Part shown: positions 1 to 64,000 of the stretch, piece by piece
Position numbering within the stretch: position 1 is the first letter of the stretch
Layout: each line of letters opens with the position of its first letter
From: Verrucomicrobiota bacterium
GTDB taxonomy: Bacteria > Verrucomicrobiota > Verrucomicrobiia > Chthoniobacterales > Chthoniobacteraceae
Direction of reading: 5' to 3'
Assembly: GCA_009885995.1 (NCBI GenBank)
Contig: VFJQ01000050.1
Span: forward strand, 8,088-72,087
Length of the DNA stretch: 64,000 nucleotides
Made by a program: the position numbers and the translations under genes
The notes under the pieces: generated by a model
What the model was told of the DNA's origin: nothing
Seen by the model: the letters and a program-made list of their open reading frames with translations, nothing else
Database searches by the model: none

Positions 1-602
1 CGCTGCCCGGCGGCGAGCTGCTGCCGATCATCATCCACACGGGCCAGGCGCCCACCCCCTTCGACGAAGCAGAACTCAACAGCCTCGGCAAATCGCTCAT
101 CATCAAGGACGCCCGCTCGCCCGAGCGTCTGCTCGATGAGACGGCGCTTTTCCTCCACCGCGTGCAGAGCCGGATGCCGGCCGCCAAGCGCGAACTGCTC
201 CACAAGGCCCACCTCAGCGACCCCGGGCTCGCCGGACGCACGGCGCTCGTCGTCGATGACGACGTGCGCAACGTCTTCGCCCTCACCGCCGCGCTCGAGC
301 GGCTCGAGATGCGCGTGCTGCCCGCGGAGAATGGCCTCGAAGCGCTCGCGCAACTCGAACGCAACCCCCACATCGACGTGGTGCTCATGGATGTGATGAT
401 GCCCGAGATGGACGGGCTCGAATGCACGCGCCGCATCCGTGCCGACGCGCGCTGGAAAAACCTGCCGGTCATCGCCGTTACCACGAAGGCGATGAAAGGC
501 AGCCGCGAGCAGTGCCTCGATGCCGGTGCGAGCGACTACATCGCCAAGCCCGTGGACATGGACCAACTCCGCTCCCTACTCCGCGTCTGGCTTTACCGCT
601 GA
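1..602 (+). CDS. C-terminal part of a multi-domain two-component protein with tandem receiver (REC) domains; the 5' end lies outside the window
   Basis: Frame 3 is open from nt 3 ([15 protein letters not shown]...[23 protein letters not shown], which looks like the tail of one REC). It runs into listed ORF 162..602, which has a complete CheY-like REC ([12 protein letters not shown]...[14 protein letters not shown]...[10 protein letters not shown]...DYIAKPVD). Stop at 600-602. Confidence 0.8.
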
Positions 603-621
603 GGCCGTGCGACGGTGCGCC

Positions 622-1494
622 ATGAAAGGCAGCGGTGCAGCCACCAGCCCGGCGCAGGAGCCCACACTCGCGCTCGAAAAACTCGAGCTGCGCCTGCTGC
701 TCGAAGCGATCCACGGCAGCACCGGCATCGACTTCCGCGGCTACTCGCCCGCCTCGCTCAAACGCCGCGTGCTCGCCCGCGTGAAGGCCGAGGAACTGCC
801 GAGCATCTCCGCGCTCCAGGCCCGCGCACTGCACGCACCCGAGTGCATGCAGCGGCTCATCGCCGGCATCACCGTCCATTACACCACGCTGTTTCGCGAC
901 CCCGGATTCTGGGTCGCATTCCGGGAGAAAGTGGTGCCGATCCTCGCTGGCGAGCGGTCGCTGCGGCTGTGGGTCGCGGGCTGTTCGAGCGGCGAGGAAG
1001 TCTATTCGCTGGCCATCGTCCTCGCCGAAGCGGGGCTCGTCGAACGCACGCGCATTTACGCCACCGACTTGAGCGAAAATCTCGTCGAGCAGGCGCGCGC
1101 CGGCGTGTTCCCGCTCCGGTTGATGAAGGAATACACCGCGAACTACCTCGCCGCGGGCGGCACGCGCAGCTTCTCGGATTACTACAGCGCCGATCACGAA
1201 GCCGCGATCCTGAGCGCGGCGCTGCGGCGGCGGATCGTCTTCGCACGGCACTGCCTCGCCACGGAGGGGTCGTTCAATGAGTTTCACGCCATCCTCTGCC
1301 GGAACGTGACGATCTACTTCGCCGCCGCGCTCCAGGCCCGCGTGCATGAGTTGCTCTTCGCCAGCCTCGCGCCCGCGGGCATCCTCGCGCTGGGTCGCGC
1401 GGAGGCGATGCGCGGGCTGGCGCACGAGGATGAGTTCGAGCCGCTCGACGTGCGCGAGCGCATCTTCCAGCGCAAGAGCGCCGCCACGGCATGA
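622..1494 (+). CDS. cheR: CheR-type protein-glutamate O-methyltransferase
   Basis: Internal ATG at 622, verified in the sequence, within ORF 520..1494. The N-terminal helical domain is [30 protein letters not shown], followed by [11 protein letters not shown] motif is [27 protein letters not shown] lies near the C-terminus. Confidence 0.9.
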
Positions 1495-2072
1495 CGGTCC
1501 CGCTCGTCGTCATCGGCGCTTCGCTCGGCGGCCCCAGCGCGATCCGCACCGTGCTCGCGGGACTGCCCGCGGATTTCCCCTGGGCTATCGCGATCGTGCA
1601 GCACTGGCGCGCAGATCACGACGAACTCCTGCCCGACGCACTCACGCGCGGCTGCCCGCTGCCCGTGGCCGTGGTGTTCGACAAGGAGCCGATCCAGCCC
1701 GGCCATGTCCACCTCGCGCGGCCCGACTACCACCTGCTCGTCGAGGACGGCCACTTCGCGCTCTCGCTGGATGCGCCCGTGAACTACGCGCGCCCATCAA
1801 TCGATCTCTGCTTTGAAAGCGCCGCCGAAGCGCTCGGCCCCGCCGTCACCGGCATCGTGCTCACCGGCGCCAACGACGACGGCGCGCGCGGCCTGGCGCG
1901 GATCAAGGCGCTCGGCGGCCGCGCGCTCGTGCAGGATCCCTCCGGTGCCGAGTGCCCCACGATGCCGCAGGCCGCGCTCGCCGCCACCGCGCCCGATGCG
2001 GTGCTGCGGCTCGCTGAAATTGCCCCTTGGCTCACTCGCGCTGCCGGGCCGACACTGCGTCCATCCCCATGA
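1491..2072 (+). CDS. cheB: CheB-type protein-glutamate methylesterase, catalytic domain only (no REC domain)
   Basis: Starts directly with VVIGASLGGP (active-site Ser motif), then IVQHW (His) and LTGANDDGA (Asp). The ATGA overlap with the cheR stop at 1491-1494 indicates translational coupling. Confidence 0.88.
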   Translation: MTVPLVVIGASLGGPSAIRTVLAGLPADFPWAIAIVQHWRADHDELLPDALTRGCPLPVAVVFDKEPIQPGHVHLARPDYHLLVEDGHFALSLDAPVNYARPSIDLCFESAAEALGPAVTGIVLTGANDDGARGLARIKALGGRALVQDPSGAECPTMPQAALAATAPDAVLRLAEIAPWLTRAAGPTLRPSP

Positions 2073-3349
2073 ATGCGAATCCTGAACCCGCCACCGAAGC
2101 ACAATCGGTGAAGCTCCTGCTCGTGGACGACCGCGAGCAAAACCTCGCGCTGCTCAAGGCCATGCTCAGCCCGCTCGGCCACCCGATGGTGACGGCGGAG
2201 TCCGGTCCCGAGGCGCTCCGGCATTTGCTGCGCGAAGAGTTCGCGCTCGTGCTGCTCGACGTGAACATGCCCGGCATGAACGGCTTCGAGGTCGCCACAC
2301 TCATCCGCGAGCGCGAGCAGACGCGCTTCACGCCGATCATCTTCGTGACCGCCAACGACGCCGACATCCAGATGATCGCGCAGAGCTACCAATCCGGCGG
2401 CGTCGATTACCTCACCAAGCCTCTCGACGTCCACATCCTGCGCGCAAAGGTCAGCGTCTTCATCGAACTGGCGAAGGCGCGCCAGCGGCTCCAGGCCGAG
2501 ATCGCCGAGCGCGAGCGCGCCTACGCGGCGCTTCGCGCCAGCCGCGAGGAGCTGCGCAAGAAAAACGAGGAGATGGAGGAAGACCTGCGCATGGCGCGCG
2601 AAGTCCAGCAGGCCATGCTCGCGCACGAATACCCCGCCTTCCCCGCCGGCGTGCCGCAGGAGCAGAGCCACCTGCGCTTCTGCCACCGCTACCTCTCGAT
2701 GAATGAGGTCGGCGGCGACTTCTTCAACATCCTCTCCCTTTCGAATACGCAGGCGCTCATCTTCATCGCCGACGTGATGGGTCACGGCGTCCGCTCCGCG
2801 CTGGTGACCGCGATGCTGCGCGCGATGCTCGAGGAGTTGAAAGGCCTCGAGCCCGACCCCGGCCGGCTGCTCACGCAGATGAACCAGCACCTCCAGGCCA
2901 TTCTCCAGCGCACGAATGACCCGGTCTTCACCACCGCCTTCTGCCTCGTCGCCGACCTCGGCGCGCGTGAGTTCCGCCACGCCAGCGCGGGGCATCCAAA
3001 GCCCTTTATCCTGCGCCGTCAGAACAACTCACTCGAGATCCTCTCATGCAGCGCCGGCCGCTGCGGCCCGGCGCTCGGCGTCTTCAGCGGAGCGAAATAC
3101 GAGACCACCACGCAGCCGCTCGCCGATCGCGACGTGGTGCTGCTTTTCACCGACGGGATCTTCGAGGCTGAGGGCGCGGATGGCGACGAGTTCGGCCACG
3201 AACGCCTCGTCGCCGCCGCACGCAAACGGCTCCACGAGCCCGTGGAAACCATGCTCGATGGTCTGCTCGCCGATGTGCGCGAGTTTGCCGGCGCAAACGG
3301 CTTCAGCGACGACGTCTGCCTGCTCGGCGCCGAGGTCGCCGCGCGCTAA
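2069..3349 (+). CDS. Response regulator with a C-terminal PP2C/SpoIIE-type phosphatase domain (RsbU-like)
   Basis: ATG at 2069 forms an ATGA overlap with the cheB stop. REC motifs are LLLVDDREQN...LVLLDVNMPGMNG...IIFVTAN...DYLTKPLD. A coiled-coil linker follows, then the PP2C motifs GGDFF, IADVMGHGVRSA and LLFTDGIFEA. Confidence 0.9.
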   Translation: MNANPEPATEAQSVKLLLVDDREQNLALLKAMLSPLGHPMVTAESGPEALRHLLREEFALVLLDVNMPGMNGFEVATLIREREQTRFTPIIFVTANDADIQMIAQSYQSGGVDYLTKPLDVHILRAKVSVFIELAKARQRLQAEIAERERAYAALRASREELRKKNEEMEEDLRMAREVQQAMLAHEYPAFPAGVPQEQSHLRFCHRYLSMNEVGGDFFNILSLSNTQALIFIADVMGHGVRSALVTAMLRAMLEELKGLEPDPGRLLTQMNQHLQAILQRTNDPVFTTAFCLVADLGAREFRHASAGHPKPFILRRQNNSLEILSCSAGRCGPALGVFSGAKYETTTQPLADRDVVLLFTDGIFEAEGADGDEFGHERLVAAARKRLHEPVETMLDGLLADVREFAGANGFSDDVCLLGAEVAAR

Positions 3350-4500
3350 TCCCCGAGCCGCTGGCGTATGCGGGCGAGCTGGTCGGCCATGCGACCGCCG
3401 CCATTCGTCGAAGCCGGCGCGCCGTCCGGCTTCACGATCGTCTTCCGCGCGCCGCCGCTGCCGCCGTAACTCGTGGCGGCGGAGGTGATCTGCATGTCGT
3501 CGGCCAGCGGACGGTGCGGATGGATGCCGAGCGATTGCAGCACGCCGTGGTAAGCCTTCACCGCTTCCTCGGGCGTGATCGCGCCTTCCACGATGCGGCG
3601 CAGAAACTCGATGAACGCGAGCGGCTGCTCGGCGTTGTTGATCTTGCGGCCAAAGAGCGCCACCCGCGCGCCGTGCTTCTGCGCGTCGGCGATCAGCCTG
3701 AACGCATCGTAGGTCGTCCCCGCGCTGCCGCCGAGGATGCCGACGATCATCTGCGGATCGTAGGCGACGAGTTCCTCCATCGCCCGCGGGCCGCGCCAAG
3801 CGATCTTGAGGAAAAGCGGGCGGCCCTTCGCCGTCACGCCCGCGAGGCTGCGGATGATGTGATCGTTGATGAACCCATCGAGCATCTCGGGCGTGATGCC
3901 CGTGTCCACGTTCGGATCGAAGACTTCGAGGAAGTAGCGGAAGTTCTTCCGCTCAGCCTCCTCGCGGAACTCCTTGAACTCCCGCAGCGTCTCGTAATCG
4001 CGCTGCAGATCGTTCGTGAACGTCACCGAATAAAGTCCGAGGTCCGCGCCGATCATCGGCGCATCGGGCGCGGCATCGATCTCGCCATGCTTGATGTGGT
4101 CGAGCGTCGCGCTGCGGAAGGGCCGCGACGGCTCTTTGATGTAGCTCGCTCCGCGGATGACCCAGATGTCCGTCGCATCGTTCGCGCGCGCCGCCGGCGT
4201 GATGTGCGACTTCTCGAAGAGCCGCTCCCGCATCGCGAGCTGCTCCACATTCGATGCGGACATGAGCATGATATCGACGAGCCCCTGCCGCACCACCGCG
4301 CGGATCTGCTCGCGGTATTCCTCGAGCGACTTCCAGTGGATCTCCGACTTGAGCACGCGCTCCGGGTTCATCGGCCGCTTGTGCCCCGGCGCGGTGATGC
4401 CGAAGGCCATGTCCGCATCCTTCGCATCGGCGATGATGAACGCCTTGCTTCCGGACGGGTTTTTGAGGATGTCGGCGATCTTGGAGTCGAGGGATTTCAT
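3346..4500 (-). CDS. Conserved hypothetical protein, possibly a TIM-barrel class I aldolase-like (DhnA/LacD-like) protein; function uncertain
   Basis: ATG at 4500 (MKSLDSKIADIL) chosen inside ORF 3346..4545. The product is non-repetitive and globular-looking. GILGGSAGTTYDAF...GARVALFGRKINNAEQP resembles the phosphate-binding end of aldolase-type barrels. The functional call is weak. Confidence 0.7.
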   Translation of the reverse strand: MKSLDSKIADILKNPSGSKAFIIADAKDADMAFGITAPGHKRPMNPERVLKSEIHWKSLEEYREQIRAVVRQGLVDIMLMSASNVEQLAMRERLFEKSHITPAARANDATDIWVIRGASYIKEPSRPFRSATLDHIKHGEIDAAPDAPMIGADLGLYSVTFTNDLQRDYETLREFKEFREEAERKNFRYFLEVFDPNVDTGITPEMLDGFINDHIIRSLAGVTAKGRPLFLKIAWRGPRAMEELVAYDPQMIVGILGGSAGTTYDAFRLIADAQKHGARVALFGRKINNAEQPLAFIEFLRRIVEGAITPEEAVKAYHGVLQSLGIHPHRPLADDMQITSAATSYGGSGGARKTIVKPDGAPASTNGGGRMADQLARIRQRLGD

Positions 4501-4557
4501 CGGTGTGAAGAGCGCGACGTTGGCAGAGCCGCACGCACACGGCAAGGGGGCGCGGGA

Positions 4558-5253
4558 TTACTCCCCGGCAGGCGGCTTGAACAAAAACCGGGCGTAGAGG
4601 TAGGCGATGAATTCGCTCGTCACTGCGCGGAAGCCGGCGCTGGTCGTCCACCAGCGGGTGCGGTCGAAGCCGCGGTCGTCGAGGGCGATCATGCCGACGC
4701 GCGTGCCGGGGCCGAACGCCTTTTCGTAGAGCAGGCGGCTGCGGCGCGAGTGCATGCCGCTGGTCATCACGTTGATCGCGGTGAGCGGTTCGCCGCGCTC
4801 GCGCAGCGCCGTCTTCAAGGCGAGCGCGGTCGAGTAGGTGCGGTCCCTCGCGACAGCTGGCGCGGGGATGGCGTGCAGCGTAGCGGGATCGGCGCCCAGC
4901 CGCTGGAACACATCGGCGGTGAGCCCAGCGTAGCTGCCGTAGGAAGCGAGCGGGCTCTCGGGTTCGATCGGCCCGCCGGTGACATAGAGACCGGTGTAAG
5001 GTCCGCTGCGGAACTCCGCGAGGGCTTCGCGCACATCGCTGGGGGAGATCCACCCCTCCACCACGAGGATGCTGCTCGTCACCCGATCGTGGATGATGAG
5101 GAAGCTGCCCATGAAGCGCACCGCGATGGCGGCGATGCCGCCGATGACGAGCACGAGCGCAAGCCAACCGCGCCACGTGGGGACGAGGCAGACGCGCCGC
5201 CGGAGCAGCCCGGCGGCGATGGGGCGGGGCGGAAGGGCGGCACTGTCGGGCAT
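4558..5253 (-). CDS. DUF218 / YdcF (ElyC/SanA-like) family envelope protein
   Basis: An N-terminal TM segment (WLALVLVIGGIAAIAV) is followed by ILVVEGW...LYVTGG...RDRTYSTALALK...INVMTSGMHSRRSRLLYEKAF, the typical DUF218 core. Confidence 0.8.
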   Translation of the reverse strand: MPDSAALPPRPIAAGLLRRRVCLVPTWRGWLALVLVIGGIAAIAVRFMGSFLIIHDRVTSSILVVEGWISPSDVREALAEFRSGPYTGLYVTGGPIEPESPLASYGSYAGLTADVFQRLGADPATLHAIPAPAVARDRTYSTALALKTALRERGEPLTAINVMTSGMHSRRSRLLYEKAFGPGTRVGMIALDDRGFDRTRWWTTSAGFRAVTSEFIAYLYARFLFKPPAGE

Positions 5254-5343
5254 GGTGAGAGGTTGTGACAGGTCGGCGGGCCGATGTCCAAAGTCCGCTT
5301 CGGGATTGCATCCGCGCGCACCGGCTGGCTAGCGTCCGTGCCC

Positions 5344-5841
5344 ATGAATCGCTCCGCTTTCCTCGCCGCCCTCGTCGTCCTCTCCTTCACCAGTTGCACG
5401 AACAAAAAGGGCGCAGGCGCGAGTGCGGGCGCGGATGGCGATTTCGTCTCTGGCACACCGCTGCCGGACCGGCAGGAGGGCGTGTCCTTCCTCGGCAGCA
5501 ACGTGGACCGGAACAAGTTCGCGCCGGTGTATTTCGGCTTCGACAATCACGATGTGGCGGCGAGCGAACGCGGGAAGATCGAGCAGATCGCGGCGTTCAT
5601 GCGCGAAGGCGGGAATACGGTCATCGTCGCCGGCTTCACCGACGAACGCGGCACGCCGGAATACAACCGCGGCCTCGGCGAACGACGCGCGCTGGCGGTG
5701 CGCGAGGCGATCATCCGCGCGGGCGGCGATGGCGGGAAGCTGCAGACGGTCAGCTTCGGCGCGGAGATGCCGGCGGCGGAGGGCGGCAGCGAGGCGGCTT
5801 TCGCGAAGAACCGCCGCGCGGAATTTGGCATCGTTCGCTAA
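5344..5841 (+). CDS. pal: OmpA-family peptidoglycan-associated lipoprotein (Pal-like)
   Basis: ATG at 5344. The signal peptide has a relaxed lipobox (LVVLSFTSC). OmpA_C motifs are VYFGFDNHDV...VIVAGFTDERGTPEYNRGLGERRALAVREA...NRRAEFGIVR. Confidence 0.88.
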   Translation: MNRSAFLAALVVLSFTSCTNKKGAGASAGADGDFVSGTPLPDRQEGVSFLGSNVDRNKFAPVYFGFDNHDVAASERGKIEQIAAFMREGGNTVIVAGFTDERGTPEYNRGLGERRALAVREAIIRAGGDGGKLQTVSFGAEMPAAEGGSEAAFAKNRRAEFGIVR

Positions 5842-5895
5842 CGCAGATTTCATACTTCCCCACTCCAAAAACACTCGCTACCAACCTTCCCTGCC

Positions 5896-8583
5896 ATGCC
5901 CGACAACGATCTGCGCCGCGACAAAATCGAGGGTGGATACACCCTCAGCTACGAAAAGCTCACGGAGCTGTTTCCCGAGGCCAAGGCCGTGCCTCAGATT
6001 CAGTATGACATGAAGTGCGCCAACGCCGTCGTGCTCAAGCGATACGCGCCGGGCGACATCCTCTGCGAGGAAGGCGAATTCGGCAGCACGGCTTACTACC
6101 TCGTGAAGGGGAAGGTGAACGTCTTTATCAGCTCGCGCGCCGGTTCGGGCGGCGGCGAAGGGCCCGGTTTTTTCGCACGCATCTTCGGCGGAGCGAAGGT
6201 CGGCGCCCGGCCCGGTGTGCAGTCGATGCTGCGCAAATTCATCTCGACCGACTCGGGCGATCTTTCGCTCGATAATCCGATCGCCGCGCTCGGCTCCGGC
6301 GAGCTTTTCGGAGAAATGACGTGCCGCAATTTCCAGCCGCGCTCGGCGACCATCCAGGCCACCGAGGAGTGCGAGGCGATCGAGATGCTGCGCGTCTTCC
6401 TCGACCTGCTGCTCGGCCAGACGGATCGTGAGCCCGAGGCGGAATTTGGCCGCACCCCCGCGCATCCGCCGGCGCCGAAGGACGAATCACCCGCACCGCT
6501 CGGCCCGGATGGGAAGCCGCTGCCGCTGCCCGCGGGCGAGAAGCCGCACAAACGCCGCGAGGCCAAGGACAAGAAACCCGGCACCGTGTGGAAGACCGGC
6601 TGGTGGCATTGGGACGCGGACAAGAGTCTATTCCAATGGCGCGACGGCGGCTGGGAAGTGCCGCCCGCCAATCATTTCTGGCTCGGCGGCTCGTGGCTGC
6701 GGCGCGACCAGGAGTGGATCGAAGTCGAAGGTCGCTGGCAGCCCTTCATCCTCGCGACTCCGCCGCCGGAGCCGAAGGTCGAAGAGGCGCCCGCCGCACC
6801 GAGCGCCGAGCATTACTGGCGGCCCGGCGAGTGGGTGTGGCAGGCGATCGATCCGATGCAGACGGGCTCGCTCGACAATTTCAAATGGCAGCCCGGACGG
6901 TGGGAAAAGCCGAAGGCGAAAGGCGCCGCGTGGGTGCCGGCGGAGTGGGAGGTCATCGGGGAAAACGACGGCTACCGCTACGCGCCGGGGCGCGAGGTTT
7001 CGCCCTTCCAGGTGCGGATGAACGAGACGTATCGCAGTCGCTCGCTCACGAGCCACCTCAAGAGCGTCGAGCTTTTCTCAAAGGTCGAGCCCACCGCGCT
7101 CGATGAATTGGTGAAGCGCGCGACTTTCAAAAGCTGCTTCCCCGGCGAGCGCATCTGCGAGCAGGGCGATCCCGCGGAGCAATTCTATCTCATCCGCTCC
7201 GGCATGGTGAAGGTCGTGAGTGGCTTTCCGCACCTCGTGAAGTCGCGCACCGAGACGCAAAAGCACGCGCGCCGCACAATCATGGAGGCCGCAAAGGTCG
7301 ATTTCCGCCTCGTGCAGTCTGCCGACGAAAACGAATTCGCCTCCATCGTCGGACAGAAAACCGACGCCGAACGCAACTCCGCCGACGCGCAAGTGCGGCT
7401 GCGCCAGGCTGCGGACGAGGAAGCCACGAGCGTCTCGACCTATCTGCGCCGCGGCGATTACTTCGGCGAGATGGGTCTCGTCGGCGGCGCGTTCCCCGAG
7501 TTCGAAGAGCTGAAAAAACGGCGCCGCACCGCGACCTGCCTTGCGCTGGATCGCGTCGAGCTCGTCGTCATCTCACGCGAAGACTTCCTCGGCCTGCTGC
7601 AAACGAGCGTCGCCTTCCGCGACGAAATCCACCGCACCGTGCAGGCCCGCCTCAGCAAGCAGCGCCTGCAGAAAGCCGTGATGACCGGCGTCGCGACCAG
7701 CTTCTTCGAGGAGAAACTTTTCCAGGCGCAGAACCTCCTCGTCATCGACCTCGATCGCTGCACGCGCTGCGACCAGTGCGTGCGCGCCTGTGCCGATGCG
7801 CACGACGGCGAATCCATGCTGCACCCGGTGACGAAGCTCGTGCGCGACGGACGCCGCTTCGAAAACTACCTCGTCACCTCCGCGTGCCGCTCGTGCTTCG
7901 ACCCGCTGTGCATGACGCGCTGCCCCGTCAGCTCCATCCGGCGCAAGGAGAACCTCGAGATCATCATCGAGGACTGGTGCATCGGCTGCCGCGCGTGCTT
8001 CGACGATTGCCCGTTCGGCAACATCAACATGATCGACCAGTTCGAGATCAGCCCGTCGAACGTCGAACTCACCCTCAACGGCCCGCCCGCCGAGATGACC
8101 CTGAGCGGCGTCCGCATGGACCGCGTGAAGGAAGTCATCGTCTCGGTAAAAGGCGCCAAGGGCAGCGAGCGAGCGCCGGGCATCGATGCGGCGCTCGGCG
8201 GCGGCAAGGGCGAGCGAAAGATCGTTGTGCGTGCCTTCGGCGGCGAAGTGCCCGACCCGAAGGCGAAAATCGTGCTCATGCTTAAGCTCAAGGACGGATC
8301 GATCCTCGATTTCCCGAGCGGCAGCGGCGGCATCAAAGTCAAAGCCGCCGGCGAGAAAACGGAGATCAAAGCCGGCAGCAAAGCCGTGAAAGTGAAGGCC
8401 AGCACATGCGATCTCTGCACCGGGCTCGACATGCCGAGCTGCGTCTATGCCTGCCCGCACGATGCCGCGATGCGCGTCTTCCCCGCGGAGTTCTTCGCCA
8501 ACGGCGCGCCCTTCGACGTCTTGCGCCAGGGCCCGCAGCCCGGCGACATCGACCGCCGCACCACGCACATCAAGCTGCGCTAA
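5896..8583 (+). CDS. Multi-domain protein with two cyclic-nucleotide-binding domains, a Trp-rich WxxGxW-like repeat region and a 4Fe-4S dicluster ferredoxin-type C-terminal module
   Basis: cNMP domain 1 is GDILCEEGEFGSTAYYLVKGKV...GELFGEMTC...RSATIQA. cNMP domain 2 is GERICEQGDPAEQFYLIRSGMVKV...GDYFGEMGL...RTATCLA. Trp repeats include WKTGWWHWD, FQWRDGGWEV, HYWRPGEWVW, FKWQPGRWE and AAWVPAEWEV. Cys clusters are CTRCDQCVRAC, CRSCFDPLCMTRCP, CIGCRACFDDCP and CDLCTGLDMPSCVYACP. Confidence 0.88.
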   Translation: MPDNDLRRDKIEGGYTLSYEKLTELFPEAKAVPQIQYDMKCANAVVLKRYAPGDILCEEGEFGSTAYYLVKGKVNVFISSRAGSGGGEGPGFFARIFGGAKVGARPGVQSMLRKFISTDSGDLSLDNPIAALGSGELFGEMTCRNFQPRSATIQATEECEAIEMLRVFLDLLLGQTDREPEAEFGRTPAHPPAPKDESPAPLGPDGKPLPLPAGEKPHKRREAKDKKPGTVWKTGWWHWDADKSLFQWRDGGWEVPPANHFWLGGSWLRRDQEWIEVEGRWQPFILATPPPEPKVEEAPAAPSAEHYWRPGEWVWQAIDPMQTGSLDNFKWQPGRWEKPKAKGAAWVPAEWEVIGENDGYRYAPGREVSPFQVRMNETYRSRSLTSHLKSVELFSKVEPTALDELVKRATFKSCFPGERICEQGDPAEQFYLIRSGMVKVVSGFPHLVKSRTETQKHARRTIMEAAKVDFRLVQSADENEFASIVGQKTDAERNSADAQVRLRQAADEEATSVSTYLRRGDYFGEMGLVGGAFPEFEELKKRRRTATCLALDRVELVVISREDFLGLLQTSVAFRDEIHRTVQARLSKQRLQKAVMTGVATSFFEEKLFQAQNLLVIDLDRCTRCDQCVRACADAHDGESMLHPVTKLVRDGRRFENYLVTSACRSCFDPLCMTRCPVSSIRRKENLEIIIEDWCIGCRACFDDCPFGNINMIDQFEISPSNVELTLNGPPAEMTLSGVRMDRVKEVIVSVKGAKGSERAPGIDAALGGGKGERKIVVRAFGGEVPDPKAKIVLMLKLKDGSILDFPSGSGGIKVKAAGEKTEIKAGSKAVKVKASTCDLCTGLDMPSCVYACPHDAAMRVFPAEFFANGAPFDVLRQGPQPGDIDRRTTHIKLR

Positions 8584-9734
8584 GCCGCAGCAGCGACGCG
8601 ACGGAGTTTTCCGACCACGCGCTCGACGGCGTCGATCGCGCGCGGGACTTCCGCGGCGGTGTTGAAGCGGCCGAAGCTGAAGCGCAGGCTGCTGCGCGCG
8701 CGGTCGTCGGAAAAGCCCATCGCTTTCAGCACGTGCGAGGCATGGACGCTGCCGGTCGTGCAGGCGCTGCCGCTGGAGCAGCAGACACCCGCATCGTCGA
8801 GCAGCATGAGCACCGCTTCGCTGTCGATTCCGTCAAAGGCGAGGTTGCTCGTGTTCGGCAGGCGATGCGCGCGGTCGCCATTGATCTGCGCGCCTTGCAC
8901 ACGCTCGAGGATGCCTTCCTCGAACTGATCCCGCCACGCGCGCACTTCGCTGTTCTCGTGCTCGATGAATTGGCCCGCGACTTCGCACGCCTTGCCGAGC
9001 GCGACGATGCTGGCGACGTTCTCGGTGCCGGCGCGTTTGCTTTTCTCCTGCCCGCCGCCGGTCATGAATGGCGCAAACTTCGTGCGGCGGTTCACGTAGA
9101 GCACGCCGACGCCTTTCGGGCAGTGCAGCTTGTGGCCGCTGAGGCTGAGAAAATTGATCTTCGCGTCCGCGAGCGCGATCGGGATTTTGCCGACGGCTTG
9201 CACGGCGTCGGTGTGAAAGAGCGCGCCTTTGCCGCGCACGATGTCGGCGATTTCCTCGGTCGGGAAAAGCACGCCGGTCTCGTTGTTCGCCCACATCACG
9301 GAGACGAGCGCGGTGTCGGAGCGGATGGATTTTTCCAGCTCACGCAGATCGACCTGCCCCTGCGAATCGACGCCGAGCCACGTGATCTCGTAGCCGCGCT
9401 TGGCGAGGAGTTCGCACGTCTTCAGCGTGGCGCTGTGCTCGACGCGCGTGGTGATGATGTGCTGCCGATCGCGGTCCATGAGCAGCGCGCTGTGGATGGC
9501 GGCGTTGGTGGATTCGGTGCCGCAGCTCGTGAAGACGATCTCGCCCGGCTCGCAGCCGAGCAGCGCGGCAACGCGCTCGCGCGCGAGGTCGAGAGCGGCG
9601 GCGACTTGCTTGCCGAAGCGGTAGGCGCTTGACGGGTTGCCGTATTGCTCGGTGAGGAAAGGCATCATTTCCTCGACGACGGCGGGGTCCACGCGGGTGG
9701 TTGCGTTGTTATCGAGGTAGATGAAGTCGCTCAT
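8580..9734 (-). CDS. Cysteine desulfurase (NifS/IscS family, PLP-dependent)
   Basis: IYLDNNATT, FTSCGTESTN, the PLP-lysine region LSLSGHKLHCPKGVG, and the active-site Cys loop SSGSACTTG. 384 aa. Confidence 0.93.
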   Translation of the reverse strand: MSDFIYLDNNATTRVDPAVVEEMMPFLTEQYGNPSSAYRFGKQVAAALDLARERVAALLGCEPGEIVFTSCGTESTNAAIHSALLMDRDRQHIITTRVEHSATLKTCELLAKRGYEITWLGVDSQGQVDLRELEKSIRSDTALVSVMWANNETGVLFPTEEIADIVRGKGALFHTDAVQAVGKIPIALADAKINFLSLSGHKLHCPKGVGVLYVNRRTKFAPFMTGGGQEKSKRAGTENVASIVALGKACEVAGQFIEHENSEVRAWRDQFEEGILERVQGAQINGDRAHRLPNTSNLAFDGIDSEAVLMLLDDAGVCCSSGSACTTGSVHASHVLKAMGFSDDRARSSLRFSFGRFNTAAEVPRAIDAVERVVGKLRRVAAAA

Positions 9735-9826
9735 GGCTTGAAGGGCGCGGAGAGTAGTCAGGCGGTGAAAACGGGCAAAGGGAAGTTTGTGTCATGGCCG
9801 GGGCCTCGGCTAGTCTCGGCGCGCTT

Positions 9827-10924
9827 ATGAATCGACTCGCCGCGCTTTACCTGCTCGCCGCCACCGCCGCCTTCGCCGAGGAAATCCCGGCGATCACCGT
9901 CTCGAAAAGTGACAAACTGCCAATCATGATCAGCGGTCTTTCTCCCGCGGATGCAAAGGTGCTGCAGAACGATCTCGCGATGTCGGGCTCGTTCACGGTC
10001 GTGCCGGCGGAGAAGGCGCAGTTCGTCGTCGGCAGCGTCGGCTCGGTGAAGGATCGCGGCGGCAAGACGGTGCTGCAAAACAGCTACGACGGCTCGGCGC
10101 GCGGGAAGGTCCACGCCTTCGCCGACGACATCGTGGAGACGCTCACCGGCACGAAAGGCATCGCGCACACAAAGATCGCGTTCGTCGCGACGAAGACGGG
10201 GAAGAAGGAGATCTACACGTGCGACGCCGACGGCGCGGGCGTGGTGCAGCTCACGCACGACGGGGCGATCAGCGTCGCGCCAAATCTCAGCCCCGATGGA
10301 CGCAAGCTCGCCTACACCGGCTACCAGAGCGGCTACGCTGACGTGTATGAGATCAACATCGGCAGCGGCGCGCGCAGTCGCATTTTGAAATACCCCGGCA
10401 CGAATTCCGGCGCCGCGTATTCGCCCGACGGCGGCAGGATCGCCGTGACGCTGAGCAAGGACGGCAACCCGGAGCTCTACGTGACCGGCGGCCTCGGCGC
10501 GCATCGGCTCACGCGCACGCCGGGCGTCGAGTCTTCGCCGACGTGGAGCCCCGATGGCAGCGAGATCATCTACTCGAGCGACGACCGCGGCGGCCCGCAG
10601 CTCTACCGCATCGGCGCCGGCGGCGGGAGCGCGCGGGCGCTGAGCACGAGCCACAGCTACTGCACCGAGCCGAACTGGTCGCCCGACGGAAAGAAGGTCG
10701 CCTTCAACACGCGCGGCGGCGGCTTCCAAGTGACGATCCTCGACCTCGCGAGCGGCAGCACGCGCACCGTCGGCGAAGGTCAGGATCCCGTGTGGGGCGC
10801 GAACTCGCGGCACCTCATCTTCGCCAGCGGCGGCGCGCTCGTGCTGCTCGACACGCTCACCGGCCAACGCACTTCGCTCGTGAGCGGGCTTGGGCGTATC
10901 AGTGAACCGACGTGGTCGCGCTAA
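9827..10924 (+). CDS. tolB: TolB-like periplasmic beta-propeller protein
   Basis: ATG at 9827 gives the signal peptide MNRLAALYLLAATAAFA. An N-terminal TolB-type domain (LQNDLAMSGSFTVV) is followed by repeated propeller blades: SPDGRKLAY, YSPDGGRIAV, WSPDGSEIIY, WSPDGKKVAF. Confidence 0.85.
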   Translation: MNRLAALYLLAATAAFAEEIPAITVSKSDKLPIMISGLSPADAKVLQNDLAMSGSFTVVPAEKAQFVVGSVGSVKDRGGKTVLQNSYDGSARGKVHAFADDIVETLTGTKGIAHTKIAFVATKTGKKEIYTCDADGAGVVQLTHDGAISVAPNLSPDGRKLAYTGYQSGYADVYEINIGSGARSRILKYPGTNSGAAYSPDGGRIAVTLSKDGNPELYVTGGLGAHRLTRTPGVESSPTWSPDGSEIIYSSDDRGGPQLYRIGAGGGSARALSTSHSYCTEPNWSPDGKKVAFNTRGGGFQVTILDLASGSTRTVGEGQDPVWGANSRHLIFASGGALVLLDTLTGQRTSLVSGLGRISEPTWSR

Positions 10925-10958
10925 GGGCGAGCGCAGCGGCGAGTTGTCGTCGCACCAC

Positions 10959-11573
10959 ATGAAAGTCCTCCGCCTTCTCCTCCCGCTCGCCCTCACCGCC
11001 GCCGCCTTCGCTGCCGATGACGAGAAGGATTTCAAGCCGCTCTTCAACGGCAAGGACTTCACCGGCTGGCACGTCCGTAAACCCGAGAACCACAACGCGT
11101 GGAAGGTCGCAGACGGCGTGCTGGTCAACGATCTCAACGTCGGCGAGCATGGTGTCGATCTCGTGACCGACGCGAAGTTTTGGAACTTCACCGTGCGCTA
11201 CGAATACATGGTGCCCGACGGCTCGAACTCCGGCTTCTACCTGCGCGGCCGGCACGAGATCCAGATCCTCGGCGACTACGCGGGCGGCAAGACCGCGCCC
11301 GGCGGCAACGGCTCGATCTACAATCACACCATCGCGAGCCAGTTCGTGAGCAAGCCCGGCGACATGTGGCAGACCGTCGAGGCCACGATGGTCGGCGACA
11401 AGGTGACCGTGATCCTCAACGGTGTGAAGATTCACGACAAGGTGACCGTCGAGCGCGCGACTGGCAGCGAGTTGGACAAGAACGTGACCGAACCCGGCGC
11501 GTTTTTCCTGCAAGGCGACCACGGGCACGTGTCGTTCCGCAATCTGCGGGTGAAGGAGCTGCCGAAGGAGTAG
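10959..11573 (+). CDS. Secreted DUF1080 (3-keto-disaccharide hydrolase family) protein
   Basis: ATG at 10959 gives the signal peptide MKVLRLLLPLALTAAAFA. FKPLFNGKDFTGW...WKVADGVL...GFYLRGRHEIQIL...GAFFLQGDHGHVSFRNLRVKEL is the classic DUF1080 pattern. Confidence 0.88.
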   Translation: MKVLRLLLPLALTAAAFAADDEKDFKPLFNGKDFTGWHVRKPENHNAWKVADGVLVNDLNVGEHGVDLVTDAKFWNFTVRYEYMVPDGSNSGFYLRGRHEIQILGDYAGGKTAPGGNGSIYNHTIASQFVSKPGDMWQTVEATMVGDKVTVILNGVKIHDKVTVERATGSELDKNVTEPGAFFLQGDHGHVSFRNLRVKELPKE

Positions 11574-11579
11574 CGCGGG

Positions 11580-13106
11580 TCAGTAAGCTTTCGCGAACAC
11601 CACGCGCCGCGTGCTCGGGCGACCGCTGCGGATGCAGGTGCCGGATTCTTCCGGCGCGTCGGTGGGGATGCAGCGGATGGTGACTTTCAGCTCGTTCTTG
11701 ATGAGGTCTTCCGTCTCGCGCGTGCCGTCCCAGTGCGCGAGGGCGAAGCCGCCGTGGAGCTCGGGTTTGTCTGCGTTCTTCGGCGTGAAGTAGGCGGCGA
11801 ATTCCTCCCATGTGTCGATGCGCACGGTGTTCGCGTCGCGCAGCGCGGTCGCGCGGGCGAGAAGACCGTCCTGGATTTCCTGCAAGGTCGCGGCGCACGC
11901 GGCGACGAACTCGCTCGTGAGCGGGAACGTTTTGTCTTTGTGCGCGCGGTCGCGGCGCGCGACGGCGCAGGCGTTCTTCTCGAGGTCGCGCGGGCCGATC
12001 TCGACGCGGATGGGCGCGCCTTTTTTGATCCACTCCCAGCTCTTCGTGCCGCCGGCGATGTCGCGAGCGTCGAGTTCCACGCGGAGGGGTTCGCCGGCGT
12101 AAGTCTGCGCGCGCAGATCGGCGGCAAGCTTTGTGCAAGCGGCGAGCACGGCGTCGCGCGTCTCGGGTTTCGGCGTGACGGGGATGATGACCACGTGCGC
12201 GGGCGCGACGCGCGGCGGGAGGATGACCCCATCGTCGTCGCCGTGCGCCATGATGACGGTGCCGATGAGCCGCGTGCTGACACCCCACGATGTCGTCCAC
12301 GCGTGCTCCTGCTTGTTCTCGCGCGAGACAAACTGGATGCCGCTCGCCTTTGCAAAATTCTGCCCGAGGAAGTGCGACGTGCCGGCCTGGATGGCTTTGC
12401 GATCCTGCACCATCGCCTCGATGCACAGCGTCTGCACCGCGCCGGGGAAACGTTCGCCTTCGCTCTTCTCGCCGGTGAGCACGGGCAGCGCGAGATACTC
12501 GCGCGCGAAAGTCTCATACACGCGGAGCATCTGCTCGGTCTCGGCGATCGCTTCCACGCTCGTCTCGTGAGCGGTGTGGCCTTCCTGCCAGAGGAACTCC
12601 GCGGTGCGTAGGAAGACGCGCGGGCGCATCTCCCAGCGCACGACGTTCGCCCATTGATTGATGAGGATCGGCAGGTCGCGATAGCTCTGCACCCACTTCG
12701 CGTAAGTCGCCCCGATGATCGTCTCGCTCGTGGGCCGCACGATGAGCGGCTCAGTCAGCTTCGCGCTCGGCGCCGGCCGCAGGCCGCCCGCGCCATCGCT
12801 CTCGAGCCGATGATGCGTCACCACCGCGCACTCCTTCGCGAAGCCTTCCACGTGCTCCGCTTCCTTCGCGAGATACGAGAGCGGGATGAAGAGCGGGAAG
12901 TAGGCGTTCTTGTGCCCCGTAGCCTTGAACATCCCGTCCAGCACGCGCTGCATATTTTCCCAGATACCGTAGCCCCACGGCTTGATGACCATGCAGCCGC
13001 GCACGTCGGAGTTTTCCGCCATGTCCGCGGCGCGGACGACTTGCTGATACCACTCGGGAAAATCCTGCTCGCGAGTGGGCGTGATGGCGGTTTGGGGCTG
13101 GCTCAT
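11580..13106 (-). CDS. proS: Proline--tRNA ligase (archaeal/eukaryote-like type)
   Basis: ATG at 13106 (MSQPQTAITPTREQDFPEWYQQVV). Class II motifs are FRTAEFLWQEGHTAH, GTSHFLGQNFA and WGVSTRLIG. There is an anticodon-binding domain, and a C-terminal domain ending ...RRVVFAKAY with the terminal Tyr typical of this type. Confidence 0.95.
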   Translation of the reverse strand: MSQPQTAITPTREQDFPEWYQQVVRAADMAENSDVRGCMVIKPWGYGIWENMQRVLDGMFKATGHKNAYFPLFIPLSYLAKEAEHVEGFAKECAVVTHHRLESDGAGGLRPAPSAKLTEPLIVRPTSETIIGATYAKWVQSYRDLPILINQWANVVRWEMRPRVFLRTAEFLWQEGHTAHETSVEAIAETEQMLRVYETFAREYLALPVLTGEKSEGERFPGAVQTLCIEAMVQDRKAIQAGTSHFLGQNFAKASGIQFVSRENKQEHAWTTSWGVSTRLIGTVIMAHGDDDGVILPPRVAPAHVVIIPVTPKPETRDAVLAACTKLAADLRAQTYAGEPLRVELDARDIAGGTKSWEWIKKGAPIRVEIGPRDLEKNACAVARRDRAHKDKTFPLTSEFVAACAATLQEIQDGLLARATALRDANTVRIDTWEEFAAYFTPKNADKPELHGGFALAHWDGTRETEDLIKNELKVTIRCIPTDAPEESGTCIRSGRPSTRRVVFAKAY

Positions 13107-13233
13107 GGTGTTTGGAAAAAGGGCGCGCAGGCTACCACCGGGCGCGGCGACGGCAAGCGATCCGGTCCGCACATTCCGCCTTGGCTGCCGCAAAATCGAG
13201 GAGCACACTTTCGCCGTCTCTCGCACCACGCCT

Positions 13234-14322
13234 ATGAAAACACTCCTTCTCACCCTGCTCGCCGTCCTCGCTTTCTGCGCCACCACTTCTGCGCAGGTTC
13301 CTGTGGTTCAAAAGGCCGCCTTCCGCGGCTTCATCGGCATCGGTGGCGACGATCCGAGCGAGCAAGGCGGCGTAAAGGTGACCACCACGGCCACAGGCGG
13401 CTACACCATCTCAGGTAAGGTCGGCAATCGGGGCTTCGCGACGAAGGGCACTTTCGACGCAGGCGGCCATGTGGACAAAGACATCCGCATCAGGTTCCTC
13501 GGCTTCACCATCGCCACGATCCACCTCACGTTGCAGCTCGCGGTCGATGGCGAGTCGATCGTCGGCTCGGTGAAAGTGGACGACACGACCTACCCGTTCA
13601 CGATCTACCGCGCGTTTTACTCGCGCGATAACCCAACGACGGCCGCGGGATACTTCACCGCACAACTCCCCTCACCCGGCGGGGATTTCCCGGGTGGCAC
13701 CGGCTACGCGGCGGTCACGATCTCGACCTCGGGCGGGGTGAAAGTCGCGGGCAGGCTCGCCGATGGAGCCAAGTTCTCCACCGGCGGCACTCTCTCCGAA
13801 GGTGACCGCTTTCCGATCTTCTACATCCTCTACAAAAAACGCGGTGCGCTCGGCGGCTTCGTCGATTTCAGTAACAACGACACCGCCACCGGCAGCCTCG
13901 CGTGGGTGCGGCTCGATGAAGCCACGCCCGACGTGCTCTTGCCCGCCTTCTTCTCGGGCAATGTGAGCATCAACGTGCAGCGCTACGCCGCCACGGGCGT
14001 GATCGCGCTGCCGGGTGTCGGCTCCTCGGGTAACATCAACGTCGATCTCATCGGCGGAAATCTGAACCCGAATTTCAGCGCCGGCGGGACGATCAGCACG
14101 ACCAACAAGGTGACCATCACACCTCCAAACGCCGAGAAGCTCAGAGTGATCGTGAGCGCCAGGAGCGGCCTCGTGACGGGCTCCGTGAAGCTGCCAATCG
14201 GCGGCGTGACGAAGACGATCTCGTTCCGCTCGATCATCATGCAAACTGCGGTGAGCCCGAAAGCGGAAGGCTACTTCCTCGGCGGCGACAAGTCGGGCAT
14301 CTTCCGCTTCTCGCCGGACTAG
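13234..14322 (+). CDS. Secreted hypothetical protein (beta-rich, internally repetitive)
   Basis: ATG at 13234 gives the signal peptide MKTLLLTLLAVLAFCATTSA. The motif recurs as GGYTISGKVGNRGFATKGTF, VTISTSGGVKVAGRLADGAKFSTGGTL and LVTGSVKLPIGGVTKTISF. I recognise no domain. Confidence 0.7.
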   Translation: MKTLLLTLLAVLAFCATTSAQVPVVQKAAFRGFIGIGGDDPSEQGGVKVTTTATGGYTISGKVGNRGFATKGTFDAGGHVDKDIRIRFLGFTIATIHLTLQLAVDGESIVGSVKVDDTTYPFTIYRAFYSRDNPTTAAGYFTAQLPSPGGDFPGGTGYAAVTISTSGGVKVAGRLADGAKFSTGGTLSEGDRFPIFYILYKKRGALGGFVDFSNNDTATGSLAWVRLDEATPDVLLPAFFSGNVSINVQRYAATGVIALPGVGSSGNINVDLIGGNLNPNFSAGGTISTTNKVTITPPNAEKLRVIVSARSGLVTGSVKLPIGGVTKTISFRSIIMQTAVSPKAEGYFLGGDKSGIFRFSPD

Positions 14323-14333
14323 CCGCGGCCGGG

Positions 14334-15446
14334 TTACAGCGCTTCGAGGAAGCGCCGAAAAAAATCCGCGCCGCGCTCGAGTTCCGCGACTTCGATCCAC
14401 TCATCCTCCGTGTGCGCCTGTGCGATCGAGCCGGGACCGAGTGCGATGGCGGGAGTGCCGGCGGCGGCGAAGACCGCGGCGTCGCAGAACCACGGCGCGC
14501 CGACGCAGCGCGCGCCAAGCCTGGTCAGGCCGAGGATCAGCGGGTGAACCGGGTCGGTGTAGAGCGGCTGGGACGTGCCGACTTCGATCTCCATGTCGGC
14601 GCATACGCCGAGCAGGCGGCGCTGGAGGTGCGGGAGAAAATCAAGCGTGTTCTGCTCGGGCAGCGTGCGGATATCGACGGTCACTTCGCAGCGGTCAGGG
14701 ACGATGTTCGTTTTGCTCCCGCCGCGGATGGTGCCGACGCTGATCGTGCAAGCGCCGAGGACGGGGTCCGGGTTCAGGCTGAGTTCGCGAGCGAGTGAGT
14801 CGCGGATGTAGCGCACCACGTCGGCCATTTTGTAAATCGCATTGTCGCCGAGCTCGGGCCGCGCGGCGTGCGACGCGTGGCCGTGCGTGGTGAGCTTGAG
14901 ATGCGTGCAGCCCTTGTGCGTGTGGACGACATCGAGCCCGGTCGGCTCGCCAGCGATCACGAAGTCGAAGCTCTCCTCCGCAGCGAGCGCCTTCGCGCCG
15001 TGCTGGCCGGCTTCCTCGCCCGCGAGGCCGGCGAACCAAATCTCCACACCGAGCGCCGGCATTTTTTCGCGCATCTCGCGCAGCGCCCACAGCATCGCGG
15101 CCATCGAGCCTTTCGTATCGCTCGCGCCGCGGCCCCAAATGCGCCCCTCGTGCAACACCCCGCCGAAGGGATCGATCGTCATGCCCGCGACGCTCACCGT
15201 GTCGGTATGCGGCGCGAAGAGCAGGCGGGGCTTTCCCTCGCGATCGGAAGGCCAGCGCGCGACGACGTTTGGCCGGCCCGGCAGCGATGTCTCGCGCACT
15301 TCCGCCTGCGCGCCGCACTCGCGCAGGAAATCGGCGAGCCACTCGGCGATCCGCTGCTCGCCAGTTTCATCGGTGCCGGGATCACCATGCGGGTTCACGC
15401 TCGGGATTCGGACGAGCGTTTGGAGCAGTTCGACGACGCTGTTCAT
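14334..15446 (-). CDS. M20-family metallopeptidase / deacylase (ArgE/DapE/ACY1 family)
   Basis: ATG at 15446 (MNSVVELLQTLVRIPSVNPHG). Metal-binding motifs are LLFAPHTDTV, GRGASDTKG and AGLAGEEAG. The upstream 213 codons of ORF 14334..16085 overlap the epimerase gene and are discarded. Confidence 0.88.
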   Translation of the reverse strand: MNSVVELLQTLVRIPSVNPHGDPGTDETGEQRIAEWLADFLRECGAQAEVRETSLPGRPNVVARWPSDREGKPRLLFAPHTDTVSVAGMTIDPFGGVLHEGRIWGRGASDTKGSMAAMLWALREMREKMPALGVEIWFAGLAGEEAGQHGAKALAAEESFDFVIAGEPTGLDVVHTHKGCTHLKLTTHGHASHAARPELGDNAIYKMADVVRYIRDSLARELSLNPDPVLGACTISVGTIRGGSKTNIVPDRCEVTVDIRTLPEQNTLDFLPHLQRRLLGVCADMEIEVGTSQPLYTDPVHPLILGLTRLGARCVGAPWFCDAAVFAAAGTPAIALGPGSIAQAHTEDEWIEVAELERGADFFRRFLEAL

Positions 15447-16399
15447 ACTCCGGTGCAGTAGTAATCGTGAAACCACTCGACGAATTTCGGAATGCCCTCG
15501 GCGATCTGCGTGTGCGGGTCGTAGCCGAGCAGCGCGCGCGCTTTTGAAATGTCGGCGTAGGTCAGCGGCACGTCGCCGGGTTGTTCGCCGAGTTGCTCGA
15601 TGAGCGCGGTCTTGCCGAGCGAGCGCTCGATCGCGGCGATGAGTTCGTTGAGCGTCGTGGTCTGGCTTTCGCCGAGGTTGAAGACGTCGCAGAGCGGGCC
15701 TTCGTAGGTGAGGCACGCGGTCATGCCCTGGACGATGTCGTCGATGTAGGTGTAGTCGCGGCGCGTCTCGCCGGCGCCGAATTTTTTGATCGCGCGGCCT
15801 TCCCAAATCGCGCGTGTGAACGAATGGATCGCGAGGTCCGGGCGCTGGCGCGGGCCATAGACGGTGAAGAAGCGCAGGTTGATCGTCCGCAGGCCGTAGA
15901 GGTGCGCGTAGTTCGAGCAGAGCTGCTCGGCGGCGAGCTTCGTCGCGGCGTAAGGCGAGATCGTTTGGTTGAGGCACATGTCCTCGCGGAAGGGCGCGGT
16001 CTTGAGCACGCCATACACGCTCGAGCTGCTCGCGCTGACGAAGCGCGGGACGTTCGCCTGCCGCGCGGCTTCGAGGAGATGCCACGTGCCGGTGATGTTC
16101 GCGTCGATGTAGAGCTTAGGTTCCTTGATCGATGGGCGCACCCCGGCGCGCGCGGCGAGATGCACGATCGTGTCGAACTTCCCCTCCTTCACCACGCGCA
16201 GCACGGCGTCGCCGTCGCGGATATCGATCTCATGCACGGGCGCGTCCTTCGCAAAGGCGGCGACGTTCGCGCGCTTGATCGCGGGGTCGTAGAAGTCGTT
16301 GAACTCATCCAGCACGGCGACGCTGTGCCCGAGGGTCAGGCACTTCTCGACAAAATGGGAGCCGATGAAACCGGCACCGCCGGTCACGAGGATTCGCAT
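15443..16399 (-). CDS. NAD-dependent nucleotide-sugar epimerase/dehydratase (UDP-glucuronate 4-epimerase-like SDR)
   Basis: ATG at 16399 (MRILVTGGAGFIGSH, Rossmann GxxGxxG). The catalytic YxxxK is in SPYAATKLAAE, with RFFTVYGPRQRPD also present. The stop overlaps the M20 start as ATGA on the minus strand at 15443-15446. Confidence 0.9.
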   Translation of the reverse strand: MRILVTGGAGFIGSHFVEKCLTLGHSVAVLDEFNDFYDPAIKRANVAAFAKDAPVHEIDIRDGDAVLRVVKEGKFDTIVHLAARAGVRPSIKEPKLYIDANITGTWHLLEAARQANVPRFVSASSSSVYGVLKTAPFREDMCLNQTISPYAATKLAAEQLCSNYAHLYGLRTINLRFFTVYGPRQRPDLAIHSFTRAIWEGRAIKKFGAGETRRDYTYIDDIVQGMTACLTYEGPLCDVFNLGESQTTTLNELIAAIERSLGKTALIEQLGEQPGDVPLTYADISKARALLGYDPHTQIAEGIPKFVEWFHDYYCTGV

Positions 16400-16533
16400 G
16401 GTCGGCGGAGTGAAGTGCGGGCCGTGGCGGGTGGCGAGGGAAAATCGTCGCGCTCCGTCAGCGGGAGAATCGACCGTTGACAATGCCTTCTCCGCCGTGC
16501 CATAGGCGCGACTCCAAACCTCCTTAAAAGCAC

Positions 16534-17289
16534 ATGGCCGACGAAATTCCTCCAGCACCATCCGAAGCGTCTGACGACGTGACGAAGAGCGAAACCATCC
16601 GCATCACGCTGCCGCCCAAGAGCGAGCAGCCGGCGGTGAAGCGCGAGACCGTCCGCATCAATGTGCCCGGCAAGCCCGTGCCGCCCTTGGGCACCACGCC
16701 GAAAAAGGAAACGACCAAGCTGCCCAGTGGTGAAGCCGTCGCGCCCACTGCTCCACCGCCGCCGGCTGGAGCGACCAAGCCTTTCGTCCCGCCACCACCC
16801 GCTGCGAAGCCGCCCGGTGCTGGCCTCCCGTCCGCGCCCAGCGGCCTGACGCCTCCGCCAAAGCCTTTCTCGGCTCCTGCCGCGCCGCCGAAGCCACCGA
16901 CGATCGGTGGGCGCCCGACCGTGCCGCTCAAGCCGGCACCCGCCGCCCCGACCAGCGCAGGCCCGACCCCGGAGCCAGTCACGATGAAGAGCGCTTCGCC
17001 GAAGAAAGAGACCGCCCGCATCACCCTGCCGCCGGAGGGCGCCAAGCCGCCCCTTCCGAAGGCGACGGTGAAGATGCAGCAAACGGTGCCCCTCACCACG
17101 CCGCGCCCGTCCTCGATTCAGGCGGTGCCGGCGACAATGACGTCGCAGGCTCCGGTGCTCGCGACGGCGGCCAGTGGGCCCGCAGCGGACCCGCTCGTCG
17201 GCGCGCTGAGCATCGCCGCGCTCGTGGCTGTGCTCGCGGCTGCGGCGACGGCTTACATGGCATTCGCGGCGACCGCGCCTCAGGGCTAA
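16534..17289 (+). CDS. Proline-rich protein with a repeated K-E-T-x-R-I-x-L-P motif and a C-terminal TM anchor
   Basis: Repeat instances are KSETIRITLPPK, KRETVRINVPGK, KKETTKLPSG and KKETARITLPPE. The linkers are long and Pro/Ala-rich. The C-terminal hydrophobic segment is LVGALSIAALVAVLAAAATAYMAF. The gene lies directly upstream of trxA on the same strand. Confidence 0.6.
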   Translation: MADEIPPAPSEASDDVTKSETIRITLPPKSEQPAVKRETVRINVPGKPVPPLGTTPKKETTKLPSGEAVAPTAPPPPAGATKPFVPPPPAAKPPGAGLPSAPSGLTPPPKPFSAPAAPPKPPTIGGRPTVPLKPAPAAPTSAGPTPEPVTMKSASPKKETARITLPPEGAKPPLPKATVKMQQTVPLTTPRPSSIQAVPATMTSQAPVLATAASGPAADPLVGALSIAALVAVLAAAATAYMAFAATAPQG

Positions 17290-17310
17290 TCGCTCCTCCC
17301 AGGGAAATTT

Positions 17311-17643
17311 ATGGCTGGACCCAATACGCTCACCATCACCGACGCGAACTACGAAACCGAAGTCGCCGCTTCACCCGTGCCTGTGCTGCTCGACTTTTGG
17401 GCGCCGTGGTGCGGGCCATGCCGGCTGATCGCGCCGGTGATCGACGAGATCGCCACTGAGCGCGCCGGCAAAGCGAAGGTCGGCAAGATCAACGTGGACG
17501 AGAACCAGCAACTCGCAGTGCAGTTCCGCGTGAGCTCGATCCCGATGCTGCTCTTCGTCAAAGGCGGGCAGGTCGTCGATCAAGTAGTAGGCGCTGGCAC
17601 CGGCAAGGCCGCGCTGCTCGCGAAGTTAGACGCGCTGGCTTAA
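17311..17643 (+). CDS. trxA: Thioredoxin
   Basis: 110 aa with [18 protein letters not shown] (WCGPC active site) and a typical TrxA length and end. Confidence 0.95.
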
Positions 17644-17662
17644 TTTCTGAGATCGCTTTTTT

Positions 17663-17709
17663 CACGAGCGTCGTGGGCCGGCTGAGGCTCACGGCGCTCG
17701 TGTTTTTTT
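17663..17709 (+). terminator. Rho-independent terminator after trxA
   Basis: CACGAGCG (17663-17670) pairs with CGCTCGTG (17695-17702). Additional inner pairing is GTGGGCC/GGCTCAC. A T7 run follows at 17703-17709. Confidence 0.8.
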
Positions 17710-17838
17710 GTAGAGGAAACAGCTCGCGAATCGCACCGGAGAGCACTGCGATGTGCGGCGGACGCGCGGCACGCCGGTTTCTCCGCGAGCTGCAACAGGA
17801 GCGACGCACGTAGGAGCGGCGCACGTCCTGTCGGCCGG

Positions 17839-17858
17839 TTTCAGTAATATTACGGAAA
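17839..17858. promoter_or_regulatory. AT-rich near-perfect 20-bp palindrome (candidate operator or promoter element) upstream of the histidine kinase gene
   Basis: TTTCaGTAATATTACgGAAA has a perfect 10-bp core, GTAATATTAC, and one mismatched pair. It is very AT-rich for this genome. It lies 50 nt upstream of ATG 17908, or 17 nt upstream of the alternative ATG 17875. Confidence 0.3.
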
Positions 17859-17907
17859 GCCTGATGCGTCGCGTTTGCGGGCACGGGGCGTGCAGTTCTC
17901 AGCGCCC

Positions 17908-20136
17908 ATGGTCTTGCCCACTCGGACCTTATTCGTCTCACTCGTCCTCGCGCTGGTCTCGATCGCGGCGGCTGTGGACGATTTCGATTTTGAGGCTGCC
18001 CGCAAGCGCCTGCACGAGGCGGGAGAACGCGATGACCGCCCGGCGGTGCGAGCCGCGGCGGCGGAGACTCGGCAAGCGGCCCGCGCCGTGCCGAATGAGC
18101 CCACCGTCGCCCGACGCCTGAACGAGTCGGCTGCGTTCATTCGCAAGAACCTCAGCTTCATGCCGGTGGTGCATGAGCTTGCGGTCGAGGCTGTGGATCT
18201 CGCGCAGGACGGCGGCTACCTCGATCAAAACCTCGACCTCTTTTACTGGGCCGCGGACTCGGCGAAGCTGCTGCGCCGCTACGAAGACCAGCTCCGCCTC
18301 GCGCAGGACTGGCTCGACCGCGCCGACGCCACCGGCAATCAACTTCAGTTCGTGCGGGCGGCGTTTCTCGTCGTCGATGCGCACTGGACACTCGACCAAC
18401 TCGACCAGGGCCTCGCCGTGGCCGAACGCGCCATCTCACTCGCGCAAACGCTCGATCAGCACCGCATGGCCGGCTTTCTCCTGCTACGCACCGCGGCCAC
18501 CTACCGGCGCGTGGGCGACCGGCCAAAGCAGATGCGCGCGCTCACCGAGGCGCTCGCCGAGGCCCGCAAATCCAAGGACGTCGGCATCGTCGCCGAAACC
18601 GCCGGGCAGCTCGGCTACGAGCGCGAACTCGACAGCCAGCCGGATGCGGCGGACTTGATCGACGAAGCCGCCCGCGCCGCGCGCACCGTGGGCAGGAGCA
18701 TGAGTGGCGCGACCGGGCTCGCGCATGTGGCGGCGTATCACCTCCACCGCTCCGAGCTCGATCTCGCGGAAACGACGGCGCGCGAGGCCGTGGGCAGCGC
18801 CGCGGTCGCGGGGTTCAAGGGCATGCACTTCACCGCATCGACCACGCTGGCCCTCGCGCTCTCGCGCAAGGGCGACATCCCGGGCGCAATCGCCGCGGCT
18901 GAAGCCAGCATGGAGCGGCTGCCGGCGGACCTGCTCGACGATCCGACGCGGCTCAGCTTCGAGGAGCGAAGCGGGCTCGTGAGCCTGACGGGCGCGCTCG
19001 CGGACTTGCATGAATCCGGGCGCGATTTCGAAAAGGCGCTGCACTTCCAGCGGCTCGCAGCACGGGTGCAAGCCCTCGACACCGAATCGCGACACAAGCT
19101 GCTCATCGCTCAGGCCAACTACCGGCTCGAGGCGGCGCAGCGCGATCAGAAGATCCACGACCTCGAACGCGGCCGGCACCTCCAGCAACTCGAACTTGAG
19201 ACGGAACGCCTCGCCTTGATGAACGAACGCAACCGGGGCAAGGCGCTCGAAAAAATCGAGGACGCCCGCAACCTCGAACTGGCCAGCACCCGGCGTATGA
19301 ATGGGGCCTACGCCATCATCGCGATCCTGGCGGTCTGCCTGCTCGGTGTGAACTTGTATGCCGTCTTCGCCCAGCGGCGCAGCGGGGCTTTGCTGCGCAA
19401 GCAGAACGAGCAACTCCGCCTGCTCAACGCGGAGAAGGACGAGTTCCTCGCCATCGCCGCGCACGACTTGAAGAGCCCGCTCGGCGGCATCCAGCGGGCG
19501 TGCGAGATCATCGCCGACCACCAGACCGGGGTGGACTTCGCACGTGAGCTGGCGGGCGACATGTCGCAGAGCGCGGCGCGGATGTTTCACCTCGTCACGC
19601 GGCTGCTCGATCTGCGCCGCATCGGCCACGCCGCCGAGCCGCTGACGCCATGCAACGTGACCGAGCTGGCGCGCAGCATTCACACCGAGACGCTACCGCG
19701 GGCCGCGGCCAAAGGGATCGTGCTCGAGCTGGACGCGCCCGCCGAACCCGTGCGCGCGCTCGGAGACCCGGTGCGCATCAGCCAGATCCTCGACAACCTG
19801 CTTTCGAACGCGCTGAAATTTTCCCCCCAGGGACGGCGGGTGACGGTCACGGTAGCGCAAGACGCCACCGGACCGTCGCTCGTCGTGTGCGATGAAGGGC
19901 CGGGCATCTCGCGGGAGGAGCAGGAGAAGCTCTTCCAAAAATTCACGCAGCTCAGTGCGCGGCCCACGGCGGGCGAGCATTCGAGCGGCCTCGGTCTCGC
20001 CATCGTCCACGCCCACGTCGCCGCGCTCGGCGCCGCGATCACTTGCGAGAGCGAGCCGGGCCGCGGCACGCGATTCGTCGTGCGATTCCAGCCCGTGCCT
20101 CACCCGCAGGCGGTGCCCGTGCCCGCAGCGGCGTAA
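17908..20136 (+). CDS. Sensor histidine kinase with a large N-terminal TPR-like extracytoplasmic region
   Basis: ATG at 17908 gives the signal/TM segment MVLPTRTLFVSLVLALVSIAAA. About 440 aa of helical repeat region and a coiled coil follow, then a TM segment (AYAIIAILAVCLLGVNLYAVFA). HisKA is EKDEFLAIAAHDLKSPL. HATPase_c motifs are LSNALKFSP, VCDEGPGI and GLGLAIV. The start could instead be 17875. Confidence 0.88.
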   Translation: MVLPTRTLFVSLVLALVSIAAAVDDFDFEAARKRLHEAGERDDRPAVRAAAAETRQAARAVPNEPTVARRLNESAAFIRKNLSFMPVVHELAVEAVDLAQDGGYLDQNLDLFYWAADSAKLLRRYEDQLRLAQDWLDRADATGNQLQFVRAAFLVVDAHWTLDQLDQGLAVAERAISLAQTLDQHRMAGFLLLRTAATYRRVGDRPKQMRALTEALAEARKSKDVGIVAETAGQLGYERELDSQPDAADLIDEAARAARTVGRSMSGATGLAHVAAYHLHRSELDLAETTAREAVGSAAVAGFKGMHFTASTTLALALSRKGDIPGAIAAAEASMERLPADLLDDPTRLSFEERSGLVSLTGALADLHESGRDFEKALHFQRLAARVQALDTESRHKLLIAQANYRLEAAQRDQKIHDLERGRHLQQLELETERLALMNERNRGKALEKIEDARNLELASTRRMNGAYAIIAILAVCLLGVNLYAVFAQRRSGALLRKQNEQLRLLNAEKDEFLAIAAHDLKSPLGGIQRACEIIADHQTGVDFARELAGDMSQSAARMFHLVTRLLDLRRIGHAAEPLTPCNVTELARSIHTETLPRAAAKGIVLELDAPAEPVRALGDPVRISQILDNLLSNALKFSPQGRRVTVTVAQDATGPSLVVCDEGPGISREEQEKLFQKFTQLSARPTAGEHSSGLGLAIVHAHVAALGAAITCESEPGRGTRFVVRFQPVPHPQAVPVPAAA

Positions 20137-20194
20137 ACCGAAACCCGGCTCCGGCGTTGACTGGCGCCGTCGTAATGAGAGGAATGCGCGGCCT

Positions 20195-20830
20195 ATGCCC
20201 CCGCTCCGCACCTTCGCCCTCGAAGACGAAACTCTCGTCCGCAAGCTGCTCGTGGTCGCGCTCTCGGCGATGCCCGAGGTCGCCGTGGTCGGCGAGTGCG
20301 GCGATGGCGTGGAAGGCGAGCGCATGATCCTGGAGTTGCGGCCGGATCTCGTGCTGCTCGACATCAACCTGCCCAACCGCGACGGCGTCACCGTCGCGCG
20401 GCGCGTGCTCGGTGTGCTGCCGGATCTGCGGATCGTGGCGATCAGCTCGCACGTCGATGCGCTCACGGTGCAGACCACGCTGCAGCTCGGTTTCATGGGC
20501 TACGTGGATAAATTTCAGCCACCCGAGGCCGTGCGCGAAGCGGTGCGGGAAGCCGCGGAGGGGCGGCAATATTTCTCGCACAACGCGCTGCTCGCGCTGC
20601 GCCAGCTCACGAGCGAAACCGACGGCGCACACCGCGTCCTTTCCGCGCAGGAAACCGAAGTCCTGCGGCACCTCGCTGCGGGCCGCGCGAACAAGGATAT
20701 CGCCGAACTGCTGGGCTTGAGCGTGCGCACCATCGAAAGCCACCGTTTCAACCTGCGCAAGAAGCTCGACCTCGCCGACACCGCGAGCCTCACGCGCTAC
20801 GCGATGCAGATCGGGTTGGTGTCGGACTAA
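20195..20830 (+). CDS. NarL/FixJ (LuxR-type HTH) response regulator
   Basis: ATG at 20195. The REC domain is RTFALEDETLVRKLL...DLVLLDINLPNRDG...IVAISS. The LuxR HTH is LSAQETEVLRHLAAGRANKDIAELLGLSVRTIESHRFNLRKKL. Confidence 0.9.
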   Translation: MPPLRTFALEDETLVRKLLVVALSAMPEVAVVGECGDGVEGERMILELRPDLVLLDINLPNRDGVTVARRVLGVLPDLRIVAISSHVDALTVQTTLQLGFMGYVDKFQPPEAVREAVREAAEGRQYFSHNALLALRQLTSETDGAHRVLSAQETEVLRHLAAGRANKDIAELLGLSVRTIESHRFNLRKKLDLADTASLTRYAMQIGLVSD

Positions 20831-20862
20831 CACGGCCCGATTCAGTTCGGGCGCGGCATTGG

Positions 20863-20970
20863 AAACGCAGAGGCGCGGAGGGCGCGGAGGCGCGCAGAGT
20901 TCCTTTGTCGAGACGGTGCCCGCAAATCTTCACTCTGCGATCCCTTTGCGCCCTCCGCGCCTCTGCGTTT
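20863..20970. repeat. Intergenic palindromic (REP-like) element: perfect 23-bp inverted repeat with a 62-bp spacer
   Basis: AAACGCAGAGGCGCGGAGGGCGC (20863-20885) is the exact reverse complement of 20948-20970. A second inner pair is CGCAGAGT (20893-20900) with ACTCTGCG (20932-20939). The element sits between convergent genes ending at 20830 and 21009. Confidence 0.7.
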
Positions 20971-21008
20971 AACCACACGCTCGCCTTTGAGCGACGGCAT
21001 CGCTGCGG

Positions 21009-21791
21009 CTAAGACGCCGCCTTCACCTCGTCCCAAAGCGCGTCGAGCTCGGCGAGCGTGAGCTTTTCCAGCGCGAGATTCCGGGCCCGGGCGAGCGCTT
21101 CGATGGTGCGGAAACGCGTGGAGAATTTCCGCGTCGCACCGTGGAGCGCGGTCTCGGCGTCGATGTGGAGTTTGCGCGCGAGGTTCACGACCGCGAAGAG
21201 CAGGTCGCCGATCTCCTCCTCGATCTTCTCCGGCGGAGCGGTCTCGATTTCGTGGAGTTCCTCTCGGACCTTGGCAAACACAGGCTCCGCGTCCGGCCAG
21301 TCGAAGCCGACCTTCGCGGCTTTCTTCTGGATTTTCTCCGCCCGCGTGAGCGCGGGCAGCGCAACGCTCACGTGGTCGAGCACGCTCTCGGGCGCGGCGC
21401 CTTTTTCAGCGCGCTTGATTTCATCCCAGCGCAGGAGCACCGCGGCGGAGTCGGCACACGAGTCGTCGCCGAAGACGTGCGGGTGGCGGCGGATGAGCTT
21501 TTCGCAATGCTCGTGCGTGAGCGCGTCGAAATCGAAGCGACCCGCCTCCGCGGCGATCTGCGCGTGGAATACAACCTGGAGCAGCAGGTCGCCGAGTTCC
21601 TCGCGCAAGTTCACGTCGTCGCGCGAGTCGATCGCATCGATGACTTCGTAGGCTTCCTCGATCAGCCCCGCCCGGAGCGAAGCGTGCGTCTGCTCGATGT
21701 CCCACGGGCACCCGCCCGGCCCGCGGAGGGCAGCGACGATGGCGCGGAGACGTTCGAGCGGCGGGAGCGAGGCAGGTGGTGCGGGAAGCAT
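21009..21791 (-). CDS. mazG: Nucleoside triphosphate pyrophosphohydrolase MazG (tandem MazG domains)
   Basis: ATG at 21791 (MLPAPPASLPPLERLRAIVAALRGPGGCPWD). Motifs are EEAYEVIDAI...ELGDLLLQVVFHAQIA and a second EELHEIE...EIGDLLFAVVNLARKL. Confidence 0.92.
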   Translation of the reverse strand: MLPAPPASLPPLERLRAIVAALRGPGGCPWDIEQTHASLRAGLIEEAYEVIDAIDSRDDVNLREELGDLLLQVVFHAQIAAEAGRFDFDALTHEHCEKLIRRHPHVFGDDSCADSAAVLLRWDEIKRAEKGAAPESVLDHVSVALPALTRAEKIQKKAAKVGFDWPDAEPVFAKVREELHEIETAPPEKIEEEIGDLLFAVVNLARKLHIDAETALHGATRKFSTRFRTIEALARARNLALEKLTLAELDALWDEVKAAS

Positions 21792-22028
21792 GGCGCCGGC
21801 TTTATGCCAAAGGGCGACCGCTCGCGCCACTGCGAGCCGTCGAAAAGAAGTAGCTTCTAGCCGGTTCAGTGAAGTCTTTTTCAGACTTGTCCGTGCCGCC
21901 GGTGGATTGCGCGGTCCTGGAGGGATAATTCCTTGACGGCTTCTGGCCGGTGCGTGTTCTTGGAGCAACATCCCTCCGTTGCCTTGAGCAGGTTGTTACC
22001 CCCGTTCACTGGACATGCGGAGTGGGTC

Positions 22029-25000
22029 ATGTATAAAAGAATTATGTGCCGCCTTCCCCGTTCCATCTGCGCCGGCTCCATCGCGGGTTTCGTCGCTGCT
22101 CTCGCCCTGTTCCCGGCTCGTAGCCGAGCCGCGATCGTCTATTGGGATCTCGACGGGACGACCGCCGGCGCCGGCGGAGGTTCGACGCCGGTCGGCACTT
22201 GGAACTCCAGCAACGTTTTCTGGAACTCGCAGGCTCTCGGCACTGGCGCGACTGCGGCGTGGGTGGCGGGAGACATCGCGACGTTCAGCGCGGGCACGAA
22301 TGCCACCGGCGCCTACACCGTTTCGATCACAGGCACGCAGAGCATCGGCGGGCTCGTGTTTGAAGACGGCACGGTCACGCTCTCGGGCGGCACGCTCAGC
22401 CTCGCGGCGGCCTCGGATTTCTTCGTCGGCAGCAGTCTCGCGGCGCGGATCGATTCGACGATCAGCGGCTCGGCGGCGCTGCGGAAGACGGGGGGCGGCA
22501 GCTTGCGGCTCGGTGTGGCAAACACGTTCAGTGGGCCCCTGACGATCGCCGAGGGGACTCTTTCCGTGACGGCGGAGGCTGCGCTGGGCACGGGCACTTC
22601 GCCGGTCACCGTGGAAGGGGTCACGACACGCGGCCAGGGCGGCGGACAATTGGCGATCGGCGGCAGCACGACATCGGGGATCACGGTGAATCGCGCGCTG
22701 CTCGTCACCGGCGGCGGGCCGGGTGGCGATGGCGCGGCGCTGCTCAGCGTGGGGAGCAATACCTTCAACAACGTCACCACCGGCACAGTCAGCGACACGC
22801 GGATCTTTGCCACCGACGGCACGACGACGGTCACGATGCTGAACGCCGGCCCTGGACGAACCACGCAATTGAGCGGACCGGGCCGCTGGGTGGTGAGCGG
22901 CGTGACGCTCTCGGGCCAGACGAGCACCCTGCTGGAAAAGGCGGGCGGAGGCGGGATGATCCTGACCGGCACAAACTTCATCGAAAACGAAGTGCGCGTG
23001 AGCGGCGGTTCGCTGCGGATCGCGAGCGGGGCCGGCCTGCCGGTGCTCTCGCCGAATGGAGGCGTGCTGGAGCTGCGAACGGATAGCGTCGCGTCGTTCG
23101 TGGATACGCGGCTGATCGGGCGTGGGACCAGCACCGTCTTCGCCGACCGCGCCGTCGGCAGTGCCGCCGGGCTATTGAACGAAACGGTGGTGTTTTCCGA
23201 TAGTTCATTCGCGAATGCAGCCACGATCACCTACGGGAGCCGCAACGGTTTCGGGTTCACACTCACGGGCCTAGGCAGCGTCTTCGCAGACATCATTTTC
23301 CCGGCCGGCGGGGTCACCATGACCAACACATCGAGCGGGCTGCTGACGCTCGCGGGCAACCTCAACTTCGTAACCCCCGACAGCACGACACGGGTTCACA
23401 CGATTTCGGGTAATGGCGACACCATCGTCACCGGCAATATCCTTTGGACAGGCGCCACGCATCGCTTGGACAAGGGCAGCGCCACGGTAGGCAACGGCAC
23501 GCTGACGCTCCTTGGAACGGCTTCGACCTACGTCGGCGGGACCTTGATCAATTCTGGCACGCTCGGCGTCCGACAACTCACCGCCACGGGGAGTGGCGCG
23601 ATCAGCCTCGGCACTCTGGCGACTGGAGTCGGCGCGCTCAGCTACCTAGGTGCCGCGAGCACGGGCGCGGGCGAGACGAACTCGAAGGTCTTCATTTCAC
23701 CCGGCACCGGAGCCACGATCGGCGCGATCCTAGCGAACCAATCCGGCTCGGCACCGTCGCCGCTGATGCTCGCGGGTAGCTTTGCCTCGACCGGCACGGG
23801 CAACAAGACGCTGTTCCTCGGCGGCACGAGCGCGCTCGACAACACGTTCAGCGGCCTGATCCAGGACAACTCCGGCACGAACAAAACCAACCTCGCCAAG
23901 GTCGGAGCGGGCACGTGGATCTATAGCCCGGAGGTGCTGGGGTTCAGCACCGGAGCGACGCCGACGACCGGGGCAGTCCCGACCAGCGGAGCAGTGACCA
24001 CCAATCCCGCCCAAGCCAATTCGGGGCAGGACATGATCACCCTCGCCAGCACCAGCGGCGTGGCCATCGGTCAGCTCATCAGGGGGACGAACATCCCGGC
24101 CAATTCGACCGTGACGGCGATCAACGCGAACACGATCACCATCAGCAACACGCTCGCGTCGAATGTGACGGCTGGCACGTCGCTCACGTTTGGCACGATC
24201 ACAGGAGGCGCGACGACGACAAACAACGCGCTGGCGATGGGGGGGCAGAACATGATCACTCTGGCGAGCGCGGCTGGCGTTGCCGTCGGCGAGGCCGTCT
24301 TCGGCCCCAACGTTCCCGCGAACACAATTGTGACGGCGCTCAATGGAACCACGGTCACACTCAGCAACGCGCTCAGTTCAGACGTTGCCATCGGAACCTC
24401 GTTTACGTTCAGCGTGCGCATCCGCGTCTCCAGCACCACTTTGCTCGCCGTGGGGCAGCTCGTGACGGGCACGAACGTCCCGGCCGGCTCGACCGTGACG
24501 AGTGTCGATCCGGCGACGAGCACGGTGACGATCAACAACAACATCGGCACGAGCATCGGTGGAAACGACACGCTCACGTTCGGCAGCCAGACCAACGCCA
24601 ACTCATTCGTCGTCTCAAGCCTTTCCGGCATCGTGCTCGGCCAGACCGTGTCGGGAACCAATGTGCCGGCGACCTCGATCGTGTCGAAGATCGATCCTGC
24701 GACCAATACAGTCACGATCAGCAACAACATCACCACCAGCGTCGGCGGCGGAGCCTCGCTCACTTTCGGCGCGGTGTCTGGGTTCACCGGCAATGTCACC
24801 ATCGCCGGCGGCACGCTGAAAATCCGGCCCACGGCGACGAGCGGAAGCGGTTCCGATGTGGTGAACAACGGCAGTTCGCTAACATTCAACGCGGACCCGC
24901 TCACCAGCAATCAAGTGGCGGGCGGCACCTTTGAATATGTGGGCGTCTCAAACGCGGCGAGCAGCGAAACGCTGGGGGCGCTGAGTGCGACGGCTGGCGC

Positions 25001-28000
25001 GGGCACGGTGAAGCTCACACCCACGGGAGCAGGCTCGGCAGCGCTGACGTTCGCTTCGGTCGCCGCGAGCGCGGGCTCGGGGTTGAACTTCGTCGTCCCG
25101 GCTGGTGCGGGCAATAGCGTCACGCTCACCGGAGCGACGAACACCAATGGGATCCTCAACGCTCACGTTTATCTTAACGGGGCTGATTTCGCGGCAGGCA
25201 CCCCGGTTGCCGCGGCGACCTACACGACGTTCGCTGGCGGGGCCGCGCTGACGACGGCCAATACGACGCCTTACCTCCTGACGGGCGATGTTACCGCACA
25301 AACCACCGCGACGATCAACGCGGGCATCAAGGTCGCCAGCGGCCCACGGGCTCTGACCCTTGCTGCGAGCCAGACGCTGACGCTCCAAAACGGCGCCGCC
25401 ACGGTCGCTGGGGGCATCCTCGTGACCGGAGGAAGCGCTCTCACGATCTCGGGCGGCACCGGCATCACCTCCGGCGGAGCGGCGGACTTGGTCTTCCGCA
25501 CGGACACTTCCTCGGACACGATCACTCTTTCGACGCCGATCCTGGCGGGCAGCACGGGCGGCTTCACCAAGAACGGCGCGGGCACGCTGATCCTCAGCGT
25601 CCCCAACGCGGAGACAGGCGCGGTGACGATCAACGAAGGCACCGTGAGGCTCTCGGGCACCGCGACGCTGGGCGGCTCGAATATCGGTCTCACTACCCGC
25701 CAAGGTGCGACGTTCGACTTGAACGGAATCAACCTCGGCACGGCCAGTTCGACGACCAACGCGGTGGGACCGCTCGTCGGCGCAGGCACGATCACCAACA
25801 GCGCCGCCAGCGGCACCGCGAGCCTTCGCTTCGGGAACAACGGGTCGAACACCCTCTTCAGCGGCAGCATCCAGAATGGCGCCACGGCCACCATTTCGCT
25901 CGTGAAGGGCGGAGGCGGCACCACCGCGCTGACCGGCACGAGCAGCTTCACCGGCCCGATGGCGCTGGTGGGCGGCACGATCCAAGCCACGACGCTTGCT
26001 AACATCGGCGTGGCCAGCAGCATCGGCGCGGGCAATGGCTCCAGCGACGACACCAATGCGGCAAGCTTGGTTTTTGGAAGCAGCACCACGACTGGAACGC
26101 TGCAATACACGGGCAGCACGAACACCAGCAACAACATCTACCAGACCACCCAAACGCCCTCGGTTTCGATCAACCGCCTGTTCACCCTCGCGGGGGCTGG
26201 CACCATCGAATCCTCAGGCACGTTCGGCAATGCAGTGATCGGAACGGGCCAGGCGAACAGCGCGGCGCTGGTGTTCAACAATACGGCCCCGGTGCGCTTC
26301 AGCGGCACCGGCGTGCGAACGCTGACGCTCGGCGGCACCTCGACGAGCGACAACGAGTTCCGCCTCCAACTCATCAACAACTTCAACGGCACCCCCCCAT
26401 TGAACGGCGCGGCGCTCAGTCTGGTCAAGGCGGGCGTGGGCCTGTGGATCCTCAATCCCAATCCCGCGACGCCCAATACCTACACCGGCGTGACCAATAT
26501 CACCGGCGGCGCATTGCAGGCCATCGAGGGCATCGGGGTTCCGACGGGTAGCAATCTGAACTTGAACGGCGGCGTGTTTCAAACTTCGGGCACGTTCACG
26601 CGCACGATCGGCCTTCTAGCGGGGGAGGTTCAGGTCTCGGCGGCAGCGGGCGGCTTTGCTGCGTCCTCGGGGAAGTTGACTGTCACGCTGAGCGGCGGCG
26701 CTTTGATCACCTTGGGCGGCGAAGCGTTTGACCCAACCGCGCTAATTTTTGGTTCGAGTTCGGCGCTGGGAGAGGTGGAGATGACAAACAGCATCGATCT
26801 CGCGGGGCTGACGTTTCCGCTCCAGGTCGATGACAATCCCAACACGGCGCTGGATCTTGCGCGGCTCTCGGGCGTGCTCAGCAATGGGGCGGTCACCAAG
26901 ACCGGTGGCGGCACGCTTTACCTCACTGGCGTGAACACCTACGCGGGCGATACCGCGATCAACGGCGGCGCGCTGGTGATCAGCCTGCTCGGCGACAGCA
27001 CTTCCGCGAACAGCAATATCGGCACGGGAGCCGGGAAGGTGCGGATCGATAACAACGCGACACTCAGCTACGTGGGCACGGGGTTGACGACTGATCGCGC
27101 GATCATCATGGCCGGCGCGACGGGCGGCGCGACGATCGATGCGAGCGGCTCAGGGCCGCTGGTGTTGACGAATGTGGTGACTTCCCTCGCCGACGGCGCG
27201 GGCGCGGGCGCGAAGACGCTGACCCTGCGCGGGTTCAGCGCGGACGCGAATGAAGTGCGCAGCGAGATCAAAAACAACGGCGTAGGCGTCAACGACCCCA
27301 TCTCGCTCACCAAGTCCGACGCCGGGATCTGGATTCTTTCGGGCGCGAATACTTACAGCGGTGCCACGACCATCAATGGCGGTTCGCTCGGCATCGGCCA
27401 CAACAGCGCTTTCGGTCCCAGCGGCACGGTGACGCTGAGCAATGCCAGCCTCTTCTCCGCCGGTGCGGATCGCACCTTCTCCAACCCCTTCACCATGGCC
27501 GGGAATACGACCAACGCCGTGTATGGCGAATTCTCCCTGACCCTCGGGGGCAACGTGCTATTCGCCAGCTCAGCCGGGACTAACACCCTGAGCAACTTCC
27601 TCGCGACCGGCAGGACGCTCACGATCAACGGGACGGTGACCAACGCGGATACAGCCAATAACCGCACGCTCACGATCAACGGCACCGGGACGACCAACCT
27701 CGCCGGAGTGGTGCAGGATCAGGCGACCAACAGCCGCACCACCAGCATCACCTACAGCGGGACCGGCCTGCTGCTGCTCACTGGACCGAACACCTACACG
27801 GGCACGACGACGCCGGTGAGCGGCGCGATCCAGGCGCAGGACGGCACCGGCTTACCAGCGAACAGCGTGCTCCGACTGAGCAACGGCGTCTTCCAGACCA
27901 GGAACCCCTTCTCGCGCACGCTCTCGACTGAAACGACTGGCACGAACCTCGTGGGCTGGGCCAGCGGCGGCGGCTTTGCGGCGGCGGGTGGAAACCTGAC

Positions 28001-31000
28001 TCTCGATCTCCAGCCGACAGGCACCCTGGTCTGGGGCGTCACCCCGGGCTTCATCAGCGGCACGAACTCGCTCGTCTTCGGCTCCACCACGGCGGACTCG
28101 GAGGTGAACTGGGTGGACGACATCAACCTGAACCCCACCACCGCCGGTGTGACGCGCACCTTCGTCGTGAACGACAACCCGGCGACTGGCGCGGACGTGC
28201 TGCGGATCAGCGGCAGCCTGGTCCAGAGCCGCTTTCCGGTTCCCCCTCCGGAAGACATAGCCCTCACCGGCAACACCGCCATCACCAAGAACGGCGCGGG
28301 CACGCTCATCATCGAGGCGGCCACGGCCAATGCCTCGAACTCCTTCGGCGGCACGCTCACAGTCAATGCGGGCACCCTCATACTCCTCGGCACGCCGACG
28401 AATACGACGGGCGCCCTGACCATGGCGCCGAGCGCCACGGGCACGAACCTCATCCTCGCAAGCGGCGTGAACTTCGTGCGTCCGGGCGATTTCAACGTGA
28501 GCGCCGGGACCGCGGCGGGCGGCGTCGCCATCTCCGGCGGGGGCCAGCTCGTTCTCCATAACGCGGCGACCATCGTGAACCGCAATTTCATCATCAACGA
28601 CAACCCGCTCGTGCTGGATGACGCGATCATCTCGGTCCCGGTCGTCAATGGCAGCACCTCCGGGAGCGTGGTGCATCTGACGAAGCAGGCCGCCGGTCGG
28701 CTGGTGATGTCGGGCAACAACACCTACAGCGGCGCGACCGTGCATTTCAAAGGGACGACGGTCATCGATTACAGCGCGAGCACGGCCGAGAAGCTGAGCA
28801 ACTTCGGCGATCTCGAAATGCGCGGCGGCACCTTGATCCTCAAGGGCAGCAACACCGGCGCGGTGGCCGAGACGGTGGGCAATCTGAGCCCCGGCTCGAG
28901 CACCCTCGGCTTGCAGGGCTTCAACCCCGGCCCCGTCGGCTCGAACCCCAACTCCTACGGCACTCTCACCGGCACGACCGCACCCCTGGGCGGGCTGAGC
29001 ATGATCCAGCTCCAGCCCATGGGCAGCCAGCCGCTCTCGCTGACGTTCACCGGCTTCATCCGCAATCCCGGCGGCGGCGTCGTGCTGCTCTCGACGACCG
29101 GTGCGAACGGCACGTTCCGCAGCGCGGTGACGGGCAACTTGAACGATGGCCGCCTGCTCGCGGTCGATACGCTGCTCAACGGTCGCTGGATCGCGCAGGA
29201 TGGGACCGGCAAGATCGTGCGACACTTCGGCGTCGTGCAGTCGGATCCCAGCCTGTGGGATTCGTCCCGGACCTACGAACTCAACGGGCCGGTGACCGGC
29301 ATCGGCGTGCTCGGCACCAACCGCGTCAATGGGCTCATCTTTGGCGGCAGCGACACGACACTGACGATCAACAACCGGGCCCGCTCGCTCATCCTGACCA
29401 CCGCGGGCATCCTCGTCGCGCCCGAGTCCACGGCCAGCGTGATCGAGATCACCGGCGGCAAGCTGCTCACCGAGCTGCCTTACAAGACCGCGCCGGGCGC
29501 GGACATCCTGATTCAGAATTTCTCGACGGGCCGCTTGAAGATCTCCTCGAACCTCGGCCACAGCGATGCGCCGCAGGGGAATACCGAGCTCATCACCATC
29601 GCTGGCACCGGCATCGTCGAGCTCGCGGGCAAGAGCTCCTCGGTGCTCACCTACGCGGGCTCCACGCTGCTGCGCGGTTCGGTGCGCGTCATCGGCGGCG
29701 CCACGCTGCGCGTCAGCGGCGGCGACGCGATCAGCGACTACCTGCCGATCGACCTCGGCGCCATCGGCGACTTCGGCGGCAATCTGCAGCTCAACGGCGC
29801 GGCGGAAACGATCGGCGGCATCCTCGCTCCCGTGAACACCAACCAGGGCGTCAACGGCGGCAGCATCGACCTCGGCACCGGCGGGGCGCTGACGCTGAAC
29901 CAGACGCTGGCCGTCACCTACAGCGGCACGCTGGCGGGCACGGGCACGCTGATCAAGCAAGGCAACGCCACGCTGACGCTGACGCCACAAACAGCCAGCG
30001 ATTTGTTGAACTACTCGGGCGACCTGCAAATCCGCGGCGGAACGATCGCGCTAACGGGATCCAACACGGCCAATACCAACGGACTGACCGGTGTCACCGG
30101 CATCATGCTTCACGGTGGGGACATCAACGTGCAGCAGAATGCAGCCAGCAGCTTGAACATGCTCCGCAACGATGCGGTGATTCAGCTTGCGGGTGGAAGC
30201 CTGGCGACAAGCTTGAGCACCACCGGCGGGACCAACTCAACGACGAATAACTCTGCCGTCCTCAACTTAACGTCCACGGCTGGCATTCCGGTCGGTTCTT
30301 TCGTGTCGGGTCTAAACATTCCCGCGGGCGCGTTCGTGACGGGGATTACTAATTCGACCCAGCTGACGATCAGCACAACCGCCACTCTTACTACCAACGG
30401 AGGCACGTTTTCATTTTCCTCGATCGGCGAAGGCTTGCGCATGACGAGCACCACGAGTGGTCGATCCGAATCGGCGCTGGCAGCCTCGGTCACCACGGGC
30501 GCGAATGTTATATCCATCGATGCGGCGAGCACGACTTCGCAACTGACGCTAAACCTCACCCAGTCCGCGACCCCCGCGATCACGCGCACGAACAACGCGA
30601 CGCTGCTCGTGCGCGGCGACAATCTCGGTGGCGGCCTCGGCGGCTCGCTCAATAACAGTGCGCGCATCCTGCTCGGCAGCGGATCGACCGGGCTAGGGCT
30701 GGTAGGAGACACCGGCTCGCTTCCCTCGAATTACCCCATCCTGCCTTGGGCGGTCGGCTCGACTTCTGATCGCGGCGCCGGCGATACGTTCGTGACCTAC
30801 GGCCAGAACGGCCTGCGCCCGCTGAACATCGCGAGCGAATACTCCACCAACTACGCGACGGCGGCGGCGACGGACAATTTATCGATCAACGCCGACCAGG
30901 CGGGGCTAGCCACGAAGACGGTGAACTCGCTGCGCATGGATGCGAGCACGCTGCCCGTCACGATGTCCGGCCTCGGCGGCAACGTGCTTACGGTGACCAG

Positions 31001-33458
31001 CGGCGCCATCCTCGCCAGCATGGGCGCAAACGCGAACGCCGCGACGCTCGGCGGATTCGACCGAATCGATCCCGGCGTGACCGATGAGTTCGTCATCAGC
31101 GTGACGTCCTCGAGCGGGAATCCCGCGAACGCGGTGCTGACGATCAGCTCGGCGCTGAATAACAGCGGCGGCCCCACCTCGGTGACCAAGACCGGCGCGG
31201 GCACGCTGAAGATGACGAACACCAACAACTTCTCCGGCGGCCTGACGGTGAACCAGGGCACAGTCGAGTTCAGCGACCCGCTCGCATTCAGCCTCGGCGA
31301 CCCAGCCGGCGCGATCCGCCTCGCTGGCGGCACGCTGAAATACTCGGGCCCAAGCGACGTGAACCTGACGACGCACCCGATCACCCTGCTCGGGGCGAGT
31401 TCCTTCTACACGCCGACTGGCACCGGCGTGGCCGGCAACGCGCTCAGCCGCGGCAGCCTCATCGACACCGAAGTGCGGAATGTGACCATCGCCGGCCCAT
31501 CGGGTCCGGGCGGCCTCGTGAAGGTCGGGGCGGGTTCGCTCATCATGAGCACTGCACCCACCTACGCGGGTGCCACGACGATCCTGCAGGGCAACGCGAG
31601 CTTCCAAACGCTCGTCGGGTCGTCCGGGCTCTTCCTGGTTCCCGAGAATATCGGCGGGCTGAGCCCGAACGCGATCACGGCGACCGTCACGAACGCACTG
31701 AACGTCAACCAACTCATCGTCGGCGGCGTCTTCACCACGGCCTCCACCCTCACCGGGTCCGCATCGCTCGCGGTGGGCACGGCGGGGATTCACCCGGCGG
31801 TCACGATCGGCAACGGCGGCGGCGATTCCTTCCTCCTCATCGGCTACCACGACGAAGGCGCCGGGAATGGCGCAGCCAATACCAACAAGACCTCCGGCAC
31901 GGTGAACTTCGCCAATGCGGGCTCGGTCAATATCAACGTCTCGCGCATCTTCATCGCGCAAAACAAGGGGGCGGGTAGCGGCCTCGTCGATGGCGATCTC
32001 ACGCTCTCCAACGGCACCAACAACGTCACCGCCGGCTTCATGTCGATCGGCAACAGCCCCGGCCCGGACAGCACCGGTGCAGGCGGGAATGTGGCGCTGG
32101 TGAACTTGGGCAACGGGCAGAACAACTTCAACATCGATTCGCTCATCATCGGCGGCCAGAACAGCAACGGCAAAGTCGTCCTGCCCATCGGCGGCGCCCT
32201 CACCCTACGCGACCGCGCCGGCAGCGGTGGCGCCGATCTCTACATCGGCGACAACGACGACATCACGAACACCACCCAGACCTTCAACAACACCACGCTC
32301 GACACGACCAGCGGCGTGGTCGATGCACGGCTCAACCTGCTCGTGATCGGGCGTCATGCGGGGAACACCTCGGCAACGGCGGGGACCGGCGGTGGCCAGG
32401 GCTCATTGCGCTTCAAGGCCGGCGCGATCGAGGCCCAGAGCGTCCGGCTCGCGCTGGTGGGCACGCGTGGCATTTTCACCACAACCCCCAACAGCACCGT
32501 CGCCGAGATCACGCAGGATGGCGGCACGTTCCGTTTCGGCAACATGAGCAAGGGCGACGGCAACGTTACCTACAACTGGAACGAAGGCACCATCGAGAAT
32601 TTCCCCGGCGTGGACTCCGTGAACCAGAATGTGTTCATCACGAATCGGACCGGCTTTAATGCCCAGCCTCACTTCGTCTCGGTGCCCGCCGGACGGCTGA
32701 TGACTTTCGAGACGGCCGCCGGTTTCGATGGAGACGACGACGTGACGAAAATCGGCTCCGGCACGCTCATCCTCAAGGGGAACAGCAGCCACGGCGGCGG
32801 CACCTTCGTCCAGCAAGGCATGGTCCTCGCCAACAACGGGGCCGGCAGCGCCACGGGCGTCGGGATCGTGCAGGTATTCAACGGCGCCGAAATCGGCGGC
32901 CAGGGGACCATCTCCGGAGAGACGACGATCCACTCCGGCGGCAAGCTGAGCGTCGGCGGCGTCCCTGGAGGCATCGGGAGCCTGGAGATCGGCAGCGACC
33001 TCTTGCTGGAAGCCGGCAGCGTCCTCCAAATCGAGATCCAATCCAGCGACCTCACGAAGGATGTGCTGAATCTCGATGGCGCGTTTTATATCGACCTGGG
33101 TGACCCGGACGGGATGGCCGGCACGACCGCCGAGCTCAAGATCACCGACCTCAATCCCACCCCACTCGACCTAGGCGAGCGGCTGACGATCGTGAACGCC
33201 GCCGGAGGTTGGGATGGCGTCGGCCTCTTCAAGATCAACAACGCGCTCATCGACGACTACGACGTGAACACCAACGAAGCGTCCGCGATCTTCTACATCG
33301 GCGGATACGGCTTCCAGTTGGACTACAATGGCGGCTTCGGCGAAACCGAAGTCCAGCTCGTCGCTGTCCCCGAGCCCGGCGCACTCGCCTCGCTCATCGG
33401 CGGCATGGGGATGCTGCTCGGCCTCCAGCGCTTCCGCCGCTGGAACGCGAAGAGTTAG
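22029..33458 (+). CDS. Giant (about 3,809 aa) surface protein with many autotransporter-associated beta-strand (PATR) repeats and a C-terminal PEP-CTERM sorting signal
   Basis: A single 11.5-kb open frame. ATG at 22029 gives the signal-like MYKRIMCRLPRSICAGSIAGFVAALALFPARSRA. At least 16 PATR-type units are present, for example GGGTLYLTGVNTYAGDTAINGGALVI, DAGIWILSGANTYSGATTINGGSLGI and GAGTLKMTNTNNFSGGLTVNQGTVEF. The C-terminus is VPEPGALASLIGGMGMLLGLQRFRR. Confidence 0.92.
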   Translation: MYKRIMCRLPRSICAGSIAGFVAALALFPARSRAAIVYWDLDGTTAGAGGGSTPVGTWNSSNVFWNSQALGTGATAAWVAGDIATFSAGTNATGAYTVSITGTQSIGGLVFEDGTVTLSGGTLSLAAASDFFVGSSLAARIDSTISGSAALRKTGGGSLRLGVANTFSGPLTIAEGTLSVTAEAALGTGTSPVTVEGVTTRGQGGGQLAIGGSTTSGITVNRALLVTGGGPGGDGAALLSVGSNTFNNVTTGTVSDTRIFATDGTTTVTMLNAGPGRTTQLSGPGRWVVSGVTLSGQTSTLLEKAGGGGMILTGTNFIENEVRVSGGSLRIASGAGLPVLSPNGGVLELRTDSVASFVDTRLIGRGTSTVFADRAVGSAAGLLNETVVFSDSSFANAATITYGSRNGFGFTLTGLGSVFADIIFPAGGVTMTNTSSGLLTLAGNLNFVTPDSTTRVHTISGNGDTIVTGNILWTGATHRLDKGSATVGNGTLTLLGTASTYVGGTLINSGTLGVRQLTATGSGAISLGTLATGVGALSYLGAASTGAGETNSKVFISPGTGATIGAILANQSGSAPSPLMLAGSFASTGTGNKTLFLGGTSALDNTFSGLIQDNSGTNKTNLAKVGAGTWIYSPEVLGFSTGATPTTGAVPTSGAVTTNPAQANSGQDMITLASTSGVAIGQLIRGTNIPANSTVTAINANTITISNTLASNVTAGTSLTFGTITGGATTTNNALAMGGQNMITLASAAGVAVGEAVFGPNVPANTIVTALNGTTVTLSNALSSDVAIGTSFTFSVRIRVSSTTLLAVGQLVTGTNVPAGSTVTSVDPATSTVTINNNIGTSIGGNDTLTFGSQTNANSFVVSSLSGIVLGQTVSGTNVPATSIVSKIDPATNTVTISNNITTSVGGGASLTFGAVSGFTGNVTIAGGTLKIRPTATSGSGSDVVNNGSSLTFNADPLTSNQVAGGTFEYVGVSNAASSETLGALSATAGAGTVKLTPTGAGSAALTFASVAASAGSGLNFVVPAGAGNSVTLTGATNTNGILNAHVYLNGADFAAGTPVAAATYTTFAGGAALTTANTTPYLLTGDVTAQTTATINAGIKVASGPRALTLAASQTLTLQNGAATVAGGILVTGGSALTISGGTGITSGGAADLVFRTDTSSDTITLSTPILAGSTGGFTKNGAGTLILSVPNAETGAVTINEGTVRLSGTATLGGSNIGLTTRQGATFDLNGINLGTASSTTNAVGPLVGAGTITNSAASGTASLRFGNNGSNTLFSGSIQNGATATISLVKGGGGTTALTGTSSFTGPMALVGGTIQATTLANIGVASSIGAGNGSSDDTNAASLVFGSSTTTGTLQYTGSTNTSNNIYQTTQTPSVSINRLFTLAGAGTIESSGTFGNAVIGTGQANSAALVFNNTAPVRFSGTGVRTLTLGGTSTSDNEFRLQLINNFNGTPPLNGAALSLVKAGVGLWILNPNPATPNTYTGVTNITGGALQAIEGIGVPTGSNLNLNGGVFQTSGTFTRTIGLLAGEVQVSAAAGGFAASSGKLTVTLSGGALITLGGEAFDPTALIFGSSSALGEVEMTNSIDLAGLTFPLQVDDNPNTALDLARLSGVLSNGAVTKTGGGTLYLTGVNTYAGDTAINGGALVISLLGDSTSANSNIGTGAGKVRIDNNATLSYVGTGLTTDRAIIMAGATGGATIDASGSGPLVLTNVVTSLADGAGAGAKTLTLRGFSADANEVRSEIKNNGVGVNDPISLTKSDAGIWILSGANTYSGATTINGGSLGIGHNSAFGPSGTVTLSNASLFSAGADRTFSNPFTMAGNTTNAVYGEFSLTLGGNVLFASSAGTNTLSNFLATGRTLTINGTVTNADTANNRTLTINGTGTTNLAGVVQDQATNSRTTSITYSGTGLLLLTGPNTYTGTTTPVSGAIQAQDGTGLPANSVLRLSNGVFQTRNPFSRTLSTETTGTNLVGWASGGGFAAAGGNLTLDLQPTGTLVWGVTPGFISGTNSLVFGSTTADSEVNWVDDINLNPTTAGVTRTFVVNDNPATGADVLRISGSLVQSRFPVPPPEDIALTGNTAITKNGAGTLIIEAATANASNSFGGTLTVNAGTLILLGTPTNTTGALTMAPSATGTNLILASGVNFVRPGDFNVSAGTAAGGVAISGGGQLVLHNAATIVNRNFIINDNPLVLDDAIISVPVVNGSTSGSVVHLTKQAAGRLVMSGNNTYSGATVHFKGTTVIDYSASTAEKLSNFGDLEMRGGTLILKGSNTGAVAETVGNLSPGSSTLGLQGFNPGPVGSNPNSYGTLTGTTAPLGGLSMIQLQPMGSQPLSLTFTGFIRNPGGGVVLLSTTGANGTFRSAVTGNLNDGRLLAVDTLLNGRWIAQDGTGKIVRHFGVVQSDPSLWDSSRTYELNGPVTGIGVLGTNRVNGLIFGGSDTTLTINNRARSLILTTAGILVAPESTASVIEITGGKLLTELPYKTAPGADILIQNFSTGRLKISSNLGHSDAPQGNTELITIAGTGIVELAGKSSSVLTYAGSTLLRGSVRVIGGATLRVSGGDAISDYLPIDLGAIGDFGGNLQLNGAAETIGGILAPVNTNQGVNGGSIDLGTGGALTLNQTLAVTYSGTLAGTGTLIKQGNATLTLTPQTASDLLNYSGDLQIRGGTIALTGSNTANTNGLTGVTGIMLHGGDINVQQNAASSLNMLRNDAVIQLAGGSLATSLSTTGGTNSTTNNSAVLNLTSTAGIPVGSFVSGLNIPAGAFVTGITNSTQLTISTTATLTTNGGTFSFSSIGEGLRMTSTTSGRSESALAASVTTGANVISIDAASTTSQLTLNLTQSATPAITRTNNATLLVRGDNLGGGLGGSLNNSARILLGSGSTGLGLVGDTGSLPSNYPILPWAVGSTSDRGAGDTFVTYGQNGLRPLNIASEYSTNYATAAATDNLSINADQAGLATKTVNSLRMDASTLPVTMSGLGGNVLTVTSGAILASMGANANAATLGGFDRIDPGVTDEFVISVTSSSGNPANAVLTISSALNNSGGPTSVTKTGAGTLKMTNTNNFSGGLTVNQGTVEFSDPLAFSLGDPAGAIRLAGGTLKYSGPSDVNLTTHPITLLGASSFYTPTGTGVAGNALSRGSLIDTEVRNVTIAGPSGPGGLVKVGAGSLIMSTAPTYAGATTILQGNASFQTLVGSSGLFLVPENIGGLSPNAITATVTNALNVNQLIVGGVFTTASTLTGSASLAVGTAGIHPAVTIGNGGGDSFLLIGYHDEGAGNGAANTNKTSGTVNFANAGSVNINVSRIFIAQNKGAGSGLVDGDLTLSNGTNNVTAGFMSIGNSPGPDSTGAGGNVALVNLGNGQNNFNIDSLIIGGQNSNGKVVLPIGGALTLRDRAGSGGADLYIGDNDDITNTTQTFNNTTLDTTSGVVDARLNLLVIGRHAGNTSATAGTGGGQGSLRFKAGAIEAQSVRLALVGTRGIFTTTPNSTVAEITQDGGTFRFGNMSKGDGNVTYNWNEGTIENFPGVDSVNQNVFITNRTGFNAQPHFVSVPAGRLMTFETAAGFDGDDDVTKIGSGTLILKGNSSHGGGTFVQQGMVLANNGAGSATGVGIVQVFNGAEIGGQGTISGETTIHSGGKLSVGGVPGGIGSLEIGSDLLLEAGSVLQIEIQSSDLTKDVLNLDGAFYIDLGDPDGMAGTTAELKITDLNPTPLDLGERLTIVNAAGGWDGVGLFKINNALIDDYDVNTNEASAIFYIGGYGFQLDYNGGFGETEVQLVAVPEPGALASLIGGMGMLLGLQRFRRWNAKS
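24024..24770 (+). repeat. Four tandem 55-62-aa in-frame repeats inside the giant gene
   Basis: The four units are: (1) GQDMITLASTSGVAIGQLIRGTNIPANSTVTAINANTITISNTLASNVTAGTSLTFG. (2) GGQNMITLASAAGVAVGEAVFGPNVPANTIVTALNGTTVTLSNALSSDVAIGTSFTF. (3) ...LLAVGQLVTGTNVPAGSTVTSVDPATSTVTINNNIGTSIGGNDTLTFG. (4) ...LSGIVLGQTVSGTNVPATSIVSKIDPATNTVTISNNITTSVGGGASLTFG. A fifth, isolated copy lies at about 30255-30420. Confidence 0.85.
33366..33455 (+). other. PEP-CTERM sorting domain of the giant protein (exosortase recognition signal)
   Basis: VPEP, then the hydrophobic stretch GALASLIGGMGMLLGL, then the basic tail QRFRRWNAKS at the extreme C-terminus. Confidence 0.85.
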
Positions 33459-34453
33459 TTCCCCGCAACCTTGCCGTCCTTCGGCGGGTGCTCGATCCCG
33501 TGGGTCAGCAGGAGCATCGAGTCTTCCCACTTCTCGCGTTTGCCGTCGTGCATCACGGCGGCGATCACCTCGCGACCCTCGCGCAGCGCGGCGCTCACGA
33601 GCGTGTGCTGCGCGGGGTAGGTGTAGCCGGTCTTCACGCCGGTGCAGCCTTCGAAGCGCGTGAGCAGCAGGTTGTGATTGGTGAGCTGCCACATCTCCGC
33701 CTTCGCGGCCGGCGGCGTTAGCGGGAGCTGCCACGCGTAGCGCTGCGTGCTCACCACCTGGCGGAAAAAGGGCTGCTGCATCGCGTGGCGCGCGATCACC
33801 GCGAGATCGTGCGGCGTGGTGTAGTGCTCGACGTGGTGCAGGCCGTGCGGATTGCGGAAGTTCGTATTCGTCGCGCCGAGTTCGCGCGCACGCTGCGTCA
33901 TCTTCAGCGCAAAGGATTCCATCGTGCCGGCGTTGTTGCGCCCGAGCGAGTGGGCCACGTCGTTGGCGCTCTTGAGCATGAGGCCGTAAAGCATCTGCCG
34001 CCGCGTGTAGCTCTGCCCCACTTTGATGCTCAGGCTGCTCTCGCCGACTTTCGCGTCTTCCGCGGTCACGACCACCTCGCGGTCGAGATCGCCGGCTTCG
34101 ATGACGAGCAGCGCCGTCATGATCTTCGTCGTGCTGGCGGGAAATTGCGCGGCGTCCGCGTTCTTCGCGTAGAGCGTCGCGCCGGTGAAGCCGTCGATGA
34201 CGATCGCGCCGGCCGCGGCCATCGGGATCTCGCCCGGCTGCATCAGGTGAAATTTCTCCGGCATCCTGCCCGGGTCGCCCGGCTTCGGCCGCTCCTCGTC
34301 GGGTGCCGGGATCACGGTGACCGCCGGCTGGTCGAGCGACGGCTTCGACGTTGTCTTGCGCTTCTTCGTCGCCGCGAGGGCATCGTGAGCCGTGCCGGCG
34401 AAGAGCGCGGCGAGCAGCAGGAGAGCGGTATTACGAGCGGCGGATTTCACCAT
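33455..34453 (-). CDS. D-alanyl-D-alanine carboxypeptidase (S11, PBP5/6-like)
   Basis: Signal peptide MVKSAARNTALLLLAALFAGTAHDALA. SxxK is in PASTTKIMTALLV, SxN in KSANDVAHSL, and KTG in GVKTGYT. Confidence 0.9.
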   Translation of the reverse strand: MVKSAARNTALLLLAALFAGTAHDALAATKKRKTTSKPSLDQPAVTVIPAPDEERPKPGDPGRMPEKFHLMQPGEIPMAAAGAIVIDGFTGATLYAKNADAAQFPASTTKIMTALLVIEAGDLDREVVVTAEDAKVGESSLSIKVGQSYTRRQMLYGLMLKSANDVAHSLGRNNAGTMESFALKMTQRARELGATNTNFRNPHGLHHVEHYTTPHDLAVIARHAMQQPFFRQVVSTQRYAWQLPLTPPAAKAEMWQLTNHNLLLTRFEGCTGVKTGYTYPAQHTLVSAALREGREVIAAVMHDGKREKWEDSMLLLTHGIEHPPKDGKVAGN

Positions 34454-35651
34454 CGATCATCACCCACGGGATCGGCCGGTCGAACTGCACGATCTCCTCG
34501 TGGACACGCGCCACGCTGCCAGACACCGGCACCGCGATCAAGTCGGCCAGCGCGCCGGGGGCGATTTTCCCGAGCTGCGCCTCGCGCCGCAGCGCGCGGG
34601 CGGGATGGCGCGTGACGGTGCGCAGGAGCCGCTCGGCGCTGAGCGTCGGCTCGGCTTCCCTCAGCCGCCGCAGCTCCCCGAGCAGGCTGAGCGAATCGGT
34701 GCTCGCGAGGCTGTCGGTGCCGGTGCAGAGGTTCACGCCGAGCTCATCGAGCCGCCGCCACGCGAACGGCGCGCGCCGGAAATAGCGGTGCGTGCCGGGG
34801 CAGTGGATGATCGTGGGCTTCCCCCCTCGCGGCAGGCTCGCGAGCAGGTCGAAGTCGCCGTCGTTGAGTTCATTCATGTGCGCGAGCATCCACTGCGCAT
34901 TGATCGCGCCGGTATCCCACAAGTGCCCAAAGGGCGTCGCGTGGCCGCAGTCGCCCATCGGCCGGCGCATGGACGCGAGCATCGCGTGCAGCGGCCCGCG
35001 CGCGGCGGTGAACATCTCGAACTCCTCGTCGCTCTCCGCCACGTGCGTCGTCAGCGGCATGGAGAAGGATTGCGCGCAGCCATTCGCCAGCCGGTAGAGA
35101 TCGAGCGACGCGGTGAACGGCGCGTGCGGGCTCAATCCGAAGCTCGCCAGCGAGCCGGCACGGTGTTGGAAAAAGCTGAGCGCGCCCTTGACCACGTCCT
35201 CGGTGGTGATGCGGTGGCGCACGTCGATCATCTCGTAAAACCACCATGTGCGGATCGGCGGATCGGGCAGGTGCGGCATCAGCTCGGGGAAGCTCGCGAT
35301 CGTGCAGACGGTCGTCGTGCCCCAGCGCAGACATTCGTCGAAGCCATGCGCGATCGATTTGAGGCAGTCGTCCGAATCCATGCTGCGCTTGACCGCATTG
35401 ATGCGCCGCACCCACGCGGCAAAGCTCGGCTGCGAGAAGATCGCGCCGCGGAGCATCGTGTAATCGAGGTGCGTGTGCGCGTTGATGAGCCCCGGCATCA
35501 ACGCCACGTCGCCGAGATCATGCACCGGCTCGCTGCCGCGGATCTGGCTCGCCGGGCCGACGGCCATGATCTGCCTGCCATCGACGACGACCGCGCCGTT
35601 TTCGATCGGCGGGCCGTCCATGGGAACGACGATGCGCGCGCGCAGGATCAT
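34431..35651 (-). CDS. Amidohydrolase-superfamily protein (chlorohydrolase / nucleoside deaminase-like)
   Basis: ATG at 35651 (MILRARIVVPMDGPPIENGAVVVDG). The metal motif is PGLINAHTHLDY, with later THVAES and TGTDSLAS. ATGA overlap with the upstream DR2241 stop, and a 23-nt overlap with the downstream carboxypeptidase start. Confidence 0.85.
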   Translation of the reverse strand: MILRARIVVPMDGPPIENGAVVVDGRQIMAVGPASQIRGSEPVHDLGDVALMPGLINAHTHLDYTMLRGAIFSQPSFAAWVRRINAVKRSMDSDDCLKSIAHGFDECLRWGTTTVCTIASFPELMPHLPDPPIRTWWFYEMIDVRHRITTEDVVKGALSFFQHRAGSLASFGLSPHAPFTASLDLYRLANGCAQSFSMPLTTHVAESDEEFEMFTAARGPLHAMLASMRRPMGDCGHATPFGHLWDTGAINAQWMLAHMNELNDGDFDLLASLPRGGKPTIIHCPGTHRYFRRAPFAWRRLDELGVNLCTGTDSLASTDSLSLLGELRRLREAEPTLSAERLLRTVTRHPARALRREAQLGKIAPGALADLIAVPVSGSVARVHEEIVQFDRPIPWVMIDGEIRRS

Positions 35652-36235
35652 GCCGGATTTTTCACCACCTTGCGCGCCTCGGCCACGAGGAGGTTGCATG
35701 CTTCGTGGCATATCAGCGGCAGCTCGCCTGCGGCGGAAGTGACGCGCTGCGGATTCGGCCCGGCGATCTCCCACAGGCGCTGCTTGAGGCAGCCGGCGCA
35801 GAAGCGGTCGATCATCCCGCGCGCCTGCGCATCGGTGATCTGCTGCGTGACGCGATACATCCCGGTCTGCCGCGCGAGCTTTTCCCGCAGCGGGACGGCG
35901 GGCAGCTCGCCGCGCGAAAAGTTCTCCGCGCAGCCAAGCATCGCGGGGTAAAAATAATCGAGCGCGCGGCGCAGCGAAGCGGCATCCGGGAGCACGAGGC
36001 GCCAGCCGCGGGCGAGCGTCGGCGCGGTCTTGAGCGGGCGGAAATTTCCCACGTCGTCGAGGTTCGCGAGGTGCCGCGCCGCGTCCGCCGACGTGTGCAG
36101 CACGAGGTCGTCGCGCGCGGCGTCGTCCGCGTGGCGCAGCTCGAATCCTTCCGCCACACGGCGAATGACGATCTGCCCGATCCGTTCGCCGCCCTCGGCG
36201 AGCCATGTGGTGAGACGCTCCGTGAGATCCCGCAT
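35648..36235 (-). CDS. DR2241-family protein (CbiX-associated, Cys-containing)
   Basis: ATG at 36235 (MRDLTERLTTWLAEGGERIGQIVIRRVAEGFELRH). The C-terminal Cys-bearing region is FCAGCLKQRLW...PLICHEACNLL. The assignment rests on my memory of the family and on its position directly after cbiX. Confidence 0.65.
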   Translation of the reverse strand: MRDLTERLTTWLAEGGERIGQIVIRRVAEGFELRHADDAARDDLVLHTSADAARHLANLDDVGNFRPLKTAPTLARGWRLVLPDAASLRRALDYFYPAMLGCAENFSRGELPAVPLREKLARQTGMYRVTQQITDAQARGMIDRFCAGCLKQRLWEIAGPNPQRVTSAAGELPLICHEACNLLVAEARKVVKNPA

Positions 36236-36237
36236 CC

Positions 36238-37050
36238 CTATGCCGCGTGCTGAGCGTCGAATGCCGCGACCTGGCCAAGGATGACCTCGGCAAAGAGCGG
36301 CTCGGTGCCGATGGCGCTGGCGTAGTAGAGGGTGTGGCCGCGCAGGTGGTAGGGATTGCGTTGAAAAATGTTCTTCGCGTTCGTGCTCGCCGCGCCGGGC
36401 GATTCGTCGGCGATGCCGAGCAGGACCGGGATGTCTTCGTAGCTGTGCAGCCCGTCGGAGATGAAGAACGGGACGACGATCACGTTCGGGTGTGCGGCCG
36501 CTTCGTGCCATTTCGAGATGAGCGGTTCCTCTTCCATGTAAGCATTGAGCACCTGCCCGAACTGCCCGAGCGCCGCGATGCGCTCGACCTCGCGCTTGGC
36601 GGCGACGGCGGAGTTTTCGTTCAAGTCCGTGCCGTGGCCGACGATGAAGAGCGTGGTCTCGCGCGGATTGAGCCCCGGTGCGACTTCCGCCGCGCGGCGC
36701 AGGAGCAGCTCGGTCATGCGCTCGTGGTTGCCGACGGGGTCGCAGTATTTGATCACGCGCCCGCTGCGCTTGGTGATCGCGCCTTCCAGCTCGAGCTCGC
36801 GCGGGATGACCGTGCGGGTGAAGTAACCCTCGCTGATGAAATTCGGCACCACGTAGATGTCGTCGCGATCGATGGCGTGGAGGATTTGCTGAAAGCTCGG
36901 CTCCTCCTTCCAAAAGCAGCAATGCACCTCGCCGAAGACGCCGCGCCGCACGATCTCCTCGGCGTGGTCGAAAGTTGGCGCGCTCGAGTCCGTGTTCACG
37001 GTCGAGCCGTGGCCGGCGATCACGAGCGCACTGTCGGGTTTGTGGAGCAT
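36238..37050 (-). CDS. cbiX: Sirohydrochlorin chelatase, CbiX type (two-domain)
   Basis: ATG at 37050 (MLHKPDSALVIAGHGS). The second half repeats the motif (TLFIVGHGTDL...VIVVPFFISDGLH). The first half has YVVPNFISEGYF. Confidence 0.85.
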   Translation of the reverse strand: MLHKPDSALVIAGHGSTVNTDSSAPTFDHAEEIVRRGVFGEVHCCFWKEEPSFQQILHAIDRDDIYVVPNFISEGYFTRTVIPRELELEGAITKRSGRVIKYCDPVGNHERMTELLLRRAAEVAPGLNPRETTLFIVGHGTDLNENSAVAAKREVERIAALGQFGQVLNAYMEEEPLISKWHEAAAHPNVIVVPFFISDGLHSYEDIPVLLGIADESPGAASTNAKNIFQRNPYHLRGHTLYYASAIGTEPLFAEVILGQVAAFDAQHAA

Positions 37051-37176
37051 GGGAAGGCGTTGGGCCAAGTCGTGCGCGTGCGCAAGTCGATTGGTTGAAG
37101 GATTCGCGCTGACACAGGGCACCGATGATGCTTGAACCGGCTTGCCAACTTCCAACCACCAACCACTGCCCGACCT

Positions 37177-40100
37177 ATGTGCGTATCGCCGCGTCTCTGC
37201 CTCTCCACGATCGAACCCCTCGAAGCCCGCATCGCCCCGGCCCTGCTCGTCTATGGAGCGAACCTCCTCGGAGGTAGCGACAACCCGAGCACCGGCGAGG
37301 CGTCCATCGGCAGCACCGATGTCACGCTGGTGAAAGTGCTCTCGGGCAAAGCCGTCGTCTGGTATGACGGCAACGACATCACCGGCATTTCCTTCGGCCC
37401 CGGCGCTTCGCTCGACATCACCGGCGACATCGACGGCGACATCGTGGGCAACCTGACCGCCGACGGCTTGCTCTCCGATTCCGACGGCCTCGCCAGCACT
37501 GGTGAAGACGGTGGTGAACTTCTCGCCAACAATCTGGCCGGCCTCACGATCCGCTCGCTGGGCACCCAGGAAGGCAATGTGGGGAATGTGCTGACCGGCG
37601 GCACGATCTCGAACGTGAAGATCTCGGGCAGAGTCGCGGGCATCTACGCGGGCGACGGCGTCTTCCGCATGGAGTCTGAAATCGGCACCACCGGCACCGT
37701 CACGCTCGATGTGAAGATCGACGTGAATCCCGTGCAACCCGGCGTGCTTACGACGTTCACGCTAGCGAAGACGGATGCCTCCTTCACGGCGGGCGCGGGG
37801 GTCGCCAATGTGGCGATCGGCACGGCAAAGTCGCTGCAGCTCTTCGCCGGCAACGGCGACCCCACAGGCACCGGCTCGGCAGCCGCTGCGGGCAAAGCGG
37901 GCGGCAGCGTCTCGAACGTGAAGATAGACACCGCCTTCATCGAAGCCGGGGGCGGCGCGACCAGCTATTCCATCATCGCCGGCGACGGCGGTGCGGGCTC
38001 GACCGGCGGCGCGGGCGGCAGCGTCCGCCACGTCATCGAAGCGCAATCCGCCGTGCAGGCCGAGGTGACTGCGGGCGACGGCGGCGCGGGCCTGACCGGC
38101 CGCGGCGGCGCGGGCGGCAGCGCCACCCAGCTCGATCTCCAGGGCGACAACACGAGCTACAGCGTCACCGCGGGCAACGGCGGCACCGGCGCACCGGGCG
38201 GCGCGGGCGGCAGCATCCAGTCGAGCAATTTCGCCGGCAAGAACCCGAGCACGGCCATCGTCATCACGGGCGACTTCGACGGCGACGATGTGGACGACGT
38301 GATCGTCATCGACTCGGGCACGGGCAAGTTTGTGCTCTCGATCAATTCGGGCGACGGCTCGACTTTCACCCCGCAGAACCAGCACATCGCCCCCGAAGCG
38401 CAGCTCGTGGCCTCGCTGGGCGCCACGCCGATCGATGCTGCTGCGTCCGACCTCGATGGCGATGGCGATCTCGACCTCGTGGTCGCCTACGCGAACAGCA
38501 GCAGCCTCGGCCTCTATTTCAACGACGCGAAGTTCGACGACGGCACCGGCGTCTTTTATGGGCCGGGCGATGTGCTGAATGGCACGACCTTCGACCTCGG
38601 CATCACCCCGGAGCGCATCGCCGTCGGCAAGTTCGCCGATACCGCGACACCCGACGTGGCCGTCTTTTCGACCTTTGGAGGCAATTCGTCGGTCTCCGTC
38701 TTCGTCGGCGCGGTTGATGGCATGGGCGCCTTCAGCCTCAGCCGCCTGCCGGGGCAGACGCTGCTCGATGGCGTGCCGACCGATCTCGTCGTCACCGACG
38801 AGCCCGTGGGTGCCGACCGGATCTACATCGCCATGGGCGCTTCGCTCGCCACCCTCGCACCCGGTAACCCCGGACCCGCCGGTCCGTTCCGCGTGATCGA
38901 GCACGACATCATCATCGACGGTGGCGTCGTGAGCCTCGACCTGGACTTTGAAAATGACCGGCTCGTCGTCCTCAGCGGCGGCGGTGCAGCGCCGCAAAGT
39001 CTTTATGCCATCACCATCAAGAGCGTCGCGGTCCTCGAGACCGAGAGCATCACTCCACTGACCCTCGAGAAGCCGGGCCAGGTCCTCGACGCACGCTTCA
39101 TCTACGACGCCGACCACGAGCGGTTCGACGACGTGGTCGTGCTCCAGACCCTCGCCAACGCCCGCGGCACCGTCCTCCAGCGCTACACGTCAGGGATCAC
39201 GACGGACGAGCTCGGCAAAGAGGTGCAGACCTATTCCCCTGCCGACGCGCTCGAGACGAGCACCGTGCTCAAGACGCTGGCCATCGTGAACCAAGAACTC
39301 ACCACAACCTTCGACAGCCGCAACGAACATCTCACGCAGGGATTCGCCTTGATCGGCACGGCCACCACGAGGTTCTCGTTCGCTCCGGCCAGCTTCGCCA
39401 GCATCGAGACCACCGAGCTGCCCTTTGCCCCCAAGACCGTGAATCTCCTCGCCGGCAATGGCGGCAACGGGCTCGACCTCGGCACCAAGATCGGCGCCGG
39501 GGGCGACGGCGGCGCGATCCGCACGGTGAACCTCCAATCGGGCACCGGTCTGCTCGCGGCGGGCGACGGCGGCGACAGCATGAAGGGCGCAGCCGGCGCG
39601 GGCGGCAGCGTGAGCAACGCGGCGACCTTCGTCAGCGCTTCCGGGCAGCTCATCACGCCAGTCTTCAAAGTAGATAAAGGCATCTCCATCTTCGGCGGCG
39701 ACGGTGGCTCCGCGACGGGCGTCGCCGTGCGCACGGCCCACGGTGGCGCGGGCGGCGCGGTGACGAATCTCTCCATCGACAGCATCAGCGGCCAGATCGT
39801 CCTCACCGGCGGCGACGGCGGTGTCGGATCGTCCGGCAAAGGCGGCGCGGGCGGCAAGATCGCGAGCATGGAGATCGAGGCCGACGACAGCGACCTCCTC
39901 GCGACCGCTGGGTCGGGCGGCGCCAGCGGGTCCGGCGCCTTCGCCGGCGGCAAGGGCGGCGAGATCGCAAAGGTGACCTTCCTCCTCAATCGTCCGATTG
40001 AGTTCGAGAAAGCCGCCGGGCATCCGGGTATCGTCTCCTTCAAGGCCGGAGACGGCGGATCGTCGGTCGGCGGGGCCGGCGGCGCAGGCGGCGGGGCGAG

Positions 40101-41646
40101 CGGGCTGACCTTGACCGTCGATGGCGCGCCAGTTGCCGGAAATGACACCACGATCACGATCAGCATCACCGGTGGCAACGGCGCCAATGGCACGATCGGC
40201 GGCGCGGGCGGCGGGATCAAAACCGTGCGCACGGAGTCCATCCACGATGATTTGACCGACAGCGGCACCCCCATCCTCAGCCGGGTCGTCCTCAAAATGA
40301 CCGGCGGCAACGGCGGCAACGGCTCCGCCGGGAATGGCGGCGACGGCGGTGCGATCGCCCTGAGCGGCAAGAGCAACCTCAACGGGATCACCTTTTACGA
40401 TGATGATTCCGACGTGTTCGATCCGATGTCGCCGGACTTCGACCCCACGCCCTACCCGCTCGCGATCTACGGCGGCGACGCCGGTGCGGGCTCGGTCCGC
40501 GGCGGCACAGGCGGATCGATCAGCGGCGTCGTCGCGCAAAATTCACTCTTCGATGTGCTCTCGCAGAGCCCGAGCTTCATCACCGGCACTCACCTTCAAG
40601 CCGCGCTGCTCAAAGCAGGCGCGGGTGGCAACGGCGGCTCCGGCGATGGCGGCAAAGGTGGCGATGTCACCAAGGCACGCATCGGCGTCGAAGGCGGCCC
40701 GCTTTACATCTACGCGGGCAACGCGGGCGCCGGCGGCACCACCGGTGGCGCCGCGGCAGCCAAGGCCAAGGGCGGCAACGGCGGCTCCGTCTCGAAGAGC
40801 CTGCTCGGCAGCGTCGGCACCGGCGCCTTCGTCGCGCTCTACGTGGAAGGCGGTGACGCTGGCCCCGGTGTGGCGGCTGGTGGACTCGGCGGCGGGCTCA
40901 CGAGCTTGGAGATCAACGCGCCCGCCCGCGAGGCGTTCCGCTCCGCGGAACTGATCGCCGGACACGGCGGTAACGCCTCGGCCGCGAACGGCGTCGGAGG
41001 CAAGGGCGGCAGCATCGCGAGCATCACCCAGAGCAAGGATCTCAACGCCTCGCTCGATCTCCTGCTCGCCGGCAATGGCGGCAACGCCCCCGCCAAGGGC
41101 GGCGACGGCGGCGATGTCCGCGGCATCCGCGTGGCCGGCTATATCGGCAAGCCGTCCGCCACCACGATCGTCCTGCCCGGCGCTGCCGCAGACCCGCTAG
41201 ATCCGCTCCCGCCCTCGATCGACGAGAAGCTGGGCGTCTTCGAGCGGATCCTCATCGACACCGACAACGACCCGATGACGCCGCCCGACGTGTCCGCGAT
41301 TTTCGTCCAGGGCCTCTTTTCGGGCCGCGGCGGCACTGGCACGACAGCCGGGATCAACGGTGCAGTGGCCGATGTCACCGCGCGCGGGATCGCCGCCATC
41401 GCCGCCGCACCGAGCGCGATCACGAGCACAGGCACCCCGATCCTCTTCGCCGCAGCCAGCTCGGTCACCAAAGTCACCGCGCGCATCATCGGCTACGACA
41501 TCGGTGTCGTCGGCGCGTTCGACTCCACCGGCGTCCCCGGCCCGGGCAATTCGCCCACGGTCTCCCAACCGATCGACGGCTTCATCCTCGCGCAAGCATT
41601 GGTGAAGGTGACGGGCAACCTCGCAGCCTTCACGAACCCGGTCTAG
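37177..41646 (+). CDS. Large (about 1,489 aa) secreted Gly-rich repeat protein with a central FG-GAP/VCBS-like region
   Basis: ATG at 37177 (MCVSPRLCLSTIEPLEARIAPALL). There are 17 units of the type AGDGGAGSTGGAGGSVRHV. The FG-GAP-like segments are TGDFDGDDVDDVIVID, ASDLDGDGDLDLVVAY and VGKFADTATPDVAVFS. The start could instead be 37132. Confidence 0.85.
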   Translation: MCVSPRLCLSTIEPLEARIAPALLVYGANLLGGSDNPSTGEASIGSTDVTLVKVLSGKAVVWYDGNDITGISFGPGASLDITGDIDGDIVGNLTADGLLSDSDGLASTGEDGGELLANNLAGLTIRSLGTQEGNVGNVLTGGTISNVKISGRVAGIYAGDGVFRMESEIGTTGTVTLDVKIDVNPVQPGVLTTFTLAKTDASFTAGAGVANVAIGTAKSLQLFAGNGDPTGTGSAAAAGKAGGSVSNVKIDTAFIEAGGGATSYSIIAGDGGAGSTGGAGGSVRHVIEAQSAVQAEVTAGDGGAGLTGRGGAGGSATQLDLQGDNTSYSVTAGNGGTGAPGGAGGSIQSSNFAGKNPSTAIVITGDFDGDDVDDVIVIDSGTGKFVLSINSGDGSTFTPQNQHIAPEAQLVASLGATPIDAAASDLDGDGDLDLVVAYANSSSLGLYFNDAKFDDGTGVFYGPGDVLNGTTFDLGITPERIAVGKFADTATPDVAVFSTFGGNSSVSVFVGAVDGMGAFSLSRLPGQTLLDGVPTDLVVTDEPVGADRIYIAMGASLATLAPGNPGPAGPFRVIEHDIIIDGGVVSLDLDFENDRLVVLSGGGAAPQSLYAITIKSVAVLETESITPLTLEKPGQVLDARFIYDADHERFDDVVVLQTLANARGTVLQRYTSGITTDELGKEVQTYSPADALETSTVLKTLAIVNQELTTTFDSRNEHLTQGFALIGTATTRFSFAPASFASIETTELPFAPKTVNLLAGNGGNGLDLGTKIGAGGDGGAIRTVNLQSGTGLLAAGDGGDSMKGAAGAGGSVSNAATFVSASGQLITPVFKVDKGISIFGGDGGSATGVAVRTAHGGAGGAVTNLSIDSISGQIVLTGGDGGVGSSGKGGAGGKIASMEIEADDSDLLATAGSGGASGSGAFAGGKGGEIAKVTFLLNRPIEFEKAAGHPGIVSFKAGDGGSSVGGAGGAGGGASGLTLTVDGAPVAGNDTTITISITGGNGANGTIGGAGGGIKTVRTESIHDDLTDSGTPILSRVVLKMTGGNGGNGSAGNGGDGGAIALSGKSNLNGITFYDDDSDVFDPMSPDFDPTPYPLAIYGGDAGAGSVRGGTGGSISGVVAQNSLFDVLSQSPSFITGTHLQAALLKAGAGGNGGSGDGGKGGDVTKARIGVEGGPLYIYAGNAGAGGTTGGAAAAKAKGGNGGSVSKSLLGSVGTGAFVALYVEGGDAGPGVAAGGLGGGLTSLEINAPAREAFRSAELIAGHGGNASAANGVGGKGGSIASITQSKDLNASLDLLLAGNGGNAPAKGGDGGDVRGIRVAGYIGKPSATTIVLPGAAADPLDPLPPSIDEKLGVFERILIDTDNDPMTPPDVSAIFVQGLFSGRGGTGTTAGINGAVADVTARGIAAIAAAPSAITSTGTPILFAAASSVTKVTARIIGYDIGVVGAFDSTGVPGPGNSPTVSQPIDGFILAQALVKVTGNLAAFTNPV
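39445..41140 (+). repeat. Degenerate in-frame Gly-rich repeat array (14 units; a further 3 units at about 37950-38225)
   Basis: Unit pattern is [AG]G[DNSH][GA]G ... G-x-[AG]G-x-GG-x-[IVAL]-x-x-[VLIAM]. Examples are AGDGGDSMKGAAGAGGSVSNA, GGDGGVGSSGKGGAGGKIASM, GGNGGNGSAGNGGDGGAIAL and AGNGGNAPAKGGDGGDVRGI. Confidence 0.85.
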
Positions 41647-41700
41647 CGTCCGGCCAAGTTGGGCGTTGGAAGCGAGGCGCGCGCCGTGCATAACGGCGCG

Positions 41701-42558
41701 ATGCGCTTCCTCATCCCGCTCCTCCTCATCGCGAGCTGCGCGCTCGCCGCGGACGACTACAAATCCGACTCGCCCGACCAGCAAGAGCAGCCCGGCGTGC
41801 CGAAGGGCACGTTGACGAAGATGCCGCCGTGGCAGTCGCAGATCTTCGCCGGCACCACGCGCGACTGGTGGGTGTATGTGCCTGCGCAGTTCAAGCCGGA
41901 CGGGTCCGCCGCACTCATGGTCTTTCAGGACGGCCACGACTACATCGGGCCGAAGGGCAACTGGCGCGTGCCGATCGTCTTCGACAATCTCATCGCCCGC
42001 AGCGAGCTCCCGCCCATCGTCGCCGTCTTCATCAACCCCGGCCACGACGCGACGAAGCCCGCGCCGCAGAGTCCGTGGAAGGTCTCCAATCGCAGCGCCG
42101 AATACGACTCGCTCGGCGACCGTTATGCGCGCTTCCTCATCGAGGAAATCCTGCCCGAAGTGCGCAAGCAGTGGCCCTTCTCCGACGACCCGGCGAAGCG
42201 CGCGATCTGCGGCGCGTCGAGCGGCGGCATCTGCTCGTTCACCGTCGCGTGGGAGCGGCCGGATCAGTTCCGCAAAGTGCTTTCGACCATCGGCAGCTTC
42301 ACGAACATCCGCGGCGGAAATGCGTATCCGTATTTGATCCGCAAGACCGAGCACCAACCGTTGCGCGTCTTCCTCCAGGACGGCGCGGGCGATGTGGACA
42401 ACCAGTTCGGCAACTGGCCGCTCGCCAACCAGATGATGGCCAAGTCGCTCGACTACATGGGCTACGACGTGCGCTTCGAGTTCGGCGACGGCGCGCACAA
42501 CTCCAAGCACGGCGGCTCGATCTTCCCCGACGCCGTCCGCTGGCTCTGGCGGAAGTAG
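41701..42558 (+). CDS. Secreted alpha/beta-hydrolase of the 'putative esterase' (esterase D / enterochelin-esterase-like) family
   Basis: ATG at 41701 gives the signal peptide MRFLIPLLLIASCALA. Also DWWVYVPAQF...ALMVFQDGHDY, the nucleophile elbow ICGASSGGICSF, and a C-terminal GDGAHN. Confidence 0.82.
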   Translation: MRFLIPLLLIASCALAADDYKSDSPDQQEQPGVPKGTLTKMPPWQSQIFAGTTRDWWVYVPAQFKPDGSAALMVFQDGHDYIGPKGNWRVPIVFDNLIARSELPPIVAVFINPGHDATKPAPQSPWKVSNRSAEYDSLGDRYARFLIEEILPEVRKQWPFSDDPAKRAICGASSGGICSFTVAWERPDQFRKVLSTIGSFTNIRGGNAYPYLIRKTEHQPLRVFLQDGAGDVDNQFGNWPLANQMMAKSLDYMGYDVRFEFGDGAHNSKHGGSIFPDAVRWLWRK

Positions 42559-42562
42559 CGGC

Positions 42563-43456
42563 TCAGTTCTTCCGTGCCGGCTCTTTGCCCGGCAGATCGG
42601 CGAAGAGGATGCTGCTCTTGAACGCGCCCGCCGCGAACGCCGAAGGACGCACATCGTGATCCTCCGTGCCGCTCGCCTGGATCACCAGCCGCGCCGCCGC
42701 GGATGGCGGCCTCTGCGGCACGAGTTCGACCTTCGCCGGCTTGCGCTGCGCGACGAGCACCGGCTCGACTTTCTTCTCCGGCACGGGCTCGGTCCTCGGC
42801 GCCGCCTTCTCATCCTTCCGCTGCGCGACCACGACCGGCTCCTTCGTCTTCACCGGTTCCTTCGCCGCGATGATCGGCGGCGGCGGGGGCGGCGACCAGC
42901 GTTCGGCGCGCGGCAGCTTCTCCTGCTGGATGTTCACGATCGAGCCCATCGGCACGGCCTCAAAGAGGTCCAGCACGTCCCGCGATTTCATGCGGATGCA
43001 GCCGTAGCTGACCGGCTTTCCGATCTTCGACTCCTCGACCGTGCCGTGGATGTAGATGCCGCGATTGCGCGCGTTGTCGTTGCTGGCCTCCAGCCCTTCG
43101 AGCCAGATGATGCGCGTGACGATCGGGTCGCGACCGCGCGCATTCACCGGCAGGATTTCCCCGGTCGGATTGCGATGCCGCATGACGGAGCCGGGCGGCA
43201 ATCCCTCGCCGATCTTGTCGCACACGCGCAGCTTGCCGAGCGGCGTTTTGTAGCTGCCGTAGCTGTCGCCGAGGCCGAACTTCGAGGTCGAAACCGGGAA
43301 CCGATGCGTCCACATCCCGTCGCGCAGCACCATCAGTTTCTGTTCCGAGACGCTGATGATCACTTCGACTTTCTCCTCGACCTCCTGCGCCCAAGCCGGG
43401 GCCGCGGCGAGCGCGATGAGTAAGATGGCGGTGAGCCTGAAGATCGAACCCTGCAT
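42563..43456 (-). CDS. L,D-transpeptidase (YkuD domain) with a Pro/Lys-rich C-terminal tail
   Basis: ATG at 43456 gives the signal peptide MQGSIFRLTAILLIALAAAPAWA. The YkuD core is VSTSKFGLGDSYGSYKTPLG...GIYIHGT...SYGCIRM, with catalytic His and Cys. Confidence 0.88.
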   Translation of the reverse strand: MQGSIFRLTAILLIALAAAPAWAQEVEEKVEVIISVSEQKLMVLRDGMWTHRFPVSTSKFGLGDSYGSYKTPLGKLRVCDKIGEGLPPGSVMRHRNPTGEILPVNARGRDPIVTRIIWLEGLEASNDNARNRGIYIHGTVEESKIGKPVSYGCIRMKSRDVLDLFEAVPMGSIVNIQQEKLPRAERWSPPPPPPIIAAKEPVKTKEPVVVAQRKDEKAAPRTEPVPEKKVEPVLVAQRKPAKVELVPQRPPSAAARLVIQASGTEDHDVRPSAFAAGAFKSSILFADLPGKEPARKN

Positions 43457-43534
43457 GACGGGCGCGCTTCTAGCCGCGATGCGTGGACCGGGCAAGGCTC
43501 GTTTCCATCCTCCCGGGTCGATCCGTCAACCCGC

Positions 43535-46003
43535 CTACTCCTTCCCCTCCGTCACGAGCACGCAGCGGAAGCCGTAGATCACTTCACGCCCGGCGGGATC
43601 GACCACGTTGCGGTAGCTGAGCGAAAGCTCCGCCGCCTTCTCCGTCGCCCACGAACCGCCGCGCATCACGCCCCAGCGGGACGCGGGGCTGTAGGGCTCG
43701 CGGATCCACTGCCACACGTTGCCGGTCATGTCGTGAAGCCCGAGCCGGTTCGCGGCGAAGCTGCCCACGGGCGAAGTCTGCGCGAACCCGTCGTGAGTGC
43801 GTCGCGCGAGACTGTCGGCGAAATTCCCCGCGCCCGCGGGCGGCGGCCACTGCTTGCCCCACGCAAACTCGCGCACCTTCCCGTCGCGCTCCTCGGGCGT
43901 CTTGCGGCCCTCGTCGGGCAAGCCCGCGGCGGCGCTCCATTCGAGATCGCCCGGCAGGCGGTAGAGCTGGCCCTCGGCGAGCTTGCCCGCGGCGGATTCC
44001 ATCTCCGTCAGCCATTGGCAGAACTCCTTCGCGTCGTCGTAATTCACGAGCACGATCGGGTGCATCTCGTCCTGCGCGAAGTCCGGCGTCTGCGTGGGCC
44101 GCCCCTTCGCCGCGGTGAAGACCTGATAGTCGCGCACGCGCGTCAGCCACACGCTCATCAGCACGCCGTCGTCCCCCGGCAAGGGCACGAACTTCATCCC
44201 GAGCGTATTCTCCCACGGCTGCCCGCGCTGCGGGCCGGTGCGGCGCGCGAAGTTCTTGCCGAAGAACAACTGCTCGCCTGGCTTCACCACGCCATCGAGC
44301 GGCAGCGGTTCGTAGCCCGCGAGCCGCAGCTCGTAGCGCACCGGGCCAGGCTCCAGATCCTCGAGCAGCAGCGGTGTGCGGCCGATCTCCACGCCCTCGC
44401 GGAAGACGCTCGCGCCTCCCGGTGCGCTCGTGATCTTCACGCTGCCGGGCGGGAAATCGAACGCGACATCCGCGGGCTGCGCGGGATCGACCGTGACGCT
44501 CCGCCGCTGCTCCGGCCAGCGTTTGTATCGTGCCACGATCTCATGCGGCCCATCGGCCAGCGTCAGCGCGAGCGGCGCTTTGCCCGCGGGCTTTCCGTCC
44601 AGCGTGATCCCCGCGCCCGCCGGCTGACTCGCGATCGCGACGCGGCCTTCGAGAAAGACGATCTCGACCGGCGTGGTCTCATCGCGCCGGATCTCGATCG
44701 GCGCCGTCTTCTCCCGCTCCCCGAGCCGCGCGACGATCGTGTATTCGCCCGTAATCAGCCCCGACAACTCCGCGGGCAGCTTGCCGGTCTTCACCACGCC
44801 ATTCCCATTGCGCAGCTCGAACGTCGCGCCCGGCGGCTTCGAGCTGAGCTGCGCCGCGCCGTGGCTGCGTGCGAGTGCGATCGTCGGCAGCTTCAACTCG
44901 GTGTCCGCCGCGATCGTGAAGCGCCGCTCCTCCGGCTCGAACCCCGCGAGCATCACCCGCGCACTCTTCTCGCCGAGCGGCAGACCGGTGAAGCGTGCCG
45001 GACTCGGCACCATGCGGCCATCGATCACCACCATCGCGCCCGGCGGATCAGTCTCGATCACCACACCTCCGCGCGCCGCCTTCAGCCGTGCGTAGTGAAC
45101 CCCCGCCACCGTGCCGGCCGCGAGCAGCAGTAGCGCGAAGACGAGCGGCCAGCGCCGCCGCCCCAGGCGCGCGAGCGGCTTGCCGACGCGGAGGCGAGCA
45201 AGGTCTTCGTGCATCTGTTCCACGCGCGCGTAGCGCTCGGCGGGATCGCTCGCGCACGCGCGCAGGAAGACATCGTTCAGCCGCAGCAGCTCTTCCTTGT
45301 CCGGCAGCGAGTCGAGCTTCGTATTCAGCTCGGGGAAATCCATGCGGTCCTTCCCCATCGCGAGTTCGTAGAGCACCTTGCCGAGGCTGTAGATGTCGCC
45401 CTGCGCCGTGCCCGGCCCCTCCGGCGGCACATAGCCTTCGGTCCCGACGAACGACGCCTGCCCGCTCGCCGCGACGAGCCCGATGTCTGCGATCTTCGGA
45501 CGCCCGCCGACGAAGATGATGTTCGCCGGCTTGATGTCGCGATGCACGAGCCCCTCGCGATGCAGCGCCGCTAGGCTCTCGGTGAGCGAGAGCCCGAGCG
45601 CGACGACTTCCTCCGCAAGCAGCCGCGAACGCCGCGACAGCTCGGTCTTCAACGTCTTCGGCACGTAATGCGCCGGGTCGATCTGCACGCCGCCCGTGTG
45701 ATCATCGGCCAGCTCCATCACGTAGTAGAAAAACTCGTCCGCCTCGTCGCGGCCGACGTGAAGGATATCGACGAAGCCCGCGTGCTCGCGCGAGATCGGC
45801 TCGAAGCGCGCCATCCCATCGAACTCGCGTTGAAACGCCGTGCCGCTCTCGAACGTGCGCCGGTCCACGATCTTCACCGCACGCATCACACCGAGCTCGC
45901 TGCGCGCCATCCAGATTTCCCCATACGACCCGCGCCCGATGACGCGAATCATCTCGTGATTCGGCACCCGCGGTGGCTCGCGATGATTCGTGTCGGCGGA
46001 CAT
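43535..46003 (-). CDS. Ser/Thr protein kinase - TM - PEGA repeats - formylglycine-generating-enzyme (FGE/SUMF1)-like domain
   Basis: ATG at 46003 (MSADTNHREPP). Kinase motifs are GRGSYGEIW, AVKIV, HRDIKPANI, ADIGL and GTEGYVPPE. The TM segment is WPLVFALLLLAAGTVAGV. There are four PEGA-like units (ETDPPGAMVVIDG, SSKPPGATFEL, ASQPAGAGITLDGKPAG, TSAPGGASVFREG). FGE motifs are GNVWQWIREPY and RGGSW. Confidence 0.9.
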   Translation of the reverse strand: MSADTNHREPPRVPNHEMIRVIGRGSYGEIWMARSELGVMRAVKIVDRRTFESGTAFQREFDGMARFEPISREHAGFVDILHVGRDEADEFFYYVMELADDHTGGVQIDPAHYVPKTLKTELSRRSRLLAEEVVALGLSLTESLAALHREGLVHRDIKPANIIFVGGRPKIADIGLVAASGQASFVGTEGYVPPEGPGTAQGDIYSLGKVLYELAMGKDRMDFPELNTKLDSLPDKEELLRLNDVFLRACASDPAERYARVEQMHEDLARLRVGKPLARLGRRRWPLVFALLLLAAGTVAGVHYARLKAARGGVVIETDPPGAMVVIDGRMVPSPARFTGLPLGEKSARVMLAGFEPEERRFTIAADTELKLPTIALARSHGAAQLSSKPPGATFELRNGNGVVKTGKLPAELSGLITGEYTIVARLGEREKTAPIEIRRDETTPVEIVFLEGRVAIASQPAGAGITLDGKPAGKAPLALTLADGPHEIVARYKRWPEQRRSVTVDPAQPADVAFDFPPGSVKITSAPGGASVFREGVEIGRTPLLLEDLEPGPVRYELRLAGYEPLPLDGVVKPGEQLFFGKNFARRTGPQRGQPWENTLGMKFVPLPGDDGVLMSVWLTRVRDYQVFTAAKGRPTQTPDFAQDEMHPIVLVNYDDAKEFCQWLTEMESAAGKLAEGQLYRLPGDLEWSAAAGLPDEGRKTPEERDGKVREFAWGKQWPPPAGAGNFADSLARRTHDGFAQTSPVGSFAANRLGLHDMTGNVWQWIREPYSPASRWGVMRGGSWATEKAAELSLSYRNVVDPAGREVIYGFRCVLVTEGKE

Positions 46004-46102
46004 TCGGCGCCGACTGTAGCGGACCGCGGGCTTTGCACAAAGCCTGCCGTCGCCGATGATCGCAGGGTCGTGCTTCCCGCCGAAAAACCCGATTTCAAAG
46101 CC

Positions 46103-47614
46103 ATGCTCCGTGACGTGCCGCACAAGCCCGGCGTGTATCTGCATCGCGACCGCTTCCAGCGCGTGATCTACGTCGGCAAAGCGCGCGACCTCCGCAAGCG
46201 GCTCAGCCAATACTTCACGCCGTCTCGGGCGATGCGCGCCGACCTCAAGACGCAGGCGCTGCTCGACGCGATCTGGGATTTCGAGTGGCACACCGCGCCG
46301 AGCGAACCCGAGGCGCTGCTGCTCGAAGGCCGGCTCATCAAGGAATTCCGCCCGCGCTACAACATCAGCTTCCGCGACGATAAACGCTTCCTGCTCGTGA
46401 AGGTCGATCTGCGCGACGAGTGGCCGCGCTTCCGCCTCACGCGCTACAAGACCGACGACAGCGCCCGCTACTTCGGCCCGTTCGCGCACTCCGGCGCGCT
46501 GCGGCAGACGCTCACTTTCATGCGGAAAAAGTTCGGCGTGCTCACCTTCGGCCGCGGCAACCCGACCGAGCGCGAACGCAAGTCCTCGACGTATCAGGTG
46601 CCGATGAAGCTCGGCGACATCGACGCCGCGCAATACCGCGAGCGCGTCGAGCGCGCGTGCGTGTTTTTTGAAGGTCAGTCGAAGGAGCTGCTCACCGCGC
46701 TCGAGGACGAGATGAAGGCCGCCGCCACGAAGCTCGACTTCGAGCGCGCCGCCGAGCTGCGCAACATGCTCAACGACCTGCGCACCACGACGAAGCCGAT
46801 GGCCCGCTACACGCGCGAGCAAGGCCGCCGCCTGCGCACGCACAGCGCCATCGATCCCACCGCCGATCTCGCCGAACTCGCCGAAACGCTCGGCCTCGGC
46901 GCGCCGCCACGGCGGATGGAGTGCTTCGACATTTCCAACATCAGCACGACGCACATCGTCGCGAGCATGGTGTGCTTCCTCGACGGCCGGCCCGCCAACC
47001 AGCTCTACCGCCGCTACCGCATCAAGACCGTCGAAGGTCAGGACGACTTCGCAAGCATGGCGGAAGTCGTGCGGCGGCGTTACGCACGCGTGCTGCGCGA
47101 AGGCGCTGCTGCATTTGCCGATGCGGCGGAGTTTTCGCAGGAGAACTCCGGTGACGCGATGGCGCGACTCTCCGGCCAATTGCCGGACCTCATCATCGTC
47201 GATGGCGGCAAGGGCCAGCTCAGCGCAGCGTGCGCGGAGCTGCAGCGGCTCGGCTTGCACGAGCAGCCGATCATCGGCCTCGCGAAGGAGTTCGAGGAAA
47301 TATACCGCCCGGCGCGCCCGATCCCGCTGCGCCTGCCACATGACAGCGGCGCACTGAAGCTGCTCCAGCGCATCCGCGACGAAGCGCACCGCTTTGCGAA
47401 CGGCTACCACCAATTGCTGATGAAACGCCGCATCGCCGAGAGTGTGCTCGACGATTGCCCCGGCATCTCGCAGGCGCGGAGGAATCTGCTGCTCCAGCGC
47501 TTCGGCAGCGTCGCGCGCCTGCGCCGCGCGAGCGTGGAGCAGATCGCCGCGATCGAAGGCATCAGCCGCAAGCTGGCCGAGACGCTCGTGCAGTTCCTCA
47601 CGGAGAAGCGCTAG
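46103..47614 (+). CDS. uvrC: Excinuclease ABC subunit C
   Basis: GIY-YIG is PGVYLHRDRFQRVIYVGKARDLRKRLSQYF. The UVR motif is FERAAELRNMLNDL. The endonuclease domain is RMECFDISNISTTHIVASMV...DLIIVDGGKGQL. The C-terminal (HhH)2 is GISQARRNLLLQRFGSVARL...IEGISRKLAE. ATG at 46103; an in-frame GTG at 46070 is an alternative start. Confidence 0.92.
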   Translation: MLRDVPHKPGVYLHRDRFQRVIYVGKARDLRKRLSQYFTPSRAMRADLKTQALLDAIWDFEWHTAPSEPEALLLEGRLIKEFRPRYNISFRDDKRFLLVKVDLRDEWPRFRLTRYKTDDSARYFGPFAHSGALRQTLTFMRKKFGVLTFGRGNPTERERKSSTYQVPMKLGDIDAAQYRERVERACVFFEGQSKELLTALEDEMKAAATKLDFERAAELRNMLNDLRTTTKPMARYTREQGRRLRTHSAIDPTADLAELAETLGLGAPPRRMECFDISNISTTHIVASMVCFLDGRPANQLYRRYRIKTVEGQDDFASMAEVVRRRYARVLREGAAAFADAAEFSQENSGDAMARLSGQLPDLIIVDGGKGQLSAACAELQRLGLHEQPIIGLAKEFEEIYRPARPIPLRLPHDSGALKLLQRIRDEAHRFANGYHQLLMKRRIAESVLDDCPGISQARRNLLLQRFGSVARLRRASVEQIAAIEGISRKLAETLVQFLTEKR

Positions 47615-49080
47615 GCGCTCGCAGCGAGAGCAGGCGCCGCTTTCGGCACGGGCGCGGACGGTTTCCGCCCGATGACGACGGTCGAGAGACCGCTCGTCGG
47701 GAGCACTTTGTCGAGCACGCGGAAGATCGGCGTGAGGGCGTTATAGACCTTGAGTTGCCACGGTTTGAGCACGCCCTGACCGCCGAGCGTGTTCGCCACA
47801 TACCACGCGAAGACGCCGACTTTGTTGAAGTAGAACTGCTCGGCTACCTCGAGGCCGGCGTCGCGCATCTTGCCTTCGAGTTCGCCGCGCGAGTAGCGGC
47901 GGAAGTGGCCGAGCGCTTTGTCGAACTCGCTGTAGAGCGCCATGTTGTAAGGCACGAGCACGATGATGCGGCAGCCTTCCGGCACCGTGCGGCAGAGGTT
48001 CGCGAGCACGGCGCGATCGTCTTCGATGTGCTCGAGCACGTTGAGGAAGACGACGCTTTCCGGCGCGAAGCGGCGGAGTTGCTCGAAGTCGGTGCCGGCG
48101 GTCATGTCGAGCTTGCCGATCTCAAGGTGCGGATGGTGGTTCCATTTCGCGCGCAGCTCCTCGAGGTAGTCCGTGCGGTAATCGGTGAGCAGGACGTGCT
48201 GATGCTCCTTGATAAAGCGGCTGATATTTCCGCGACCAACGCCGAGCTCCGCGACGCGCGCGCCGATCCACGGCTTCACGCTTTCATACATCCACTTGTT
48301 GAACTTCGGCGCGCACTCGAGCGCATCGAGCGTGACCTTGCCGGGGTCGCTGTAGTTCGAGCTGAAGCGATACTTGAAAATGAACCACAGCGCGGCGAGG
48401 CCGTCCTTCCACGTAATCTTCTTGCCCTCGTCGTAGCTGCGGCCGTCGTAGTTGATCGGCACCTCGAACATGCGCAGCCGGTTGCGCGCGACCTTCGCGG
48501 TGATCTCGGGCTCGATGCCGAAGCGGTTGCTTTCGAGCGGGATCGCGCGCAGGCAGTCGGCGCGGAAGGCCTTGTAGCAGGTCTCCATGTCGGTCCAGTT
48601 CGTGTCGTTGAGCATGTTGCTCAGCAGCGTGAGAAATTGGTTCGCGAGCGTGTGCCAGAAGAAGAGGACCTTGCGGATGTCGCCGGCGAAGCGGCTACCG
48701 AAGACGACGTCGGCGCGTCCGTCGATGATCGGCGCGAGCAGGCGCGGGTAGTCGTTCGGGTCGTATTCGAGATCGGCGTCCTGGAAGATCGCGAGGTCGC
48801 CGGTGGATTCCTTGATCGCGCGGCGCAGCGCGGCGCCTTTGCCTTGGTTGGGGTTTTGCTGGAAGACGCGGACGATGCCCTCGTTCTCTTGCTCGAGCTG
48901 CTGCATCACCTCCCAAGTGCGATCGCGCGAGCCGTCATCGACGATGACCACCTCGCGAGAGAGGCCCGCGGGGAGCGGAGCGGCGAGCACGCCGTCGAGG
49001 CAGTGACGCAGGCTCGCCTCTTCGTTGTAGGCGGCGATCAGGATGCTGAGTTTGGTGAATGCGGGTTTGGCCAACGGCAT
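47611..49080 (-). CDS. Family-2 glycosyltransferase (DPM1/ArnC-like polyprenyl-phosphate glycosyltransferase) fused to a class I SAM methyltransferase domain
   Basis: The GT2 half is LSILIAAYNEE, VIVDDGSRDRT, NQGKGAAL, the DxD in FQDADLEYDP, and FGSRF. The C-terminal half has the SAM motif VAELGVGRGN and VVFLNVLEHIEDD. Confidence 0.88.
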   Translation of the reverse strand: MPLAKPAFTKLSILIAAYNEEASLRHCLDGVLAAPLPAGLSREVVIVDDGSRDRTWEVMQQLEQENEGIVRVFQQNPNQGKGAALRRAIKESTGDLAIFQDADLEYDPNDYPRLLAPIIDGRADVVFGSRFAGDIRKVLFFWHTLANQFLTLLSNMLNDTNWTDMETCYKAFRADCLRAIPLESNRFGIEPEITAKVARNRLRMFEVPINYDGRSYDEGKKITWKDGLAALWFIFKYRFSSNYSDPGKVTLDALECAPKFNKWMYESVKPWIGARVAELGVGRGNISRFIKEHQHVLLTDYRTDYLEELRAKWNHHPHLEIGKLDMTAGTDFEQLRRFAPESVVFLNVLEHIEDDRAVLANLCRTVPEGCRIIVLVPYNMALYSEFDKALGHFRRYSRGELEGKMRDAGLEVAEQFYFNKVGVFAWYVANTLGGQGVLKPWQLKVYNALTPIFRVLDKVLPTSGLSTVVIGRKPSAPVPKAAPALAASA

Positions 49081-49119
49081 GGCAGTCGAAAATTGGCTGA
49101 GGTCAGCGGCGGGCGCGAA

Positions 49120-50769
49120 TCAATTTGCAGAAGCGCGGACGAGGTAGAGCCGCGCGGGCTTCGAGCTGGGAGTGCCCGCGCGGACGATGGGCGAGGAGGA
49201 CGCCGGCCAGAAAAGTTCGGTGCGGCTTTCGCAGAGGTGGATGAGCTGGTCGTGGTGCGGGCCGCGTTTGTCCTCGGGCATCGATTCATCGACGACGACG
49301 GAGCCGATGCGCGCCTTTTGCATCCACACGATGAGTTCGTCGTCGTTCTTGAATTTCGTCCGCGTGCCGCGACCGGCCCAGTCCATCGCGGCGACCTCCT
49401 TGCTGGCGCGCATGACGGTGGCACCGGGGCGCTGGTCGCGCATGGCGAGCTCGCTGATGAACATGCCCTCGCCGGTGGCGTCCGAGCAGATGAGCACGGG
49501 GCGGGTCTTGGTGCCGGGATCGTTGAGCGCGGCTTCGGCCATCGGCGCGAAACCGGACCAGCGCTTCGGGTCCGGCGGCGCGGCGCGGTGTGCGAGCGCG
49601 ACGCCCGCGGCGAGCACGAGGGTGCAACAGGCGAGCGCGAGAGGGGTGCGTTCGCCCTCGGGCAGACCGCGGCTGTGGCGGACGGCGTCGCGCAGCGCGT
49701 CGAGGCCGGCCATGGCGAACATGAGCGCGGCGGGGAGGGCGGAGATCACGTGGCGCGCTTCGAAGCCGACCGGCATGGCGATCTGGAAAGCGAGGACCGC
49801 GACGACGAGCGCAGCGGCCGATGCCCAGTGCCCGGGACGCGAACCGGGCCGGAGTATTTTTACGAGCACGCCGATGCAGAGGAGCGCGAGCAGGATCACG
49901 CCGATCGCGAGGCTGAGTTTGCCGAGGTAGTAGGGCGCGGCTTCGCGGGAGAAATTCCACGAAGGGCTGGTTTCGATCCAGCCGCCTTTGTCGCGACCCG
50001 CATTGCGGAAGATCCATGTCCACGGTCCTGCGATGACTGCGGTGAGTGCGGCGCCGCCCCACATGGCGGGGCGCGCGAGGAGGCGCCAACGGCCGGCGAG
50101 GACGAGGGCGAGCGGGGCCATGAGGGCGAGGGCGAGGCCGGTGCCCTTGGTCATGATCGCGCAGCCGGCGAGCACGCCGAAGAGCAGGGCATCGCGGGCG
50201 CGTTCATCATCGAGGAAGCGGCCCCACGCGAGCGCGGCGCCGAACATGAAGACGGCGGTGAGCACCTCGGCCATGACCATGCTGTAGTGCTCGACGATGA
50301 GCGGGAGGCTGACGAGCGCGAGGGCACCGATCGCTGCGAGCCAGCCGCCGACTTCCGCTCGCAGAGCGGTGAAAAGCTGGGTGGCGAGCGCTGCGGCGAG
50401 GGCGGCCATGAGGAGGATGATGGAGAGCCGGCCGGCGTGAAAGGCGAACGTCCACGCCGATTGCACGAGGTAGAATGCCGGCGGCCAGACGCCGAGGGCG
50501 ACCTTCGGGTAATGGGCGTAGAAGCCGGCGGGATCTTTTTGATCGATGTGCGTCTTGAGCGGCTGAAGCGAGCGCTCGCGGATGCAGCGCGGGATGGCGC
50601 CGAGTGCATCATGCACGAAGAGGCCGGTGACGTAGTGAGCGGCTTCGTCGGGGTGGCCGCCGAACTCGCTCGCGTGCGCGCCGGTCTGGCGCTGCCACAT
50701 CCACGCGAGGTCGAAGGCGAGCACGAAGACGATGGCGGCGACGAAGAACGAGCGGGGCCGGGAATGCAT
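49120..50769 (-). CDS. GT-C fold membrane glycosyltransferase (ArnT / PMT_2-like)
   Basis: ATG at 50769 (MHSRPRSFFVAAIVFVLAF). The first-loop acidic motif is HPDEAAHYVTGLF. There are about 10 predicted TM segments and a soluble C-terminal domain. The upstream part of ORF 49120..51780 is out of frame with the EEP gene and is discarded. Confidence 0.82.
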   Translation of the reverse strand: MHSRPRSFFVAAIVFVLAFDLAWMWQRQTGAHASEFGGHPDEAAHYVTGLFVHDALGAIPRCIRERSLQPLKTHIDQKDPAGFYAHYPKVALGVWPPAFYLVQSAWTFAFHAGRLSIILLMAALAAALATQLFTALRAEVGGWLAAIGALALVSLPLIVEHYSMVMAEVLTAVFMFGAALAWGRFLDDERARDALLFGVLAGCAIMTKGTGLALALMAPLALVLAGRWRLLARPAMWGGAALTAVIAGPWTWIFRNAGRDKGGWIETSPSWNFSREAAPYYLGKLSLAIGVILLALLCIGVLVKILRPGSRPGHWASAAALVVAVLAFQIAMPVGFEARHVISALPAALMFAMAGLDALRDAVRHSRGLPEGERTPLALACCTLVLAAGVALAHRAAPPDPKRWSGFAPMAEAALNDPGTKTRPVLICSDATGEGMFISELAMRDQRPGATVMRASKEVAAMDWAGRGTRTKFKNDDELIVWMQKARIGSVVVDESMPEDKRGPHHDQLIHLCESRTELFWPASSSPIVRAGTPSSKPARLYLVRASAN

Positions 50770-51860
50770 CAGGTCTTGGGAATGAATCGGGCGACGACGG
50801 CGCAATGCTGCGAGCGGCGGCCGGGCTCGGGCGCGCAGGAGATGGGCTCCCAGCCGCGGCCGGCGAAGGCCTGGTCGATGCGCAGCCATGGGCCGCGCAG
50901 GCTGAAAGGATTGCTCGTGGGGCCGGGAAAGGTGAAGCCCCAGCCGCGGCCGCTGCGCAGGTGCGCGTCGGTGAGATGGCGGGCGATGGTGTGATAGATG
51001 ACGCCGTGGTCGGGGGTGTTGAAGTCGCCACAGACGAGGAAGGGGAGCGGTTCGCGAGCGAAGACGCCGGCGAGTTCGTTGGCGAGCTTGAGCCGCGCGC
51101 GGGTCCACTCGCCGTAGGTGCTGGGGCGGCGCGTGCTGTCTTCCTCGACGAGCAGGTCGGCGAGCGCGCGGCCGCTGAGGAAGCGGTTGAGCTGCTGGCG
51201 GGGCGTGGGCAGGTGGACGTTGTAGATGATGAGCGTCCGGTCGTGGCAGAGCAGCTCGAAGCGGGCGGCGATCGGGCGGCCAAACCATTTCGCTTGATCG
51301 ACGGGATCGGAATGAAGAATCGGGAAGCGGCTGATGAGGACGAATTCGCTGCGGCTGACGACGTGGTGGGCGGGGTATTTCTTCGCGAATTCGGTGCCAC
51401 GACCCCGGGCGTCCTGCAATGCGATGACGTCTGGGTTTTCCGCCGCCACGAAGCTGTGGAACTGCGGGCGGCTGCCCTGACCGACGTTGTGCGTGATGAG
51501 CCGGATTTCCCCGTCGCGCGCGGGCTGCGGCGGGGTCCAGCGGAAGCCCATGAATCCGAACACCACGAGCGCGATCGCTGCGGCTTGGAGGATGATGAGC
51601 CGAGGCCGAGCGAGCAGGCAATAAGGAGCGAGGATCAGCAGCGGGAGGAGCAGCACCAAGGGCGGCGCAAATAGGAGCGCGCCCGTGAGGGCGAAGTGCT
51701 CGCCGCGCCATTCCAACCACACGAGTAGCAGTGCGAGTGCTCCGACGTAGGTCCACGTGAGCCAGCCAGCGGCGAGGCAAAGCAGGGGATGAAGATTTTG
51801 CCGAAGAGCGGCGACCAGGGCCGAAGTGGAGACGGTCGGACTGGAGGCGGGGTCGGTCAT
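50769..51860 (-). CDS. Membrane-anchored endonuclease/exonuclease/phosphatase (EEP) family protein
   Basis: ATG at 51860 (MTDPASSPTV). Three to four N-terminal TM segments are followed by the EEP motifs IRLITHNVG, PDVIALQD, IYNVHL, LVCGDFNT and RIDQAF. The stop overlaps the GT-C start by 1 nt (TGATG). Confidence 0.82.
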   Translation of the reverse strand: MTDPASSPTVSTSALVAALRQNLHPLLCLAAGWLTWTYVGALALLLVWLEWRGEHFALTGALLFAPPLVLLLPLLILAPYCLLARPRLIILQAAAIALVVFGFMGFRWTPPQPARDGEIRLITHNVGQGSRPQFHSFVAAENPDVIALQDARGRGTEFAKKYPAHHVVSRSEFVLISRFPILHSDPVDQAKWFGRPIAARFELLCHDRTLIIYNVHLPTPRQQLNRFLSGRALADLLVEEDSTRRPSTYGEWTRARLKLANELAGVFAREPLPFLVCGDFNTPDHGVIYHTIARHLTDAHLRSGRGWGFTFPGPTSNPFSLRGPWLRIDQAFAGRGWEPISCAPEPGRRSQHCAVVARFIPKT

Positions 51861-51912
51861 CGGCGGTTTCTTCGTCGCAAAATGCGCGCGCGAAGCAAGA
51901 GCCGATCGCGCG

Positions 51913-53841
51913 TCAGGGCTCACCCGGTTCCCAGAGGTCGTCGCCGGGCTCATCCGCGATGGGATGCGAGTCAGCGGTCTCTTCGTCGTCCGCTCGGAAA
52001 CGGTAAATCGCAATGTCCTGGAGACCGGTGGGAGCGACCTCGCGATCGCCGAGCGCGTAAGCCTTGAAGTAAAGCTTCTCGGCGCGGATAAGGCGGTGGC
52101 GCAAGTAGTAGTGATGGCCGAAGAAGGCGTAAACGGTGGCGAGGTTTGGGTCCGCCTGGACGGCGACGCGATAAACGTATTCGGCCTCGTTGAAGCGCTG
52201 AAGGTTGTCCAGTGTGCGGCCGAGCTTGAGCAAGAGGTTGAGATCGCCCGGGAAATGTTTCACCCCCTCGGCAAACGCCTGCGCTGCTTCGATATGCAGC
52301 TTGTTACGGGTGGCCGGATTCGTGTCAGCCATGGCGAGGATGTGTTTCGCTTCGCCGAGGTAGTAGTAGAGGTTCGGGTTGGCTGGATCGCGGCGGATCG
52401 CCCGTTCCGCATAGCGGATCGCGTCCGCAGGCATGCGGTCGCGCAAGGCCATACGAGCGCGCTCGGCGCAGTATTCCGGGAGAATTCTCGGCACAGCGAT
52501 GCAGATCAAGATCGCACCGAGGAGCGCCGGAGCGAGGCGGAGTGGGAGGCTGTGAATCCGCCAGCGCACTAGCTCTTCAGGAGGCGGCGTTCGGGGATTG
52601 GCGAGAATCCCAAACAAGCAAGCGGCTAGCATGGCGTTGGCCGGGATGTGGAGGTTGAAGTCGATCACCGAATGCACGGAGATCGCCGCAAAGCCGGAGA
52701 GCACTCCAACCACGACCGCGAGTTCATTGCTACGCGCCAGACCGAAGGGTCTCAGCCGACTTCGGATGATTCCGCCGATCGCCGCAAAACCCGACACGGC
52801 ATGCGTCGCGAGAAAGATCGCCATGATTGCACAGCCGGCGATGCCGTATTCGGTCAGTAATTCGAGATAGTCGTTGTGAACATGCTGCGGGTCAGATTGC
52901 ACCTCTTTGTTCCGGAAATGCCGGCCGTAAAACAGATAGGTTCCAGCCCCCACGCCCGTCCAAGGGCTCAGCTTGTGCGCATCGAGCGCGGCCTCCCACA
53001 TCTGGAGCCGCATGTTCTTGGGATCGTTGATCTCCCCGAGGCGACGATCGAGATCGGGGCTCTTGCGCATTACCCAAACGGAAGAACCGATCAACCCCGC
53101 GCATCCAAAGATCGCGAGCAAGAGCGCGCTCCAGAACCAGCGGCGCTTTACACGACGGATAATAAACAGAGAGAGCACGCCAAAGGTCATCACGCCGGCG
53201 ACCGTGCTAAGATAACCACCACGGCTGCCGGTGATCGCCACACCCACGAGCGCCATCAATGCGATGTAGCCGACGATGATTCGAGCCCATGTCTTGCCGC
53301 GGCCCCAAATCGCGAGACTCAGCGCGAGCAATCCCGATAGTTCCAGCAGTCCGGCGAGATGGTTCGGACAGATGTAAAAGCCGCTCGCTCGGTAGCCGTA
53401 TTCCGACCGGAGAATCCATGGAAGCAGCATGAAGTTTTGCTTCTCCTTGAACTGCACAACTCCTACGCCCACGTGGAGCAAGACCATCCCGAACAGAACC
53501 CAAAATAACGCAAGCCTGTGCCTCGGATTGACCAAATGCACGGCCGTGATGAGATAAATGAGCAATGCGCCGATGATGACGTAGAAATCCGTCCGAGCCA
53601 GATAGTCCACCGGCGAGGTTGCCGCCCGCCAACCAATGTAACCGGCTAGCAGTAGAGATGTGACTAGACACCAAGCAATGGGTTTGGCGGTCACCGGTCT
53701 CCTCCACCATCCGAGCGTCACGATACCTGCAAGCCCGAGTATCGTGTAAGCCGGCAGGCTGTAAACCATCTTCACCCCCCCGATGAGGAGTTGCATGGCC
53801 GCTACACTCAAGCCGAGGAGGACGACAAGTAGCGTGCTCAC
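51913..53841 (-). CDS. O-antigen-ligase-like (Wzy_C) polytopic membrane protein with a C-terminal TPR domain (paralogue A)
   Basis: GTG start at 53841 (MSTLLVVLLGLSVAAMQLLIGG). Wzy_C hallmarks are GVAITGSRGGYLS and SDPQHVHNDYLELLTEYGIAG. The TPR-like C-terminus is AIRYAERAIRRDPANPNLYYYLGEA...FNEAEYVYRVAVQADPN. It is colinear with the 58277..60211 protein. Confidence 0.88.
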   Translation of the reverse strand: MSTLLVVLLGLSVAAMQLLIGGVKMVYSLPAYTILGLAGIVTLGWWRRPVTAKPIAWCLVTSLLLAGYIGWRAATSPVDYLARTDFYVIIGALLIYLITAVHLVNPRHRLALFWVLFGMVLLHVGVGVVQFKEKQNFMLLPWILRSEYGYRASGFYICPNHLAGLLELSGLLALSLAIWGRGKTWARIIVGYIALMALVGVAITGSRGGYLSTVAGVMTFGVLSLFIIRRVKRRWFWSALLLAIFGCAGLIGSSVWVMRKSPDLDRRLGEINDPKNMRLQMWEAALDAHKLSPWTGVGAGTYLFYGRHFRNKEVQSDPQHVHNDYLELLTEYGIAGCAIMAIFLATHAVSGFAAIGGIIRSRLRPFGLARSNELAVVVGVLSGFAAISVHSVIDFNLHIPANAMLAACLFGILANPRTPPPEELVRWRIHSLPLRLAPALLGAILICIAVPRILPEYCAERARMALRDRMPADAIRYAERAIRRDPANPNLYYYLGEAKHILAMADTNPATRNKLHIEAAQAFAEGVKHFPGDLNLLLKLGRTLDNLQRFNEAEYVYRVAVQADPNLATVYAFFGHHYYLRHRLIRAEKLYFKAYALGDREVAPTGLQDIAIYRFRADDEETADSHPIADEPGDDLWEPGEP

Positions 53842-53928
53842 CGAACCTGCGGGATGAGGTGGGATGTTCGCGTTTCGCTGAGTGTCTGCACGGTCAGACT
53901 AAAGGTGTGACTCGAGCGGTCGCAGGGC

Positions 53929-53964
53929 AAAAAAAACGCCCCTGCGACCACAGCCGCAGGGGCG
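53929..53964 (-). terminator. Rho-independent terminator after the 1331-aa gene (minus strand)
   Basis: On the minus strand CGCCCCTGCG - GCTGTGG - TCGCAGGGGCG is followed by T8 (the plus-strand A8 at 53929-53936). It lies 20 nt after the stop at 53984. Confidence 0.8.
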
Positions 53965-53983
53965 CTTAGTCAATCGTCCGTTG

Positions 53984-56900
53984 CTACAGCCCGAAGATGT
54001 CGGTCACCGGAGCGCCAGTAAGTGTATGATGAGCAAAATTGACCACGCCCGCAGCACCAGCAGCAGGCACATTGTTGGTCGCCGCAAGCACGCCGAAGTG
54101 AACAGCATTCGCAACCTTTGTATCAAGTTGGTAGTAAGGATTAGGACTCCCGTTGGAGAGGAGGGGATTGAGCACGGATTCCGGATGGGAAGGAGAAGTG
54201 ATGGCGAACGGAATTCCACCGATTTTCTTAATGAAGGCATTCAGAATCGCCAAGACGACATCTTTTTCACCGTCACCATTTGCCGGCGCAGTCCCAAATA
54301 CCTGACCGGGACCAGTGCTTGAGAATCCGGATGCGACTCCACGTGCCGCTTGAGCAGCCGCTTGCGCGATCGCCAGAACCTTGGATACATCGGACTTCAC
54401 GACGAGGATAGCCGCACCGATCACCTGCCCCACCATGCCAAGGTCGCCGCTCGAATAACCCGGATAGGGAAGTCTCGTATCCGCCGGAGCGATCACTTGA
54501 CTCATGAAGCCCGTGATGACCGCGGCGGGCCCGATTTGTTTGCCCAAGGTCGAACCACTAGTCGTAAGCACTGGACCACTAACTGCCGGCGCATTTCCAT
54601 CGGATTGAAGGAAATTGTTGGGGCCTTCGCCGCCACCGACGATAGAGTCACCTCCCGCCGCAGCCGTTGACAGGTTTGCGTGCGTCCCGGGGAGCCATTG
54701 ACTGATGACAGGGCTATTACCCGTAAGCGTAAGCGTCTGCTTAACGAGCGCGGTGATCGCGTTCTTCAGATTCGTGATCTCGATTGTCGGCTCCGTAGCG
54801 GTGGCACCGCCGGTAACATACCCCGTCTTCGCCTCAATGATCCCCGCGGTGATGGCCGCTGTGACTGCCGCAGCAGCATCCACTGGGTTGTCGTATTCTG
54901 CCTCCAAGGGCGCGGTGACCAGCGGATCCGTCCGCGTGATGTGTGCGTAGTTGAAGAGCATCGGCACTGCTTTTGCGACCGTTGATGCGGAGGAAAATGC
55001 CGCAGCATGGCCGATGATACCAGCGTAGTTCGGTGCGACTACCGTGGCTGCCGTAACGATGTCCGTGAGATACTTCGAATTTTGGAAAATTTTGACGTTC
55101 AGGTAATCAAACAGATCTGCGGTTCCAGCTGCCACATGACTTGCCGTCGAAACAGCGAGTTTGATGTTTGTGGCCAAGCTTGGATTGAGACCAATTGCCT
55201 CGGTCTGGAACAGAGCCGCATCAACCGCTCGGAACTTTACGGCCAAGGCCGCTGCAAGGGGAGCTTCCTTCGAGTTTGCCAAGCCCACACCGACCAACAC
55301 TGCCTTGGAGAGTGTCTGATTGGCACCGACTGTCGGATCGGAGAAGGCATCGAATGCTTTCGCGAAGACAGCTTTTGGATAGTCTTGAATGTTCTTAATG
55401 ACATTACCACCCTTGGTGATCGCATCATCATTGTCCCCACTGTTATCGTAATCCGTCACATTCGTGGCAAATGATGGAATCAGCGCGTTGAGCGTTTGGA
55501 AGTTTCCGATGGGTTTTCCGGTTCCCACGTCTACTCCGTAGGTTCCGTCGAATTCCAGTGTGGTTGAAAGCTTCTTTACGGCCATAACCCCTAGCACGGC
55601 GCGCCACTGTTCACTGTCCGGAAGGACGCCGCCGCCTGCTACCGCCGCTGTGTCAATCGCCCCTTCAAGGATTGGTTGGTAAAATTGATAGAAACTTGAT
55701 GCGGATTCGGCGAGATTGAACGCTACACCCGCAGCAGCAGTGGGATGCCCGGCCGTCAGCGCACCGGAGATTGCGTAGCTCGTAATTTCCTTCATTTGTG
55801 TCCGCCCATCAGCGTTGTATTCGGTGAGCGTAATCTTGGTCTTCAACAACGGTTCCATTGGGTTGTTGTCCTTGTTGGTGATCACAGTTGTGACTTTGGT
55901 CAACGGGGCAGCTGCCATCACTTTACCAACGACGGTATTGAGCATCGCGTTGTAGAGCGGCTGACCTTTCAGACCCAATGCTGCACCCTCTGTGATTTTT
56001 CCATACCGCTGTGTTTCAAGCGTGCCTGTGCTCGTTGCTGTTTTGGCCCAAACTGCCGCAAGGTTCGCAATAGTGGCGGCAGTTGTTGCGCTCCCGCGCA
56101 CAGCATTTTCCACGATTTCGCTTACTGTATCGTTACTGGATAGATCCGCATCAAGCTGCAGCACATCAGCGATGAAGGATCCCTTCGCGAAGGTCACGAA
56201 GACACTCGACTTGGCAACAAGCACGGCCGGCAGCCAGGCGGCGGCACCGGTGATGCGCGCCGCGATCTCGTTCGGGGCTCCTGCCATCCCAGCCAAGACT
56301 GACTGGCCTACCGAATCTCCCTTTGTAGGAAGCGTCGCACTGTAAGCGGACACAAACCCGAATTGGACGTTGTCCAGATACGTTTTGTCAGACGGACTCA
56401 AGGAGAGCGTCGTGTTCATCTGCTCGACGATATTCTCCTCTGGCTTATCGGGGTCGACGACGAGATAAGCCGGATCACTGCCACCTTCGAATTTTGAGGC
56501 TTTAAAGCCCTTCATTAGACCTGCAGCAATCAACGCCCTCTCTTTCAGGTCTGTGGGAGCGCTGACATCTGAGAAGACAGCTGCGGCAATTTCGTAACTG
56601 AGGGCAATTGGCTGCTTGAGCAGACTGCTGGGCTTGTGCGTGAATGAGGTCGCAATAATCTTTGCTCCGACTGCAGCCGCTACCTCGTCTGCAAGATACC
56701 CATTCAAGTAAGTATAGGCACTGTTGATTCCAACAGCCGCCACATCTTTCGCATGCTGTTTTGCCGTAGCCAGCGTGCCATTCGTGGCGGGTGAAGATGC
56801 CAATGAAATGTCGACTCCTTGCATCACCACGCCGATTGCGGCCTCGACGATTGCAACTGCATTCTCGGAGGCCTTCTCCATGGCTTTCCGCAGGATTTCA

Positions 56901-57979
56901 TCCGCGGCACCGTCAAACCCTGGCGTCGCGTTCCAGTTCGCTGCTCCCGCGAGATTCAGATTTACCGGTTTGAACGCAATCACGAAGTCATCTTGAAACG
57001 CTGCGACAGTATTGGCCGAATCGATGGCCGCCGTGAACTGGCCGTAGTTGAAAAGCCCGGTCAAATTCAATGCATTCTGGAGAGCCAGCGCGGAAGCGCC
57101 AGTCGGGATCAACGCGTTGGTTGAACCGAAATACACTCGAACACCGCCAGGTTCATTTGCGGTCGTTACTCCACCCTTGCTTAGCACGCCCGGCAAAGCA
57201 TTGAGTGCCGTTGCCACATTCGCGGCAGTCAAGGTTGTGGAGGGCGTGCGAGTAAGCTGTGGTGTTCCAAGCAGCACCGGCAATGACGGTGTAGAACCCT
57301 TAACCTTCGGCACAACAAGCGGGAGCATCGTTCCAACGACGCCAGCCGCGGCAGCCGGGTCGGCTTCACAAGCTGCTGCAGCTAGTGCCTCAAGCGCAGC
57401 CGTCTGGCTCCCGCCGGGAAAGGCGCCCGTCCAATTGAGAATGTTGATCGTCGCCGTCTTAACAAATGACTCGATGGTCTTCTTCCTGTAACTGGCGACG
57501 GATTTGACCAGATCGGACAGTGTGACGGCGCTGTATGCGGGCGGAACTGTGCCATCTAGCAATTTCTGAACTGCGGAGCCGAGGGCAAGATCGAGTTCTA
57601 TGTCGCTCGCGAGGATGTAATGCTCCGCCGCTGGCGAGAAGTCGATCTTATTATCATCACCGGGCAACGGAGGAAGGCTCGGAAGGGTCTGTGAATCCGG
57701 AATGTAAAGTGACGGGACATACACATCATAAGTCGTCGCCCCGGGAATGGGCGATATTGTCGATGTGTCTTTGATTTTTCGATACTGCTCGTGCAGGAGC
57801 GACTCGATAAACTCAAGTGCATCGTTGCCGTTTACCGGCGCATCGGCGCTTGGGTAGTAATTATTACCCGGACCGACAGGTCCAATCTGGGCCGTGACAG
57901 GTCGAGGCGCCAGGCACAATGCGAGAGCAGCGGCGAGGAGGGAATTGCGCGGCGAGAATGCGTGACGCAGGTTGTTCAT
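53984..57979 (-). CDS. Large (1331 aa) secreted orphan protein, Ala/Thr/Gly/Ser/Val-rich, with no domain I recognise
   Basis: ATG at 57979 gives the signal peptide MNNLRHAFSPRNSLLAAALALCLAPRPVTAQ. The frame is long and uninterrupted, with lower GC than its surroundings. It has its own terminator and a 297-bp upstream region. Confidence 0.8.
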   Translation of the reverse strand: MNNLRHAFSPRNSLLAAALALCLAPRPVTAQIGPVGPGNNYYPSADAPVNGNDALEFIESLLHEQYRKIKDTSTISPIPGATTYDVYVPSLYIPDSQTLPSLPPLPGDDNKIDFSPAAEHYILASDIELDLALGSAVQKLLDGTVPPAYSAVTLSDLVKSVASYRKKTIESFVKTATINILNWTGAFPGGSQTAALEALAAAACEADPAAAAGVVGTMLPLVVPKVKGSTPSLPVLLGTPQLTRTPSTTLTAANVATALNALPGVLSKGGVTTANEPGGVRVYFGSTNALIPTGASALALQNALNLTGLFNYGQFTAAIDSANTVAAFQDDFVIAFKPVNLNLAGAANWNATPGFDGAADEILRKAMEKASENAVAIVEAAIGVVMQGVDISLASSPATNGTLATAKQHAKDVAAVGINSAYTYLNGYLADEVAAAVGAKIIATSFTHKPSSLLKQPIALSYEIAAAVFSDVSAPTDLKERALIAAGLMKGFKASKFEGGSDPAYLVVDPDKPEENIVEQMNTTLSLSPSDKTYLDNVQFGFVSAYSATLPTKGDSVGQSVLAGMAGAPNEIAARITGAAAWLPAVLVAKSSVFVTFAKGSFIADVLQLDADLSSNDTVSEIVENAVRGSATTAATIANLAAVWAKTATSTGTLETQRYGKITEGAALGLKGQPLYNAMLNTVVGKVMAAAPLTKVTTVITNKDNNPMEPLLKTKITLTEYNADGRTQMKEITSYAISGALTAGHPTAAAGVAFNLAESASSFYQFYQPILEGAIDTAAVAGGGVLPDSEQWRAVLGVMAVKKLSTTLEFDGTYGVDVGTGKPIGNFQTLNALIPSFATNVTDYDNSGDNDDAITKGGNVIKNIQDYPKAVFAKAFDAFSDPTVGANQTLSKAVLVGVGLANSKEAPLAAALAVKFRAVDAALFQTEAIGLNPSLATNIKLAVSTASHVAAGTADLFDYLNVKIFQNSKYLTDIVTAATVVAPNYAGIIGHAAAFSSASTVAKAVPMLFNYAHITRTDPLVTAPLEAEYDNPVDAAAAVTAAITAGIIEAKTGYVTGGATATEPTIEITNLKNAITALVKQTLTLTGNSPVISQWLPGTHANLSTAAAGGDSIVGGGEGPNNFLQSDGNAPAVSGPVLTTSGSTLGKQIGPAAVITGFMSQVIAPADTRLPYPGYSSGDLGMVGQVIGAAILVVKSDVSKVLAIAQAAAQAARGVASGFSSTGPGQVFGTAPANGDGEKDVVLAILNAFIKKIGGIPFAITSPSHPESVLNPLLSNGSPNPYYQLDTKVANAVHFGVLAATNNVPAAGAAGVVNFAHHTLTGAPVTDIFGL

Positions 57980-58276
57980 AGGGTGCAAGCAGTTAGAGTT
58001 GTCTTTGAGGGTTCTTGCTCGGCAGGAGCGTCTTGGGGGAAACAAGAAACTTCCAGTGCCGCGCGCTGAAGGTGGCAACGAGAGCAGCTCTGTCAACGAA
58101 ATCTTCTCACTTTTTCAAGGCGATTTTGGCCCCCGGCGGGTCCATTGCTTCCCGGAATTTTGCGGCTCGTTCTCAATGTTCAGTGATTTACGAACACCCA
58201 TCGCAGCGAGTGCGGCTCCAACGCGGTGATCATCGCGGTTGTCACTGGGGTTTCATCTGCCTAGCGTGCACCCGCT

Positions 58277-60211
58277 TTGAACGCACTCCTCACCGGCTTG
58301 CTGGCCGCCAGTATCGTCCTCATCCAGTGCCTCACGGGCGGCACGCGGCTCGTCTTTGCGCTCCCGGCGTATGGGCTGATTGCACTCGCGGCGCTGCTCA
58401 GCGCGGGATCGTTTCGGCGGGGATCTGCTCAGCCCAGCGGTTCGTGCCTCATCGTGACCGCTGTATTTTTCGCCTACATCCTCGCGCGAGCAGCGCTCTC
58501 TCCATGGGATTACTTGTGGTGGCAGGACTTCCACCAAGTGCTCGCCTGCCTGATGATTTACGGACTCTACGCGTGCTACGCCCAGGCTCCGGCACCTCGG
58601 CTGTGGCTCTTCGGCGTGCTGCTCATCCTTGCGGCGGCCGAGTTTTTTATCGGGCTCCGACAATTTCGTTACGGCGACAATTGGATGCCCTTTGGTTTCA
58701 TCCGTGCCGACAGTGGCTTGCGCGCGAGTGGCACGCTGATCAGTTCGATTCACTACGGCGGCTTCCTTGAGGCACTCGGCGCATTTGCGCTCGCATTGAC
58801 TTGCTGGAGCCGCTGGCCCGGCTGGATCCGCTTCCTCTCCGGTTATGCCGCCCTGCTGTGCTACAGCGGTGTGGCCATCAGCGGAAGCCGCGGCGCCTAC
58901 GTCAGCACACTCGTCGGCCTCGCGGTATTCGCTGCGCTTAGTCTGATGGCGGTTCACCGCACGCGCCCCGAGCGGTTGCGGCGGGTCATCAGCATCGGCG
59001 CGATCATCGGTGGCATCGTGATCATTGGCGGTGTCGCACTGATGCTGCGCAGCCCGCTACTGCAGCAGCGCCTTGCCGCCCTCGCTCAGCAAGACATTCG
59101 GATCATGTCGCTACTGCTCTCCGATGGCACTCGCGAAGGTGCGATCAAACCCAGCACCGATGTGCGCATCTACAACTGGCAAGCTGCGCTCGACCATTTC
59201 CGTGTCTCGCCCGTCTTCGGCACCGGAGCAGGCACGCACCTCTACTACGGACGGTTGTTTCGCCGGCCACAAATCCAGTCCGACCCGATCCATGCGCACA
59301 GCGACTACCTCGAATTGCTCGCCGAATACGGAATCGTCGGCGCACTCGGGATGGCCGCATTCCTCGTCGTCCACCTGCGTCACGGGCTGCGGCGCTTCTC
59401 GCAGATCCTCTCCACCGAGCTCGGCGACCTCGACCCCTACCAACCCGCCCGCAGCGACGACCTTGCCCTCGTCATCGGCGCGCTCAGCGCCGTCGCCGCC
59501 TACCTCGCGCACTCGGTGGTCGATTTCAATCTCCACATCCCCGGCAACGCCCTCACCTTCGCCGTCGTCTTCGCCATCCTCGCCAGCCCGCGGGCCGACG
59601 CTGCGCCCTCGACCACTCGCTCGGAAACCATATGGCGCCTTGCTTTGCCGGCGCTCGGCATCTGGATGACCATCGCCATCGCGCGCACTTTTCCCGGCGA
59701 ATATTGGTGCGAAAAGGCCCGCGTTGCGTTGCGTAACCACCGCCTAACCGCGGCGATCGAACTCGCGCAGCACGCTCTCCGACTCGATCAGCGCAATCCC
59801 GAACTGTGGTTCCACCTTGGCGAAGCGCAGCGCGCCCTCGGTCTCGCAGCCCCATTGCCCCCGGAGCGGCGCAGCCGGTTCACCGACGCCGTCGCCGCCT
59901 ACGACCGCTCACTTGCGATCTTCCCGCTCGACGAGCACGTCCTAGTGCGTCGTTCGCAGGCGCTCGACGAGCTGAGTCGCTTCGCCGAGGCCAAAGCCGG
60001 CTACCGCAAGGCCATCGAGCACGACCCAAACTTGGGCGTCCTCCACGCCTACTACGCTCAGCACCTCTTCCGCGTCGGGCGCCACGAGGAAGCCCATGCC
60101 GAGTTTGCCGAAGCCCGGCGGCTCGGCAGCCAAGACCTCCGAACCATCGTCGATCAATCGTTCATCGATGCCCCCGTTGAGCCCGCCCTACCGGAAGCAT
60201 CACCTCAATAA
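58277..60211 (+). CDS. O-antigen-ligase-like (Wzy_C) polytopic membrane protein with a C-terminal TPR domain (paralogue B)
   Basis: The TTG start at 58277 is supported by gap-free N-terminal alignment to paralogue A (MNALLTGLLAASIVLIQCLTGGTRLVFALPAY against MSTLLVVLLGLSVAAMQLLIGGVKMVYSLPAY). Motifs are GVAISGSRGAYVS, SDPIHAHSDYLELLAEYGIVG and HSVVDFNLHIPGNAL. The TPR-like tail is AIELAQHALRLDQRNPELWFHLGEA...FAEAKAGYRKAIEHDPN. Confidence 0.88.
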   Translation: MNALLTGLLAASIVLIQCLTGGTRLVFALPAYGLIALAALLSAGSFRRGSAQPSGSCLIVTAVFFAYILARAALSPWDYLWWQDFHQVLACLMIYGLYACYAQAPAPRLWLFGVLLILAAAEFFIGLRQFRYGDNWMPFGFIRADSGLRASGTLISSIHYGGFLEALGAFALALTCWSRWPGWIRFLSGYAALLCYSGVAISGSRGAYVSTLVGLAVFAALSLMAVHRTRPERLRRVISIGAIIGGIVIIGGVALMLRSPLLQQRLAALAQQDIRIMSLLLSDGTREGAIKPSTDVRIYNWQAALDHFRVSPVFGTGAGTHLYYGRLFRRPQIQSDPIHAHSDYLELLAEYGIVGALGMAAFLVVHLRHGLRRFSQILSTELGDLDPYQPARSDDLALVIGALSAVAAYLAHSVVDFNLHIPGNALTFAVVFAILASPRADAAPSTTRSETIWRLALPALGIWMTIAIARTFPGEYWCEKARVALRNHRLTAAIELAQHALRLDQRNPELWFHLGEAQRALGLAAPLPPERRSRFTDAVAAYDRSLAIFPLDEHVLVRRSQALDELSRFAEAKAGYRKAIEHDPNLGVLHAYYAQHLFRVGRHEEAHAEFAEARRLGSQDLRTIVDQSFIDAPVEPALPEASPQ

Positions 60212-60310
60212 AGTTTTCATAAAAACCACTTGCCGCCGGTTGGTGAAGATCGCAATTTCGACGCGCAGAACCAGAACACCAAACACTAACCCTCTCTGCA
60301 ATTTGAAGTC

Positions 60311-62032
60311 ATGAATACGCTCACCCTTCGCAAATTCGCCCTGATCCTCGGCGTGGCATTCGCCAGCCACCTCGCAACTCCCGAAGCCCACGCGGGCAAC
60401 AGCGAAATCATCGCGATCGGAAACAAGCTTGGCACCACGCTTGTTGGCACCACATCTGAAAAGGTCGCCGCAGCGAGGGCTCGAATCCAAGCGGCCACCG
60501 ACACCGCACTCAGCACAGCGGTGCGGCAGGCCTATGTTGATACAGCCAACAGCAAGCTCAGTCCCGCCGTCATCGCCGGCGAAGCGCTGAAGGGGGCGGT
60601 CACTGCCACCAATATCGGCACTCAGTTGGCGACCGATCTCCTCCTCGACCTCGCCAATCCAACGCTTGCCACTGTGGGTCTTTACCCGAAAATCACCGCA
60701 AACGTGCAGAAATTTGTCGGCACCTCGTCGAAAACCGCCGCCACCAGCACCGGGGCCAATCCAGCGCAGATCCCGACCTATGCCGCGGGTTTCATCGCAC
60801 GGGCTGGCATTGATGTGATTAATCGAAACGCGGAAGCGATCGCGATCGCGAGTTTCGCCTCCGGTTCCCCGACTGCGATCGGTGCCATTATCGGCGGCCG
60901 CACGCTGAATGGAGACGCAGAGGTGACTGGCGACGTTAAGCTGGTCGGCTTGGCCAACCAAGCAATCAACTCCAAAAAGCTCACCAGTTCAGCCCAGCAG
61001 ATTGCTCAATATGTCGGTGACGCGGCTACACTCGCTCCGCAGTTCACAGTGGCTCTTCTCATCTCAACGAACTCAGCGAACTCCGCCAACACCAGATTCA
61101 CGACGAAGATCGCCACTGGCGTCACCACCTCCAACCCCACGGTCGCCTCCGAGATTCTCAGCGCCATGTTCCAGAATGACAACACGTCAGGCACTGTGTT
61201 CCTCGCCACCGTCAAGAACGTATCCACGCTTGCAAAGAACCTCGGCCTCGTCTCCGATGCCGAAGAGGTCAGTCAAGTCGCCGCAGAGTTCGGCGCTCGC
61301 GTCGGTATGTTGAACCCCTCGACCGGAAAAGTGGTCGGCATCGCCCAGTCCAAGATCAACACCATCGCCAAGGGCCTTGTCGCCGGCCTCGCCACGCGCG
61401 CTACCGGCACCGGCATCGACAATCTTCTGCGAAACTCCCGCACCAACCGCATCGACGAAATCGGCGAAGTGGGGGCCTACCTGTTCAACGCCATCAAAGC
61501 GCTTCCCGTCTTCGCGAACACCTCCACCAAGTCCAGCATCAAGCAGGCACCATCAATCATCACCGGGTTGATCAAGACCATCATCAGCGCCTCGTTGAAG
61601 GTCCACCGCGACATCGCGTCCGTCCCCCCGACCAGCGCCAAGGCGACCACCACGAAGGACGGCCTCTTTCAGGCAACCGTGGCCGACGACGTGGCGGGCA
61701 GCGTCGCCCAGACCATCCGCGTCCTCGGACCCACCGCATTCGGTGCCGCTGGCCCCGGTCTTGTGAGCATCTACGACGCGATCCTCGCTGCGCTCACCAA
61801 ACCCACGGCCGGAACGTCAATCGCGGGCAAGAGCAAGACCACCTACGATATCGATCAGAGCGGCCCTCTTCCGGCGATGACGATTTCTCAACTCGTGCAG
61901 ACTGCGTTGGCAAGCGGCCTCAATGACACCAACAACGCCTCGATCATCTACGAGGACGGCACGCAGCCCCTCCTCGCGCAAGGCCCGGTCGGCCTGATCA
62001 CCGAACCGGAGACGGACATCCGCAGCCGCTAA
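60311..62032 (+). CDS. Secreted orphan protein (573 aa), Ala/Thr/Ser/Gly/Ile-rich and Cys- and Trp-free; possibly distantly related to the 1331-aa protein
   Basis: ATG at 60311 gives the signal peptide MNTLTLRKFALILGVAFASHLATPEAHA. It follows Wzy_C-TPR paralogue B by 99 nt on the same strand and ends at a strong terminator. Confidence 0.8.
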   Translation: MNTLTLRKFALILGVAFASHLATPEAHAGNSEIIAIGNKLGTTLVGTTSEKVAAARARIQAATDTALSTAVRQAYVDTANSKLSPAVIAGEALKGAVTATNIGTQLATDLLLDLANPTLATVGLYPKITANVQKFVGTSSKTAATSTGANPAQIPTYAAGFIARAGIDVINRNAEAIAIASFASGSPTAIGAIIGGRTLNGDAEVTGDVKLVGLANQAINSKKLTSSAQQIAQYVGDAATLAPQFTVALLISTNSANSANTRFTTKIATGVTTSNPTVASEILSAMFQNDNTSGTVFLATVKNVSTLAKNLGLVSDAEEVSQVAAEFGARVGMLNPSTGKVVGIAQSKINTIAKGLVAGLATRATGTGIDNLLRNSRTNRIDEIGEVGAYLFNAIKALPVFANTSTKSSIKQAPSIITGLIKTIISASLKVHRDIASVPPTSAKATTTKDGLFQATVADDVAGSVAQTIRVLGPTAFGAAGPGLVSIYDAILAALTKPTAGTSIAGKSKTTYDIDQSGPLPAMTISQLVQTALASGLNDTNNASIIYEDGTQPLLAQGPVGLITEPETDIRSR

Positions 62033-62063
62033 GGCTCAGTCCTCAGCCAGTCCAAATTCAAAG

Positions 62064-62095
62064 AGAGCCAGACTTCGGTCTGGCTCTTTTTTTTT
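62064..62095 (+). terminator. Rho-independent terminator after the 573-aa gene
   Basis: AGAGCCAGAC (62064-62073), loop TTCG, GTCTGGCTCT (62078-62087), then a T run to 62095. It lies between convergent genes. Confidence 0.88.
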
Positions 62096-62100
62096 GAGGG

Positions 62101-62763
62101 CTACGCCGCCCCGAATCGCCGGCGGAACTCCGCCCGGTAGCTGCCCATCAGGTCGATGATCGCGTCGCGGATTTGGAAGAGCCGCTGGTGCAGCGTTGCG
62201 TAGCGGTCTTCCTCCAGTTCGACTTCGCCGCGGAGCTGCAACGCCGCATCCATCGCCACGCTGATCGCCTTCAGCGCCCGCTTGAGATACGCGATCGTCA
62301 TCCCGATTTCGTCGATATCGTCGTCGCTCAGGGCCGCCGCCAGCTTCGCGCTGCAAATCGCCGTCTGCGTCGAGAGCTTCACCGCCGCGGGATGATTCTG
62401 CAGCTCCTCGCGCTGATCGAAAAGCTGGTCGAGCCACACCGTCAGCGCAAACGCCGCCTGGTAGAGCGGATGCACTTCGTAATCCTCCTCCGCTTCCGAC
62501 TCCTCCTCATCATCCTCATCGTCGAGCAATTCTTCCATCTCCTCGTCGAACATGTCCTCGACTTCCTCCGCCCAGCGATCGCCATCGTCCTCCAGCAGAT
62601 GCGTCCAGCCCATCTCACGCGCGATGATTCGATCGCGATCCGGATGATCGATGTATTTCTCGAGCAGCTCCATGTAGCGCTCAGTCTTGCGGTCTTGCTG
62701 CTGGAGAAAACGCTCCCAGTCGTATTCGTCCCAAATCTTTTCTGGCTGCGAATCGTCGGCCAT
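62101..62763 (-). CDS. Acidic hypothetical protein (220 aa)
   Basis: ATG at 62763 (MADDSQPEKIWDEYDWERFLQQQDRKTERYMELLEKY). There is a central acidic run, EELLDDEDDEEESEAEEDYE, and a helical C-terminal half. I recognise no family. Confidence 0.65.
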   Translation of the reverse strand: MADDSQPEKIWDEYDWERFLQQQDRKTERYMELLEKYIDHPDRDRIIAREMGWTHLLEDDGDRWAEEVEDMFDEEMEELLDDEDDEEESEAEEDYEVHPLYQAAFALTVWLDQLFDQREELQNHPAAVKLSTQTAICSAKLAAALSDDDIDEIGMTIAYLKRALKAISVAMDAALQLRGEVELEEDRYATLHQRLFQIRDAIIDLMGSYRAEFRRRFGAA

Positions 62764-62804
62764 ATTCCGGCTCTAGCTCTGCCCCCGCCGCTTTGCAAAG
62801 CGGT

Positions 62805-63491
62805 TTATTCCGCCGCGTCGATTTCGAGATACGTCGGCGTCTGATCCCCGCCGCGCTTGGGCGTCGCCGACTCGATTCGCATCTGCTTGAGAATCCAAAG
62901 TCCGTCCTTTGTTTTCTGCCCGCTCACCACGCGAAAGAGCCGCGCGAGTTTCCCATCGCGGCCGAACGCCTCGCACTTCAGCAACGCCCCGCTCTCCTTC
63001 GCCACCCACACCCGCACGCGCGAGTAGGTGCTCGCGCTCGCGCCCGGCGCCACCACGAGTTGCCAGCATTTCGTGAGCATGATCGTCTGCTCGCCCTCCA
63101 CGGTCGCATTCGGCCAGTAGAGAAAGCGGAGCGCGAGATCCTCGTAGGTGATGTCGCTCCCGCGCACCGCATCATCGAAGCGCGCAGCCGCGAGCTTTCC
63201 CTTCCCATCCGGCGTGATCTCCTCGAGCGACGACGCGTTCTCGCCGAGCCGCAGCACGAGCGTCTGCGGCGGATCGGAGAACTCCCAGCGCACCGCGCCA
63301 TCGCGCATCGTGAGCTTGAACGGAATCTTCTGCGCCCCCGTGCGAAGCCGCCCGCTCAGCGCGCGATCCTGCGCCGTCTCCGCGACGCGCACGGTCCGCA
63401 AAATCTCGCGCGCATCCGGCGCATCCTCCGCGCGCGCGGCAAAGGCGAGGAGGAGAATCAGGGCGCATCGCGGCTGGACAATCGTGAGCAT
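62805..63491 (-). CDS. Outer-membrane lipoprotein-sorting (LolA-like fold) family protein
   Basis: ATG at 63491 gives the signal peptide MLTIVQPRCALILLLAFAARA. AREILRTV...RLRTGAQKIPFKLTMRDGAVRWEF...GSDITYEDLALRFLYWPN...VWVAKESGALLKCEAF matches my memory of the family pattern. Confidence 0.7.
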   Translation of the reverse strand: MLTIVQPRCALILLLAFAARAEDAPDAREILRTVRVAETAQDRALSGRLRTGAQKIPFKLTMRDGAVRWEFSDPPQTLVLRLGENASSLEEITPDGKGKLAAARFDDAVRGSDITYEDLALRFLYWPNATVEGEQTIMLTKCWQLVVAPGASASTYSRVRVWVAKESGALLKCEAFGRDGKLARLFRVVSGQKTKDGLWILKQMRIESATPKRGGDQTPTYLEIDAAE

Positions 63492-63527
63492 GGTCGGGAA
63501 AGGTGCGCCCACTTTCCCGCAATCCGG

Positions 63528-64000
63528 ATGGACGAAAAGCTCCTTCTGCTCATCAACCGCGACTGGACCAGCCCCACGCTCGACCGCGTGATGGCTGGCG
63601 CGTCCAGCTTCGACGCATGGGCGCCGCTCATCATCATCCTCGTCCTCATCCTCATCATCCGTGGCGGTTTTAAGATGCGCGCCTTCGTCATCACCGCCGC
63701 GCTACTCGTCGGCGTGAACGACGGCCTGATCTCGAAATCGCTCAAGCGCCTCATCGACCGCCCGCGCCCGCACCAGACGCACAACGACGTGCGCATCGTC
63801 GATCTCGCCAAGGCGAAGCCGCGCCTGCTCGCGCTTTTCCTGCCTGTGAAAGTGAAACTCTCGCGCAGCTCGCTCGAAGACGTGGAAGGCCGCTCGTTCC
63901 CATCTTCGCACACGATGAATACGCTCGCCGTCGCGCTCGCCGGGGCGGCGTTCTTCGGCTGGCGCGCGTGGCTGCTGTTCGCCATCGCTGCGCTCGTCGC
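63528..64000 (+). CDS. PAP2-family membrane phosphatase; 5' part only, as the 3' end lies outside the window. This ORF is not in the supplied track.
   Basis: My own translation from ATG 63528 is MDEKLLLLINRDWTSPTLDRVMAGASSFDAWAPLIIILVLILIIRGG...SLKRLIDRPRPHQ...GRSFPSSHTMNTLAVALAGAAFFGW, open to the window end. PAP2 motif C1 is KxxxxxxRP (KRLIDRPRP) and C2 is PSxH (PSSH). Confidence 0.75.
   Translation, partial: MDEKLLLLINRDWTSPTLDRVMAGASSFDAWAPLIIILVLILIIRGGFKMRAFVITAALLVGVNDGLISKSLKRLIDRPRPHQTHNDVRIVDLAKAKPRLLALFLPVKVKLSRSSLEDVEGRSFPSSHTMNTLAVALAGAAFFGWRAWLLFAIAALV

Follow-up and report, generated by a model that had tools for sequence, protein, structure and literature searches.

The window analysed here is a stretch of 64,000 nt from a Verrucomicrobiota bacterium (contig VFJQ01000050.1). 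It contains a divergent gene cluster with two membrane enzymes of the Wzy_C-TPR type, each encoded next to a large secreted protein (Table 1). All seven genes listed in a previous sequence-only reading were found as open reading frames with the coordinates and strands given there, and the domain assignments were upheld by Pfam, less firmly so for the SAM-methyltransferase part of the GT2 protein. Both terminators noted earlier were also located. The hairpin directly 3' of the gene for the 1331-aa protein (fam1331) has a 15-bp stem with 10 GC pairs, while the one downstream of the gene for the 573-aa protein (fam573) is shared with a convergent gene for a 220-aa protein. A strong terminator placed after a structural gene and before an enzyme gene is what would be expected for an abundant structural protein and a low-level enzyme. 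The GC3 value of the fam1331 gene is 0.59, compared to 0.84-0.88 in neighbouring genes. In the divergent intergenic region neither a consensus promoter nor an Rfam match was found; the same divergent layout of fam1331 and Wzy_C-TPR B exists at loci L001, L002, L003, L005, L010, L011, L016 and L024. The full seven-gene layout occurs mainly in Chthoniobacteraceae-like contigs. The genes at 62101..64000 are kept in close relatives only (synteny with L001, L002 and L016) and are at most candidate members of the locus. Lipid A-core (waa) genes were not found near it.

Table 1. Features of the locus, with positions in the window.
Feature	Position	Strand	Basis
489-aa fusion of a GT2 (polyprenyl-phosphate sugar synthase type) with a SAM methyltransferase domain	47611..49080	-	Pfam
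GT-C glycosyltransferase, PMT_2/ArnT-like, 549 aa	49120..50769	-	Pfam PMT_2
EEP, membrane-anchored endonuclease/exonuclease/phosphatase-fold protein, 363 aa	50769..51860	-	Pfam Exo_endo_phos
Wzy_C-TPR paralogue A, 642 aa	51913..53841	-	Pfam Wzy_C + TPR
TPR domain of A, aa ~455-600	52042..52479	-	Pfam TPR, hydropathy
Wzy_C catalytic region of A, aa 194-339	52825..53262	-	Pfam span, motif alignment
Intrinsic-terminator-like hairpin between fam1331 gene and Wzy_C-TPR A	53934..53967	-	15-bp stem, T run
fam1331 gene, 1331-aa secreted protein	53984..57979	-	ORF
fam1331 C-terminal tag P-V-T-D-I-F-G-L-COOH (Pro -8, Thr -6)	53987..54010	-	Family alignment
Divergent intergenic region, fam1331 gene / Wzy_C-TPR B	57980..58276		Sequence
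Wzy_C-TPR paralogue B, 644 aa	58277..60211	+	Pfam Wzy_C + TPR
Wzy_C catalytic region of B, aa 191-358; R205, R297, H339/H341	58847..59350	+	Pfam, alignment
TPR domain of B, aa ~475-617	59699..60127	+	Pfam TPR, hydropathy
fam573 gene, 573-aa secreted protein	60311..62032	+	ORF
fam573 C-terminal tag P-E-T-D-I-R-S-R-COOH (Pro -8, Thr -6)	62006..62029	+	Family alignment
Terminator hairpin 3' of 573-aa gene	62064..62096	+	10-bp stem + T9
Acidic 220-aa protein	62101-62763	-	Synteny with close relatives
LolA-like protein	62805-63512	-	LolA_like, 59.4 bits
PAP2 phosphatase start, cut by window end	~63528-64000	+	tblastn to L002 PAP2, 79% identity

The two secreted proteins carry Sec-type signal peptides, as read from the sequence, and are rich in Ala and Thr (A16 T9 S7 % in the 1331-aa protein, A16 T12 S8 % in the 573-aa protein); neither of them has a match in Pfam or NCBIfam. 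The AF2 model of fam1331 residues 132-1331 (pLDDT 74.6) is mostly helical and corresponds to an alpha-solenoid with small beta inserts, in which the last 27 residues fall below 50. For fam573 (pLDDT 87.5, pTM 0.87) an ARM/HEAT-like alpha-solenoid was obtained with residues 557-570 below 50, and thus the C-terminal tails of both proteins are disordered in otherwise confident models. Fold searches returned weak matches only, in the case of fam1331 to HEAT/ARM proteins. Homologues of fam1331 form 10 clusters only, and fam573 has 126 representatives among 1.84 billion proteins.

Overall homology between fam1331 and fam573 was not detectable (BLASTP E about 1; hhalign probability 1.2%). Their alignments revealed that both families end in a tail with P(-8)-x-T(-6) in identical register. 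The tail GxP[VIM]T[DNASH][ILY]xx[LFY] is present in 13/13 complete fam1331 tails, including those of distant relatives of 843-956 aa, and all 13 have Thr at position -6. The consensus tail of fam573 is [VIL]xDPETDxR[NP]x-COOH, with exactly four residues after T-D in 98/111 proteins. Among 113 in-register tails of this family, position -6 is occupied by Thr in 112 and by Ser in one; a few out-of-register tails read PESD. Members of the tagged families span 230 to 1400 aa while the tail is unchanged. Thr(-6) is the best-conserved residue in both families and is replaced by Ser alone, which matches the expectation for an O-glycosylation acceptor. What is new here is that two solenoid families without detectable homology have a common tail with Pro(-8) and Thr(-6) in fixed register.

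The paralogous enzymes A and B share 39% identity over 604 aa (E 7e-124), and their Wzy_C scores of 79.4 and 69.7 bits, respectively, clearly exceed the threshold. The exact 644-aa product of B is present in the protein collection; the exact 642-aa product of A is absent from it, and the start codon of A is uncertain. With B as query, 661 homologues were retrieved at E<=1e-30, and all those with an organism name are from Verrucomicrobiota. In the databases these enzymes are annotated as 'O-antigen ligase family protein', and the Wzy_C domain is indeed also that of O-antigen ligases and polymerases, activities which are indistinguishable by sequence. The exosortase-associated ligase family named in the sequence-only reading was not matched, as the model TIGR03097 scored 14.8 bits where 188 are required. 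The catalytic region of paralogue A includes GSRG with R207, R278, and H320-x-H322-N-D-Y-L-E-L-L in the large periplasmic loop. These key residues are invariant or near-invariant across 21 orthologues, with R207, D317, H320, H322 and E327 being invariant. In an alignment with WaaL (PDB 7TPG) the motifs coincide with SRG, VRLxxW and EHAHND, and the catalytic positions matched are R215/R288/H338 in WaaL and R224/R298/H349 in PglL (PMC3643930). Hydropathy indicates a 13th transmembrane helix before the TPR domain (aa ~436-454 in A, aa ~451-469 in B). With the 12-TM topology of WaaL and this one extra helix, the TPR domain would be periplasmic. The TPR profile of B matches OGT, PEX5 and TOM70-type TPRs. 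Few TPR residues are lineage-specific, namely one (R586 in A, E605 in B), which makes a TPR-based discrimination between the two tails tentative; most residues that set A and B apart sit in the Wzy_C core, in its periplasmic loops.

A lack of co-occurrence of the two kinds of genes outside this genome had been named beforehand as refuting the pairing, but our census did find them together. Of 18 distinct genomic contexts with a fam573 relative, 17 have a WzyB-type Wzy_C-TPR gene at a distance of two genes or less, and all named ones are from Verrucomicrobiota. The exception is a fam573 paralogue (L013), around which the contig, extending 10 kb upstream and 2.7 kb downstream, shows no gene of the Wzy_C-TPR type. 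In all nine contexts with the downstream flank present, a WzyA-type gene follows fam1331 (directly so in L001, L002, L003, L005, L010, L011, L016 and L024), and cross-pairing of WzyA with fam573 or of WzyB with fam1331 does not occur in the census. The pairing survives a change of the other neighbours (L006, L014, L024, L026, L028, L030), and the stand-alone pairs L006 and L026 have no other neighbours in common. The arrangement thus recurs in other genomes and metagenomes far beyond chance, at an orphan-protein identity down to about 26-37%, and this supports the view that the Wzy_C-TPR enzyme and its orphan protein form a conserved functional unit across Verrucomicrobiota. At L003 and L005 the cassette abuts genes for a Wza-type exporter, a predicted beta-barrel, a Wzc-like kinase, GT4, GT2 and an extra Wzy_C protein. 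A secreted protein of ~255 aa with a weak carbohydrate-binding match recurs at many loci.

The remaining three genes of the locus encode a less constant module. The EEP protein matches Exo_endo_phos (56.5 bits at aa 123-346) and has 3-4 hydrophobic segments ahead of this domain. Its gene lies directly upstream of the PMT_2 gene also in L001, L002, L003, L010, L011, L016 and L030, the last of which has a B-type pair only. The overlap of the EEP stop with the GT-C start reported earlier was seen (cTGATGc) and suggests that the two genes are translationally coupled. The GT-C protein (PMT_2, 40.1 bits) has no sequence match in the PDB. In the GT2-methyltransferase protein the GT2 domain is clear (Glycos_transf_2, 120.7 bits) and its DPM1/ArnC-like nature was borne out by the best PDB matches (DPMS 2.3e-19, ArnC about 1e-14, GtrB 2.6e-10). 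The methyltransferase region is weaker, with Methyltransf_12 at 28.4 bits, just under the 30-bit cutoff, and Methyltransf_23 also just under its own. This gene accompanies the double cassette in L001, L002 and L024 as well; in L024, GT-C and EEP are absent within the 14 kb seen. The pairs L006, L014, L026 and L028, of which L006 and L026 stand alone, have no GT2, GT-C and EEP genes nearby. Wzy_C ligases use undecaprenyl-PP-linked glycans as donors, while a DPM1-like GT2 makes polyprenyl-P-monosaccharides for GT-C enzymes. Since the donor types differ and pairs without the module exist, the proposal of one shared sugar-donor supply line is doubtful, and the three genes are better seen as a separate, optional accessory branch.

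It had also been remarked that no characterised system with such an architecture is known. This was too strong, since TfpO/TfpM, TfpW and WsfB are partial precedents. As at our locus, the genes of the Wzy_C-family enzymes TfpO (PilO) and TfpM in Pseudomonas, Acinetobacter and Moraxella directly adjoin that of a single cognate substrate, whose C-terminal tail with a Ser/Thr acceptor is recognised; Thr and Ser are interchangeable and Ala is not, T167S being glycosylated by TfpM and T167A not (PMC9829042; PMC3643930). Homologues of pglL were found beside or near pilin substrates in 21/31 cases (PMC3643930). However, TfpO and TfpM are enzymes of 420-470 aa without TPR, and their substrates are type IV pilins with the acceptor as the very last residue, whereas here the enzymes have an extra helix and a TPR domain, the putative substrates are Sec-exported alpha-solenoids of 230-1400 aa with the candidate acceptor at -6, and two paralogous pairs stand side by side, in Verrucomicrobiota. 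TfpW, which acts on group IV pilins of Pseudomonas aeruginosa, is likewise a polytopic glycosyltransferase of the membrane whose C-terminal part is a large TPR domain in the periplasm, and its gene is immediately downstream of the substrate gene pilA (bioRxiv 10.1101/2020.04.19.049825). In contrast to our enzymes it is a GT-C protein (ArnT/Emb-like) without Wzy_C, uses polyprenyl-P-arabinofuranose and modifies an internal Ser/Thr of the pilin. The S-layer slg clusters of Paenibacillus alvei and Geobacillus stearothermophilus also include the gene of a structural surface protein, together with a Wzy_C O-oligosaccharyltransferase with C-terminal TPR motifs (WsfB; such motifs are also found in PglL) or with a separate TPR protein (WsaA, alongside WsaB), and in G. 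stearothermophilus a glycosyltransferase-methyltransferase fusion, WsaE (PMC2943079). They differ in serving Gram-positive S-layer proteins, for which no conserved C-terminal tag is reported.

At the level of single proteins, the only solved structure that the Wzy_C-TPR sequences detect is that of WaaL from Cupriavidus metallidurans (7TPG; E 1e-6). WaaL has the above motifs and the 12-helix core in common with them, but it has no 13th helix and no TPR, lacks a secreted partner protein and uses lipid A-core as acceptor. The GT2 and GT-C proteins resemble the pairs DPM1/Ppm1-PMT, ArnC-ArnT and GtrB-GtrC, from which they differ by the methyltransferase fusion and the lack of the usual C-terminal TM helices in GT2, and by the apparent coupling of GT-C to a membrane EEP phosphoesterase, for which we know of no characterised counterpart.

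Based on these observations, we propose that two protein O-oligosaccharyltransferases are encoded here, each together with its own dedicated substrate, a reading to which we give somewhat better than an even chance. The proposal of two enzyme-substrate pairs was already made in the sequence-only reading; the conserved pairing and the common disordered tail with a near-invariant Thr speak for it, while its common donor line is not retained. According to this model, Sec would export fam1331 and fam573, which would fold into alpha-solenoids and leave the last ~15-27 residues flexible, with the family-specific tag at the free C-terminus; their final location is itself a deduced part of the model. 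The TPR domain, brought into the periplasm by the 13th helix following the WaaL-like core, would grip the tail via its free end, enzyme A probably serving the hydrophobic GxPVTDIFGL tail and enzyme B the charged DPETDxRxx tail. The Arg/His catalytic loop would then transfer a glycan carried on undecaprenyl pyrophosphate en bloc to the hydroxyl of Thr(-6), and further Ser/Thr residues may be targets, too. The donor glycan would be synthesised elsewhere; in some genomes a Wza/Wzc/GT cluster adjoins the cassette. The EEP, GT-C and GT2-methyltransferase proteins may constitute an optional second branch making a polyprenyl-P-(methyl)sugar, which would be added to the glycan or the protein at the periplasmic face. 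The terminal acceptor of the TfpO/TfpM substrates, as opposed to position -6, would by analogy argue against Thr(-6) as acceptor, and the tail could also be a mere docking signal or a signal for some other purpose.

Such a docking role is central to an explanation that we consider unlikely, though worth keeping in mind, in which the solenoids are partners instead of substrates. The Wzy_C-TPR proteins would then be polysaccharide ligases or polymerases, and the solenoids would serve in the periplasm as scaffolds, rulers of chain length or adaptors for export, docking with their tails on the TPR, similarly to the TPR scaffolds of synthase-dependent polysaccharide export, with Thr needed for binding and not modified. 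TPR domains are known as periplasmic polysaccharide-export scaffolds (PMC9601211), the export and GT genes at L003 and L005 and the recurrent ~255-aa protein are in line with it, and a spread from 230 to 1400 aa with a constant tail is what adaptors or rulers might show. On the other hand, a top-conserved hydroxyl amino acid with Ser as sole substitute is more acceptor-like than a binding contact, there are no polysaccharide genes near the stand-alone pairs L006 and L026, and two paralogous polymerases, each with a private scaffold, would be less economical than two enzyme-substrate pairs. Alternatively, the PMT-like GT-C of the same operon could glycosylate the proteins with the help of the GT2-methyltransferase, like actinobacterial Ppm1/Pmt, which O-mannosylate secreted proteins rich in Ala and Thr. 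The Wzy_C-TPR enzymes would then act downstream, for instance by elongating the sugar on the protein or joining it to a polymer, or be unrelated. The confirmed PMT_2 and DPM1-like domains, the Ala/Thr/Ser-rich composition of both Sec substrates and the recurrence of the EEP-GT-C module, even next to a B-type pair alone, are compatible with this. We nevertheless regard it as improbable, because the module is missing near L006, L014, L026 and L028 and L024 has no GT-C and EEP, so that it is the Wzy_C-TPR enzyme, not GT-C, that is the invariant companion of the tagged proteins; moreover, we know of no equivalent of the tag or its fixed register among PMT substrates.

The tail could also be a sorting or anchoring signal, by which the C-terminal region of the protein becomes covalently linked with a glycolipid, LPS or a polymer, with a sortase- or PorU-like outcome, possible removal of the last residues and the Wzy_C-TPR enzyme providing recognition or the glycan acceptor. 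Indeed, P-x-T-[DN] resembles the core P-x-T-G of sortase signals, the strict distance from the C-terminus would fit a processing or recognition site, and genes for an EEP phosphoesterase and a LolA-like protein lie close by. However, in contrast to every sortase, exosortase and rhombosortase signal known to us, the motif is not followed by a transmembrane segment or basic tail, and the locus has no conserved gene for a peptidase or transpeptidase; the signal peptidase S26 gene of L001 is not conserved. Together with the unmatched TIGR03097 model and the chemistry of Wzy_C, which is glycosyl transfer from Und-PP and does not cut peptides, this makes anchoring very improbable. Finally, the database annotation and the concentration of the complete layout in Chthoniobacteraceae-like contigs would suit ordinary LPS/EPS genes (WaaL or Wzy) that, within a narrow clade, simply inherited their position beside genes for two hypothetical proteins unrelated to them. 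After the census this explanation is disfavoured and hardly credible: adjacency is kept despite wholly different neighbours and low orphan identity, pairing is strict from lineage to lineage, waa genes are absent nearby, and drift leaves the tail register common to two families without detectable sequence homology unexplained.

All seven genes listed in the sequence-only reading are present as it described them, and every one of its domain assignments was upheld by Pfam (see the table below); the further NCBIfam matches of the window proteins were all sub-threshold and consistent with Pfam. The stop codon of the gene for the EEP-fold (endonuclease/exonuclease/phosphatase-fold) protein overlaps the start codon of the GT-C gene in the sequence TGATG. 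The proposed terminators were also recovered, as a 15-bp stem 3' of the 1331-aa gene and a hairpin followed by T9 3' of the 573-aa gene. No hits came from scanning the window for Rfam families and tRNAs, and a promoter scan of the window stayed at background level. The exact GTG-started, 642-aa product of WzyA is absent from a collection of 15 billion proteins, in which the other six products are present; probably, the public gene call uses another start codon.

Genes of the cassette in the window, and positions of a recurrent secreted protein in related loci of other genomes or metagenomes (L numbers)
Feature	Position	Strand	Basis
1331-aa secreted protein	57979->53984	minus	ORF
Wzy_C-TPR paralogue A (WzyA)	53841->51913	minus	ORF + Pfam
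Membrane-anchored EEP-fold protein	51860->50769	minus	ORF + Pfam
PMT_2-type GT-C	50769->49120	minus	ORF + Pfam
GT2-methyltransferase fusion	49080->47611	minus	ORF + Pfam
Wzy_C-TPR paralogue B (WzyB)	58277->60211	plus	ORF + Pfam
573-aa secreted protein	60311->62032	plus	ORF
~255-290-aa secreted protein	L003 12495-13265	minus	
~255-290-aa secreted protein	L005 12099-12863	minus	
~255-290-aa secreted protein	L014 1906-2670	minus	
~255-290-aa secreted protein	L028 6367-7155	minus	
~255-290-aa secreted protein	L030 14145-15017	minus	
~255-290-aa secreted protein	L017, L020, L023		

The G+C content is 64-69% in the window (about 0.66) and goes down to 55-60% over the cassette (52000-62000). GC3 is 0.59 in the 1331-aa gene, 0.72 in WzyA, 0.78 in WzyB and 0.76 in the 573-aa gene, as against 0.84-0.88 in the genes flanking the cassette. 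This atypical composition could reflect horizontal acquisition or the special codon usage of highly expressed genes.

The families of the two orphan secreted proteins, fam1331 and fam573, are small, with 10 and 23 clusters, respectively, at 90% identity, and a profile search with fam573 returned 126 representatives among 1.84 billion proteins. In all fetched contexts, the ORFs were classified with phmmer and hmmsearch by their similarity to the seven proteins of the window and to the profiles of the two families. A metagenome scan with a narrower alignment gave nine loci and a genome scan six, the census base being about 18 distinct contexts and not hundreds. The co-occurrence of the orphan proteins with Wzy_C-TPR enzymes outside this genome, on which the sequence-only reading had staked its enzyme-substrate pairs, is borne out: a WzyB-type gene lies at most two genes from the fam573 gene in 17 of the 18 distinct contexts with usable flank. 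Only L013 departs from this; it is a second fam573 paralogue, and the complete locus lies on another contig (L010) of the same metagenome-assembled genome. Similarly, a WzyA-type gene directly follows every fam1331 gene for which the downstream flank is present, and cross-pairing between the two enzyme lineages, whose members in the window share 39% identity over 604 residues, was never seen in the contexts of the census. The named sources of the related loci are all Verrucomicrobiota.

The surroundings of the pairs vary. L006 and L026 contain stand-alone pairs of WzyB followed by fam573 and share no other gene, L024 has the double cassette and the GT2-methyltransferase gene without EEP or GT-C, and in L030, from a genome assembled into a single contig of 7.83 Mb (Verrucomicrobiota bacterium sgz303538, GCA_054456655.1, with the locus at about 1.66-1.68 Mb of CM136900.1), the order is WzyB, fam573, p256, EEP and PMT_2. 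Since the pairing is kept where all else differs, inherited synteny alone is insufficient as an explanation. Enzyme-substrate pairing can be regarded as well founded on comparative grounds, with a concrete mechanism that can be tested, and this part of the earlier proposal is supported, but a shared donor line and a lack of precedent, which it also claimed, do not (see below). Upstream of the intact gene, apparently degenerate or fragmentary fam573-like copies are found in L005 (9273-9818, minus strand) and L003 (8369-9877, minus strand); one is a 181-aa ORF ending in ...KETDTKNG and one a 502-aa ORF with an apparently frame-disrupted C-terminal half.

Both enzymes belong to the Wzy_C superfamily (PF04932), scoring 79.4 bits (WzyA) and 69.7 bits (WzyB) against a cutoff of 31.7. 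In 21 orthologues from both lineages R207 (in GSRG), H320 and H322 (numbering of WzyA) are invariant, R278 is kept in at least 90%, and D317, E327, E331, D394 and H398 are also invariant or nearly so, the His motif being HxHxDYLELL. A whole-protein profile search was swamped by TPR matches, while an N-terminal profile found WaaL (7TPG, E 1e-6) as the sole solved relative, and its SRG, VRLxxW and EHAHND motifs align with the conserved residues. These residues correspond to the Arg/Arg/His catalytic set of WaaL and PglL, which comprises R215, R288 and H338 in E. coli WaaL and R224, R298 and H349 in Nm PglL (PMC3643930). Enzymes of the superfamily have about 12 TM helices, the last three of which are preceded by a large periplasmic loop. 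A crude hydropathy scan suggested a WaaL-like series of some 12 segments, a loop of 66-81 residues that contains the His motif, a 13th segment and then the TPR domain. The C-terminus of WaaL is cytoplasmic; given this and the one extra helix, the TPR domain is presumably periplasmic. A sub-threshold Slam-like TPR match (E 0.0046) was treated as generic TPR similarity.

The 1331-aa and 573-aa proteins have no match in Pfam or NCBIfam, including any pilin family. Both are Ala/Thr-rich and carry SPase I-type (Sec) signal peptides, as read from their sequences. The AF2 model of the 573-aa protein (pLDDT 87.5, pTM 0.87) is an all-alpha, ARM/HEAT-like solenoid with disorder confined to the signal peptide and residues 557-570. 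For the 1331-aa protein, residues 132-1331 were modelled with moderate confidence (pLDDT 74.6), giving an alpha-solenoid over most of the length, interrupted by small beta inserts, and a disordered stretch of 27 residues at the C-terminal end. Foldseek searches of the PDB with both models returned generic HEAT/ARM solenoids only (E>1e-3, TM 0.1-0.3) and no specific relative. BLASTP and hhalign detected no homology between fam1331 and fam573; we do not claim them as one family, only fold class and tail register being common.

The extreme C-terminus is the most conserved stretch of fam573 and reads ...YEDG(T/N)-x8-12-[VIL]xDPETDxR[NP]x-COOH, with exactly four residues after T-D in 98 of 111 proteins. 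Counted from the free C-terminus in 113 in-register tails, position -8 is Pro in 92, -7 Glu in 106, -6 Thr in 112 (Ser in one), -5 Asp in 103 and -3 Arg in 97; a few out-of-register tails have PESD. In fam1331 and its distant relatives of 843-956 aa, all 13 complete tails end in GxP[VIM]T[DNASH][ILY]xx[LFY]-COOH. The two families, between which no sequence homology is detectable, therefore have in common a signal peptide, an alpha-solenoid body and a disordered tail with Pro(-8) and Thr(-6). Tail type follows enzyme lineage, the charged tail always occurring with B and the hydrophobic tail always with A. The TPR domains of Hop and PEX5 are readers of free C-termini, and such a reader would be expected to keep its tag at a constant distance from the carboxyl terminus; the profile of the Wzy_C-TPR enzymes matches PEX5-, TOM70- and OGT-type TPRs. 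Discrimination of the tails by the TPR domain only is unsupported, since a single lineage-specific position lies in this domain (R586 in A, E605 in B) and nine lie in the Wzy_C core. The Glu of B at this position goes together with substrates that have a conserved Arg at tail position -3, and a charge-pairing contact between E605 and Arg(-3) is possible.

In the main rival explanation, the solenoids would serve polysaccharide enzymes as docking partners or scaffolds and would not be their substrates. Under the preferred reading as cognate substrates, a hydroxyl residue with Ser as sole substitute is what O-glycosylation would predict for the acceptor, and TfpM was shown by experiment to behave in just this way (PMC9829042). 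The chemistry of the proposed system we infer throughout. A sortase-type signal was rejected because the tails have no transmembrane anchor. Membership in the family of exosortase A-associated putative O-glycosylation ligases (TIGR03097) was likewise rejected: the cutoff of this model is 188.1 bits, WzyB reaches 14.8 and WzyA does not match at all. The partners in PEP-CTERM systems carry a motif, a TM helix and a basic tail, but the tails here stop four residues after T-D and lack a transmembrane segment.

Membership in the TfpO, TfpM or PglL families was also rejected, since tested defining features are lacking, and the enzymes are probably not members of the WaaL family either. With TfpO and TfpM the present system shares the position of the enzyme gene beside that of its cognate partner, and there the C-terminal Ser/Thr of the adjacent pilin is glycosylated (PMC9829042). 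However, their substrates are type IV pilin-like, whereas the candidate substrates here are alpha-solenoids with SPase I-type signal peptides. Further, TfpO and TfpM are defined by a C-terminal Ser/Thr as acceptor and by an enzyme of 420-470 aa without extra domain (PMC9829042, Table 2), in contrast to a conserved Thr at -6 followed by variable terminal residues and to enzymes of 600-710 aa including the TPR. WaaL acts on lipid A-core and is usually a single gene in an LPS core/O-antigen context; here there are two neighbouring paralogues, both linked to a secreted protein of their own, and no waa genes occur in the window. A Pfam scan of both enzymes at E<=0.01 gave only Wzy_C and TPR families and no PglL_A or PglL_B motif, the PglL_A model being, as we assume, part of Pfam-A. 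These motifs flank Wzy_C in PglL-type enzymes (Schulz et al. 2013) and are absent from TfpO (PMC3643930).

The claim that no characterised system has this architecture did not survive, each element having a precedent. Apart from TfpO and TfpM, there is TfpW, a GT-C that has a periplasmic TPR and whose gene directly follows pilA (bioRxiv 10.1101/2020.04.19.049825); 21 of 31 pglL homologues are encoded near or next to substrate genes (PMC3643930), and WsfB and PglL have C-terminal TPR motifs, with S-layer genes adjoining slg clusters (PMC2943079). The GT2-methyltransferase fusion of the window also has a precedent in WsaE, a fusion of this kind in S-layer glycan synthesis (PMC2943079). What would be new is how these elements are combined: the substrates would be alpha-solenoids and not pilins, the conserved C-terminal tag has its candidate acceptor at -6, the enzymes are obligatorily fused to a TPR domain, and there are two paralogous pairs, each with the tail type that matches its enzyme. 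The phylum would be new as well.

Regarding the accessory genes, matches to Glycos_transf_2 (120.7 bits) and PMT_2 (40.1 bits) place a DPM1/ArnC/GtrB-type GT2 and a GT-C in one operon. The GT2 has sub-threshold NCBIfam matches to AglJ (4e-31) and ArnC (1e-17), and a PDB sequence search with its domain found dolichol-P-mannose synthase (DPMS, 5MLZ, 2.3e-19) as well as ArnC and GtrB, while the same search with the GT-C and the EEP-fold protein found nothing. Based on its resemblance to these enzymes, the most likely product of the GT2 is a polyprenyl-P-monosaccharide that the PMT_2 GT-C would use. The donors of Wzy_C enzymes are Und-PP-glycans, a distinct class. Coupling of EEP and GT-C recurs in seven loci, and the GT2, GT-C and EEP genes are missing at several pairs. 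Since the donor class differs and the module can be missing, it would represent an optional second branch and not the single sugar-donor line proposed for both ligases.

Between the fam573 and Wzy_C-TPR genes of many related loci a third component recurs, a secreted protein of about 255-290 aa with a weak, sub-threshold match to the carbohydrate-binding CBM_4_9 (E 0.04); the window is without it. In L003 (1-8200) and L005 (1-8800) the cassette is abutted by a Wzx/Wzy-type polysaccharide cluster with a Wza-like Poly_export protein, a Wzc-like ATPase, GT4, GT2, a TPR-less Wzy_C and a 534-556-aa, outer-membrane beta-barrel-like protein ending in ...SWAFD or ...SWLFE. The donor glycan might be made by this cluster.

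As far as literature searches reached, we found no protein glycosylation system described in Verrucomicrobiota. Four Wzy_C families of O-oligosaccharyltransferases are known (PglL, PglS, TfpO and TfpM), and to our knowledge each of them includes pilins among its native substrates. If our interpretation is true, there would be a further class, with substrates other than pilins, a TPR reader built into the enzyme and a short, transplantable C-terminal tag, and such tags are what bioconjugate-vaccine engineering seeks. It would offer a testable role for at least 661 clusters annotated as 'O-antigen ligase family' and a role for two orphan families, which may be main constituents of the cell envelope in bacteria that are abundant in soil and freshwater. 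In addition, the side-by-side paralogous pairs would allow the encoding of enzyme-substrate specificity to be studied as a natural experiment.

A bolder reading, which we consider rather unlikely, is that the DPETDxRxx and PVTDIFGL tails are a new class of C-terminal sorting tags and the Wzy_C-TPR enzymes 'glyco-sortases'. With the free C-terminus read by the TPR, a long polymer carried on undecaprenyl-PP would be attached to Thr(-6) by the ligase, yielding a protein-capped exopolysaccharide or proteoglycan-like surface coat exported via the adjacent Wza/beta-barrel machinery. In Verrucomicrobiota, the protein would then anchor or prime a layer of polysaccharide and not merely be a decorated glycoprotein, and the tag of 8-10 residues would be a portable sequon for glycoengineering.

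Downstream of the cassette (62101-64000) are genes for a very acidic, cytoplasmic-looking 220-aa protein, a LolA-like protein (PF17131) and a PAP2 phosphatase, which are syntenic in the closest relatives (L001, L002 and L016); in L001 and L002 a second PMT-type GT-C also follows the 573-aa gene. The presence of PAP2 and PMT beside a ligase expected to release Und-PP may not be a coincidence. On the other side, a Ser/Thr protein kinase gene adjoins the cassette in the window (43535-47413, minus strand) and in L014 (4935-7436, minus strand), which have no other neighbours in common. The window kinase has PEGA repeats and an FGE-sulfatase domain, and its TTG-started ORF is certainly over-extended at the 5' end; such kinases being common in the phylum, its position is probably a coincidence. 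Finally, a 3841-aa ORF of the window (21933-33458, plus strand) encodes a giant, autotransporter-like surface protein in which seven or more passenger-associated transport repeats (PATR) occur; L026 and L030 also have PATR giants of this kind beside the cassette.
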